A stretch of DNA of 64,000 nt. Source: Bugula neritina (taxonomy: Eukaryota; Animalia; Bryozoa). The stretch's first letter is position 1. Every line of letters begins with the position of its first letter. The stretch covers positions 24,337,319 through 24,401,318 of the forward strand of contig OZ037768.1 in the NCBI GenBank assembly GCA_964035545.1, written 5' to 3'. This document shows, piece by piece, positions 1-64,000 of the stretch. The notes below the pieces were generated by a model. The model was not told where the DNA came from and did no database searches. It saw only the letters and a list, made by a program, of their open reading frames with translations. A program made the translations under genes and the position numbers.

Positions 1-300
1 TACTATAAATAGACTGTGTGTATTATAAATAGACAGTGTATACTATAAATAGACAGTGTTACTATAAATAGACAGTGTATACTATAAATAGACAGTTTAT
101 ACTATAAATAGACAGTGTGTACTATAAATAGACAGTGTGTACTATAAATAGACAGTGTGTACTATAAATAGACAGTTTATACTATAAATAGACAGTGTGT
201 ACTATAAATGGACAATGTTTACTATAAATAGACAATGTGTACTATACATAGACAATGTTACTATAAATAGACCTAGTGTATACTATAAATAGAGAGTTAC
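1..300. repeat. Intronic minisatellite, ~20-bp unit TACTATAAATAGACAGTGTG (about 14 copies)
   Basis: Directly visible tandem repeat; runs off the left edge. Confidence 0.95.
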
Positions 301-338
301 TATGTGGTACTCCCTGTAAGTTGATATTGTGTGTGCAG

Positions 339-2091
339 GACCCAGGCTATGCCCAGCGAGTTTAATGTGGGGAGGAAACCTCTAGTCTCCAGCCGCACTT
401 CTCTCAATAGTCTTAGGAAAGCCTTTCTCCACAGGAAGCACGTGAGTAGATGTGAACTATTAAACTCTGCTGCGTTATTTATTTACTGAATTTGACAAAT
501 TTAAGAACATTTTATTCTTACATAACTTCATAGTAATTTAGACTCACTATTTTGTGGGATTTCTACTCAGGTTTGGTTGGTATCTTTTCATTCAATTTTT
601 TACTTTTAGTATTCCGATCACATCTTGCAAAGACAATGGCTGATGCAAGAAATCAGACGGGTTTTACTGGAACACGAACAAAGAGCAAACAAGTGGAATG
701 AGACAGTAAATAATTGTCACTTGGCCATCCACACACTGGAGGTGAGAAGATTAGATATGTTTTGACATGTGCTCAAGGTGAGCCAGGTGCTGACATGTGC
801 TTTTTCCAAGTGTCAGGAGAGGCCACCCAGTGTGTCACTTGTAATGTTTTACAAGCCTATAGTGTCGCCTGTCATGTATTGCTGACACGTCGTGGCAGGT
901 GGAGACTGAGTGGACTGACATTGTGCTACTCAACTACTTGTACACTCTGACAGAGCTGATGGAGAATATGATGGAGAGAGAGCACTTGCTATCACTTGTC
1001 TCACAGTGCCTCCTCTCCTTCAATGATGACATCTGTGTTGACAAGTCTGACAGAACAGTGAGTCACCCTTTCTACTGCAGTTTTCAATCATGACTCAGAG
1101 TTGGTTTCTCTTTGTTCGTGCCAGATTTCGCTAATAATTTAGGTTCAGGCACAAGAGCTCTAGTGAATAATGAAAACATACGAAGAGAAAAGTCAAGTGA
1201 ATAAACATATTTTTCTAATCAATAGAATCTGTCTGATTATTCACCACTTCGCAAAAGTGAATGTTTTTAAATGATTTATTTGTGTCATTTGATAGAAACT
1301 TTAGATTTTATTGATTACCACCAACCCAAGTAACTTCCTATTCTTATGGGATAGCTATGTTCAACTTTGTGTTTATTTGTTACTACTCTAAGGCTGCCCT
1401 CTTGCATGTAGAAGTGCTGAAAAACACATCTGAAGAACCTCATGATATTAGGCTGTGTAATATATTAATTTCTCGCAAGAGACTGGTTGATTAGTCAGTA
1501 GCTTCCCACATTCATGAGTCCTTTCAGAGTTGTTAGAAAGTTCTCGTGAATGTTTTGTGTCTGTCTAAGATCTTGTGGAACTGCAGCTGAAACACTGAGT
1601 TACTCATTTCTAGTTTAATGGGAGACCAGCGTGGAGCCTGCTGCACCTCGTCAAGTCTAAAGTCGCTCGACACGACTCAACTCGCCGAGCTAGTAACTAC
1701 GTGGAAAAGGAGATGAGTATAGACAGAGGGTCAAGCAGCTCCAGAGCAACTGAGTCCGGGTGGGTCACTGTTGACTCTCTGAGTAATGTGATGAGTGGTG
1801 TACAGAACTTATACTATTTCTCTATCTGCTTCTGCTCTCCTATGTTACTTCACCTGCTGTGCCACCAGGCCACCCACACTGCTGGCCTGGCCACCCACAC
1901 TGCTGGCCTGGCCACCCACACTGCTGGCCTGGTGGTGCAGACACATTGCCGTATGACTCATTGGTCCTGTGACATATTTTAGGAGTATCGGCGCTATGGC
2001 TCCTGTTGGAGCGCAGAAAGACGACAGCTTTGAGAAGATGCTCTTTGGTCCGAGGAGATCATCTATGGGAGCATTCAGCCCGGACCCGTAA
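339..2091 (+). CDS. 3' part of an unidentified multi-exon protein-coding gene (exons ~339-441, 610-741, 899-1057, possible small exons between, 1614-1759, 1983-2091)
   Basis: AG/GT-bounded segments with matching phases read ...RKAFLHRKH|YSDHILQRQWLMQEIRRVLLEHEQ...HTLE|VETEWTDIVLLNYLYTL...DRT, then FNGRPAWSLLHLVKSK...ATES G SIGAMAP...FSPDP*. AATAAA at 2174 and 2181. No family recognised. Confidence 0.7.
1860..1932. repeat. 21-bp tandem repeat (GGCCACCCACACTGCTGGCCT x3), intronic
   Basis: Visible tandem; source of the spurious ORFs 1701..1982 and 1845..2105. Confidence 0.85.
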
Positions 2092-2556
2092 CCCCGAGTC
2101 TTCATATCAGCTCTCTGTGGTAGATGTGCTGTGTGTATGTTACCAGTTCATGTATTTATTGGTTATCAAATATAATAAATAATAAACTAAATATAAAGTG
2201 TATTTTTTATCTTTATTTATAAAGCTAAAGTTTAATCATTAGAAATAATTTATTACGCTGGACGGAATGAAATATCTTATAAAAATAAATCTAAAGAATA
2301 AATTCACTCAAAGGAAGATTTCTGTAATATCAGCTGATTGGCTGAACCTGAACCAATGAAGTGAGAGAATGAGGTGTGTCTAGCACAATACCACGTAACA
2401 AACTCGTCATCACTAGTATACCCTGTATACCCTAGGATATTATAGTATAGTTTAGTATAGTATATATTGATTTAGTTGCATTGATTGTCATTGGCTGAAA
2501 TTCATATGAAATGACCGAATTTCATTTTGATTGGCTCATTATATGCTGAGTATGGC

Positions 2557-5500
2557 TCAGGCCATAAGAGAGCGACGAGGCACCATGGTCTCCGTTAGCT
2601 GCTCCACTGCTGCCGCCAGGTCCTGAGAACCAAACATGCTGACTCTGGCCAGTCTGCGGTGAGGCACGTGTCTGCTGCTCACCTGACCGTCCCCTGACTC
2701 CGAGAATATTGTGTGGAAATCTATCTCTAAATTGGAGTTGTAGGGGTGAAGGGCTTTCAGCTCTTTGATGCGAGAAAGCACCTCCTTTACTGTTCTCTGT
2801 CAATTACATAGAATACACACTTTACACCTTCACTACGTAACTCCCTGCAGTGTCCTACAGTCGATATATCTGATTACCCTCCTAACTCATACTAAACTGA
2901 AAACTTGCTGTCAAATATGCAGATTTAGTTTGTGCTTATCTCAAAAATATTCAACAGAAGAAGATGTGCGCTATTATATGGCGGTTAAACACCGTGTTGA
3001 AAAGTAAAATCTTTAAGCTAAAGTAAATTTCTTATTTGTATGCAAATTGCTAAAGGTTTTCCATAATGTAAAGAAAAAGGTGTTTTATATTCGAAGTGTG
3101 TTTTCTAAAAGGAAGGCTGACAAAAGTATTTGGGAGAAGTGTCATTAGAGTCTCAGAAGCTTTCATAAATTCACTTAATCTTCTCATTTTAAGCGTTAGT
3201 AAATTCAATAAATCTCAAAATCAAGACGTCTGAATGAAACTGTCAACTCACCTTCCAATTTCTTACGGCATCTTTTCTCTGTTTTGATTTAGTTTTGGTT
3301 GCTGTTTTGATAACCATTAAACCTCTAAAATCTATTTTCCCTTCCACAGCTTCAGCTGTAACAAACAGACAAACAAATGCTGTTGAAGAGTGTCTAAAAT
3401 TTAAATTCGCAGTTGAGAAAATTAGATAAGCAATGAGTTTATGTGGTGCACATTTTTCTATAGAATGTTGTAATAATATAAATATAGTATACTCACGATA
3501 TAAGCCTTTGTGAATATCAAGAGGGTTTTCTATTTTAACCGAGTATTTTTGTTGAAATTTAAGCAAATCCTCTTTGGAGAAAGTTTGTTCCAACATGATG
3601 ACGATCTTTGCCCACTGGTGGATCCAGTCTTTCTCTGATTTGATGATGATTTTGTCAAACGTGGAGGCCATCATGGCTATGAGCATGTTGATAAGTAGGA
3701 TGGGCATTATGAGCATGAACAATATGAACACTATCATAGTGAGTAGCGGGTATTCAGTCATCTTGAACTCGTCGTACTACAACCAACCCGTTAGATAGTC
3801 AGTACGTAACATCAGTATTACACAATGTACGGAGAGGTGAACCGTAGAGTGGAACTGAATTATATACTCTAATAACGCAAGAATTATTCTATCAAACAGG
3901 AAATACCTCAAACTCGCCGAAAGTAAAGTGCACCAGTGATGTCACAGCTCCAAGAACTGTCTTGAACGTCTTGACGCTGCTATCATCTATGGTCTTATAC
4001 ATCCGATAGAAAGCTGCAACACAGTTTAGTGCTTGTACTTACTATCTGTACGTACTTTATATACTTACTATCTCTACTTACTCTATATACTTACTATCTG
4101 TACTTACTCTATATACTTACTATCTCTACTTACTTTATATACTTACTACCTGCATGTACGTACTTTATATGCATTATAATGATACTCACTTGATTTATGT
4201 ACTTATGTACTACTAGTAATTACTGATGGTACACCGACTATAGATAAACAGAACAAGCTACTTACAGATAGCAAAGCCGATGTACATCACAACGACTATT
4301 GTAAGGAATGGCAGAAGGTCTTTCTTAATGTAAATGAAGAAGATGTTGATCAGTGGTCCAATGTGAATTGTTACCCTGCAAAATACAGCACACAGTGCAC
4401 TCTACATACAGGAGGTGTACGAGGGCTATGTGAGAACAACTCCAGTTAACATTAAAGTTGTTTCGGTCCACATCAATAGAGTTTATATTTATTAGTTAGC
4501 TTTGACCTTCACATTTCTGTAGAATACAATTTGAAATATGATATAATTGAGAAAAAATGAAGATATTTACTTGTGAGGGCCAGATGGGAAAGCGACTCCA
4601 CCAATAGACTAAAGTTACTATACAATAGCAATCCTACTTACTTGACAAAAAAGAGTATCATAGTCCAAGTCAAGGGAAGAGCTAATATAAGTAAAGTTTC
4701 TTCTGCTTGCCTGAGTTTGAATATTATATCTTTGTTAGAGAGGTGGGGCATGCTAGCCAGCCTTACTGGCACTACGGCTAGCTGTAGAATGCAGCCTATT
4801 AGATAGAGCGCTTTGAAAGGAGCATTTGTCTAAAACAAATAAAAGGAACAAACTGAAAAAATATCTTAAATCTTGGATATATAAAATTCAAATTTCAAGA
4901 AAGCTATCAAAAGTATGAAAAACATTGCAGTAAATTTAGGCATTCAAAATTACTCACAAGGTTGGCAAATGAAGAATAGACACCAAGAAACCTTATTTCC
5001 TGTGTGTGTAGAAAAAGTACAACTACACAAACTAAGACTGTACAGATCTCTGTAGCGAGTCTAGCTTTGTCATTTCTAGTTTGAAGCAACTGAACTTCAG
5101 TGGAGGGTCTCAGCCAGACGGAAGCTGTTAGCATTATCAGGTGGAATATCAGGAAACACAGTCGGAGGAAAAATCTCTTCTGTTAACAGAAAGTAGATAA
5201 CTCCTAGTAGAGCAGACAACTGACAGTAGAACAGACAACTCCTGGTGGAGTATTTTCTTCCAAACACCTTTTAAAATCTAAACATTTTTATTAAACATCG
5301 AACAGTTTAAAAAGCTGCTTATACATGGTCACATGTGTAGAGATTTCCTGAATCTACAAACACTGTCCAACATATTGAAAGAAAATGCGTGGCAATAAAA
5401 CAAATGTTGACATACAAGTATAAATATGGCATTTGCTTTCTTTAGTAAATTATACGGAGTTACTCACCTTTGCGAAAGTTTTCCACTTTTCATCTAGGAG

Positions 5501-6379
5501 TTGTCTCAACACTCCAGACTGGAGCATATCTTTGTGTTGTTCAGTTTGTTGGTCTAATGTGATCATAAGAGAGGAATTCCAATCTGAAATATAAATTTGG
5601 ATGGTGAGACAAATCCCGTACTTTTGATAAATAATTACAGTTCAAAGGTCAATCTTAACAAAGTAAATATTTCTAACAAATTCCAGATAAGTAACATATG
5701 CATATAAATTATTAATTTACAAAATGGCAGTTTCTATAAATGCATTGTATATTGTACAGTTGCTAGATGTCTTTACAATATATGTTATATATATACTATA
5801 TACTGGCTGCTAGTCATGTGACATATATCATATTTCTATTCAGCGATTGGCTACTACAATCTAGGTAGACATGTAATTTACTCACTCATTCCACCATTTG
5901 GTCCAATTGTGTCCACAGCGAGAATAGGGTAGATGGAGCAATGGACATTGCTAAACCTCCACAGCTCCATTTTCTGCAACTCCATGATCTCTGCAAACAC
6001 TTGATGTCTACCCAGTCTGTTAGCAAGAGCTAGAGGAGTTAAGCCGTCTACTGTGTGTTCAGTTCTGTTAATACAAGATTAAAGAAAAATAAACCAACTG
6101 TGAGACATCTTTGGTTATCAGGTCTCTTTCTCTTCCTCTCCTCTCCCACCCACTCTCTCTCTCTCTCTCTCCCACCCACCCTCTCTCTCTCTCTCCCAGC
6201 TACTCTCTCTCTCTTTCTCCCTCCCTCCTTCCCTCTCTCTCCCTCTCTCCCTCCCTTCCTCCCCCTCTCTCCTTCTCTCCCTCTCTCCCACTCTCTCTCT
6301 CTCTCCCACCCACCCTCTCTCTCCCAGCTACTCTCTCTCTCCCCCTCTCCCCCTCTCCCCCTCTCCCCCTCTCCCCCCC

Positions 6380-6417
<38 letters not shown>

Positions 6418-9400
6418 TTCTCGAAGTAGCAAAACAAATAGTTTGATAATTAATCTTCACCTTAGAAAGTTTTTCTTCCAGTGGTCAGCTTTCTTCAAAG
6501 GATGACGTGCGGCGTATGAATACATGCCTCGTTTGTCCTTGATGACCACCATGTGGAGGACCGTGTTACCAAAGGAGTCTTGTAGGTTGGGGTCGGCGCC
6601 CTTTGATATCAGGTAGTCGTAGATAGACTCAAGTTCTAGACAGGCTGCGAAGGCTAGAGGGTACTCCCCGTAATACGCATCCCCTGTGCCACAGTGAAGG
6701 TCAAATCAAGGTCATACATGTTGGATGGCTGATCTGTACTACATTTAATGTTATCAACGTTTTTCAATTTAACCTAACATCTTGGGTAATTAATGTGACT
6801 AAACACATAATAAGGGATAAATTACATGACATGTCACAATTTAAATAATGTGACCAAATGATCATAAAAAGCACAATTTAGACAGTCATAAAGTAGAAGT
6901 TGTAAACCATTCCCGGAGGGACAAATCTAAAAGCTGTACCCACACATCTGCTTGTCTTACCTTCATAGTCAGTTACAGCAGCTTTGGGAGTAGTTTTCTG
7001 ATCTTCTGGTAGAAAGAACCTGCCAGTTGCTCGTTGATTAACATTAGCACCTTTTTCCACCAAGAGCTTCACAGACTCGAGGTTGCCGTGGACCACAGCA
7101 AAGTGAAGGGCACTTTCACCTGCAGTTTATCAGCGGGTTTAACAAAGAGCAAATGTGACAAGCATAATTATTTCAGTTTTATTACATAATGGAATACCTG
7201 AGCACTTTCAACTTAAATGCTACATAAACAGTTAAGAATTTAGGACAAGCAAAAAATCATAAACAGGAATGCCTACAGCTTAGCTGCTTTTGTAGTGACT
7301 TTCACAGTGACCTTCACAGTGACCTTCACAGTGACCTTCACAGTGACCTTCACAGTCCTGTGCTAAATACTCTGAATTGCTAAATTTTTTGTCCAAAGAA
7401 TTGTAGAGATAATAATTTGAACAGCAGTCTACAGAAAGTAGACAAACTGATTGTTGCATTTGATTCGTTAATTGTAAGCGTGTCACGGCTTACCGTAATA
7501 CTCTTCTGCTTCATAGATGTCTAACACAAGTTTGGGGTAGAGGTCAAGAAGAATCTTGGCGATTTCCAAATGCAGGAGAGTATTGTTGAGGTAACAGAGA
7601 TGCAATGCAGTCTCCCCCACAGCGCCTCGGAACTCGAGATCCCAACACGCCTCGTGATCCGTGAACCGTATGAGCTCATGCTTCCTGTAGTCAACTTCCG
7701 TGTCAACTTCCTCTGCGGCTTCCAACAGGCCTTCAGCCTTTCTAGGCTCTGTCTGTCAACAGAAATGAGTTTAGAGGTCAATTTGAAAATTACAAGTATT
7801 AAAAATAGAAATAACTAGTCAAAGTACAACATTGCAATCTCTATTTTCTATGTTCATTACAAAAATGAAATCTATATGCTAGTATTTAGTGTAGAGTGTA
7901 AGATATTTTCTCTAAGTAAATAGAAAATATTATATTGTAATCATTTCATTGTAACATTTAACACAACTCATCCAAATGTTCAAATTTTTTTTTTTTTTTG
8001 TTTACTTGTTTTGAATCTCTAACTGCCTGCTTGCATCTTGATTGGATCAATAATAACAAATTTAACTATAGTTATAAGTCTATTGAACAGTTGACTGCTA
8101 AAAAGGTTTTCATAAGTTTTATATATCAACATAATTCTATTTCTTATTAAGTGTTGAAATGAATATAATACATTATAATAGTCTGTGTGCTTAGTTTCAC
8201 TTGAGCTAATTGAATACAAGGCTGAGAGTATTTGCTGCCGTTGCCACCAGCATTATATAACAGTAGCATGTTACTGTCAACCAGAGTTATTGATCTACGC
8301 TAAGTCAGCTGTGCAAACTATTGTGTAAACGCATAGCCCTTTCCTGCTGCCATTCAAAAGAATAATGAATAAAATATAAGAATACATTCTACATTTTAAT
8401 AAAGAATCAATTATATGATAGATCACACAGGAATTTAGTGCATAGAAAGTGAAGAAAACAGATTTATAATAACTGTAGCTGCATGCATTCCACAAGTTAG
8501 AGAATGAAATATTAGCACACAGTTGAACACAATCAACAGGCAAAGCATAATATCTCTAGTTAGATTCATCAGAAGCGCCAACAGAAATTATATAATCTAT
8601 TATAAAAATGAAAATATATATTGTTAGCAAATTTTAGTAACAAAACATCCACTGTGAAACGTGTTTAAACTTAACATTAAGTTACATTGCATATCTAAAT
8701 GCTGTCATTTCTATTTCTACAAACTTGTGGGGAGAAAAGGAAATGTTAGAAGATTTCACACCAGAGCAAACTTAGAAACTCTGTAAGAAGCTTTAAGTCA
8801 CACAATTAACATATATAGGGACACCCCTATAGACCCCTACCTCTCCATATAAATTGTCAAATCTGGTCCTCCACTATGAATAGCATAAACAAATACATTG
8901 ATAATATATATATGCATAATATGCATAATATATACATATATAACATACATACATCTATTAAATACATACATCATAATATAATATACATAAAGAATATAGT
9001 ACAATTCAACATCTCAAATGAAAACCTTTCCCATTATAAGTATAGCTTTAGGACATTCAATGTTGCTATAAGAGTTATACATGTATATAAGCATATTATA
9101 GGTAGTAAGTTAGTACACAGCTTTACAAACCAGTTTGCAATCATTTGCATCTTCTGCCACCTAAAAAATTTTATATCCTCAAAAAGTTTGGATTTTCTTG
9201 ACTTAAAACATGTATGTGCACCAGAAAAATAGACTAAGTTACTAGTGATGGGAGGGGGTAGTAGAGAAATAGACTGAGTTACTAGTGATGGGAGGGGAGT
9301 AGAAAAATAGACTAAGTTACTAGTGATGGGAGGGGGTAGTAGAGAAATAGGCTAAGTTACTAGTGATGGGAGGGGGTAGTAGAGAAATAGACTGAGTTAC

Positions 9401-10392
9401 TAGTGATGGGAGGGGGAGTAGAGAAATAGACTGAGTTACTAGTGATGGGAGGGGGTAGTAGAGAAATAGGCTAAGTTACTAGTGATGGGAGGGGGTAGTA
9501 GAGAAATAGACTGAGTTACTAGTGATGGGAGGGGGAGTAGAGAAATAGACTGAGTTACTAGTGATGGGAGGGGGTAGTAGAGAAATAGACTGAGTTACTA
9601 GTGATGGAAGGGGGCAGTAGAGAAATAGGCTGAGTTACTAGTAATGGAAGGGGGTAGTAGAGAAATAGAATGAGTTACTAGTGATAGGGAGAGAGGATAA
9701 AACTTGCCTAGGATCTCATAGTAGAAACTAATTTAACCTAAGCACCTCAATTTGCTCGACTAAGTAAAGGGGGGCTCTTACCGACTGCCCGTCTTTCATG
9801 CGACCCATCCACTTGCAGTAATCCTTGTGTTTGATGACGTCTGAACTGTTCCCCTTGTGGTAGAGGTAGGCACTGACGTTCTGTATACACTCCCTCCTCA
9901 CAGCCTCTGGCCCCTCGTCTTCGTATAGCCTCATCAGGTCCCCAGTCTGCATTATATTCACCAGCTTGTAGACTGGGTTCTCCGCTACTTCCTGTAACAA
10001 AGGAGAGGATATCTACAGGAAATGCTATACAGTGTGTATCTACAGATATAACATCCTGTACAGTGTGTATCTACAGATATAACATCCTGTACAGTGTGTA
10101 TCTGTAGAGATGTTGATATGCATCTAGCTGCAAAATGCTTGGAAATATAAATTTATAGAAAATGGTTTTTATCCAAGTTTTGTGGCTGGCATGCAAGTTT
10201 TTACCATAACAAACTTCAAGAAATAATGATTTGACATAGGAAAGTGTAATACTGTTCTATTAAATATCAAATAGAGAATACACCATGTTTTGGTGATGTG
10301 ATATTTCGTACCATATTCTGCGCCCGCCATGCCTTCTCCTTGTCAATATTTTCTTTGTGATGGAAGCAGTGCCAGCAGCTGAGTGAAGCCAT
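2557..10392 (-). CDS. TRPV cation channel, OSM-9/Inactive-like (ankyrin repeats + 6TM + TRP box), about 14 coding exons
   Basis: First coding exon 10312-10392 ([13 protein letters not shown]), then 9782-9991, ~7494-7752 ([18 protein letters not shown]), ~6960-7118 ([14 protein letters not shown]), ~6461-6683 ([29 protein letters not shown]), ~5886-6064 ([19 protein letters not shown]), ~5468-5584 ([11 protein letters not shown]), TM exons, S6/TRP box ([25 protein letters not shown]), last exon 2557-2796. Motifs resemble OSM-9/Iav more than Nanchung/OCR. Confidence 0.93.
6125..6421. repeat. CT-rich polypyrimidine microsatellite in a TRPV intron
   Basis: (CT)n/(CCCT)n tract; explains the low-complexity ORFs at 6048-6460. 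Confidence 0.95.
7294..7356. repeat. 12-bp tandem repeat (GTGACCTTCACA x5)
   Basis: Visible tandem in a TRPV intron. Confidence 0.9.
9225..9690. repeat. ~39-bp G-rich minisatellite (AAATAGACTGAGTTACTAGTGATGGGAGGGGGTAGTAGAG), about 12 copies
   Basis: Visible tandem in TRPV intron 2. Confidence 0.95.
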
Positions 10393-11035
10393 TTTGTAGT
10401 TTTATTTAGTTTCTGTGGATACTTCCAGTGGTGTTACTAGCGCCATTTCCCCAGCTGAGTGTATTTACACGCTGTCACACTCTAGCTGCCACACGCTGTC
10501 ACACTCTGTCACAAGCTGCTGTAATCTTCTAAAAGACAGTTAGATTGTTACCATAAAATAGTGGAAGGGATAAAAGAGTCCTTCATTTACTTTTCTATTC
10601 ACTCATATGCAGCTTATGGAAAGCATTCGATGCAACCTTCCAAACTGATTCAAAGAAAAGGTTTTAAAAATAAGGGTAAAGTTCTCTCAAGCTAAGGGAA
10701 TGATACTTTAAAATTACTAAATTTTAATTCTAAATAGATTGAGCACCAAGAGCAGCTGCAGAATGGAGTGTTTCTGGTCACCCTCAATATGTACATCTTT
10801 ATAAGTAAACAGTCTGCGGCTTACATGGCAATAAAGATCTGTTTTAGCCTTGAGGAAAAGGCAATTATAGACATTAGAACAAGGGGTAGTGTCCAGTGAG
10901 ACAAAAACGTAGCTAAATTTAGGAAATACTCTCATTGCAGAATTGCATAACTTTGTTTTAATGCTACAATATGACTCATACAGTGGGAGTTATGCCTCCT
11001 GGTAAATATATACGTACTTAGTGAACCACCTGAAC

Positions 11036-11200
11036 TCATAGTGTCACAGTGTATAGTGTCACAGTGTCGTATAGTGTCACAGTGTCATATAGTGTCATAT
11101 AGTGTCATAGTGTCATATAGTGTCATATAGTGTCACAGTGTTATATAGTGTCACAGTGTCATATAGTGTCACAATGCCATATAGTGTCACAGTGTATAGT
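11036..11200. repeat. Degenerate TAGTGTCA(CA/TA) tandem repeat
   Basis: Visible tandem. Confidence 0.85.
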
Positions 11201-13249
11201 ACCCTAGTGCAACACTCACAATTGTGTTATTAGAATTTTATCAGACCACAACAGGTGTACTGTATTTATAAACTACCAGAATTATAAAGTGCTATATGAG
11301 TTAGAAGCAATTAGTAAAAGTTCTCTATTGCTGTTCATAGCTACAACATAAAACACTAGTAGAGAGCCTATCTGCAAATATTGACGTATCTAAGGTATTG
11401 GGGAAGAATAATGGCCGTATAAATAATCCAAAATCAATCTTACAGTACGCAGCCTTCATGTGCAAACAATTTCTGGATAGAAGAGGTTTATATAATATAT
11501 ATTCTACACATTCCTTCAGCATAGTATACTTATTAGCATAATATTGAATTCCACAACTTCCAGCAAAAATAAATTAAATATACTAAAATTAGCAGTCATT
11601 CTATAAATAGATTTGAATCCAACTTTTTCAAGTGAATGTTTTCTTGAAATTTTGAGATTTCCAAGCCTGTCCTTTCCTCTCTCATTTTTTATACTAAAAT
11701 TTATAGATGATGTCCCCAGTTTATCCTACAAGCTGTATTATGAAAGTTTATAGTCTAAATTTAAGTCAAAAGTTTCACTAGAACAGCTGTAAATGCGTAT
11801 CATGTGAGTAGAATTAAATGATGGTAATTGTACTCGTACTTACTAGAAATACTCAAATTGAGTGCCAGTGAGTCACAGTGAGATTGAGTCACCTGTAAGT
11901 CAGCAGTGAGGGGGAGACAGAGTCAGCAGTGAGGTGGAGACAGAGGCAGCAGTGAGGGAGTATAACTAAGTCAGCTGCTGAGAGAAAGTAATACCAGCTC
12001 TTTCTATTAACAACCACACCACGTTTCAGAGTTAGTATAGCTACTGTTTACTGTCCTACTATTAAAGTATGACTGTTTATTTGATACTAAGTTGATAGAG
12101 CCTACGTTTCTATTAGCTATTAGTTGGTGTGTAGAACTTATCTTGAGCCTTTCGTGTTGATAACAAAACTAACTGCCGTATTGACTTAAGGCACTAAACA
12201 AATCTATAGCCATTGATTATTCACTTTCAGTACTATTGTTGTAGTCACCTTCTCTTTGTATTAACTCATTCAATAATATTAGCAGTGAACAGTAAAAACT
12301 CTGCTTTAAATTTATATAAAATGTATTCATGTGTGAGAAACATTTTCAAATATAAAAGCAGCTGTGTTCATGTCTAAAATATACCAGAGTCGTTTTCTAT
12401 TGAATAGAGAGCACAACTCTCACTTTTATACATAATGCTATAATATACACAGTAGATACATTCTGTATAGTACATAAAGTAAATACAGTATATCTAGTAT
12501 ACATACAGTAAATACTTGCACTACAAGTAATACTTACCAATAACCTTGAGGTAATTTAAACCTCACTCCATTCTAACAAGTTTACTGCATCCCTGCAAGT
12601 CCAAAGCTGTTCCAAAGCTTTTTTCTCTACTAAAAGCTGTGATGTCATAACTCCAACCAATTCTATCAAAATAGTTTTTATTAAATATTAGTGGATAATA
12701 TTTATTCAGCTTTTTTTATTTACTTTTTGTCAATAAATGTTTTGAGATTAACAAACGTCAGAATAATTTGCTGAATGAAAGCAATGCATAAGCATTTCCG
12801 TAGAAATAGCAAAGTTGTATGTTCTGGGAGCTGTAAAGTCATATAAATGTATTTTCACAGCATCCTTTGAGTTGAATGAATTTTTTTAAACTTGTCAAAA
12901 CAACATCTTGAAGTAAAACAGAATTCTCCGGCAATTTTGATGCCTGAAGTCACTTATTTAAAAAAATTGTCAGTTTCCAGTTGAAGTACTGATTAAGATA
13001 AGATTGTAAATGAACTGACTATAACAGGGGTGTACTATGTACTGACTAACAGGGGTGTACTATGTACTGACTAACAGGGGTGTAACAATGTACTGACTAT
13101 AACAGGGGTGTACAATATATTGGTGATGGATTTCGAAACAGTCTTTGTAGAGAGTGATATGTTTATTTTATTGCATAAGTATTGAAAAAACATCTATAGG
13201 CCGTAAATATTTTAATAGTTATTTATATATTTATTACAGAGACTTGTTA

Positions 13250-13468
13250 TTATTTGCTCAGATAAAATATAGAAGCTTCAGTTACTTCATAAAGTACAAT
13301 GACAGCCAAAGCAATGGCAACACTCAGTTGCAGTATCCTGAAGAACTCATTGCGTTGAGCTCCTTGCTGTTGCTGCTTCTCTTTTTCCTGGCGTTTCCTG
13401 ACCTCCCCTTTTCTGTGGAGGACATTTTGTTGTTTTCTCATCTTGACGTAGTCTGGCAGCTCTTGTTT
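13250..13468 (-). CDS. Orphan terminal exon / small ORF: charged helix followed by a C-terminal hydrophobic (TM) segment, copy A
   Basis: Acceptor TTCCCCACACAG| then KQELPDYVKMRKQQNVLHRK...RNEFFRILQLSVAIALAVIVLYEVT...*. A paralogous segment at 25.8-26.0 kb has the same acceptor. Confidence 0.5.
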   Translation of the reverse strand, partial: KQELPDYVKMRKQQNVLHRKGEVRKRQEKEKQQQQGAQRNEFFRILQLSVAIALAVIVLYEVTEASIFYLSK

Positions 13469-14337
13469 CTGTGTGGGGAATTAATGTTTAGATAATTTTG
13501 TATCCCAACTATTTAAAACATTTGAATAAAGTTTTATATAAATTTTATAAACATTTTCAGGAGATTCAATAATTTTTTGTAAAGAACTTTCTAGAATGTA
13601 GTTTATTAGAGAATATTAACATTTCTCATCTTATATTTTGTTATACTACCACAGGTTTACAATCTAACTTATGAATATTTTATCAACAGTATGTTACAAG
13701 TTTTAAATGTTGAAATGGTAAAATGATAGTTCAACAATTTTGTAGCAAAAAACTAATAGCTATGTGTGAACAACTTATTATATCAATATACACAAAAGAG
13801 CTTTCAGAGTCTAGAAACTTCTATAGATTCTATAAATTTTCTACGGTATTTAGAAATATTTTGACATGAGAATTGCTACTCAACTATAATTCAAATACTA
13901 AACTAAACAGAATATGATTTTTGAGCAAAATAAAAGAAAGTATTGATTTATTTTGTATTGTATAGATTGTAGCATTGACTTGTGTCTTTTAGACTGACTG
14001 CATGACTTCCACTATTCTGTGTAACATATTCAATATGCTGAATGCCTGTAGTCACACCTCAGTTAGACTAAAATGAATGGCGGCTATGTATACTAATACT
14101 TATATGGAGTACAGATTGGTTGGATGTAACATTTCAGAAAATATGAACCAAAATAACATGTTCAAAACTGGTAGCACCTAAAATTAATATGAACTGGTCT
14201 AAATACACTGGTCCGGATACACTGGTCCACATACACAGGTCCACATAAACTGGTCCACATAAACTGGCCCACAAGCTTAAAGTGCACATGCCTAGTAGCT
14301 GCCAGGATAAAAGACACAAATTCAATGCAAGGAATAA

Positions 14338-15673
14338 AGTAGGGGTAACGGGGGCACAATGGTCATAGGGGTACAAAAAGCCGGCCAAATTGTGAGAGAA
14401 CTTATTGACTTAGAGTTGTGATTTTTTTTCATAAAAAAATATTGACATAATTATTCAGATTTTGTAGTTTCAACACTTGCGGAACATACGTGTTGAAAAA
14501 GCGAGTAAAAAACTGTTTTTACCTACTTTTTGTAAATTTTTTAGGATGTCGTTGAAGCCTTATAACTTTTTACATTCAAAGGCAACAAGCCTAAATTTTA
14601 CTAATATTGTTGCCATTGCTTGTCTCCTAATTGCTTAACTAGTATAACAGCAAACACTGAAATAAATTTTCCTCGAGGCACATTTATTTTCAATTTGGCC
14701 ACACGGGGCACAATGGGCCACGCTGACCGGGGCACAATGGGCCACCTGATTATTGCACTCTGATCACTGTTATTAGTTTGTTTGCCCAAAAAGTTGGTTG
14801 AAATGTTACTAAAATCCATAGATATAGCCATTTCTGGCTTTTTTGAAAAATATCAAAGACATCATGGTATGACTACAGAACTACAAGTTGAAGCTCCCCT
14901 AATATATACATCTGGTGAGGTTATAGCTTTGCCATTTTATACATTATACAAAACACTCTGCTGTTGCTACTAGTAGACAGTCATGATAATCATTATATAT
15001 TACACCATTGAGAGAATATACATGTATTTGACTAAAATAAATTGTGATTTGCTCATTTGCTCCCCCCTCTTCCTTCCGTACTCTAGCCACAAACCTCAGC
15101 CATGCATGCACCTTAGCTACAGTTTATAGAAAAAAGTCCACTCGAAATTTTGTAGTACATGTTACTAAAGCTTTTTTTAATAAACATTCCTCTGAGGTGA
15201 AAATAACAGAACATTTTTAGTTCCCAACAGTCATGATAATGGCACTGTAGAACTGAGTGATGTGCACTTGATTTTGCCTTCCTCTGCTATATGTAGTGGC
15301 ACAAACTGTACAGCTAAAACATGAATTTTGCTGTTATAGATCTGAAAGAGTATCTTTATTTATTTATAATATTAAATAAATAAAGATCAGATGTAACAAA
15401 ATAAACAAAATTTCAATACATTTGTTGTGTCCTACCCAGTGGCCCATTGTACCCCGGTACCGGGGCACAATGGGCCGATTTTTTCGCCATAAAAATTTCC
15501 TTATTCTGAGAGTTGTGAGAGAGATAGAAACAACAAACTGGTACCTGTGATAGACAACAGATGCAGCATTAAGACTAGAGATTATTGAACTAGTAACTTG
15601 AAAAACAGACGAATGAGAGCAACAAATGCAAAATTCGGCCCGTTGTGCCCCCCCCCCCCCCGTTACCCCTACT
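14338..15673. mobile_element. Non-autonomous TIR DNA transposon, ~1.3 kb (Tc1/mariner-pogo-like; family uncertain)
   Basis: Termini AGTAGGGGTAACGGGGGCACAATGG ... CCGTTGTGCCCCC..CGTTACCCCTACT; internal repeats of GGGGCACAATGGGCC at ~14705, 14729, 15462 and inverted at 15441; no transposase ORF. Confidence 0.75.
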
Positions 15674-16604
15674 GCTGAAGAAGAGATATAAAAGAGACAG
15701 CTGAGCAGCTATTCTTACCTTTTGTTAATGTAGAGCTGTAAAATCAAATGAATTTCATTTAAAATATGTAAAACTTTCAATGAATGGAATGGAGACTTTC
15801 TCTAGTTTGACAGTGGACTGCTGACTACATCATTTAACCAAAGGAAAACCGAAACTACTGATATAATTTGAATCAAACTTTAAAGCCACATTTAAAGCCA
15901 TTTGGTGCTCACCTATTATATTATAGTCTATAGATATAATAGCATGATGCAATGTAACACTTGGTCAATAGTGTGATAGACCCCTCTATAATCATCTGCA
16001 AAAGAATGACACTTAACTATGGGCAAATGTTAAGTATTACGTAATCACTCCTCAGTGTGTGTGTGTGCGCGTGCATGTGTGTTGTATTTTACAACAAAGT
16101 AGAGTAGAAGGAACTGCATTCATTTGTGATAATTTTTAATTTATTAATTGATGTCAGTTTGCTTCAAGAAATAAGGATTCTTACGAAGTACGAGAAAATT
16201 AAAGTTGTTTTTCGAAGTAAATTGAATTATACTTTGATTTGTTCTATAGAATTAAATGCAATAATTATTAGGTAATAAATAGTCATTGTATTCGAAATAG
16301 AAAAATGATAAAGAAAACTTTTTTGACCAGCTATTTACATAAAAAATAATTTATATAATACATATTTTATCTTTTTGAAAAATATAATTAATGGAAAGTC
16401 ATATTTATACATTACGTTGGTGTTAGTCATTGCAAAATGATCTCAAATATATATTTCAGTTGAATTTTATTCAATTAAATCATCTTTCATTTTGTATATT
16501 TCATATAATGACAATATAGAAACAACTAATTATAATAACCCTTTTTAGTGTTGTAATACTTGAGTAACAGGGGCAATACTAGTAAGAACGATCTGTGTGA
16601 AACA

Positions 16605-19600
16605 TTACGTTCGAAATTCATGGATTTTTCTGTGACGGAGAAAAGTCCCACTCTGTCTGAATCTCTTGCCACATACATCACATTGATAGGGTTTCTCTCC
16701 AGTGTGAGTTCTCATGTGAGTGGATAACGTACATCTGTCTCGGAAATACTTCTTACAATATACGCAGACGTATAACTGTTTCTGCTGGTGATCCTGTGAC
16801 ATGAATAGAAAGAAAGGCAAGTTTATGCAAACTCACATCAGATATAGCAAGCAGATGTCTTTAACACAGTCTGTTCTCCAGCTTCACAAAGGAAACAGGA
16901 TATAAACTTTGAACACAAATTTAAGTAAAATTGCAAATGATCTGTATTGTAAATTCTTTCTACTAACTTCTATTGTATAAACTCTAGAGTTGATGTGGAA
17001 TCAAGTTTCTATTTATAAGAAAATAAAATGTATTGCAGGCTTGCGACTCACTATAACCGTCAAGAAATGTCTACTGGAACTACACACCCACTTTATATGC
17101 ATTAAACATCTTTTCAGTTTGAAAATTTCTTCACTTTGATAAAAATGAGAAGCTAGAGAGTAAAATCAGTAGCTATTAATAAAATGGCTCATTTTCATGA
17201 TTATAAAATTTTCACTTTTCTTGTAAAACGTTTCTTTTTAACTGGTAAACGAGTTTCCAGCTTGAGGATTGATAGAATTCAGTTTTATAACGTTTTGAAC
17301 ATAACATACTTTCACAAAAATTTAAAACTTTTTGGGCAAGCAATGAGAGATAAGTCATAAAGAAGCATGGAATTACCTGTAAATGTTGAAGATATTGACT
17401 GGGCGTGCTCAGTTGAGAGAAACATATGTCACAAGTATACACCATAGCGTCTTCATGTGTTGCCACGTGTGCTCGGTAATCTCGAACTTGTCTGTAGGAT
17501 TTACTGCATACCTGTAATGGTAGAATACTCTTACACCAATTGTTGTAAGTTTACAACTCTTAGCCAAGGGCCACACGGTGCGTATTTTCGCGTGCGAAAA
17601 TTGAAATCACAAGTAGCAAAGGTGTCCACTGTGCGCGTTGAGAAAACCTTCGCCCTTGTCGCTCTGCATTTTCAACGCAAGTGCGAATCGTCTCTGTCGT
17701 CGTCACCTAATTGGCTGGTAGCTATTCAGCGAGCCCAATTTCTTTATTTAGTGCTATATTCCAGTAAATTGCGTTTTATTGAAAGCGAGTGCGATTTAAA
17801 AATGAAAGCTTTATTTATCACGCATCACTGACGCTACAGTGGACACCTTTGCTACTCGTGATTTTAATTTTCGCATGCGAAAATACGCACAATGTGGCCC
17901 TAGGCTAAGTGCACATCTTTAATTAGAATATCAAGTTTACAACTCTTAGTGTATCTCCCTAATCGAGGCAATATCTTGCAGGTGAAAATATTGACTGGTT
18001 TGGAGACTAAATGTAAATTTTATTAAAGTAAAACAATTCTATTGTGCTAATTTATAAATAAACTTTGAGCAACCACTAAAATAGTTTTTATTTTGTAGCT
18101 TAGATTATTTTGTAAGTAACAAAAATTGACTTTATATATGTATATGTATACGTATACATATATGTATACATATATGTATACATATACGTATACGCATACA
18201 TATACGTATACGCACACCCACACACACGCACCCGCACGCGCGCGCACACACATATATATATAATAATGTAAGTTATTAGCTGACAGGTGTAGGGATTGGG
18301 ATATTTAGAACATAGCTTGAAGACGATGTTTTCACGAGTTAGATTTGGTGTCTTTATAATGTCCTCACTTTTGCCTGATGTTAAGGTTTTGATTTGCTCT
18401 TTGTTGGATCTAAAAATCAACACTTGGAGCATTATAGTTTCAATTACAGAAGCAATATTTATATGCATCAGCAATACTATTATAGTAACTTACAGAATTG
18501 CATTCTCAGCTGCTTTTCCTAGATTAGTTACTGTATAGTAAATATACTATATTATATAGTATATATATACTATATTATATTATATTATAGTATATATACT
18601 ATATTATATTATAGTATATATACTATATTATAATATAATTAAACAAGAATCTTTCAGTAATGCTGATGGTTCAGTCATGAATTCAATATTATTTCTCAAA
18701 GCCAATTTGCACAAAAATTGCAATATGTCAAAAATGTTTTCATATAGAAAAATTTTTAAAAGAAAGTTGGATTAGTTTTATGTGTTGAAGATGTTGAATG
18801 TATGTATCTACAATTTGCTTTACTTACATCTTAATAATGATTGGTTAATGAATATCTTACAAACACCTTTAAACTCATAACTTATAATAGGAATATACTA
18901 CAGATTAAAGTATGCAGTGTTACTGCTTGAAATTACCTCCCCACTACAAATGCCACCAATTTTATAATATTACAGGTTTCAAAACCTATCTTTACCGAAA
19001 CTCTCCATTTCTGTGAGACCCATGATGCGACTTATTCGAAAGATCATGTGACACGGCAGCAATAGGCATATCGCATTTTATATTCAAACATCTTCAGTCT
19101 AAAGACATTGATTATTGCTCTTTCCCCTACCTCCCATATTTTGTGTCATTAAAGAAATTAATAAATGTGTAATTTACATACAAGTCTGTATAAAAAAACA
19201 AAATTTTGCTATAAATACATTTTGCTATGCAAATGACAGTTTATTATTATCTAATATATCTTTGCAGTACACAAAGCATTCCGTCAGTTGGATTGATAAG
19301 TCTTTAGACTTACTATAATAGAAAAGTTCTACAATTCAAAAGCTTGAGCAAGACTTGTATCACTAATGATTTTGAAGATATTTTTATATACATTTCTGAT
19401 AAATTTTAGTGAAAAATACTTCAAATAGTCAATCAAGTTAAAATGTGCAATTACACCAAAATATTCCAAAAATAGGTATTGGTAGGGTAAACTGCTAAAG
19501 TATATTAGTATAATTGAACATAGTATGTGGTATCGTAAAATATGGCACCAACAGAATGGAGAAATAATCGTAAACGAGCAGTAAGTCATTTTAAGTTGGT

Positions 19601-22600
19601 GTTTTACTTGAGTCACCAGGCAGAAATCATTTTATAGGATGAGAAAAGAACCATTTATTTGAAAATATTTGTAGCATTAAAAGTCAGCTATAAATACCAA
19701 ACCTATTTGATAACTTGAAACAAGTTATCTACTTACTTTTCTACTTACTTCTCTACTTACTCCTCTACTTACTTCTCTACTTACTTCTATACTTACTTCT
19801 CTACTCACTTCTCTACTCACTTCTCTACTTACTTCTCTATTTACTTCTCTACTCACTTCTCTACTTACTTCTCTACTTACTTCTCTATTTACTTCTATAC
19901 TTACTCCTCTACTTACTCCTTTACTTACTTCTCTACTTGCTTCTCTACTCACTTCTCTACTTACTTCTCTACTCACTTCTCTACTTACTTCTCTACTTAC
20001 TTCTCTACTCACTTCTCTACTTACTTCTCTACTCACTTCTCTACTTACTTCTCTACTTACTTCTCTACTTACTTCTCTACTTACTTCTCTACTTACTTCT
20101 ATACTTAAGGACTTACCTCTCTACTCAGGGTGATAGTAGTATAGTGAGTGTTGTCATGACAGCAGCCAGTAAATGTCAATAACTAGGGTTATACTAGATT
20201 AAATGTCAACTTCTCAACCATGCAGGAGCTATGCTAGGATTTAACATCTAGTCAGCACGAAACTAAGTGATTTGTATTCTTTTTGAAAACTAATTGCTTG
20301 GAATTGAGAAATGCAGGTACTTTGAGTATATGCCAAGGTGACATACAGGAAGCATGAGTTACTTCTCTCTAACCCTGCATTCAACAGATAATTAGCTTCA
20401 TTCTCTACCCCCCTCCCCCACCCACCCCCTTATCCTGCTCCCCATGACAACGTTGCTTACAATATTTATGAAAATGTCTTATCAAACTGTGTGTTTTTGT
20501 TAACAAAAGGTACATTATATGTAAGATAATACTGAGATGACTGCAGAAGAAGAAATGAATGAAACTGAACAAAAGAAAACACATTGAATATTATGTTCCG
20601 CCAAAAATTACGAACCACACCATGCTAAACAGAAATAAACACAATTTTATAGTTTACAAGTGGTTAATTCAAACTTTCAATTTTCAATTTCTGTTTATTT
20701 ACTTTAAGTAGGCAGCTGATTTCATCCGGGCTTAGATGACGGCCACATTTACTCGTGCCTGGGAATTCATCTTCTAGACCGAAATACATCTCTTACAGTA
20801 ATCACTATTTTTAACATCAATTATTGCGTGCCATTTAGTTCTCACCAGGAATGCATCTATCAATCATTCACAGACCTGTGGTTGGCATAATTTAGGGAAG
20901 GAGAGCCAAGAACTACTGGATATAAACCACAAACAGATGGATGTCAGCTTATTCTAAGAAAAAGGGGAATCCCCTTGAAGTCACTAATGGTCAATAAATC
21001 AGGGCTATCCATCAAAATCCTGAAGGGTGTGTCGGGCTATGTTATTAATTATAAAGTTATGTATAATATTATGTATATTACATTCATTGCATTTCTCTGA
21101 ATTCGGTAAATTGTATTTATCCTTAGTACAAAGTTTTGCTAAAGGGTACATAATCTCAATTCCAGTGTAACAACAACATTCAGTATTTCCAACCATTATA
21201 GTGTTGAAGGTTTTTATATGCTGACTGGTAGAAGTAGTCAAGGGGGGGATAATATCTTCACATTTTTGTAAACCTTGTAACTAGTTAACCTTTCAATGGC
21301 TAAAGTAACGTGTAATAATAAGCTATATTAAAATAAGAAAGTATAGTAAGTAGAGTATTATAGCGTAGCGTAGCGTAGTATAGTATAGCATAGTATAGCA
21401 TAGCATAGTATAGTAAGTATAGCATAGCATAGTATATAGTAAGTATAGTATAGTAAGTACAGCATAGTATAGTATAGTAAGTATAGTAAGTCTGGTGTTA
21501 TAGTGAGGAATGTAAGGGAGATGCTAAAATTATTATGACCAATTCAAGTGCCTGGATGCAATGACTCATCTCTGGTGTGCGCAAGCAATGACATATTATA
21601 TAGAAAAGCGTGCAGTGTGGGTGCGTAGTAATAACACGTAACATACAAGCATCTTCTATTTATAAACCTGGTTTTAGTCTCACTTACATGTGTCCATCTT
21701 GCACGTTTTCCTGTAAAACAGAAATGAAACACCAGTTACCTGACTACCAGTTAACTGACTACCAGTTAACTGACTACCAGTTAACTGACTACCAGTTAAC
21801 TGACTACCAGTTAACTGACTACCAGTTACCTGACTACCAGTTAACTGACTACCGTGTTTCAGTACATACTTTGTAGCAGGAGCAAATTAAAATGGCTGAA
21901 CGCATTTGGTCAGCATAACTTCATTGTTTCTTGTAAATATAAGAGTTGAAATAAGTTGAAATGACTTGGAAAGGCTGGTGAGACATAATTTATTGGTTCC
22001 AGCTGATTGGCTGGTTCCAAATGAAGGCGATTTCAGTTTGTTATTTTGTTCTACTTTATTATTAGGTTTGCAAAATAACTATACATTTGCGAGTTTGACT
22101 GAAATGGGTGTCAAAACATTAGCATAGCTAAAACTATGACTAAAACAATACGCCAGTCTATTTATACTCAGATCTCTTGCTTTTACAAGCCCTGTGAGCT
22201 ACAAACAACTAAAATTAAATGACAGCATATGTTTGGTCAATTATAATCAGGCAACTATATTCAAAAGCTTAAAATAGCAGAAATTTTATTTAAAACTATG
22301 AGTACCTGTTCGTTAGAGTTTAGAAAGTGAGTCACAGCGTCTGGGGTGGGATTAGAGTTTAGGAAGGCTTTGTCTCCTGTAAAATATTTAAACAGTTGAG
22401 ACTCTCAATTCACCCATGCAGCTGTGTTGTAGTGAATAATAATTTAAGTTAATAAGCAATGCCTCCCATAATACACACTGACACACGGAAACTGTGTATG
22501 CCATAATACACACTGACACATGGAAACTGTATATCTCATAATACACAGACACATGCAAACTGTGTATCTCATAGTACACACTGACACATGGAAACTGTGT

Positions 22601-25041
22601 ATCTCATAGTGCACACTGACACATGGAAACTGTATATCTCATAATACACACTATTTTCAATCATTTAAGTTAATGCAGCCTTCTGAGATCACTTGAGATA
22701 TGATAGACAATAATATCACAAGTAATTTTGCATTTCACTGGTTAGTAGAACTTTGATATTGTTGCAATGAGCCTTCAATTAAAACAGCTTTTTGATTGGC
22801 TAAAAATGGTCTTGAAATAAATTACTGTAAAGTAGTCATTCCACGGGTTTTGTATTAAATCTTTATTCTAGACAAGTTTGCTTTTAAAATATTCACATGG
22901 AAGATAGTAGGTAGTAAAAAAGGACATGCCACATTGACTAGGATGCTCTGCTGCCAATATGGTGGCTATAGTTCACTGCAGAAATAATATTCTGCAGTAG
23001 ATAATCTGTAATAACTATGAAACATACCACTTACTCTACTCAAATAACCCTTAGCGCAACTTGTCTTTCTAAAACCTTGAATCAAAATCTCTAATATATT
23101 CACAACTCTACCTTTGATGGGTTTAATAAATTCCCCTAGTGGTGAGAGAGTTAGGTGAATAAATCTTCTTAAAGGATTGCTCTATCTTGTCTAATAAATG
23201 GCCATTTAGGTCAAACACACATAATATTGTGATTTTCTAAGCATGAATTGACAAAAAGCATTTGACCAAAGGTAGAAAAAGTTAGTTGAAGTTGAGGGTG
23301 TAGATTGGTAACAGCCAAAACGCCGATTTTGAAATGAGCTGGGAAATGTGACGTAACAGCGCCAGCATTCCTGCTGGTCACGTGACTATACAAATGAATA
23401 ACTATAGAAATATGACTGTGAGATGTGATCTTTCAGCTCGTAATTTGTATATTTATAGAAGTGCAAATGTGAATTATCTCAATCTATAGTTTTTTGACAT
23501 GTTAAATAACATGTATGTGATAACATTAGGCCATATTTTGCTTGTAAACATAGAAAAAAGCATTGCAAAAACATGCATTCTTTAGGATGAATGCCTGCGA
23601 TCGATCTAAACTAGGTCAGATTGTGCAATATTACGGGCACACCAAAGCTGACCTATATAGCGCACTGTAACTGCTTGAGCGTTATTGGTTGATGTTGCGC
23701 TCAGCAACCTTGCATACTTGCACGTGCAGCATAGTTACTGGCGTTCACACGTCACGTATTAGGCTATTCTTTTTCATGGCTGAAAATTTTACCTCCCTCA
23801 AAATTGGAATTTTGAAAAGCTGTTTTCTAGGCATATATCCTTTTGCAAAGTCACAATTGTTTGCATACACATTAGATTATAGCTCATAATTATAATGTGA
23901 TTGTAATAAACTAAGATAGAGCAATCCTTTAAATGTTCTATTTGAAGAATGACTTTCAATTAACAGTCATGAATCACCGTTGGTATATAACTTATGACTA
24001 GTAGCTGTTAGAAAGTGGCCAAGCTCATTGGGGCATACCAGCAAAATTTTGTAGATCGAGATTGATTAAAAAAGTGTAGTACTTTAGCACAGATGGCTGG
24101 CTTTGCCAATTATAGCCTTTTAATTTGGTCTTGTAATGCTAACAGCAAAAAAGTGGTTTTCCAACATCAGACAAGTGCCATATGACAACACAGGATGCTG
24201 AACGCAGGCGCACAATTGCAAGTTCTAACAGTTTTGTAGGAATTTTCTAACTGCAGGGGAGTCACATTTCACACCTAAATGTCAAACCAAAAAGCTGTCA
24301 ACTACATCTAAGTGAATTAAGTCTAGACCTGTACACCAAACCGCAACATCGTGACTTCAACATATAAATTAATTTCTATTCTCAACACTTTAACGTAAGT
24401 CTTAACATACAGTTTCAGTTTGTTTTCTCTTCACGAGATAAAGTCTATCATTCTGGTAACTATATACTTAAGTTTATATACTTTAAATTATTCCCAGCAC
24501 AACACTCCACATACCTTTAGACTTGATAGAGTTGCAATCATATAATGAGAATTCCCTTGGGTCTTCTAATTGCCAATATGTGTTGTAAGATGATTTAGTA
24601 TCACTGTAAGTTAGTGTAGTATCACTGTAAGATGATGCACTATCACTATAAGTTGGTGTAGCTTCACTGTAAGTTAGTTTAGTATTACTATAACTTGGTG
24701 TAGTATCACTGTGAGTTAGTTTAGTATTACTATAACTTGGTGTAGTATCACTGTGAGTTAGTGTTTCACCATAAAATGTTCTGTTCTTATTTAGATGAGT
24801 TCTCAAATCAAGTGCTTGTAAGTTGTCTTCCCACTTTGGATAGTGTGAGTACGCTGGATAGTCAACTCTGAGGCCATCTCCTTCTACAAACAGTGTTGAG
24901 ATGTTCAGAATAGAGTACTGAGTCTAATTGAACGCCAAGTAGACACACCAAACAGTACTCACTTTTCATACCTTGAAGATGGCTGCCCTTGACTGATAGG
25001 TCTAAAGGTAGAGCGTATTCCTCACATTGCCTACTCATCAT
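16605..25041 (-). CDS. PLDLS-motif 4xC2H2 zinc-finger gene, copy 1 (exons 24972-25041, 24515-24883, 22306-22376, defective ~18280-18409, 17377-17511, 16605-16793)
   Basis: MMSRQCEEYALPLDLSVKGSHLQ|EGDG..WEDNLQALDLRTH..(TPSYSDT-type repeats)..SK|GDKAFLNSNPTPDAVTHFLNSNEQ|..YTCQ|VCSKSYRQVRDYRAHVATH..YLQHLQ|DHQQKQLYVCVYC..HTGEKPYQC..HRKIHEFRT*. The exon-4 donor reads CT instead of GT. Confidence 0.8.
17563..17905. mobile_element. PIF/Harbinger-type MITE in ZF copy 1
   Basis: ~70-bp TIRs (GCCAAGGGCCACAC..GGTGTCCACTGT / ACAGTGGACACC..GTGGCCCTAGGC), TTA/TAA flanks; empty site in copy 4 at ~61790. Confidence 0.85.
19725..20120. repeat. 12-bp minisatellite (CTACTTACTTCT)n
   Basis: Visible tandem; source of the LLYL/SREV ORFs. 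Confidence 0.95.
20964..20974. promoter_or_regulatory. Palindromic NF-kappaB/Rel-type site GGGGAATCCCC in intron 3 of ZF copy 1
   Basis: Exact match to the p50-type palindromic kappaB consensus; homologous sites at 63643 (perfect) and 36612 (one mismatch). Confidence 0.45.
21730..21855. repeat. 15-bp tandem repeat (CCAGTTAACTGACTA x8)
   Basis: Visible tandem. Confidence 0.9.
22465..22652. repeat. ~35-bp tandem repeat (ACACTGACACATGGAAACTGTGTATCTCATA..), with ~3 copies also at 55330-55430
   Basis: Visible tandem at homologous intron-2 positions of ZF copies 1 and 3. Confidence 0.8.
23173..23928. mobile_element. Kolobok-like non-autonomous DNA transposon
   Basis: TTAA|AGGATTGCTCTATCTT ... 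AAGATAGAGCAATCCT|TTAA: 16-bp perfect TIR starting AG with a TTAA TSD; absent from the other ZF copies. Confidence 0.8.
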
Positions 25042-25799
25042 CTCTGAGTTCTTTCAAAACGACTGGCTGATTTCAGCCATACGTATGCACATGCCCAGTC
25101 ACCCTTCATACCAGTCTGGTGTACGGCCTTCATCGCTTGAGCAGTCGTTTAGTAGGCGTGTCTTAAGCCATATTCTATTGTCTTATTGGTCAATTGTCTA
25201 ATAGTAGTCTGTTTTACTAGTTTTAGCCTTAGAAACCTCAGAGCGCTCACCTATTGTTAAATGGACTCACCAAACCTTCCCATAAGCCGGCATATCTAAG
25301 CTGTATAATACGCTATCTAGAAAAACTGTGTTGGTTTTCGATGTGACAAAATTTAAACTCCTAGCCTGAATAAAGTTATCAGGTCTATTTGCTCAATTTT
25401 AATATTGCCGTGCTAGCTAAACCGACCAATAGACAGAGCTAACTGAATCACCGTGGGCAGTTATGTGCTTCAAGTCAAAGGCCTAATAGCATCGAGAATA
25501 TTTTTATTAGTAAATCAATTTGAAGTAAATAAAATTATATCTTTCCTAAATGAAGAAATTCACTATACATATATATGGTCTATGCCATCAGCCTTGTGTT
25601 TAAAGTTGTTTGCTTTTGGCTAAAATATACTCTAGAAGAACTTATGTACACTGTTACTAGTCTTCATGTAGCCAATTACAGTTGAATATCTTGTAATCTT
25701 TCCAGCTAGTCAAACTGCTATACTTCTACTACTGCACTGTCATTTTTAATAGCTGTTTGTATCTTTACTACAGAAATTTGTTGTTAGCTCCACAAAGAG

Positions 25800-25989
25800 C
25801 TACTTCATAAAGTATGACGGCAGTGCTAAAGCAATGGCAAGACTCAGTTGCGACATTTGGGAGAACTCATTGCGTTGAGCTCGTTGCTGCCGCTGTTGTT
25901 CTTCCTTCTGGTGTTTCCTGGCAGCAGCTTCTCTGTGGAGGACAGCCTGTTGTCTTCTCATCTTGATATAGTCAGACAGACTGTGTTTC
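25800..25989 (-). pseudogene. Orphan charged-helix/TM exon, copy B (frameshifted inside the TM segment)
   Basis: KHSLSDYIKMRRQQAVLHRE...RNEFSQMSQLSLAIALA then a frame slip; the alternative frame resumes AVILYEVA, matching copy A. Confidence 0.5.
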
Positions 25990-26119
25990 TGTGTGGGGAA
26001 GTACAATATTGTTTAGACAATTTATATTCCAGCCATTTAAAGCATTATAATATAATTTTAAACATCTTCAAAGGATTCAACAATTTTATGTAGAGAAGGT
26101 TCTAGAATATAGTTAATAT

Positions 26120-26150
26120 GTATATATATATTATATATATATATTATATA

Positions 26151-26226
<76 letters not shown>
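26120..26226. repeat. (TA)n microsatellite
   Basis: Visible; lies at the end of the 13.2k/25.8k homology block. Confidence 0.95.
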
Positions 26227-26229
<3 letters not shown>

Positions 26230-26344
26230 TTAAATGCATTTTCTTTCTATGAATTCCCTGTTGAGTCTAACAAAGCCACTGACCTTTACATCTCTAGTGC
26301 TTTAGGTCTTGATTGGATGATGTTTTTGACTCACACAAGAATTG

Positions 26345-29075
26345 TTACATGACCATATAGCACATAGCATATAGGATAAAGTACATAACATATAGCACAT
26401 AGCATATAGGATATAGTATATTAGCTGATTCTTTGGTGGTAGTAGTGATGGAGGTGGTAGTTGTGGTGGTAGTTGTGGTGGTAGTGGTGGTGGCAGTGGT
26501 AGTGGTAGTGGTGGTAGTAGTGGTGGTGGTAGGTAGTGGTGGTAGTGGTAGTAGTAGTGGTGGTGGTAGTGGTGGTAGTGGTAGTAGTAGTGGTGGTGGT
26601 AGTGGTGGTAGTGGTAGTAGTAGTGGTGGTGGTAGTGGTGGTAGTGGTAGTAGTAGTGGTGGTGGTAGTGGTGGTGGTGACATCACAAGGCACGTTAGAT
26701 TGGTAGTCATACCTCTGGTTTATAGGACAAACTCGTAGTATTGTGTTATAGTTGGCGCACTGATAGTATCTGCTGCAGGAACAAGGATCAGCCTTGAGTC
26801 CTTCTGCTTCAGTGCACACAACATCTGGGGAATTACAGTAGTATGCATCACATTTGGGGACTTACAGTAGTATACACAACATCTGGGGAATTACAGTAAT
26901 ATACACACATTATATGTTATAGTATCTGTACATTATGGCATAATGTGTTTTCTGGTATGAGTATCATATTATTATGATCATACTCACCATCTCCACAAGT
27001 AGTAGTGGTAGTCATAGGCATTACTGTAGTGGTAGTCATAGGCATTACTGTAGTGGTAGTCATAGGCGTTGCTGTAGTAGTAGTCAGTATTGAAAGATTA
27101 GCTACTTAAACCCTCCACAGTTCTAACTAGTAAACTAATCTCAAACTATATACGTACATGTTTATTAAAATGTGTTATGGGATATTTTATAGTAACATTT
27201 ACCATATTCTCATTCGTTGTTTAGTGACTATTTCTGGTGATTATATGTGGAGGAGTAGAAGTTGCATTCACAGCATTACCATTTAGCTATAGAATGTAAT
27301 ACAACACACGATATATTCCATGTAATACACCACACAATATATTCCATGTAATACACCACACAATATATGCCACGTAATACACCACACGGAGGAGTTATAC
27401 ACATGATGATTTAGCTTAATAAAGTAAAGGTAAGAGTAGAAACACTAGCAGGTATTTATTAAAAGTTTTTTAAAGACTCTACTTTATGAATTTTACTAAT
27501 AAAACAGATATCAATGAATGTCGCGAATTTTCACAAAAGCATGAATACAGAATGACAATAAAATGGAATCTGCAAGCAAGTAAACTGATTAGATTAGTCT
27601 ATAGCTAGCTTCATACTGGATACTATTTCCTGTCAATTTCACACTCCACCGTGTCCGGGTGAACGCACACCCGGATGTTGCTGTTGTAACGTGTTCCCGA
27701 GGCACAGTTCTGTAGAAGGGGCACTGAGTGACTGCACTGGTAGAATGAGGAGCAGGAACAGGGGTTCGGGTAATAGCCAAATGGGTCCGTGCAGACAACT
27801 TCTAAAATTTGAAGTCCAAAATAAGAGATGTTGTGAGTTATTATAGTTTGTAGCATTAGCTACAGTATATACAACATGGTGGTATGTCTTCCATAAAATA
27901 TTTATAGCTCCATAATGGAGTCTGTAGTTATAGCATATAACTATCATGTCGTATATAAATAATATACTTGTTACTTATTACTGTACAAATTTATAACTAT
28001 TATAATACATAGAGTAGAGTTGGTATATGATAATTAAAATAAAATCACCTGATATTATGATAAGTATATGTGCATTATTGTAACACAAAAACAACTGCCA
28101 TGTATAGAATATAATATATTAAATGTTGAATAAAAGTCTTACCACAAGATTGTAGCTCTGTACTTGTAGCTACAGTTGTTGGTGTAGTTGTCGGTGTACT
28201 GGTGGATGTAGTTGTTGGTGTAGTGGTAGATGTACTGGTAGATGTAGTTGTTGGTGTACTGGTAGATGTAGTTGTTGGTGTAGTGGTAGATGTAGTTGTT
28301 GGTGTAGTGGTAGATGTAGTTGTTGGTTTAGTTGTTGCTATTGAAGCTACAGATGTTAGAGTTGGTTTGTTGGAGTTGTTTGTTTCAACACGATTAGCGC
28401 TGTCCAAATTGGAATCAACTAAAAAAAGTAAAAAGCAGGAAAATATTAGTTTTAATTGAAATAATATTCAAATATTTTTAGCTGCAAGCCTAAGTGTGGA
28501 GTTTCAATAAAAATCTGATAAATAACTTAACTGAATAATTTCCGCACTTTTGCATGTCATGTGCGAAAAGAAAATTATGATTAATATCAAAAGTTAATTT
28601 AATTTAAATGTATCCGATTTAGAATATGTGGTATCTAACAGATATTTGCAAAACAGAGTCCAGTGAAAACTGCAAGTTTTGCGATGAGCAGAAAACTTAA
28701 ACGCAGCAGACAGCTAGTTGTGGAAACTAGCAGATATTTAGGCACACACATTTTTCCAAATACTTGAGTCTTATTTATTGCTTATTTATCTCTACCTTGA
28801 TAAATGGTTAAGGAGTTATCCTTCTTGCATTGAGGACAATTATCACCCAAGGTCAAGGTTCTGTTGGAATTGGAAATGTAGCAGAGTTCCTTTGTCTCAG
28901 AGTACCCGAATGTGTTACAGCTGATGTCTAACTGAAGTAGGCAAATACCTCCACACTCTATTGCTGATCTTACATCATAGAAAGTGTATGAGGGGTCAAT
29001 GGTGGTGAAGTGAGGCTTTCTAAAGCTGATGCCACAGTTGTTAGCTGAGAGGGCAAAGATCAGCCACGCCCACAT
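26345..29075 (-). CDS. Secreted PAN/apple-domain + Thr-rich mucin + chitin-binding type-2 (peritrophin-A) protein; 3' half possibly degenerate
   Basis: Signal-like MWAWLIFALSA; PAN pattern SAIECGGIC..CNTFGY..LCY (28797-29075); TTPTTTS mucin exon (28143-28418); ChtBD2 CTDPFGYYPNPCSCSSFYQC..C..GTRYN..C..C (27623-27801); Thr-rich exon (~26988-27100); second, shortened ChtBD2 plus poly-Thr (26421-26824). Phase-1 junctions are consistent. Confidence 0.8.
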
Positions 29076-29099
29076 TGTAGTCTGCAATCAGGTGAGTAG

Positions 29100-29500
29100 T
29101 TATAGAGTTAGTATATCAGTTAGAGTTGGTAGAGTAGTTAGAGTTGGTAGAGTAGTTAGAGTTGGTAGAGTAGTTAGAGTTGGTATAGAGTAGTTACAGT
29201 TGGTAGAGTAGTTAGAGTTGGTAGAGTAGAGTTGGTACAGAGTAGTTAGAGTTGGTAGAGTAGTTAGAGTTGGTATAGAATAGTTAAAGTTGGTAGAGTA
29301 GTTAGAGTTGGTAGAGTAGTTAGAGTTGGTAGAGTAGTTAGAGTTGGTAGAGTAGTTAGAGTTGGTAGAGTAGTTAGAGTTGGTAGAGTAGTTAGAGTTG
29401 GTAGAGTAGTTAGAGTTGGTAGAGTAGTTAGAGTTGGTAGAGTAGTTAGAGTTGGTAGAGTAGTTAGAGTTGGTAGAGTAGTTAGAGTTGGTAGAGTAGT
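29100..29500. repeat. 18-bp minisatellite (TAGAGTAGTTAGAGTTGG)n
   Basis: Visible tandem; source of the NYSTNS/TTLPTL ORFs. Confidence 0.95.
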
Positions 29501-29599
29501 TACCAAGAGTACAGCTAAGAGGCTGCTTGTATTTCTCTGAATCTGGTATATCATCTTTGTATGAGGTTGTTGTTTTATATCTCCTATGGCGTATTGTAA

Positions 29600-30321
<722 letters not shown>

Positions 30322-30674
30322 TTTGCACATATGAAGTTATTACTCTATTAAGAACAAAAATTGGTACAAAACCGATAAAATCTTGGTAGGAGTTGTTTAC
30401 ACATGTATACAAACACATAAGATAACATAATTTCAGTATACTAGAAGTCAAATGGAATAAAATTGAGTTAAACATATTAACATGATATTTTAAAAATCAA
30501 GCATGTTTTACTAAATAACTAACCCACACCTTGGTTAGACTATAATGTAGACTAGCAAGTAGTAGTATACCCCACAACAGCTATATGGAATGGAAACATT
30601 TACGTATATGTGAGAGTTATATTTTCATAAATTTAGGATATATACCAATAGCCAGTATAAAACCCCTCAACCAC

Positions 30675-30770
30675 TGATAGGTGGGAGGGGTTAGAGATAG
30701 TTGGGAGGGGTTAGAGATAGGTGGGAGGAGTTAGAGATAGGTGGGAGGAGTTAGAGATAGGTGGGGGAGA
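30675..30770. repeat. 20-bp G-rich tandem (GATAGGTGGGAGGGGTTAGA)
   Basis: Visible, about 5 units. Confidence 0.8.
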
Positions 30771-31514
30771 TTATTGAAAGTGTTGAATAGGACAACTCCC
30801 AAGCGCAAGAAAGGTGCAGTGAATAATTCTATTGCAGACAACTGACATTATTTATTGAATGTAAGCACTAGAAATAGCTTTAAATTCCATGACATTTCCT
30901 GGTAGTATGCCATGATTATCACCATTTGCTGGTCAAAATGAACAGATCCTAAGTGTATACGTCCTAAACGCTCAGTGTTGAATGAGACAACTAAACCAAA
31001 GTTGAAACATTCAACAAAATAAACTATGCTTTGGAAAATGTAGCTGTTCGGTATGTATGCGCCGAGAATTTTCAGCCGCAGAGCTTGTAGGTTCTATCAG
31101 TTTATTTGTATGCTTGCTGGTAAAAACTAAACAATATAAAATAAGAATCACATAAGTGATATGCATGCATGAATGTGGTTAGACACTAGTATAAAAAGAA
31201 ACAACTAACAGTAGTTACTATAAAAGCAAAATTTCAGGTGGCAGCTTAATATAGAATGTCATTAAAAGCTTAGAGTACAATATGCGAACTAACCTCTTTG
31301 GTCCTGCATAGGAAACTCAGTAAATTCCATTGAAAAACTGTACATTAAAAATAACAGCAGTTTTGGTGAGAGTGATTCTATTAAAATTACAGAGAGTTTA
31401 TATACTCAGGTTGTTGTTACTGTACCAGGAAAAAATATGTTAAATACACAAAATCATTCTTAAGATTAATACCGCAGTAATTCTGTCTCAAAACTTGGCC
31501 AGCATTAGCTGCAA

Positions 31515-31730
31515 AACCCTAGCTAGGGTATCAACATATCCCTAGCTAGGGTATCAACATAACCCTAGCTAGGGTATCAACATAACCTCAGCTAGGATAT
31601 CAACATAACCTTAGCTAGGATATCAACATAACCTTAGCTAGGGTATCAACATAACCTTAGCTAGGGTATCAACATAACCTTAGCTAGGGTATCAACATAT
31701 CCCTAGCTAGGGTATCAACATATCCCTAGC
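31515..31730. repeat. 23-bp tandem repeat containing the palindrome CCCTAGCTAGGG (about 9 units)
   Basis: Unit CCCTAGCTAGGGTATCAACATA(T/A); no unique spacers. Confidence 0.9.
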
Positions 31731-32546
31731 AGAGGTAGAGCAGGAAGGACAGTCACCCCAACCACAATGACATAACTGCAGATCTAATAATCAGCACAAG
31801 GTGGATGAGTAATGCAGCTGCTGACATATATGTCACCCAAACAAAAATGAAATAGGTCATGGTTTTTTATGGTGAATAATGTAGTAGGCATTGCAAAGCC
31901 ATTTACATACAAAGTTTGAGAAATCTAAGATGAAGATTTTGTAAAGCAGAGATTTTAATGTCTATAGAAATGATTTATCAGCATTTTGAGCAAAGCTGAC
32001 AGAAGCAAGTAAATGGAATCACTTTGAGCGTTATGTTGATATAGCAAGATTTCTCTTGACTATAAAGCCAGCTAGTGTGTCACTCAGTACTCCCCTATAT
32101 ATATTCACCCAATTACCTCAGACTATAACTAAGTGTTGGTATGCTGTTTCTCACACTTGGTTAATGATATTATTATAGCTAACGTTGACCTCTAACTAAA
32201 TTCCATAATGATATGGTCCACATCATAGGGTATAGGCTACCTTGTTTCTGCCTCCATCTTGGTTTTAGTGCGTGTTTTTAGCCAGTTTCAAGGTGCTCAG
32301 TATAAGAATTGAATCTATTCTGGGACAGGAAGTCTTTCAAATGTGACATTAGACGGCAGCCATATTGATTGAAAGCAATGATAATTTTCTTCAATGTCAT
32401 TTGGGCAGTGACAAATGTCATGTATGAGTCATAGAAATTATAACCTTTAATGAGCCAATACAAACGATAAAGACATCCACCGCAAGTGTGGGGAGAAAGG
32501 AGAATTAATTATGTTTTGACATTAAAACTAGGTTGTGAAAGATAAA

Positions 32547-32557
32547 GGGGATTCCCC
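32547..32557. promoter_or_regulatory. Palindromic kappaB-type site ~1 kb upstream of the ZF copy 2 ATG
   Basis: GGGGATTCCCC; the same site occurs upstream of copy 3 at 57447-57457. Confidence 0.45.
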
Positions 32558-33394
32558 TTGCTTCAAGTTGTGGTGAGATAGGATTGATAGTTTCATGCAA
32601 ATAGTTTCATGTAAATATTAGCGGAATGTTGGAGCACCACCCCCCCCCCCCAATCCCTACCAAAACAAGCTCCTCAAATAATTCTAATACGTTACCAGTA
32701 TAAAAATTTAATGTTACAGGGAAAAAGGTAAAATTCATATAGTTTCATGCACAGCTTTATCAAACTACAACCTTTACCTTTTTCCACTATCATTATATAA
32801 ATTATTTTTAGAATACTGAACACGCAAAATCAGCTTTAAAACTTTTACTAAAAGTTTCTCATTCAATTTTATTGAAAATTCTAGGTTTGTAGTGCATGTG
32901 CAATAAAATAGTTTGCTCAAACATAATAATTTTGGTTTCAAAGCAAGAAAGAGCAATGATTTTGCGTTGCGATCTTAACTCTATGTTTCTTGTACCTACA
33001 GACGGAGTCTATCAGTTTCGACCTCTTATTTAAAGCAAAGGAAGTAACATCCAATAACCATTGTTGGATTTGCTTACCACTAGTGTGTGAACCCTTTATG
33101 CATTGATCAATTTTATAAATCTATGAATATTAAATTGAAGATTATGAAGAGCAGAAGCAATATTTTGAAATTCAACTTGTCACAATAGTTTTTTAAATGC
33201 AGTTTAAATGGAATGCGATTTTTACTGAAAAACTGCAGGCTGATAATTCGTGACTTCACTGGATATGGTTATTGAGGTATAACCAGTTGACTGACTTTTC
33301 AATATGGCCGTCCAAACTTATAACTATGGACTGGCAATCTGATAGACAGACTCTGGTCAATCAAAAGACTTGATATAAGTTACAATGGTGAGAT

Positions 33395-33569
33395 AGTGGA
33401 TTGGTGGACTTGTACATTGTCAATTGGTCAATACGATCATATGATCGCTGAGGACACGCCTACTAAATGACAGCTCATTTTCGCAAGGTGAAATTAGTAC
33501 ACCAGTACAAGTGTAGGAGCAGTGACTGGGCATGTGCACTATCAGTGAAGTCAGCCTTCTAGAGCAGGT
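33395..33569 (+). promoter_or_regulatory. Putative proximal promoter of ZF copy 2 (CCAAT-like boxes, GACACGCCTA box, GTGACTGGGCATG block)
   Basis: The same blocks occur in the same order upstream of the ATG in copy 1 (25090-25196) and copy 3 (56633-56746). Confidence 0.5.
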
Positions 33570-36500
33570 ATGATGAGTCAGCAATGGTATGGATATGATT
33601 TACCATTAGATTTATCAGTCAAGGTCAAGTATGTTCAAGGTATCTGATATAAATATATTTAAAATGCTAAATTTTGTTTGCCTGGCAGGCCTTAGGTTCA
33701 ACATTTCAATATGAAGACTGAACATTTTCTGTAGAAGTAGATCATGGCTGCAAACGCAATTCTCCAGTTCATGATCGAAAATCGGAATGGGAAGACAATT
33801 TACAAGCACTCGATTTAAGAACTCACCGAAATAAAGAAACCACAACTATGCACAGTGACACTACACCAACTTATAGTGATACTACACCAACTTACAACAC
33901 ACATTGGCAGTTCGAAGATCTAAGAGACTTCTCATTTTATGATTATAATGTCAACATGTCTAAAGGTATGTGGATTGTTGTATTGAGATTAATTCAAACC
34001 ATATCACATAATTTAGTAATAACAAAAAATTTAGAATTTATCTGGTCAAGAAAAAACAAACTGAAACTATATGTTACGACTTATATTAGAGTGTTAAAGA
34101 TGGATACCAAATCATACCTTTATAAAAATGCAGAACATCCAGTAATAGTTTATTGTTGGTGATGGTATGCACCAGTCATTATAGTTAAAGAGATTTTATT
34201 AATCTCTTTAACATAAAGAAACATTATTTCAATGTTCTAGAAGTGCATTATAGTGAGTTACACTGACACTGACAATTGTGAAAACATTGATAATTATTAA
34301 AACCCAGTCGCATGTATGCATTTAGAGTTTCAACTGTTAAATTCTTTTATAGAAGACAATATCCTCCTGGACTCTATTCCCACTCCAGACGTTGTGACTC
34401 TCTTTCTGGGCTCTAACAAACAGGTATTCAGATTTTGGAAAATAAGTTATACTTCTTTCTACTTTAGAATAGTTTAATGATTAACCCAACGTTTGTTAAC
34501 ATATAATTTAGTTGTTTGCAGCTAACATGACGTTTAAGATTATAAAATCTTTGTATATAATAACTTGCTTATTGCTTTACTCATAGTTTTAGCTATGCTA
34601 CTGTTTTGACACTCATTTCAGTCAAACTTACAGATTTAGTTATTTTGCAAACCTAATAATACAGCAGATCCAGACCCCAAAATGGTAATCTTCCATCCAT
34701 CAGCCAAAACCGCTAAATCATGTTTACCAATATGCAAATAATATGCCATTAGCCATTTTGAACTGTGTATGAGTATTATTAATCATGCATAATGTGCACC
34801 TGTGAGAGAGACTGTACTAACACCAGAGTTATAAATAGCATCATCATGTCTTTAAAGTATAGCAATTGCTACACTTTCACTTGATACAATAGTTACTTAC
34901 TTACTATACTTACTCTACTCTACTATACTATACTATACTATACTATATACTATACTATATACTCTACTATACTATACTATACTTACTATAATACTATATG
35001 CTATACTATATACTCTACTATACTATACTATATACTATACTATATACTCTACTATACTATACTTACTATAATACTATATACTATACTATATACTCTACTA
35101 TATACTCTACTATATACTATACTATACTATATACTATACTATATACTCTACTATACTATACTATACTTACTATAATACTATATGCTATACTATATACTCT
35201 ACTATATACTATACTATACTATATACTCTACTATACTATACTATACTATAATACTATATACTATACTATATACTATACTATATACTATACTATACTATAC
35301 TATACTTACTATAATACTATATACTATACTATATACTCTACTATATACTATACTATACTATATACTATACTATATACTCTACTCTACTATACTATACTTA
35401 CTATAATACTATATACTATACTATATACTCTACTATACTATACTTACTATAATACTATATACTATACTATATACTCTACTATATACTATACTATACTATA
35501 TACTATACTATATACTCTACTATATACTATACTATACTATATACTATACTATACTATATACTATACTATATACTCTACTATACTATACTATACTTACTAT
35601 AATACTATATGCTATACTATATACTCTACTATATACTATACTATACTATATACTATACTATATACTCTACTCTACTATACTATACTTACTATAATACTAT
35701 ATACTATACTATATACTCTACTATACTATACTTACTATAATACTATATACTATACTATATACTCTACTATATACTATACTATACTATATACTATACTATA
35801 TACTCTACTCTACTATACTATACTTACTATAATACTATATACTATACTATATACTCTACTATATACTATACTATACTATATACTATACTATATACTATAC
35901 TATATACTTATTATAATACTATACTATATACTATAGTTACTACTCATTATATGTACTATACTATACGTGCTATACTATATCTGTTCAAAGTTGATTTGGT
36001 GCAAATTTCTCAGAAAGTTAAAGATATTTGCTCACTTGACTATATTTCTACCATGTGGTCAGCATATACAAACCTTCACACTAATAGTTAAAAATACTAA
36101 ATGCTGTTTTACATAATAATAATAATTGAGATTTTTATGCCCTTCTAGCAAAATTTTGTACTAAGCCAAGTACAAACTGCTAAGTTCTGGGAAATGTAGT
36201 GCATGATAGAGCACTGATTAATGAAGATTAACATTGATTTATAAGCATTTAGGGCAGGGCTGTCCAACAGGCGGCCCCAGGGCCGCATGCGGCCCCCAAG
36301 CCTACATTTATGTGGCCCTCAAAGGCATAACCAATAAAATTATTTTGCACACATATATGAATTGGAGTAGAAAAACTACCTTTGAAATGTCTTATTAATA
36401 TGCATGCTAAACACATGCAGCCTGCAGTAATTATTGGTACTTCATTGTGAATGATTCATAAGAATTTGGGATAAAGTAATTTGAAAATTGCTGAATATGC

Positions 36501-39442
36501 TGTGCCCCCCCCCAGCCCAAGTTAAATTTTACAGTGTGGCCCTCACCATAGAATATTCCATTTCAGTGCCCTCACTCTGCTTTTAAATGGAGGTTGGACA
36601 CTCCTGGTTTAGGGGATTCACCTTTTCCTTGAAATAAGTTAACCCCCATTAGCTTGTGGTCTATAGCCAGAAACCAGCAGCTGTTGGCTCTTGTTATTTT
36701 TAGAATATGTAGGCAGCATATCTGCAAATGATTGACGCAGCACATGTTTAGATTAGTGAGAACCAAATGGTACCACATATTTGTTGCTACTGGCAGTAGT
36801 CATTACAGCACAAAGGTCTCTTAGGCTGGCTGATAAACAACTCTACTACTTGTAATAATCACAACAGATCTCTTTCTACAAACTTGAGAAAGTAACTTAG
36901 GTCAATATGGCTGCTATCTAAATCAGCTGCTTTAAATGAAAGCTTAAGCAACATAACTGTTCAAATAATGTTTAAATAAATCCCTGTGAATGCTACAAGT
37001 ATATCTTTTAGACCAAATGGAAGACAGAATAAAAGACTTTGAAGTTGCACACTCTATTCTTAAGTATATTTTTAATACGTGCTTAAGTTACGATTTTAGT
37101 AGCATGCTTTTAATGAACCGTTTAGTCCTTCTGCTCAGGAAACATTACAAATACAAGCATTCAAATTATCAAACTTATAAAATAACTCCAACTTCTTTTC
37201 ACTAAGTTTCTTATGAATATGAGGTAATAAATTTGTTAAAACTTTAGTATTAATTGCTAGCTGTTTGAATAAGCTTTAATATATTGTGTTGAATTTTTAA
37301 TTTTTTCCTAATCGTCAGTCATATAATAGAAGATATCCTTGTCTAATTGTAGCTCTTGGTCTAAAAATACTGCAGAAATAAATATATGCCATACTTTGTT
37401 TATCAATTGCATGAGCAACATATTAGTTGTCATATATTTGAAAGAGATATCTTTACTGTAAACTGTGGCAGCCAAATGAAGGTCAAAGGCAAGACAAAGG
37501 TGAAGGTCAACATGTCATGAGCACACCAAAACTTCCGACTCAGCAAACTGTCATATTCAAGGCATGTTCTGAACGTACAAATCCCTACACCTGTCAGGTA
37601 TAATTACTTATACTAGTCTACTCTTACAGTATCCAGATGGTTTCTGGTCTTCGGCCCCCTCAAGGCTACTTTCAGCTGATTGGAGTTGTTCTCTCTTAGA
37701 TATCCAAATACCTTTTCACTATAAGGAAGTTAATATTATTCTTGAGCAAATTTTACTTTTTGATCAAAGCTACAAATATTTAGTATATCTAAACCAGGCT
37801 TCTAGAAATCTATCATCATTAGAATCAAAAAAATAAATTTTACAATGAAAAAGGGTAAACTATAAGTTCAACAACCTGCCAAGCTGTGTTTGTCCTAAGA
37901 TATGGCAGTTATGTCATATTATGTCATGTTGTGTTTAGTATGTTTGTGATGCTAGTGTGTTGAGTATATCATATGCTATTATACTATATGTTGTGGTGCT
38001 AGTGTAAGTTTAGTATATCATATGCTAGTTTACTATATGTTGTGGTGCTAGTGTAAGTTTAGTATATCATATGCTAGTTTAGTATGTGTTGTGGTGCTAG
38101 TGTATTGAGTATATCATATGCTATTTCTAAGGTCTTACTTTCAATCAAAGAATTAGATTTTCATATATTTCTAATGAATAAGTAGAATAACTGCTTAATT
38201 GTGAGATACCATTCATTATATAAGAATAATATCTGTAAACCAATTAGTATTGACAGATCTAAACAAATAGCTGAGATATGAAACCAGTCAATATTTTTAC
38301 CTGCAAGATATTGTCTTGATTAGGGAGATACACCAAAAGTTGGAAACGTATACAGCGGTTAGTGTAAGATTATTATAACATTGCAGGTATGCAGTAAATC
38401 CTACAGACAAGTTCGAGATTACCGAGCACACGTGGCGACACATGAAGACGCTAATATATACACGTGTGACATATGTTTCTCTCAACTGAGCACGCCCAGT
38501 CAATATCTTCAACATTTACAAGTAATTCCATACTCCTTTACCATTGATAACTCACTGCATGCATGTGTGAAAATATCTTTAAGCTTTTTGTAAAAAAATT
38601 TCATATTTAGAATAAAACTGATTTTATGACTGCTGAGACTTGCATAGAATTTAGACTATTACTAATTGAAAGAAGATTGTTGGTAAAACTATTGCAATGT
38701 GAATAATTATTTAGGGAATTTATTATATGTATAATAGAATAAAGTTGACCAGTTTATTAATTGACAGGCCATCTTGTTTTAACTAACTTCTTCTTGTCTG
38801 TCACATTTTTAAAAACAAATAAATTTTGGGGCTAAAACTGAAAACACATCTGATGCAGGAAAGTCAGTGGGGGGAAGAGGAAGGGCTGTCACCAGTAGCT
38901 CCAAAACATTCTGCATGAATAAGCAAGCTTATCTCTAATAATGTGATATGCAGTTCATTTTAGTTTTTACTGGTTTTTAAATATATTTTCTATTAAAGCA
39001 ATTTCTTAGCTGTTTAGTGGGTTGAAATACATTTTCCCTTCACTTAAATAAAACAAAGATTCCACATCAACTTTAGAGCTTTCTGCTCATATCCTAGAAG
39101 TTACCAGAAGACTTTACGACACATTCGCATCTAATCATACTTTGAGACTTTATAAGTTGTTTCCTTCATGAACTTGGAGAGCAGACTGTGTTATAGTTTT
39201 GTTTGTTATATTTAATGTGAATAAACTTGCAGTTTTATCTGTTCATATAACAGGGTCATCAGCAGAAGGAGTTATACGTCTGCGTATACTGTAAGAAGTA
39301 TTTCCGAGACAGATGTACGTTATCTATTCACATGAGAACTCACACTGGAGAGAAACCTTATCAATGTGATGTTTGTAGCAAGAGATTCAGACAGAGTGGG
39401 ACTTTTTTCCGTCACAGAAAAATCCATGAATTTCGGCCGTAA
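33570..39442 (+). CDS. PLDLS-motif 4xC2H2 zinc-finger gene, copy 2, apparently intact, ~273 aa (exons 33570-33639, 33735-33965, 34353-34423, 37472-37597, 38387-38521, 39254-39442)
   Basis: All junctions GT-AG with phases 1,1,0,0,0 and no stops: MMSQQWYGYDLPLDLSVKVKYVQ|EVDHG..WEDNLQALDLRTH..SK|EDNILLDSIPTPDVVTLFLGSNKQ|PNEGQ..PYTCQ|VCSKSY..HLQ|GHQQKELYVC..HRKIHEFRP*. Confidence 0.88.
34890..35980. repeat. Complex (TATAC)n-derived satellite, ~1.1 kb
   Basis: Visible; the 312-aa Y/I/L/T ORF is a by-product. Confidence 0.95.
36255..36606. mobile_element. hAT (Charlie/Buster-type) MITE
   Basis: TIRs CAGGGCTGTCCAAC / GTTGGACACTCCTG, subterminal CGGCCC motifs, 8-bp TSD ATTTAGGG/GTTTAGGG; empty site in copy 4 at ~63651-63658. 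Confidence 0.9.
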
Positions 39443-40783
39443 AATTTTTAAACTAATGCCAAACATTCTCATTACTGGTGGTGGAAATATTATTGTAGTT
39501 GCATCTTGCCTATACTAATATAACATCATATGCTCTAGTATTGCAAGGTCATCCTGTTTTACTTTACAATGTTTAACTAGTCTGCGTGTATACATATAAC
39601 TACGATGAGCTTTTTTCTTATATATCTAATTATACCGCAGTAAAAGACTATTATGCAATGCTATACTGGATTTAAACCATCAATTTATTATAATTAAACT
39701 TTTACAAAATACAAAATATATGATATACATATGAGCTAAAATTAAATATAAACTTCTCTATCTATTTTATACATCAAAAACATATTGCAGTTCTATTAAA
39801 ATAGTAAGTAAACACAGCTCTGAGGTTAATTCCCATGATTTTATAACAATTTTAATTTCTTGGAGGAAACCTAGCCAGCAACTTGTCAGTAAATTAAATA
39901 TTGTAAAAGTTGATGTACTTACTTTTGCTGTAATATGTGTTATAAGTGGCCCAAAATCAGTTTACTTGACTGTATTACTTGGTCATGGCATTCTTATCTA
40001 TTCTTGGATTTATTTTACTTCGCAATTTCCTCAAAATCTAATTGTTTTGTTAAATGTTAATAAATATGAATATCTTACAAATGTGTGTCAGAGTTTATAG
40101 TATTACAATATATCTCATTTATAGCATATTTAATTTAAATTCTTTGTGGTATTAGGCTACATCTGCTAGACAAAGATTGTTAGCAAAGCATTGTATTAAA
40201 TTCCTGTTGATAAATACATTGTAAATAACCAATAAGAAAAGGTAGGATTAGCCAAGCGTTCATATAGATGCAATAAGAACAAGGAACTATGACCCTATGT
40301 TTTCAACAAACTAGCTTTAGATAAATTCATCTTCTGCTATAACTTAGAATGTTTTGAGTGGTCAAGCTTTCAGCACTCTGGCACTGACACCTTGGCAAGC
40401 AAAAAGTTGGCAATGTCCAAAAGTCTATAAACATATTTTTTATAAGAGATAAATTGATTAAAAACATGTAGCTTGTTGTCTTTAAACTTGGCTTTCCCTC
40501 AACTTACCTCTCAACTACACAGCTATTAATAGCTGACTTCATAGGATAATAATTTTAGACAACAACATTGACTTTGTGCTAAAAACAGGCATATTTTAAC
40601 TCTATCAAGCTGATGATATTAATTTTTGAATAAAAATAAAATTACACATTTTTTCTAGTTTTTCTTCCAGTTATTTTTTGAAATGAAAATCGTTGAATGG
40701 ACAGAATATAGTCTTCCATTGAATACCTAAGCGTAGTTTAGCTAAGTTATGGCTAACCAAAATTAGATTAACTCCTTTATTAA

Positions 40784-41332
40784 TGCAGTTATGCAGTTGC
40801 ATATGAATCCAGGTGCTTACAATACCTAAAAAGTAGCTGCCAGGCAAGCTATTCATGAATAAGTTTAATAATTTGAAGCTGAAATTCCTGCCAACTTTTT
40901 GACACAATCTTAAAAAAACGCAATTTTTTGATATTGCGAATACTGTTGAAGGAAAGAGAATCTTTTGGTGGCCCTATTTGTACTAGAGGCATGAATTGCA
41001 ACTACCAAGTAGACAGTCAGCAAGAGTGACGGAAACAGTTACAAAATGTAAACAGTAATCGTAAGGATCTCTTATAAGTTATAATAACATGTGATGGCCG
41101 TTATTTGACTCACTAAATATCTTATTATATACTGCTATTGCTTCTGAGAATTAACAAGCCTCTTGAATTTATATATAATTTCTTTGCATGCCACGGCATT
41201 GCAAGAGAAAAAATAAACTCATGGCTGATACTTTAATTCTGCAAACTGCTATACTGAAACCTTCATGCACCACATAATGATTTAAGCTGCAATAATTGAA
41301 GTTTCATGAATTTACCTAAATTGCATAACTGT
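40784..41332. mobile_element. Possible degenerate TIR element in the spacer between ZF copies 2 and 3
   Basis: Imperfect inverted ends GCAGTTATGCAGTTGCATATGAATCC / GAATTTACCTAAATTGCATAACTGTA. Confidence 0.35.
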
Positions 41333-44300
41333 AATTCTGAGTATGATAAACTGAATTAAGCACAAATTAAGCCCTGTTGAGTATATTCATTGCTAGCAGC
41401 ATATCCAAGCAGAATGTCCAAACTGCATAGCCTCATATTATTATGGCCCAAATCATATCATATGGATGAATTGTTTGCTGCTTTTGTTTTTAATTTGGTT
41501 TATGGAGTGCAAGTCTCTTAGCTAGTTTATGGAGTGCAAGTCTCTTAGCTAGTTTCGAGGTATTCGTTGTAAAAGGAGATGACTTACATCTGCTGACGTA
41601 CAGCAGTTACTGAACATTACACTGCAAGAAGGCGCGAAATCCTACGGCAGCCATATTGAATGAAGACTAAAAGGAAATTATTTCACGGAATCTAATTGTG
41701 ACAAAACCACCACCAGTATGGAACGCAATTTAAACCTTTTAGTAAATTATCAGAAGAAATTAAATTTAAGAAACATCCAAGATGGTTAACTAATTGTAAA
41801 ATATCAAACACAGCTAAAAAAAGTTGTTTAAATCAGAAATAATAAATTGCTTGTCATTTAGCTAGCGCACTTCTGAGTTTCAAGGTCTAATTTCTAATTG
41901 AGCTTTTCACTTTCTGTGTTTATATCGCTAATTAGAACATGCAGTTTTATCAATAGTATAGTATAGTGAGCATCGTGTTAAGTGTGAATTAATATAGTAT
42001 ATAACAACACATATTAACATGCAACATTTATGGTATTCACTTGCATGATGCATGTTATGTGTTGTTGCTATATCCCCACTTAACTATACTGTATATCAAG
42101 TACCTGAATACATATCTTGGCTATAGCTATAACTTAGCTAAGCCACACTTGGCTGATCAATGGAGGACAATTCTGTCCAATCATTCATTTTCTATTTCAA
42201 AAACTAGCTCAAAGAAAAACTAGAAACAAATTTGTAAATTAAGTTTTTATCCAAAAACTTATATTATCAGCTTGATAAATTTAAAATAAGCCTGTTTTTA
42301 GCACAAAGTCAATATTGTCATCTAAAACTATCATCAGTCAGCTATTACTAGCAGTGTAGGTGAGAGGTAAGTTGAGGGAAAGCCAAGTCTAAAGACAAAT
42401 CACATGTTTACAATCAACTTATTTCCCATAAAAATGTTTGCACTTTGCAGCATTGCCAACTTTTTGTTTGTCAATTGGTGTCATTGCCAGAGCTGTGAAA
42501 GCTTAACCACGCAAAATATTCCATGTGGCAGAAGATAATGAAAACATTGCGTCATAGTAACCTTGTGAATATTGGTTTTATGAACATTTGACATGTCACC
42601 TTTGTTAAACCTATCTTTTCTCAGTAGTTATTCATGAGGTATTTTATCAAGATAAATGCCAATTTAATAAGATGTTTTTGCTAACAATCTCTGTCTAGAC
42701 TCTAGAATCTAGCAGATGGAGTCAAATACCACAAAGAGTTTAAACTAAATATTTTATAAATTGGTATAGTAGTGGCATAGCTATCAGTATAACACCAAAT
42801 CTAAAAACCTTTACAAGTTAATGTTATTTAATTGGTATTTGAGAAAACAATGGCAGACTTGTGGAGAAACCTTTGAAGTAAAATAAATCCAAGAATAGAT
42901 AAAAATGCTATAATCAAGATACTAAATATGGCCAAGTCAACTGTTTATATATTATAGTAAAAGTAATTACATCAACTTTCATGATTTCTAATTAACTAAT
43001 AAGTAGCTTCGTAACTCGGATTTTCTCTAAGAAATGAAAATTGCTACAAAATCATGCAAATTACCCTTGGAGTTATACTCTCTTTTATTTTCTGTTTCAA
43101 CAACACTGCAATATTATGCTTTTGATTTATAAAATCTATAAAGAAGTTTATGTTTAACCTGAGTTCAGATTGAAAGAGCTGATTAATTTATTTTTAGCTA
43201 TAAATAATTTTTTTTCTTTGTAAAAATATAATCATAGTCATGTATGATTTAAATCTAGTACAGCATTATATAATTAAATTAAATATAAGTCGTTCACCAG
43301 GTGTACATGTTGAATATATAACAAGAATGAAGCCATTACCATAAAAGCCCAATTATATACAGACTAACCATGCGTAATGCATAACAAGATTGCCCTGTAA
43401 CACTAGAGTATATGATATTGATATTAAATGCAAAATGCAACCAGATAATATTTTCATCACCGGTAATGAGAATGTTTGTCATCTGTGTGAAGTATTAAAT
43501 TCAAAGCTTATGGATTTTTCTGTGACGGAGAAAAGTCCCACTCTGTCTGAATCTCTTGCCACAAATATCACATTGATAGGGTTTCTCTCCAGTGTGAGTT
43601 CTCATGTGAGTGGATAACGTACATCTGTCTCGGAAATACTTCTTACAGTATATGCAGACGTATAACTCCTTTTGCTGGTGACCCTGTTATATGAACAGAT
43701 ATAACTGCAAGTTTATTCACATTAAATATAACAAGCGGATTTATACCAACACAATATGTTCTCCAGGTTAACGAAGGAAACGGGTTATAAAGTTTACAGG
43801 TATATGATGAGTATTGTAAAGTGTTGTAAAGTCTTTCTGGTAATTTTTATGGTAGAAGCATAAGGGCCCAAAGTTAATGTTAACTTTTTATTTAATGGAA
43901 GGGAAAATGTATTTCAAAGTTACAACTTACTATAAAATCCCTAAGAAGTTGCTTTAATAAAAGATATACTTATGAAACTAGTAAAAACCTTATAAAATAG
44001 AACAAAGGGTATATTATGTTATTAGAGTTATGCTTGCTTATCCATGCAGAACGTATTGGAGCTACTATAGTTCACCCCCTCCCCACCACTTGCCTGCATC
44101 AGATGTGCTTTCAGTTTTAGTTCTAAAATTTATTTGTTTTGTAAAATGTGAGAGGCTAGAAGAAGTTAGTTAAAACAAGTAGCCATAGAACCTAACAGTT
44201 GGTAAACTGCATGGTTGACTTTATTCCATACAAATATTAAATTCATTGTCAACATTGAATAGCCTAGTTGGCAGTCTTTTTTCAGCTACCAATAGTCTGG

Positions 44301-45234
44301 TAAAACAGTCCCTTTTTAATTATTAATAGTCTAGATTTTAGTTAAATCTCAGTAGTCATAAAAATTAGTTTTATTCTAAATATCAATTTTTTTTGCAAAA
44401 AGCTTAAAGATATTTTTTAAACATGCAGTGAGTCATCAACCATAAGAGAGTATGGAATTACTTGTAAATGTTGAAGATATTGACTGGGCGTGCTCAGTTG
44501 AGAGAAACATATGTCACACGCGTACATCATAGCGTCTTCATGTGTCGCCACGTGTGCTCGGTAATCTCGAACTTGTCTGTAGGATTTACTGCATACCTGC
44601 AATGTTATAATAATCTTACACTAACTGCTGTAAGTATCTAACAGAGAGCAACTTTAATTGGCTGAAAGTAGCTGTGAGGATTGTCTTTTTAACTGAATAT
44701 TACAAGAGTTATAGATTAATATAAGTCAATACCTGGCAGGTGTAGGGACAAGTAGACTCAGAATATGGCTTCAAGATGATGGTTTGTTGAGTTGGAAGTT
44801 GTTGCGTTATACTTTCACCTTCACCTTTGGCTTGACTTTGACTTCCACCTTTGGCCGAAGCCAGAGCTTTGTCCTGCACCTCATTTGGCTGCTGTAGCGA
44901 AGAGTGATTTGAAATGTTTGACAACTAATATGTTGCACATGTAATTAATAAAAAAACACAGCATATTCTAGTTAGGTTATTTTTAGATCAAGAGCTACAA
45001 TTAGACATGCATCTTTAAGTAAGGCTGATAATTAAAATAAATCAAAACTTCAAAATCAAAAATTCAGATTATCCGAGCAATTAACACTAAAGTTCTACCA
45101 AATTTGTTATACTTCATATTCATGAAAAATTTTAGTGAAAAGAAGTTGGAGTTATTTTATAAGTTTGATAAGCTAAACACACATATTTGTAGGTTGTTTT
45201 ACATAGACAAGTACTGATTGGTTAAACTAGAATC

Positions 45235-48212
45235 TGTTGATATGGATACAATTTTCCACTGTAATGACAATGAAAATTTATAATTAATAAATAACCATAC
45301 TAGTGATTGTCTTCTCTCTGTACGAATACTTTATTATATTACCCACAATACTTTTCTTATAGTTCTTTCTCTTCTTCTTTATAAGTAAAATACAACAGTC
45401 TTGTCAACTACAACTCTACTAATTTTATCCTAATATTTAACACAAATAAGATGGCATCAATCTCCAACTCAACAGGTTATGGGCCCAAAAGCAAGCTACA
45501 ATTTAATGGAGACTCTATACATCTTACAAAATTTGGAAAACACGATTTATGAACTACGAGTATTTATATACACTGGACTGTGGCGTACACAAAGCCATCC
45601 TTCCATTACCAACTGATGAAACTGAAGACACAGACTTTAATAAGAAAAATAGAAGAGCATATGCCTAGTTGGTACAAGTGCTAGACGAAAAATCACTTCA
45701 ACTCATAATAAAGGATGCTGAGAATGATGGACGTAATGCTTTGACAATTCTAAGAGACCTTTATGCAGGCACAGAGAAACCTTGCATCATGACACTCTAC
45801 AAAACTCTAACTACTATTACTATGACTGACACTGAAAACGTTACTGACTATCTAATACGTGCTGAATGTGCTGCCACAGGACTCAGACTAGCAGGTGAGA
45901 CTATATCTGACAATCTAGTGATAGCTATGCTATTAAAAGGATAGTTCACACGCAGAGAGAATCAAGAAAAACATTAAAAGAATTTAAAGCTGCCCTACAC
46001 AATCATGCTAATACCTGTCAGAGCTACTGCACATGCAACAGCACTAACAGCTCAAGAAGATAATAATTACAAACCCCAAGTATGCACTCGTACACAACCT
46101 AACCCGCAGCCAGTCAACAAACAATGCCTCTCATGTGGGTGCACTAACCGCAGCACCAGGGAATGCAGATCAAAATTTAAACTCATATGTAACTTTTGCC
46201 ACAAAAATGGACACATTGAAAGCGTATGTTTCCAGGAAAAGAAAACACGGAGTGCACTACACACATCAACTCACCAACCTACAAACTTTACACATAATGC
46301 CAGTCTAACACAGGCTGACACAACTACACACAAATCACTCAAACAAAACTTGACAAGACACAAACTACTAGTTGACTGTGGAGCTCCTTACCACATTATA
46401 AATGACAAAAGCCACTTTACAAGTTACGACTCAGACTTTAACCCAAATAAACATTACTTAAAACTTCCTGACAGATCGACATAGCAGCAACACACTGGCT
46501 ATAGCAAGAGGAGTAGCTGAATACATTTTACTAGATAACAGCAACACACCTCACGCAGCCAGACTCACAAATGCACTGCTAGCACCAGAATTCCCAGCAA
46601 GCTTATTCTCTGTGAGAGCTGCAACAGACAAAGGAGGTACAGTAATATTTACTAAAAATACAGCCAAACTGACTTCCCACAACACTACATTCAACTTAAT
46701 CAGGGATGAAAATCTATTCTTTCTGCCAACGAATACAATACAGCAGACTACAACCACTGTGACTGACCACACAACCACAACTAGACCTCAAACAGCTAAC
46801 TTGACAAAAAATCTAAAACCTACTGAGAAAGCATACATAGCTGAATCAACTTTGGCAGCCAAAACCCTTCATGAATGGCACCTAGCCTTAGGACACATGA
46901 ATGATGACATTCTCTCCCTGGAAAAAGGGATGCAAGGAATGAAAATTGCAAACACTAAAACTACAAATTGCCAAGTGTGTACAGAAAACAAACTTACACG
47001 ACAACCAAAATCAGAGGACATTACAGAGATGCTACAAAACTTTTGGAATGTGTGCATACAGATATATGTGGACCGATAGAACCTACATCACGTACAGGAC
47101 ACAAACACGTGATAAAATGTGTTGATGAATACACTAGCATGTTGTTTGTATACACTCTATGCACAAAGAATGAAGCAACAACTGCCCTTAAAAGGTTCAT
47201 TTCTGACATAGCACCCATTGGAAAGGTTAAATAAATACATAGTGACAATGGTTAGGAATATGTCAGCAATACGTTTCAATCTGTTTTATAGAACATTGGC
47301 ATAAAACACTCCACTACAGCTACCTACACTCCGTATCAAAATGAGAAAGCTGAACGACATGGTGAAGTTTACTGGTGATGGCCCGATGCATAGTATCCGA
47401 CTCTTCTCTACACAAGTCTTACTAGCCCTACGCTGTTCACTTAGCCCAATATCTGAGGAATCGTGCCTACCAAAGACGCACTGGAGCCACTGCTTACAAG
47501 ATGTTCACAGAGATTAAGCCAGATATGAAGCACATACACAGAGTTGGATTGCCATGTACATTCTACATTGGAGGCAAAAAGCAGAAGCTGGACCCACATG
47601 GTCAACACGGCACTTTCCTAGGGATCGACCCACTGAACCAATCATATTATGTATTGAATGGCAAGAACAATAGCATACTGACTACATGCAACATACACAT
47701 ACACCAGGATTCTGACAATACTGACACCACATTTACTGACTTTGAACATACTGACGAAGTACAAACTACATTAATGCAAACAGAGCAAGCTACTTACAAT
47801 GAACAGAAAACTCCAACAATTTCAACCAACACAACTCCAACAATTTCAACTGACAGACCAAAATGTAACACAGGACTACCAAAATACCTTGCTGATTACT
47901 ACACCATGGCTACAATTGACTACGCCTAAGCTGCTACACAGCTTATCCCAGCTACAGATTGAGGGGGCGTGTTGATATGAATACAAGCTTCCGCTGTTAC
48001 GACAATGAACATTTATAACTAATAAATAACCGTACTAGTGATTGTCTTCTTTCTGTACGAATACTTTATTATATTACCCACAATACTTTTCTTATATTTC
48101 TTTCTCTTGAACTTCTTTATAAGTAAAATACAGCAGTCTTGTCAACTACAACTCTACTAATTTTATCCTAATATTTAACACTAATAAGATAACATCAGTC
48201 TCTAACTCAACA
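45235..48212 (+). mobile_element. Ty1/Copia LTR retrotransposon, degenerate, RT-RNaseH deleted
   Basis: LTRs 45235-45474 and 47970-48212 (TGTTG..CAACA), TSD GAATC/GAACC, PBS GGTTATGGGCCCA, PPT TTGAGGGGGCG; broken gag, CCHC knuckle, protease LVDCGA, integrase (WH..LGH..CQVC; VHTDICGP; KLDPHG..GTFLG). Confidence 0.95.
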
Positions 48213-48816
48213 GAACCAAAGGGTATTCGCTTAATCAAAATATACGCAAGTAGTGAGCAGCTTCAAAGCCTTTTATCCTGTCCTCGATTTGTTCTAAAAG
48301 ATAAACTTTAGCATTCATTTGAATTGATTTAAACATTATTTGCACAGTTATGCTGCTTGAGCAGCTGACTTAAACGGCAGCCATACTGAACTCTACTGGA
48401 GTCTGTGGCTAGAGGTCAGAGCAGATTACACACTGCGTTGCCATGCAAGCGAATGAATCCCTCGAAGGAAAACCACACATTCCTATGCAATCCCCATGAA
48501 GCTATCTTCTCTTTGCAATTGTGACCGCTGATGTAAAATGTAAATTACTATGGCCAGCTTTGAGTCAGTGTTCATGCCCAATGACAATGTAATTACTGCT
48601 TTTGCCCCCATTTTTGCTAGATTAAATTCATTAAATACACAAACTGTGAGTTAATTTATTTTAAACTAAAAAAGCACAAAGCAATGAAAGCATAAGATAT
48701 TTTGAGACCAGTAAACTAAATGCAACTGTCTCCATAGGGCAGATGAAAAATATTATTATCGCATAATGCGATAATGAAAACTTAGTAATAGTAGAGTTGT
48801 TTATCTGCCAGCCTAA

Positions 48817-51147
48817 CCCCTCATTCACACTTACCATACTGTACGCTGAAACAGCAAATTTCAGCCATTTTTGTTACCATTCGGGCTGAATCATACCCGG
48901 TATACTTTGCGGGGTTGATCAAGCACTGCTTGATTTAAAAAATCACATCAGGCTCCCATTGGGCAGAGTTGTTATGGTACTAAAATTTAAAGACTATTTT
49001 CCGCTGATTTATTTTAATAGCTTATTGTTGATTTAATTTAATCAATTCAAAAGTTTCAAAGGATTAAAAAAAAATTTTCGGCTTGTTTAAATTAAACTCA
49101 GCTTAAAAATCTAGCTTTTGTTAATTACAAAAGCTAGCAAATCAAAAACTTAAAAAATTAATTGGACGGCCTAAATATTTATTATTCAAATTATTTTGTA
49201 CAATTATTTTAAGGGCACATATATTTAAAAAAGAGATATTTTCTTTTAATGGCTTTTAACTAGTCAATAACATTTAAATGACATCTTTTGAGAAAAATGC
49301 TGGAACAAATTTGTGAATAATATCCAAAGGTGTACAAGTCACTGCAGACAAGAATTAGCCTTATTATGATTGGTCACAGCTCAACGTCATGTATTGTATT
49401 TTTTTAATAACCCCTCATTCACACTCGCCGTAACAGCAAATATCAGCCATTTTTACAAATGTCTGAGCTTCCTGTACAGCGTTGCGGTACGGTAGGATAT
49501 TGGATATAACTGTCCAATGAAGTGTAAAGCTGCATGTACACAGGCCGATTTTTCATGAAAATCGGCCGATTAACTGCTAGGGATTTTTTAGGAATTTTGA
49601 AAAATCGGCGATTTTGCTTTTGGCCGATTTTTGAAGCGATTTTCAGAATTGAACATGTTCAATTTATTAGTATTATTCTTGATTTTTACTCATGTATAAT
49701 ATAATTTATAACTTGTAGTTTATATGTTGTTGTTTTTATATTCATGTAACCAGTATTAGTGTGAGTATCTCAACTTTACAATTTAAATATTTTCTTAGAG
49801 AACAGTTTGCCGTGATCTAGAGTTTCCATTAACTATAAACAATAACGCTTGAGTTAAACTTCTAGTTTTAAACTAAATAGCTTAAAAAATTTGGTAAGTG
49901 ATGTTAACAGTGTAGCTTAGTAATTTGTGGATAATTATAGATATTAAATCTGGTTAAATGAATAGCTACCAAGCCAGCTATTTGCTTTTTAATTTAATAC
50001 TAAAATTAGCTATACATTTTTACGCAACTTCCAAATGCAGCAAGCTGTCAACAAATTGTACACGGCCAGTTTATTTTATTCAGTTTTTATTTATCAGAAC
50101 ATCAGAATAAACAGAAATGTCAAAGTTGAAATATTTTGATTGATTACTATGCCAAAGCACATGCAACTGATCTTGACCTCTGCTCATAAACCTAAGAAAG
50201 TTATATAGACTGAGAGCCATCTGCCAATAAAACACAAGCAAAAAAATAACGGGGGGGGGGGGGGGGGGAATAAAAATCGCCTAGAAAATCAGCCGATTTT
50301 TTAATCAGCAATAGCGAAATCGACAAGTACAAAATCAGCTGAAAAAATTGGCCTGTGTACATGTAGCTTTACCCCCTGTTCACACATTGCCGTATAGTAA
50401 ACAAACAAAATGGCAAAAATTTGCTGTTACGTCGTAGGATACGGCAATGTGTGAACAGGGGGTTATTCCCCCTATTCACACTTACCATACCGTACGCCGT
50501 AACAGCAAATTTTAGCGATTTTTGTTAACATCCGGGCTAAATCGTACTCCGGTATACGTTGCGGCGTTGATCAAGCAGTGCTTGATTCAAAAAATCACGA
50601 GGCTCCTATTGGGTAGAGTTGATCTGGTACTAAAATTTAAAGAACATTTTCGCTAGTTTATTTTAATCGCTTATTTTTGATTTAATTTAATCAATTCAAA
50701 ATTTTTAAAAGATTAAAAAATCTTTATCCGGCTTGTTTGAATTAAACCCAGCTTAAAAATCTAGCTTTCCCTAATTACAAAATCAAGCAAACCAAAAACT
50801 TAAAAATGATTTGGACGGCTTAAATATTCATTATTTAAATTAGTTTGCACAATTATTTTAAAAACGAATATATTTAAAAAAAAATTCTTTTCATGTAATT
50901 GCTTTTATTTAGTAAATAGCATTTAAATGACATCTTTTGATAAGAATGTTGCGAATAATTTGTAAATAATATTCAAAGGCGTTCAAATCACCGCAGACAA
51001 GAGTTGGCTTTATTATGATTATTCACAGCTCAACGTCATGCATTGTACTTTTACGGCAATGTGTGAACACCCGTTGACAAAATGCAACAGCGTCGCCATT
51101 TTATTTTTGCTGTTACGGCGTGTGATACGGTAAGTGTGAATGAGGGG
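48817..51147. mobile_element. Cluster of PIF/Harbinger-type MITEs (48817-~49405 truncated; 49411-~49524 fragment; 49528-50368; 50372-50462; 50468-51147)
   Basis: TIRs CCCCTCATTCACACTTACC, AGCTGCATGTACACAGGCC and CCCCCTGTTCACACATTGCCGTA, with TAA/TTA junctions; 48817-49405 is a direct copy of 50468-51050. Confidence 0.8.
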
Positions 51148-51222
51148 AGAGAGCTGTGTGCTGTAACGACTACTGCCAGTAACTGGAATATAATGTGGTT
51201 CATCTCTATAAAAGGGATGGTA

Positions 51223-53766
51223 TGGAATATAACGCGGTTTATAGTATTTATCAGATTAGCTACAAGCTAACCTGAGGTGATTGGCTAACTGCTCTACAAC
51301 CATGTGGGATTTCCTACCAGCTTGTATGGCTTGGATATTGGCTATTGAAGTGATAGAAGTAAAGACCGCAAGAAAGCACTTTAACACAGACTGTCTAGTG
51401 AGTAGGACCTTACATTGCATGGCGCAGTCGGCATGATTGTGGACAGTCAACAGTGGGGGAGAAGTGAATAGTGGAAAAGAAATAAAGAGTGAAGCAAAAT
51501 CAAATAGTGGAGTCTGGAGAAAAATAAAATTGTGCCTAGTGGAGAAGAATCAATTTCAAATAGTGGAGAAGAGCAGAATCAAATAATAAAGGGGAGACAA
51601 ACAGTGGAGAGTAACTATAAAAGTTTATTTCGAAATACAATTGTTGGGTTTAGTTTCAGTCTGTTTTATCGGTAGAGTAAGTGAGATTTAGAGGTGCTGG
51701 TAAGAGTGGAGAAATTAACAATAAAGAGTAAGAGTTAGTGGAGTGATCGTGAAATAATAATATCATTATTTATAATTTGGTTAGAATATTAGATTTCATT
51801 AATTTAAGGGTTATTGAGCTTTCTGATGGTGGTAATTAGAATTTTAGACCATAATGGCAACTAGCACTAGGCTCACCAACCTCAATCAGTTTCCTATGGT
51901 AGTTTTGAGCTCCGATAATCAGAGTGATGGTTTTAAGAAATGGTTAGTAAAGTACAACCTGGCAGTTCGATTAGCAACCCTTGAAATGGGTACTGAAATG
52001 CTGTCCAATATTGCAGTAAATAGATTTAGAGGTGAAGCTAAGTTTTTAGCTTTGCTCAATGCCATTGGAGATAAGGGTATTGATGTGTTACAATCTTTAA
52101 GATTTGATCTTGAAAGGAATTTAAGATTCGTTGAAGGGGCTAATGTAGAAGACTCTAGACAAAGGTTTGCTATTAGTATGGCAGTAGTTGGTTTAAGAGA
52201 CAAATATCTTAGAACACAACTTATGCTTAATGAAAATATCACTTGGAAAGTGTTGTCTGATATTTTGAAGACTAGGAATATTGCTAGAGAATCTGCTACA
52301 ATGGTTTCTAAAATTAGATCTAGTAGTTCTAATTTGAATAATAACTTTGCTAACATAGCTGAAGTTAGAATTAAGTCTGACAGAGTAGCAAGTAGAAGGT
52401 CATCTCACTATGATAATGATAGACATGAAGGTAGATATAGTTCTAGAGATAATAGTCGTGATTATTCTCACCACAAGTCTCCAGATTATAGGAGTAGACA
52501 TAGAGCTAGCAGTAATAGTAGTAGTAGCAGTTCAGACAGTTTATGTTACATTTGTCATAAACCTGAACATGTTGCTAGGCATTGCCCAAAAATAAGATGC
52601 TATGCATGTGGAAAACATGCCCACATTGCAAGAGACTGCAGAATGCGTAAGGCTCAGAAAGACGAAGATTACTCTAGTAGAAGTAACTATAGAAGTCAAG
52701 GGAGTAGTAGTTCAGATAGAGAATGGTCAGTGGATAGTAAAGATAGTTCTTCTTGGAGATCACCTAGAACTAGAGTTGTCAGGTCTAGTAAGGTTAGGTT
52801 TATTGATAGTGAACCATACGATAGAGCGGAAACATGGAAACAGAATCTAAGTGTTAATAGTAGAAATTGTTGAGTTTGTTTTAGATACTGGTGCAGATGT
52901 GTCTAAAATTACTGAAGACACGAGTAAAACATTAGCACTTTAGTTTCACAAAGTGATAGAGTTTTGACGAGTGCCGACAGCTGTCAGTGTTAGGCAAAGC
53001 CGAGGTTGTTTTAGAAAACAAATTTAGGAAAACAGTAACTATATAATCTGTACGTCATTAAAGGTTTTAGGTCTAATATACTAAGCTTGAAAGAATTGAA
53101 GAACCATAGTCTGTTAACTGTAATTAGCACTGATGCTCAGTAGCTAGGGAAATTACCAGTGGGCGACCTAAGTCAAACACCTGGTAAAGCGGATGCGAAG
53201 GAAGTCCACCTCGGTGGCACAGTATTAGCCCACCCTGGTGGTGCTAAAGATGATCACTTCAGTGATTAAGTTCACAACCACTCTGGTGGTCAGGTTATTG
53301 TCCACTCTGGTGGTCAGGCTAAAGTCCACTTTGGTGGCAAATTTGAGAGCTACTTTGGCGATAAACCAGACAGTGTAGTATACATAGAAGTTGGTACTTT
53401 GTGCTACCAGGCTAACTGGTATTTTGGTGTTACTGCTCTACCCGACAAACCACTCAGTTCTATGCATTACTTTAGACTACTAAATTCCTCAAAGGGGAGC
53501 ATGGAATATTATGTACTCAATTCCACGTACTGCTTTATATTAAATCCCAAAAAGAGGAGCATGGAATATAATGTGGTTTATATTACTTATCAGATTAGCT
53601 ACAAGCTAACCTGAGGTGATTGGCTAACTGCCCTACAAGCATTCGGATCTCCAACCAGCTTGTACGGCTTGGATATTGACTGTTGAAGTGATAGAAGTAA
53701 AGACCGCACTCTAACACAGACTGTCGAGTGAGTAGGACCTTACATTGCATGGCGTAGTCGGCAGGA
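51223..53766 (+). mobile_element. Ty3/Gypsy-like non-autonomous LTR element (gag + protease remnant only)
   Basis: LTRs 51223-51419 and 53562-53749; tRNA-Ser-type PBS TGGCG(C/T)AGTCGGCA; PPT AAAGAGGAGC; no RT/RH/IN coding capacity in the remaining ~600 bp. Confidence 0.88.
51854..52873 (+). CDS. gag: Retrotransposon Gag with two CCHC zinc knuckles, followed by a frameshifted aspartic protease remnant (FVLDTGADVS)
   Basis: 339-aa ORF with CYICHKPEHVARHC and CYACGKHAHIARDC; DTG motif at ~52884. Confidence 0.85.
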   Translation: MATSTRLTNLNQFPMVVLSSDNQSDGFKKWLVKYNLAVRLATLEMGTEMLSNIAVNRFRGEAKFLALLNAIGDKGIDVLQSLRFDLERNLRFVEGANVEDSRQRFAISMAVVGLRDKYLRTQLMLNENITWKVLSDILKTRNIARESATMVSKIRSSSSNLNNNFANIAEVRIKSDRVASRRSSHYDNDRHEGRYSSRDNSRDYSHHKSPDYRSRHRASSNSSSSSSDSLCYICHKPEHVARHCPKIRCYACGKHAHIARDCRMRKAQKDEDYSSRSNYRSQGSSSSDREWSVDSKDSSSWRSPRTRVVRSSKVRFIDSEPYDRAETWKQNLSVNSRNC

Positions 53767-54365
53767 GTCATGTAGAGCAGATGACTTAAACATTGAGCTT
53801 TACTCAAGTCTGCAGCAAGAGATCTGTTGTGATTATAACAAATAGTAGAGTTGTTTATCTGCCAGCCTAAGAGACCTTTGTGCTGTAATGACTACTGCCA
53901 GTAACAACAAGTATGTGGTACCATTTGGTTCCCACTAATCTAAACATGTGCTGCATCAATCATTTGCAGTTGACATGTTCCAGAAAAAAAACAAAGAACC
54001 AGCACCTGCTGCAAGTGACCACAAACTAATGAATCCTTGACACACTTCACTTATGCAGTATTAAAATATTATTGTATATGTTAGTTTTCATTTGCATACT
54101 GTTTCAAGGTTGGATGCCCAAATAATTTTGTTTTATAATGAGTTTTGTGCGAGTATGTGCTGAAGTGATTTGGGATTTCTGATTGCCTGAAAATAAATTT
54201 TTCTTGGGATTTCTGATCGACTGAAAATAAAATTTTCGGTCAGCTTTGACTTTACGGCTACTATAAAACTTATACTAATTATAGCTAACTTTCATTGCAT
54301 GCTATTTTTAGCTGCTGCACTGCACAGCATAATCACTGATATGGCTTCAAAGTTTAAACTTTTAA

Positions 54366-54454
<89 letters not shown>

Positions 54455-54525
54455 CGTAGCGTGAGTTTTTAAAAAACAGCAGATGAAAAAGTGCTCAAAT
54501 TATTATGTGTATAATAATGAGCAAT

Positions 54526-54824
<299 letters not shown>

Positions 54825-55664
54825 AAATAACTAATTTAGCAGTTTGGCTGAAATGAGTGTCAAAACATTAGCATATCTCAGCGTCATGACTAAAACAATA
54901 AGTCAGTTATTTTATAAACATATTAGTTTATATTTTAGAAGTCCTGCTAACTGCAAGCAATTAAACTTAAATGGAAAATAACTTCTGAATTGGAGGACTA
55001 TTCTAAACTAAAATAAATATCAAAACATATTTCCCAAAACACGAATACCTGTTGGTTAGGAATTAGAGAGTGAGTCACAACCTCTTGAAAGGGACAAGAG
55101 TCCAGGAGGTTATTGGCCTTGTCTCCTGTAAAATAGTTTAAATGCTGAGACTCTCAACGCACCAATACAGCTGTGTTTTAGTCATTGTCAACTTCAGGTG
55201 GTGTGAAAAAATTTCACAGGGTAATTTATTTGTATTTACATTTCTATTCACTAATCTAATTTTACTCAAGCATAACACTCTAAATTCATGCATAAAAGTT
55301 ATTATGCTAGAATTAGTTAATAATTGCAGTGTATCTCATAGTACACACTGACACATGGAAACTGTATGACTCATGGTACACACTGACACATGGAAACACT
55401 ATATCTCCTAGTACACACTGACACATGAAATGTGCTTGATATCTATTTTCAACACTTTAACATAAGTTGTAACATGCAGTTTCAGTTTGCTTTCTCTTTG
55501 CCAGGTAAAGTTTGCATTTTAGTTATTACTAACTTATATGTAAGTTTACTGACAGTGTGATATGATTTGAATTATTCCCAGCACAAAGGTCTACGTACCT
55601 TTAGACTTAATAATGCTGTAATCATATAATGAGAATTCTCTTGAATCTTGTTACTGCAAAAATG

Positions 55665-56310
55665 TGTTGTAGCATCACTGTAAGTTAGTATAGTATTATT
55701 GTAAGTTGGTGTAGTATCACTGTGAGTTAGTTTAGTGTCACTATAAGTTGGTGTAGTGTCACTGTGAGTTGGTGTAGTGTCACTGTGAGTTAGTGTAGTA
55801 TCACTGTAAGTTAGTATAGTATTATTGTAAGTTGGTGTAGTATCACTGTAAGTTGGTGTAGTATCACTGTGAGTTGGTATAGCATCACTATAAGTTGGTA
55901 TAGCATCACTGTAAGTTAGTTTAGTATCACTATAAGTTAGTATAGTGTCACTATAAGTTGGTATAGTATCACTGTGAGTTAGTGTAGTAACACTGTAAGT
56001 TAGTTTAGTATCACTGTGAGTTAGTGTAGTATCACTATAAGTTGGTGTAGTGTCACTGTGAGTTAGTTTAGTATCACTGTTAGTTAGTGTAGTGTCACTG
56101 TGAGTTGGTGTAGTATCACTGTAAGTTAGTATAGTATCACTGTAAGTTAGTGTAGTAACACTGTAAGTTGGTGTAGTAACACTGTAAGTTGGTGTATTAA
56201 CACTGTAACTTGGCATAGTATCAGTGTAAGTTGGTGTGCTGGTACTGTGAGTTAGTCTAGTGTTACCATAAGTTAGTATATTACCACTGTGAGTTGGTGT
56301 AGTATCAATG
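55665..56310. repeat. 21-bp minisatellite (about 30 units) inside exon 2 of ZF copy 3; about 8 units at 24585-24770 and about 2 at 33850-33897
   Basis: Unit GTGTAGTATCACTGTAAGTTG, encoding TPTYSDT on the minus strand. Confidence 0.92.
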
Positions 56311-57446
56311 CAAATAGTCCTACTTTTCTTATTTCGGTGAATTCTTAAATCAAGTGCTTATAAATTGTCTTCACATTCCGATTGGCACTCATAAACTGGA
56401 AAATTGCATTTGCTGCCATGATGATGATCTACCTCTACAGAAGATGTTCAGTCTTTATTTTACAAGTGCCTGCAAAGCAAATGCACAAAACAGTACCTAG
56501 TTTAAATATATTTATATCAGATACCTTGAATGTAGTTGACTTTGACTGATAAATTTAATGGTAAATTATATCCATCCCATTGCTGACTCATCCTACCTGC
56601 TATTGTAGAAGGCTGATTTCACTAATAGTGCACATGCCCAGTCACTGCTCATAAATTTACCCTGCTGTACTGATTTCACCTTTAAAAAGAAGCTGGCTTT
56701 TAGTAGGCGTGTCCTCAGCCGTATAATCCTATTACCTATTGGTCAACAGGCAACGTACAACTTGATGGATTTAACTTATATCCAGCCTTCTAATAATCAG
56801 AGTCTGTCTATTAGACAATCAATCGGTGGTTATGAACTGAGTTGGTCACATTGAAAAGTCTGTTAACTGGTCAGACTTCATAACCATATTCAGTAAAGTG
56901 ATGAATTATTACCCTGTATAGTTTTTCAGTAACAATTGCATTCAGTTTAAATTACTGCATTTAAAAGACTTTTATAATGAGTTTCAAAATATTTGTTCTG
57001 CAGCTCATAATTTTAAATTTAATGTTTATATATTCATAAAACCATGATCAATGCATGAAGGGTTCACGTACTAGTAGTAGACAAATTAACTAATAGTTAC
57101 TAGATATTACTTCCTTTGCTTCAAAGAAGAGGTCGTCTGCCTTCTGTCTGTAGAAACAAGAAATGTTATAGAGTCAGGATGACAACTTAAAATTTTTAAA
57201 GCTGTTTTTTGTGTGTTCATTATTCTAAAATCAGTTTAAAAAGTAAAGGCTGCAGTAATTGATTTCTCTGTGCATGAAACTATATAAATTTTATCTGTTT
57301 TCTTTCAAGTACAAGTTTTATACTGGTATTAGAATAGTTTGATGCGCATGTTTTGGTAAGAACTGGTGGTGTTCTAGAATCATGGTAATATTTACATGAA
57401 ACAATTAAGTAAACTCAGACTCGCATCTCACCACAACTTAAAGCAA

Positions 57447-57457
57447 GGGGAATCCCC
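57447..57457. promoter_or_regulatory. Palindromic kappaB-type site upstream of ZF copy 3
   Basis: GGGGAATCCCC, homologous to 32547-32557. Confidence 0.45.
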
Positions 57458-57741
57458 TTTATCCTTCACAACCCAATTTTGATGTCAAAACATAATTAAT
57501 TCTCCTTTCTTCAAATACAGATCAGTCAAACATTGTGTCAGGTAGCTTACCAGTGAATGTTTTATAGCTGTTTTTTTCCATGACCCACACATGGCATTTC
57601 TGTCACCAGCCAAAAAACATTAAAAAAATTACGATTGCTTCCGATCAATATGGCTGCCATATGGAGTGTGGCAGAATAGATTGAAGAATGTTATATCTGG
57701 ATTTATAAGTATTATAAATATGTGTAATTGTCATCTCTTAT

Positions 57742-58162
57742 TGTTGCATGTGTGTGGGGTGCACAACTCTAAGTTTGACATTAATATTACTTATAGCGTG
57801 GGTGTGGCTTGTGTGAGTGTTGTAGCTATATAACCTAGTGCAAATGGGAGAATTGGGAGACTTTAGAGTAATTGAGGAACGATTGAGGACATTTATATAG
57901 AATGTATGCGACCCAATTAGAATGTGTTAGAGTACGTCAGTGAGTGCTGACCCAGGATCATAGACTGAGGAGCACCACCAGCCAACTACTCTAACCCGGA
58001 GTCTCAACTTCACCCCTACCGGACGGACAGGAGCTGGAGTTACCTCGCAGCCAAGCTATTAACCCGTAACTGCACACCGACCCCGAGCTCACCCCAAGGC
58101 CACATTATATATATTACTCGGTGAGTTTACGATACTCAAAATCAGTAAAACCCACCATAACA
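57742..58162. mobile_element. Probable solo LTR
   Basis: TGTTG...TAACA ends, 4-bp flanks TTAT/ATAT, GC-richer than its surroundings, internal TATA-like motif. Confidence 0.5.
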
Positions 58163-58970
58163 ATATTAACTTTTAAAACTCATGGACATTTTTGCAAATT
58201 CTAAAGTAATTGTTAAAAGCACTTTTGCAGTTAAATTTGCAGCTCTCCCCTCCCCCTCCCCCTCCCCCTCCCCCTCCTAGTATAACATTATACTCTCCTC
58301 TCTACACTGCCTGCACACCAGATTTCTATAAGCTTTATAGAATTAAAACTTAGCTTGCATCTTCTCAAGGTTGTAGAAAAGTAAACAGTTGAATGAACCC
58401 AGGAAATAGTTAATTGTAGAGTATGACCACAGACTGTATTATTCATTAATATTATTATATTTTAATATATTATTATATATTAAGGATCCAAAAGTCACTT
58501 ATTGTAAAGCATGTATATCATATATAAAATACATTTTATTTCCTATACAGTTTTATACTCAATGGCGTAAACAAGGTCTGTCCAATAATTGTCTTTTATT
58601 TAAAAAAAAAACTCGAAGTAAAAACTAGAAAAATTTGTAATATAATTTTTATTCAAAAACTTATATTATTGCCTTGGTGCATTTAAAATAAGCCTGTTTT
58701 GAGCACAAAGTCAATATTGTCATCTAAAACTATTATCTTCAGCCAGCTATTAATAACAGTGTAGCTGAGAAGTAAGTTGAGGGAAAGCTGCAAGTCTAAA
58801 GACAAATCACATGTTTACAATCAACTTATTTCCCATAAAAATGTTTGAACTTTGCTTTGCCAACTCTTTGTTTGTCAATTGGTGTCATTGCCAAAGCCAT
58901 GAAAGCTTAACCACGCAAAACATTCCGTGTGGCAAAAGATGAAATAATTTACAGCCAGCGTGATGAAAAC

Positions 58971-59451
58971 GAGTCTGCGACATTTCGAAAATGACAACTG
59001 AAGAGCACCTATTTGGAAAATGGACAAATCACCAGTAGACAATTAGAAAGTAGACAATTAGAAAATAGACAATTAGAAAGTGGACAATTAGAAATTAGAC
59101 AATTAGAAAATAGACTTTGGAAAATGAAGAACAATAAACATGGCGTAGTCTAGAGAGGGCATTCAGCATCTGGTTGGGTCCAAAATATCTTGCAAAAATA
59201 AATACTATGACCCAATCAGCTAGATTACCATGGAAGAATAATTTGTTACCGAATAGTTCCAATTTAAAATGTCCACGTTTACGCAATAAGCTATTTTGAA
59301 CCTGGCCATATTATGCTAAACCCTCTTTTGGACTAGGCCTTGTTGAATATTCTTTATTTTCCAATTGCCCATTTTCTAACTGTCTATTTTCGAGTTGTTT
59401 ATTGGTGATTTGTCTACTTTCCAAATCGGTGTTTTTCAATTGTCATGTCAT
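58971..59451. mobile_element. Mutator-like (MULE) foldback MITE
   Basis: Flanking direct repeat TGATGAAAAC (58961, 59452), long imperfect TIRs and internal GACAATTAGAAA repeats; empty site in copy 3 at ~42538. Confidence 0.75.
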
Positions 59452-60304
59452 TGATGAAAACATTGCGTCATAGTTGCCTTGTGAAGATTGGTTTTATGAA
59501 CATTTGGCATGTCACCTTTGTTAATCCTACTTTTTTTCAGAGGTATTTTATCAAGATATAAATGCCAATTTAATAAGATGCTTTCGCTAACAATCTCTGT
59601 CTAGACACTAGTAGATGGAGCCAAATACCACAGAGAATTTAAACTAAATATTTTATAAATTGGTTGTAGAGGCATAGCTAACAGTATATTACTAAATCTA
59701 AAATAAATTAAAGAATAGATAAAAATGCTATAATCAAGATAATATGGCCAAGTCAACTGTTTAGATATTGTAGTAAAAATAATTACATCAACTTTCATGA
59801 TGTCTAATTAACTAATAAGTTGCTGCGTAACTCGGTTTTCTCTAAAAAATGAGAATTGCTACAAAATCATGCAAATTACCCTTGGAGTTGTGCTCTCTTT
59901 TATTTTCTGTTCTAACAACACTGCAATGTTATGTTTTGATTTATGAAATTGATAAAGAGGTTTATGTTTAACCTGAGTTCAGATTGAAAGAGCTGATTAA
60001 TTTATCTTTAGCTCCTAGAAAATATATTTTGCTTTTGTTTTATAAAAATATAATCATAGTCATGCATGATTTAAATTTAGTACAGCATTATATAATTAAA
60101 TTAAATATAAGTCTTTCACCAGGTGTACATGTTGAATATATAACAAGAAATTAAAGCCTATCATAATAACCCACTTCTATACAGACTAACCGATGTGATG
60201 CGTAACAACATTGCCTGGTAACACTAGAGTACACGATATTAGTACAAGCAAAATATAACCTCAATAATATTTTTATGAGGATTTTCAGCTTCATTTTAAA
60301 ACTT

Positions 60305-62859
60305 TTATGTCCGAAATTCATGGATTTTTCTGTGACGGAGAAAAGTCCCACTCTGTCTGAATTTCTTGCCACAAACATCACATTGATAAGGTTTCTCTCC
60401 AGTGTGAGTTCTCATGTGAGTGGATAACGTACATCTGTCCCGGAAATACTTCTTACAGTATACGCAGACGTATAACTGTTTTTGCTGGTGACCCTGTTAT
60501 ATGAACAGATATATATTAATGCAATATTGTAGTGGCTGTGGGAAGTATACCATTCAGTACCCCTACCGAAATAATTGTATTATATTGTTGACAGATAAGT
60601 TCAAGGGGCTACAACTCCATAGCGATGCCGATGGAACCCTATACTAACCAATCAGGACCAACCTCTTGGATATAAGTGGCGTCCAGCCTCAGTCTGAGGA
60701 TAACTAGTGACTAACTAAGTACTAGTGTGATTATTCCTAAGTTGTACTCTTTTTGCTTTGTTCTATATGACTCTGTTTGTATATAATTAGAATCTTAATA
60801 CAATTACTTCTCTGAAACATCAAACTAGTCAACTAGTTGGGTTCTTTCTATAACCTCATAGTTTACATGCAGTAATTATTGGTACATATAATAACAGCCC
60901 ACTTAGTAGTGCATAAAACTACAACAATATAATAATAAACAGAATGATGGCACAGTCTGTTTCCAGGTTTAAAATAGAACTATTATACATGATTAGGTAC
61001 AATGTAAAGTCTTTCTAGTAACTTCTATAGGGTGTAAGCAGAAAACACTAAAGTTGGTGTGGAATTATTTTTTATTTAAAGGCAAGAAAAATAGATTTAG
61101 AAGTTTATACAACTAATTAAACAGTTGAGGTATTATTAGATCAATAGAAATATACTCAGAGAACTAGTAGAGACCTTATCTAATGGTTTATTGGGAGAAC
61201 GACCTGTATATATTATATCATATGAGTTATGCACCCTTTCCTCTCCCCTCCCTACTACTTGCCTGCATCAGCTTTAAAATATTTTATTCTCAAAAATGGG
61301 AGGGGCCAGAACAAGTTAGTTAAAAGTTAAAACAAGTAGCTACAAATCTTATCGTTTGATAGGCCTGTACTTTATTCTGTACTTATAATAAATTCCTTAT
61401 TATCATTGAATAGTCTGGTTGACAGTCTCTTTCTAACTATAGTAATAGTCTAGTCAACAGTCTCTTTCAATTAGTAATAGTTCAGGAAACTGTAACACAA
61501 ATCAGTTTTATGGCATTTTAAAAAACAAAGGTTTTCTACAAAAAGCCTAAAGATATTTTACAAACACGCAGTGAGTTATCAATGGTAAAAGAGTATGGAA
61601 TTACTTGTAGATGTTGAAGATATTGACTGGGCGTGCTCAGTTGAGAGAAACATATGTCACACGTGTATATCTTAGCGTCTTCATGTGTCGCCACGTGTGC
61701 TCGGTAATCTCGAACTTGTCTGTAGGATTTACTGCATACCTACAATGTTAGAATACTCTCACACTAACCGCTGTAAGTTTACAATTCTTGGTGCACGTCT
61801 CTAATTAGAATATTATATATGCAGGTAAAAATATTGACTGGTTTCATATCTCAGCTATTTGTTGCGACCTGTTAATGCTAATTAGTCTACAGATATTATT
61901 CTTATATAAATGCTGCATCAAAGGAAGGTATTCTACTTATTTATTAGAAATATATGAAAGTCTAATTCTTTGATTAAAAGTAAGACTGTATAAATAGCAT
62001 ATGATACACTAAACTTACACTAGCACCACAACACATACTAAACACAACATGACACAACTGCCATATTTTAGGACATACACAGCTTGGCAGGTTGTTGAAC
62101 TTATAGAAATATTTTGACTGTTTTCACTGTAAAATTTATTTGCTCTATACTAATGATAGATTTCTAAAAGCCTGGTTTAGATATACTAGGTATACTATAG
62201 ATATACTATAGATATACTATAGATATACTATAGATATACTATAAATATACTAGATAATACTAGATATACTAGATATTTGCTGAATTACCATTAAAAATCT
62301 GTTGATGTTTTCTTGTCAATTTCAAATTTTGAGTAATAGTAATTAATTTATTGGGAAACCATGTGTTGTTTTGAAAGCAATAGGTAGAAAAAAGGTCAAT
62401 AAAGGTCAAATGCAAATGTGTATTATATGCGAGTGGTTATAGGGGGTCATTAAATAGCTTGTTAGCTGCATAGGGAAAAATGATGGAATTTAACTGAAAT
62501 ATGAGTTAAATATGCTCTTCTACTGTCAGGAATTGAGGACCTAGCTAGTGAATACTAGGAGCACTGTATTTGGTTATGTAGCATAGAACCAAGCTCTTTT
62601 CAGCTGAAAGTAGCCTGGAGGGTGATGGAAGACCAGAAACAAACTGGATAATATAAGAGTAGACTAATATATAAGTAATTACCTGACAGGTGTAGGGATT
62701 CGTAGATTGAGAACATGCCTGGAATATGATGGTTTGATGAGTCGGATTTTGTTGTGTGTCTGTCGGTCTTTCACCTTCACTTTTGGCTTGACCTTCACCT
62801 TTGGCTTGACCTTCACCTTTAGCTGAAGTCAGAGTTCTTTCCTGCCCCTTATTTTGCTG
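60305..62859 (-). CDS. PLDLS-family zinc-finger gene, copy 4, 3' exons (62683-62859, 61605-61739, 60305-60493); 5' exons lie beyond the window
   Basis: QQNKGQERTLTSAKGEGQ..PYTCQ|VCSKSY..HEDAKIYTCDIC..HLQ|GHQQKQLYVC..HRKIHEFRT*; canonical splice sites; intron-3 homology continues to 64000. Confidence 0.85.
60528..60926. mobile_element. Solo LTR in the last intron of ZF copy 4
   Basis: TG...CA ends, perfect ATAT TSD, TATA-like GATATAAG at ~60670; absent from the same intron in copies 1-3. Confidence 0.75.
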
Positions 62860-63642
62860 CTGTAGTTTACATAGTAATAATAAACATTTAAGTGTATGAT
62901 AGTTAATATGTTGGGCATGTAATTGATACATAAACATGGCCTATTTTCTGGTATTTTCAGACCAAAAGCTACAATTAGACAGGATTATTCTTAGCAAAAC
63001 TGATAATTAATATTAGCAAATAAAAAGTAAATTTACACATTAACTAATGTCAAAGTGCCAGCAATTTATGTATTTCTTCATATCCACAAGAAAGCTAGTG
63101 AAAAAGCTTGATTTATTTTATAAGTTGAATGCATATATTCGTAATTTGTTTCAAAGAGACGCGGGTACCTCCGGTCCATGAATAACTTGAAACTCAACTC
63201 ATATAAACTTATTAAAATATGCTCAAGCAGTCAGCAGCTTCAAAGCCTTTTACCCTGTCCTCTATTTGTTCTAAAAGATAAACTTGTAGCATGTACAGGG
63301 ATTTATTTAAACATTATTAGAGCAGTTATGTTGCTTGAGTTTTCATTTATATCAGCTGATTTAGATGGCAGCCACATTGACCTCTCTGTAGCAAGAAGTC
63401 TGGGCAGATTATACCAAATAGTAGAGTTTTTTATCTGCTGGCCATTAAGACCTTTGTGCTGTAATGACTACTGTCAGTAACAAGGGCTATGTCGTACCAT
63501 TTGGTTCTTAATTGCAAATCTAGCCGAGCACAGCATTAATCATTCCCAGACCGCAGTTGACATGCTCTAGAGGAGTGAACAGCTACTAGACCTGCTGGTT
63601 GTAGACCACAAGCTAATGGATGTTGGCATACTTCAAGGCAAA

Positions 63643-63653
63643 GGGGAATCCCC
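63643..63653. promoter_or_regulatory. Palindromic kappaB-type site in intron 3 of ZF copy 4
   Basis: GGGGAATCCCC, homologous to 20964. Confidence 0.45.
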
Positions 63654-64000
63654 TACATGCATATAAATCAATGCTAACCATCAACATTCTTGATAGTGCA
63701 AACTTAGTGCTCAATTACCATAACATGCCCTACATGCATTTCAACTAACTTGGCAGTTCCACGAAAAGGTACATAATCTCAATTCTTATGTAACAACAAC
63801 ATTCAGTATTTTTAACTAATAGTGTGAAAGATTACATAAACTGACTGGTAGAAGTGGAGTCAAAGGGGAAATATCTTTCTTCAACTTTCTAGAAACTTAG
63901 TAACCAAGCAACCCTTCAACAGCTAAACTCACTAAAGTGAAATGCCAAATGGCCAAACCAAGTACCTGGATGCCCAGTGACTCATCTCTAATCAGCTGAT

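What the first reader, a model, noticed from the sequence alone, without database searches (positions are those of the whole stretch)
16605..64000. Hidden tandem family of small CtBP-recruiting (PLDLS) four-finger C2H2 repressors
Seen: hand-splicing joins fragments missed by the ORF track into a 6-exon gene present four times. Exon 1 encodes PLDLSVK (copies 1 and 2, different synonymous codons) or PLNLSVK (copy 3). Exon 2 encodes WEDNLQALDLRTH, where all four copy1/copy2 differences are synonymous. Known: PxDLS and ALDLx-type motifs bind the co-repressor CtBP. Inference: this is a lineage-specific, expanding ZNF repressor family that uses paired CtBP motifs instead of KRAB/ZAD/BTB. It sits in a TE-dense birth-and-death cluster and is a candidate invertebrate analogue of KRAB-ZFP clusters. 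I do not recognise an orthologue.
Basis: partly seen in the sequence, partly recalled or inferred. Interest (0 to 1): 0.8.

Follow-up and report, generated by a model that had tools for sequence, protein, structure and literature searches.

The report
Bryozoan four-finger zinc-finger family with CtBP motif
A small, bryozoan-only family of five zinc-finger genes, four of them clustered here but only two of those intact, carries a conserved docking motif for the co-repressor CtBP, so the proteins are probably ordinary DNA-binding repressors rather than a KRAB-like defence system against transposons.

Summary
The window carries four paralogous copies of a six-exon gene: A (-), B (+), C (-) and D (-), with D's first three exons just past the window end. 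PLDLSVK and DNLQALDLR are present, and the A/B differences inside them are all synonymous.

- **Copy state:** C is a pseudogene and A has a mutated exon-4 donor plus a phase clash. Only B and D are intact in the cluster.
- **Family size:** the whole 216-Mb genome holds five loci. The fifth, on contig C7, is the orthologue of a Bugula neritina hypothetical protein (KAF6025478.1, 270 aa).
- **Range:** three Watersipora subatra proteins share the unusual fingers, two intron positions and PLDLS plus PLDL[RT] motifs. No relative was found outside bryozoans.
- **Selection:** the fingers are under purifying selection, and DNA-contact residues are almost invariant among the cluster copies. This is the opposite of KRAB-ZFP behaviour.

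CtBP is encoded in this genome with a near-invariant PxDLS-binding region, so recruitment is plausible but untested. No RNA data exist for this species. The scan earlier noted a different PLDLS-bearing zinc-finger array elsewhere in this genome (s1-445869).

The parts
33570..33639 (+). Copy B exon 1 (start codon; PLDLSVK at 33603-33623; ends in phase 1)
33735..33965 (+). Copy B exon 2 (DNLQALDLR at 33794-33820; two heptad units; YWQFED..F.FYDY block)
   Evidence: acceptor position confirmed by P0001
34353..34423 (+). Copy B exon 3 (71 nt, phase 1 to 0)
   Evidence: homologous to exon 3 of P0001
37472..37597 (+). Copy B exon 4 (linker; ends with first Cys of finger 1, ..YTCQ)
38387..38521 (+). 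Copy B exon 5 (rest of finger 1, most of finger 2)
39254..39442 (+). Copy B exon 6 (end of finger 2, fingers 3 and 4, stop)
24972..25041 (-). Copy A exon 1 (PLDLSVK at 24988-25008)
24515..24883 (-). Copy A exon 2 (DNLQALDLR at 24801-24827; about 9 heptad units, minisatellite 24594-24762)
22306..22376 (-). Copy A exon 3 (ends in phase 0)
18280..18409 (-). Copy A exon 4: acceptor is phase 2 (clashes with exon 3) and the donor dinucleotide at 18278-18279 reads CT, not GT, so the copy is probably defective
17377..17511 (-). Copy A exon 5
16605..16793 (-). Copy A exon 6 with stop
56525..56591 (-). Copy C exon 1 (PLNLSVK at 56541-56561; first ATG lost)
55599..56434 (-). Copy C exon 2, broken: TAA at 56358-56360 inside the DNLQALDLR block, a frame shift near its end, and about 30 heptad units (55668-56307)
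55049..55125 (-). Copy C exon 3
44733..44888 (-). Copy C exon 4
44462..44596 (-). Copy C exon 5
43501..43683 (-). Copy C exon 6 with stop
62683..62856 (-). Copy D exon 4 (with three 18-nt KGEGQA-type units)
61605..61739 (-). Copy D exon 5
60305..60493 (-). Copy D exon 6 with stop. D's exons 1-3 lie beyond the window, at extended coordinates 67038-67107, 66309-66944 and 65768-65838 (in L014)

Best explanation
This is a small, bryozoan-restricted family of six-exon genes. Each encodes a short protein (270-424 aa) with a disordered N-terminal half and four C-terminal C2H2 fingers.

The fingers most likely bind one shared or very similar DNA motif. The N-terminus carries an exact P-x-D-L-S-x-K motif (PLDLSVK), the docking peptide for the co-repressor CtBP. 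The proteins therefore most likely act as sequence-specific transcriptional repressors that bring CtBP, and its histone-modifying partners, to target genes.

A second conserved block, DNLQALDLR, descends from a PLDL[RT] motif. It may be a weaker second CtBP contact or may bind another partner.

The cluster in the window arose by old local duplications and inversions of a gene whose intact, more conserved paralogue sits on another contig. Two cluster copies (B, D) remain intact and two (A, C) are decaying. The paralogues differ mainly in the disordered region, above all in the length of an in-frame 21-nt (seven-residue, SDTTPTY-like) coding minisatellite.

- **Shown here:** gene structure, copy number, defects, selection, motif conservation, presence of CtBP.
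- **Inferred:** CtBP binding, repression, expression.
For: **Gene models and defects:**

**Family size:** only five loci in the genome. Exon 5 gives five hits at 76-100% identity. For exon 6, the next-best hit after the five copies drops from 108 to 59 bits.

**Orthologue:** the fifth copy matches B. neritina KAF6025478.1 in all six exons. Exons are 90-97% identical and introns about 85%.

**Second genus:** Watersipora proteins P0007, P0018 and P0161 share the finger signature and carry PLDLS; P0007 and P0018 also carry PLDL[RT]. P0018's gene has the same intron positions inside fingers 1 and 2.

**Motif conservation:** in exon 1 of A, B, D and E, the 8 residues LPLDLSVK are invariant, against 4 of the 15 other positions. 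That gives a hypergeometric p of about 0.001 (my count). The differences inside the motifs are synonymous.

**Selection:** finger omega is 0.07-0.23 and N-terminal omega 0.29-0.56.

**Disorder:** an AlphaFold model of the orthologue has residues 1-156 at pLDDT below 50 and four confident beta-beta-alpha fingers.

**CtBP:** the gene is present, and its PxDLS-binding N-terminal exon is 38/40 identical to mammalian CtBP1.

**Literature:** the PXDLS consensus often has Lys two residues after Ser (PMC1693901). The P-DLS-K motif of Snail binds CtBP (PMC8339073). The N-terminal CtBP domain binds PxDLS, and V72R/A58E mutations abolish binding (PMC1592084).
Against: - There is no transcript evidence for this species.
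- Exon 3/4 borders in A-D are inferred from conserved AG/GT sites and frame only.
- CtBP binding is not tested.
- The second motif lacks both the Pro and the Ser of the consensus. Double Pro+Asp-to-Ala substitution abolished binding in ZNF366 (PMC1693901).
- PLDLS could serve another partner.
- Within the cluster, the finger exons have much lower dS (0.09-0.23) than the N-terminal exons (0.34-0.63). Gene conversion may therefore inflate the apparent constraint.
Confidence: 0.6

Rival explanations
1. The genes are real DNA-binding factors, but the conserved PLDLSVK and DNLQALDLR blocks dock a partner other than CtBP, or only the first one binds CtBP. The family would then not be a paired-motif CtBP repressor.
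For: ALDLR departs from the consensus at two positions (PMC1693901). A third conserved acidic-aromatic block (YWQFED..EFSFYDY) shows that the N-terminus carries other functional peptides. Only sequence evidence is available.
Against: PLDLSVK is an exact match to the P-x-DLS-x-K motif that binds CtBP in Snail, and to the PXDLS-plus-Lys form seen in ZNF366 (PMC8339073, PMC1693901). It is kept as PLDLS in three Watersipora relatives. CtBP's binding region is nearly invariant in this genome. HIC1 binds through a degenerate GLDLSKK, so Pro is not absolute (reference list of PMC1592084).
Confidence: 0.2
2. One reading: this is a fast-evolving, expanding KRAB-ZFP-like family that targets transposable elements.
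For: The paralogues are clustered and have a co-repressor motif. Pseudogenes are present. Copia-like and gag-like LTR remnants sit in intron 3 of copy C. The family is lineage-restricted.
Against: Only five loci exist genome-wide. Of 16 DNA-contact positions, 15 are identical among A-D, and only finger 2 differs from the C7 copy. The fingers are under strong purifying selection. The finger signature is conserved between Bugula and Watersipora. Much larger zinc-finger clusters lie elsewhere in the genome.
Confidence: 0.05
3. Only the C7 copy is a working gene. All four cluster copies are unexpressed relics, with B and D still open by chance or through gene conversion from one another.
For: Two of four copies are demonstrably broken. 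Low dS in the finger exons suggests gene conversion. No relative of the cluster copies appeared among B. neritina proteins in the word search. There are no RNA data.
Against: B and D keep all ten splice sites and open frames of 273 and 424 codons, despite N-terminal dS of 0.38 between them. For B against D, omega is 0.51 in the N-terminus and 0.23 in the fingers, and the pseudogene C shows higher finger omega (0.42-0.51). Both motifs are intact in B and D.
Confidence: 0.12

Closest known systems
Bugula neritina KAF6025478.1 (hypothetical protein EB796_016202, 270 aa), plus Watersipora subatra XP_067944596.1 and XP_067940998.1 and a third Watersipora protein (P0161, auto-named 'zinc finger protein 271-like isoform X1')
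   Same: They share the four-finger domain with the unusual ..KQ[VA]RDYRAHVA.. first finger. The Watersipora gene examined (P0018) has the same intron positions inside fingers 1 and 2. All have a disordered N-terminus with PLDLS, and most have a second (P/A)LDL[RT] block. The B. neritina protein is the orthologue of the fifth copy on contig C7.
   Different: All are uncharacterised and carry automatic names ('ZSCAN4-like', 'che-1-like', 'ZNF271-like') that do not reflect orthology. The four cluster copies are paralogues of these, about 50-75% identical in the exons to the C7 copy, with expanded heptad repeats.
Drosophila short-range repressors Snail and Krüppel (C2H2 fingers plus a CtBP-binding P-x-DLS-x-K/H motif)
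   Same: C2H2 DNA-binding domain at the C-terminus. An exact P-x-D-L-S-x-K peptide in a disordered region. Expected CtBP-dependent repression.
   Different: There is no specific finger similarity. Matches to PDB and Atlas entries are generic. There is no SNAG domain. Orthology is not supported.
Vertebrate CtBP-recruiting zinc-finger proteins (ZNF366, ZNF516, HIC1; also ZEB1/2 and ZNF217, cited from general knowledge)
   Same: C2H2 proteins that use one or more PXDLS-type peptides, often two, instead of KRAB, SCAN or BTB domains, or alongside them. HIC1 shows that a degenerate first position (GLDLSKK) can still bind.
   Different: Those are large, single-copy, conserved vertebrate genes. These are small (270-424 aa) and bryozoan-only, with the motifs N-terminal to the fingers.
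KRAB-ZFP clusters of tetrapods
   Same: Clustered lineage-restricted C2H2 paralogues with a co-repressor docking element. Pseudogenes and TE insertions occur in the cluster.
   Different: There are five loci rather than hundreds. DNA-contact residues are conserved rather than diversified. The fingers are under purifying selection. The family predates the Bugula-Watersipora split.

Membership tests
C2H2 zinc-finger proteins (Pfam PF00096 / PF13465) | C-x2-C-x12-H-x3-H units scoring above the Pfam gathering threshold | tested here: met
   Exon 6 scores PF00096 at 42.4 bits (cut-off 25.2) and PF13465 at 42.2 (cut-off 40). Exon 5 scores PF00096 at 26.1 bits. The model of P0001 shows four beta-beta-alpha units.
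CtBP-recruiting PxDLS repressors (functional class) | A P-x-D-L-S peptide, often with Lys two residues after Ser | tested here: met
   PLDLSVK is present in A, B, D, the C7 copy and P0001. The definition comes from PMC1693901 and PMC8339073.
CtBP-recruiting PxDLS repressors (functional class) | Motif conserved among orthologues and paralogues while the flanks drift | tested here: met
   8/8 motif positions are invariant against 4/15 flanking positions in exon 1. Only synonymous changes occur inside it. PLDLS is present in three Watersipora proteins.
CtBP-recruiting PxDLS repressors (functional class) | Motif lies in an accessible, disordered segment | tested here: met
   In the AlphaFold model of P0001, residues 1-156 have pLDDT below 50 and no secondary structure. 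This is a prediction only.
CtBP-recruiting PxDLS repressors (functional class) | The host encodes CtBP with an intact PxDLS-binding cleft | tested here: met
   The CtBP exons lie at C2:9.936-9.939 Mb. Matches to CtBP1/2 chains have E of 2e-25 to 3e-20. The N-terminal exon is 38/40 identical, and the Val and Ala hit by the V72R and A58E cleft mutations are kept (PMC1592084).
CtBP-recruiting PxDLS repressors (functional class) | Physical binding to CtBP and CtBP-dependent repression | not testable with these tools
   Needs two-hybrid, pull-down and reporter assays.
KRAB-ZFP-like arms-race clusters | Large, recently expanding copy number | tested here: not met
   Five loci in 216 Mb, two of them broken. 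Divergence within the cluster is older than the split from B. neritina.
KRAB-ZFP-like arms-race clusters | Diversification of DNA-contact residues (-1, 2, 3, 6) between paralogues | tested here: not met
   15 of 16 contact positions are identical among A-D. Finger omega is 0.07-0.23.
KRAB-ZFP-like arms-race clusters | Binding to transposable elements | not testable with these tools
   Needs DAP-seq or ChIP.
Known conserved bilaterian C2H2 factor (1:1 orthology) | A specific relative outside bryozoans that scores above generic fingers | tested here: not met
   A profile of exon 5 was run against 1.84 billion representatives. Family members score 52-108 bits per domain, and the next-best domain scores 30.7 bits. 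Named members are all bryozoan. PDB and Atlas matches are generic.

The most novel reading that the evidence does not exclude
Bryozoans evolved their own class of small CtBP-tethering four-finger repressors. In this class the paralogues keep the same DNA specificity but differ in a coding minisatellite. The minisatellite sets the length of a Ser/Thr/Tyr/Pro heptad array, from 2 to about 26 units, loosely reminiscent of the RNA polymerase II CTD (my recollection). That array would sit between the co-repressor motifs and the fingers as a tunable spacer or condensate-forming module that modulates repression strength. With the separate PLDLS-bearing two-finger array reported elsewhere in this genome, this would make the CtBP motif the preferred repressor module of lineage-specific bryozoan zinc-finger genes.
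Probability: 0.15. Interest if true: 0.55.

Novelty: new member of a known kind. Interest (0 to 1): 0.3.

Why it matters
The result gives a checked gene model and family history for an uncharacterised, bryozoan-restricted transcription-factor family. It identifies a testable repression mechanism, CtBP docking through PLDLSVK, in a phylum with almost no functional transcription-factor data. It also shows that a co-repressor motif plus clustering does not by itself make a KRAB-like arms-race system. Here the fingers are conserved and the family is small and old. The heptad coding minisatellite that varies more than ten-fold between paralogues is a modest curiosity worth a look.

Tried and rejected
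- **RNA evidence.** The look-up of sequencing runs returned one run that holds 82% of the words across exons and introns, so it looks like DNA.
- **Read laying.** Nothing was laid.
- **First exon-2 and exon-3 borders.** My first exon-2 acceptor (33768) and 35-nt exon 3 were wrong. The B. neritina protein showed the upstream acceptors. The corrected model gives 273 aa.
- **Whole-protein word search with P0001.** It was swamped by generic multi-finger proteins. Only the three Watersipora proteins stood out, by identity of 59-66%.
- **P0151.** This 658-aa cluster-mate of fragment P0093 is a transketolase, so it is a clustering artefact and was ignored.
- **Watersipora neighbourhood.** No paralogue lies within 10 kb of P0018.
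- **Joined spliced proteins.** All searches went exon by exon by reference. Full-length comparisons used database proteins only.


Full report
**What is in the window**

The window is AT-rich animal DNA (34% G+C). It corresponds to contig C4:24,337,319-24,401,318 of a 216-Mb genome.

A six-frame motif scan finds PLDLS or PLNLS, WEDN..ALDL, and pairs of C2H2 fingers at four places. Self-BLAST shows four copies of the same set of conserved blocks, with E down to 1e-180. I call them:
- A, minus strand, 16605-25041
- B, plus strand, 33570-39442
- C, minus strand, 43501-56591
- D, minus strand, from 60305 to beyond the window end

A and B are head to head, B and C tail to tail, and C and D in tandem.

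**Gene model**

Alignments of the copies give conserved AG/GT borders for six exons.

My first guesses for the exon-2 acceptor and for exon 3 were too short. A profile of exon 5, searched against 1.84 billion representative proteins, returned a 270-aa protein, P0001. It is Bugula neritina KAF6025478.1, 'hypothetical protein'.

P0001 aligns exon by exon, at 76-95% identity, to a fifth copy on contig C7. That alignment fixes the upstream acceptors. With them:
- Copy B sums to 822 nt, or 273 aa.
- The C7 copy (E) sums to 813 nt, or 270 aa.
- D sums to 1275 nt, or 424 aa. Its exons 1-3 lie 1.8-3.1 kb past the window end and were fetched as L014.

All three have open frames and canonical splice sites.

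The conserved exon-1 donor is caag|gtat, five codons after PLDLSVK.

Every search used single exons by reference, and full-length comparisons used database proteins.

**Defects**

Copy C is a pseudogene. It shows:
- a TAA in place of Gln inside the DNLQALDLR block (56358-56360);
- a frame shift near the end of exon 2, with further stops in the expected frame;
- loss of the first ATG;
- PLNLS instead of PLDLS.

Copy A keeps open exons. However, its exon-4 donor reads CT instead of GT (18278-18279). Its only good exon-4 acceptor is phase 2, as in E, while its exon 3 ends in phase 0. It is probably not able to make the four-finger protein.

So two of the four cluster copies are intact.

**Family size and range**

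Whole-genome six-frame searches find exactly five loci.
- Exon 5 gives five hits at 76-100% identity.
- Exon 2 gives the same five places.
- Exon 6 gives five hits at 85-100% identity (108-140 bits), then a drop to generic fingers at 59 bits or less.

Among the best 150 proteins of the representative search and 120 of the word search, only six carry the finger-1 signature (RDYRAH). They are P0001 (Bugula neritina), three Watersipora subatra RefSeq proteins, and two unnamed environmental fragments.

Scored per domain, these reach 52-108 bits. The next-best protein reaches 30.7 bits. PDB and ESM-Atlas comparisons give only generic zinc-finger matches.

The one Watersipora gene examined (P0018) has the same intron positions inside finger 1 (between the two Cys) and finger 2 (before the first His-x3-His residue).

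The family is therefore old within cheilostome bryozoans and was not detected outside them.

**The motifs**

Exon 1 of A, B, D and E has LPLDLSVK invariant (8/8). Only 4 of the other 15 positions are invariant. The hypergeometric p is about 0.001 (my count).

A and B differ at three nucleotides inside PLDLSVK and at four inside WEDNLQALDLRTH. All of these are synonymous.

PLDLSVK fits the published forms of the CtBP-binding peptide:
- PXDLS, often with Lys two residues after Ser (PMC1693901);

The Watersipora proteins have PLDLSK, PLDLSRK or PLDLSL. At the position of ALDLR, two of them have PLDLRI or PLDLTI. The second block is therefore a derived form of a second PLDL motif.

Whether ALDLR still binds CtBP is open. 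HIC1 binds through GLDLSKK (Deltour et al. 2002, cited in PMC1592084). On the other hand, double Pro+Asp-to-Ala substitution abolished binding in ZNF366 (PMC1693901).

An AlphaFold model of P0001 puts residues 1-156 at pLDDT below 50 with no secondary structure. It shows four confident beta-beta-alpha fingers. This is the usual setting for a short linear motif.

**CtBP**

The genome encodes CtBP at C2:9.936-9.939 Mb. Three exons match CtBP1/2 chains at E of 2e-25 to 3e-20, while other dehydrogenases match at 1e-5 or worse.

The N-terminal exon is 38/40 identical to mammalian CtBP1. The Val and Ala whose mutation (V72R, A58E in CtBP2) abolishes PxDLS binding are kept (PMC1592084).

**Selection and history**

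Nei-Gojobori counts were summed per exon.

| Comparison | Region | Value |
|---|---|---|
| A, B, D against E and each other | fingers | omega 0.07-0.23 |
| pseudogene C against B, D | fingers | omega 0.42-0.51 |
| all pairs except those within the cluster involving C | N-terminal exons | omega 0.29-0.56 |
| within the cluster | N-terminal exons | dS 0.34-0.63 |
| within the cluster | finger exons | dS 0.09-0.23 |
| cluster copies against E | both | dS 0.8-1.5 |

The low finger dS within the cluster suggests gene conversion or extra constraint on those exons.

Introns of E and its B. neritina orthologue are about 85% identical. The cluster duplications are therefore older than that species split. 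The cluster is not a recent expansion.

The DNA-contact positions (-1, 2, 3, 6) of the four fingers are identical among A-D, except finger 3 position 6 (Ile in B, Thr elsewhere). E differs only in finger 2.

This is the opposite of the KRAB-ZFP pattern. Far larger zinc-finger clusters lie elsewhere in this genome (C8:8.45-8.58 Mb, C5:14.56-14.72 Mb).

**What varies**

The paralogues differ mainly in the disordered part. An in-frame 21-nt minisatellite in exon 2 encodes SDTTPTY-like heptads. It has:
- one or two units in E;
- two in B;
- about nine in A;
- about 26 in D;
- about 30 in C.

Exon 4 carries an 18-nt KGEGQA-type repeat in C and D. A third conserved block near the end of exon 2 (YWQFED..EFSFYDY) has no assigned function.

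**Surroundings**

Intron 3 of C (10 kb) holds LTR-element remnants.
- One is copia-type: gag, pre-integrase, integrase core and an SH3-like domain, all fragmented, between 241-nt direct repeats at 45235-45475 and 47970-48213.
- The other is a gag-like CCHC open frame (51848-52870) between direct repeats.

Between A and B, on the minus strand, lies an unrelated peritrophin/mucin-like gene. It has two CBM_14 domains, a weak PAN match and Thr-rich repeats.

The rest of the non-coding DNA is rich in minisatellites.

**Limits**

- No RNA data exist for this species. The only run holding the locus behaves as DNA.
Those places were not sent to any search afterwards.
- Expression, splicing of exons 3-4 in A-D, CtBP binding and repression are all inferred.

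**Verdict**

The most likely function is a CtBP-recruiting sequence-specific repressor, and the family is bryozoan-restricted and uncharacterised.

The 'expanding KRAB-like TE-defence cluster' reading is not supported. It is a new member of a known kind and of modest interest. The scan had already reported a different PLDLS-bearing two-finger array elsewhere in this genome (s1-445869). I did not examine it.

Noticed in passing
window 26300-29800, minus strand: An unrelated gene sits between copies A and B. It has two chitin-binding peritrophin-A (CBM_14) domains (27626-27859 at E 4e-10; 26424-26861 weaker), a weak PAN-domain match (28785-29087) and long Thr/Pro-rich repeats encoded by the (TGG)n, 18-nt and 24-nt minisatellites. 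It looks like a mucin- or peritrophin-like secreted protein.
   Followed up: partly
window 45235-48213 and 51222-53763, plus strand (inside intron 3 of copy C): Two degraded LTR-retrotransposon remnants. One is copia-type (gag, pre-integrase, integrase core, SH3-like) between 241-nt direct repeats that are 92% alike. The other is a 341-codon gag-like CCHC open frame between direct repeats that are 89% alike. They are described only.
   Followed up: partly
window 38281-38347 (B), 17935-18001 (A); C7 copy just upstream of exon 5: A 67-nt block in intron 4, 40 nt upstream of exon 5 in B, is 91% identical between A and B although the surrounding intron has diverged. In A it lies about 420 nt further from the exon. 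A similar reading (..PVNIFTC..) is seen in the C7 copy. It could be a splicing element or an alternative exon, and is unexplained.
   Followed up: no
window 38387-38521 and paralogous exon 5 copies: Exon 5 is almost identical at the nucleotide level among A-D, with changes confined to three or four linker codons, while the N-terminal exons have dS of 0.34-0.63. This points to gene conversion or nucleotide-level constraint.
   Followed up: partly
window 3246-3776, minus strand: An open frame with a weak match to the C-terminal part of the ion-transport domain (PF00520, E 2e-5). It is probably an exon of an ion-channel gene upstream of the cluster.
   Followed up: no
G000 C8:8.45-8.58 Mb and C5:14.56-14.72 Mb: Dozens of generic C2H2 hits are packed in two regions. 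These are the large zinc-finger clusters of this genome and are unrelated to the five-member family studied here.
   Followed up: no
   Followed up: no
L026 (B. neritina VXIV02002455.1) versus C7:2.035-2.045 Mb: Introns of the orthologous gene are only about 85% identical to the public B. neritina assembly GCA_010799875.2. The scanned genome is therefore a different species or sibling type from that assembly.
   Followed up: partly
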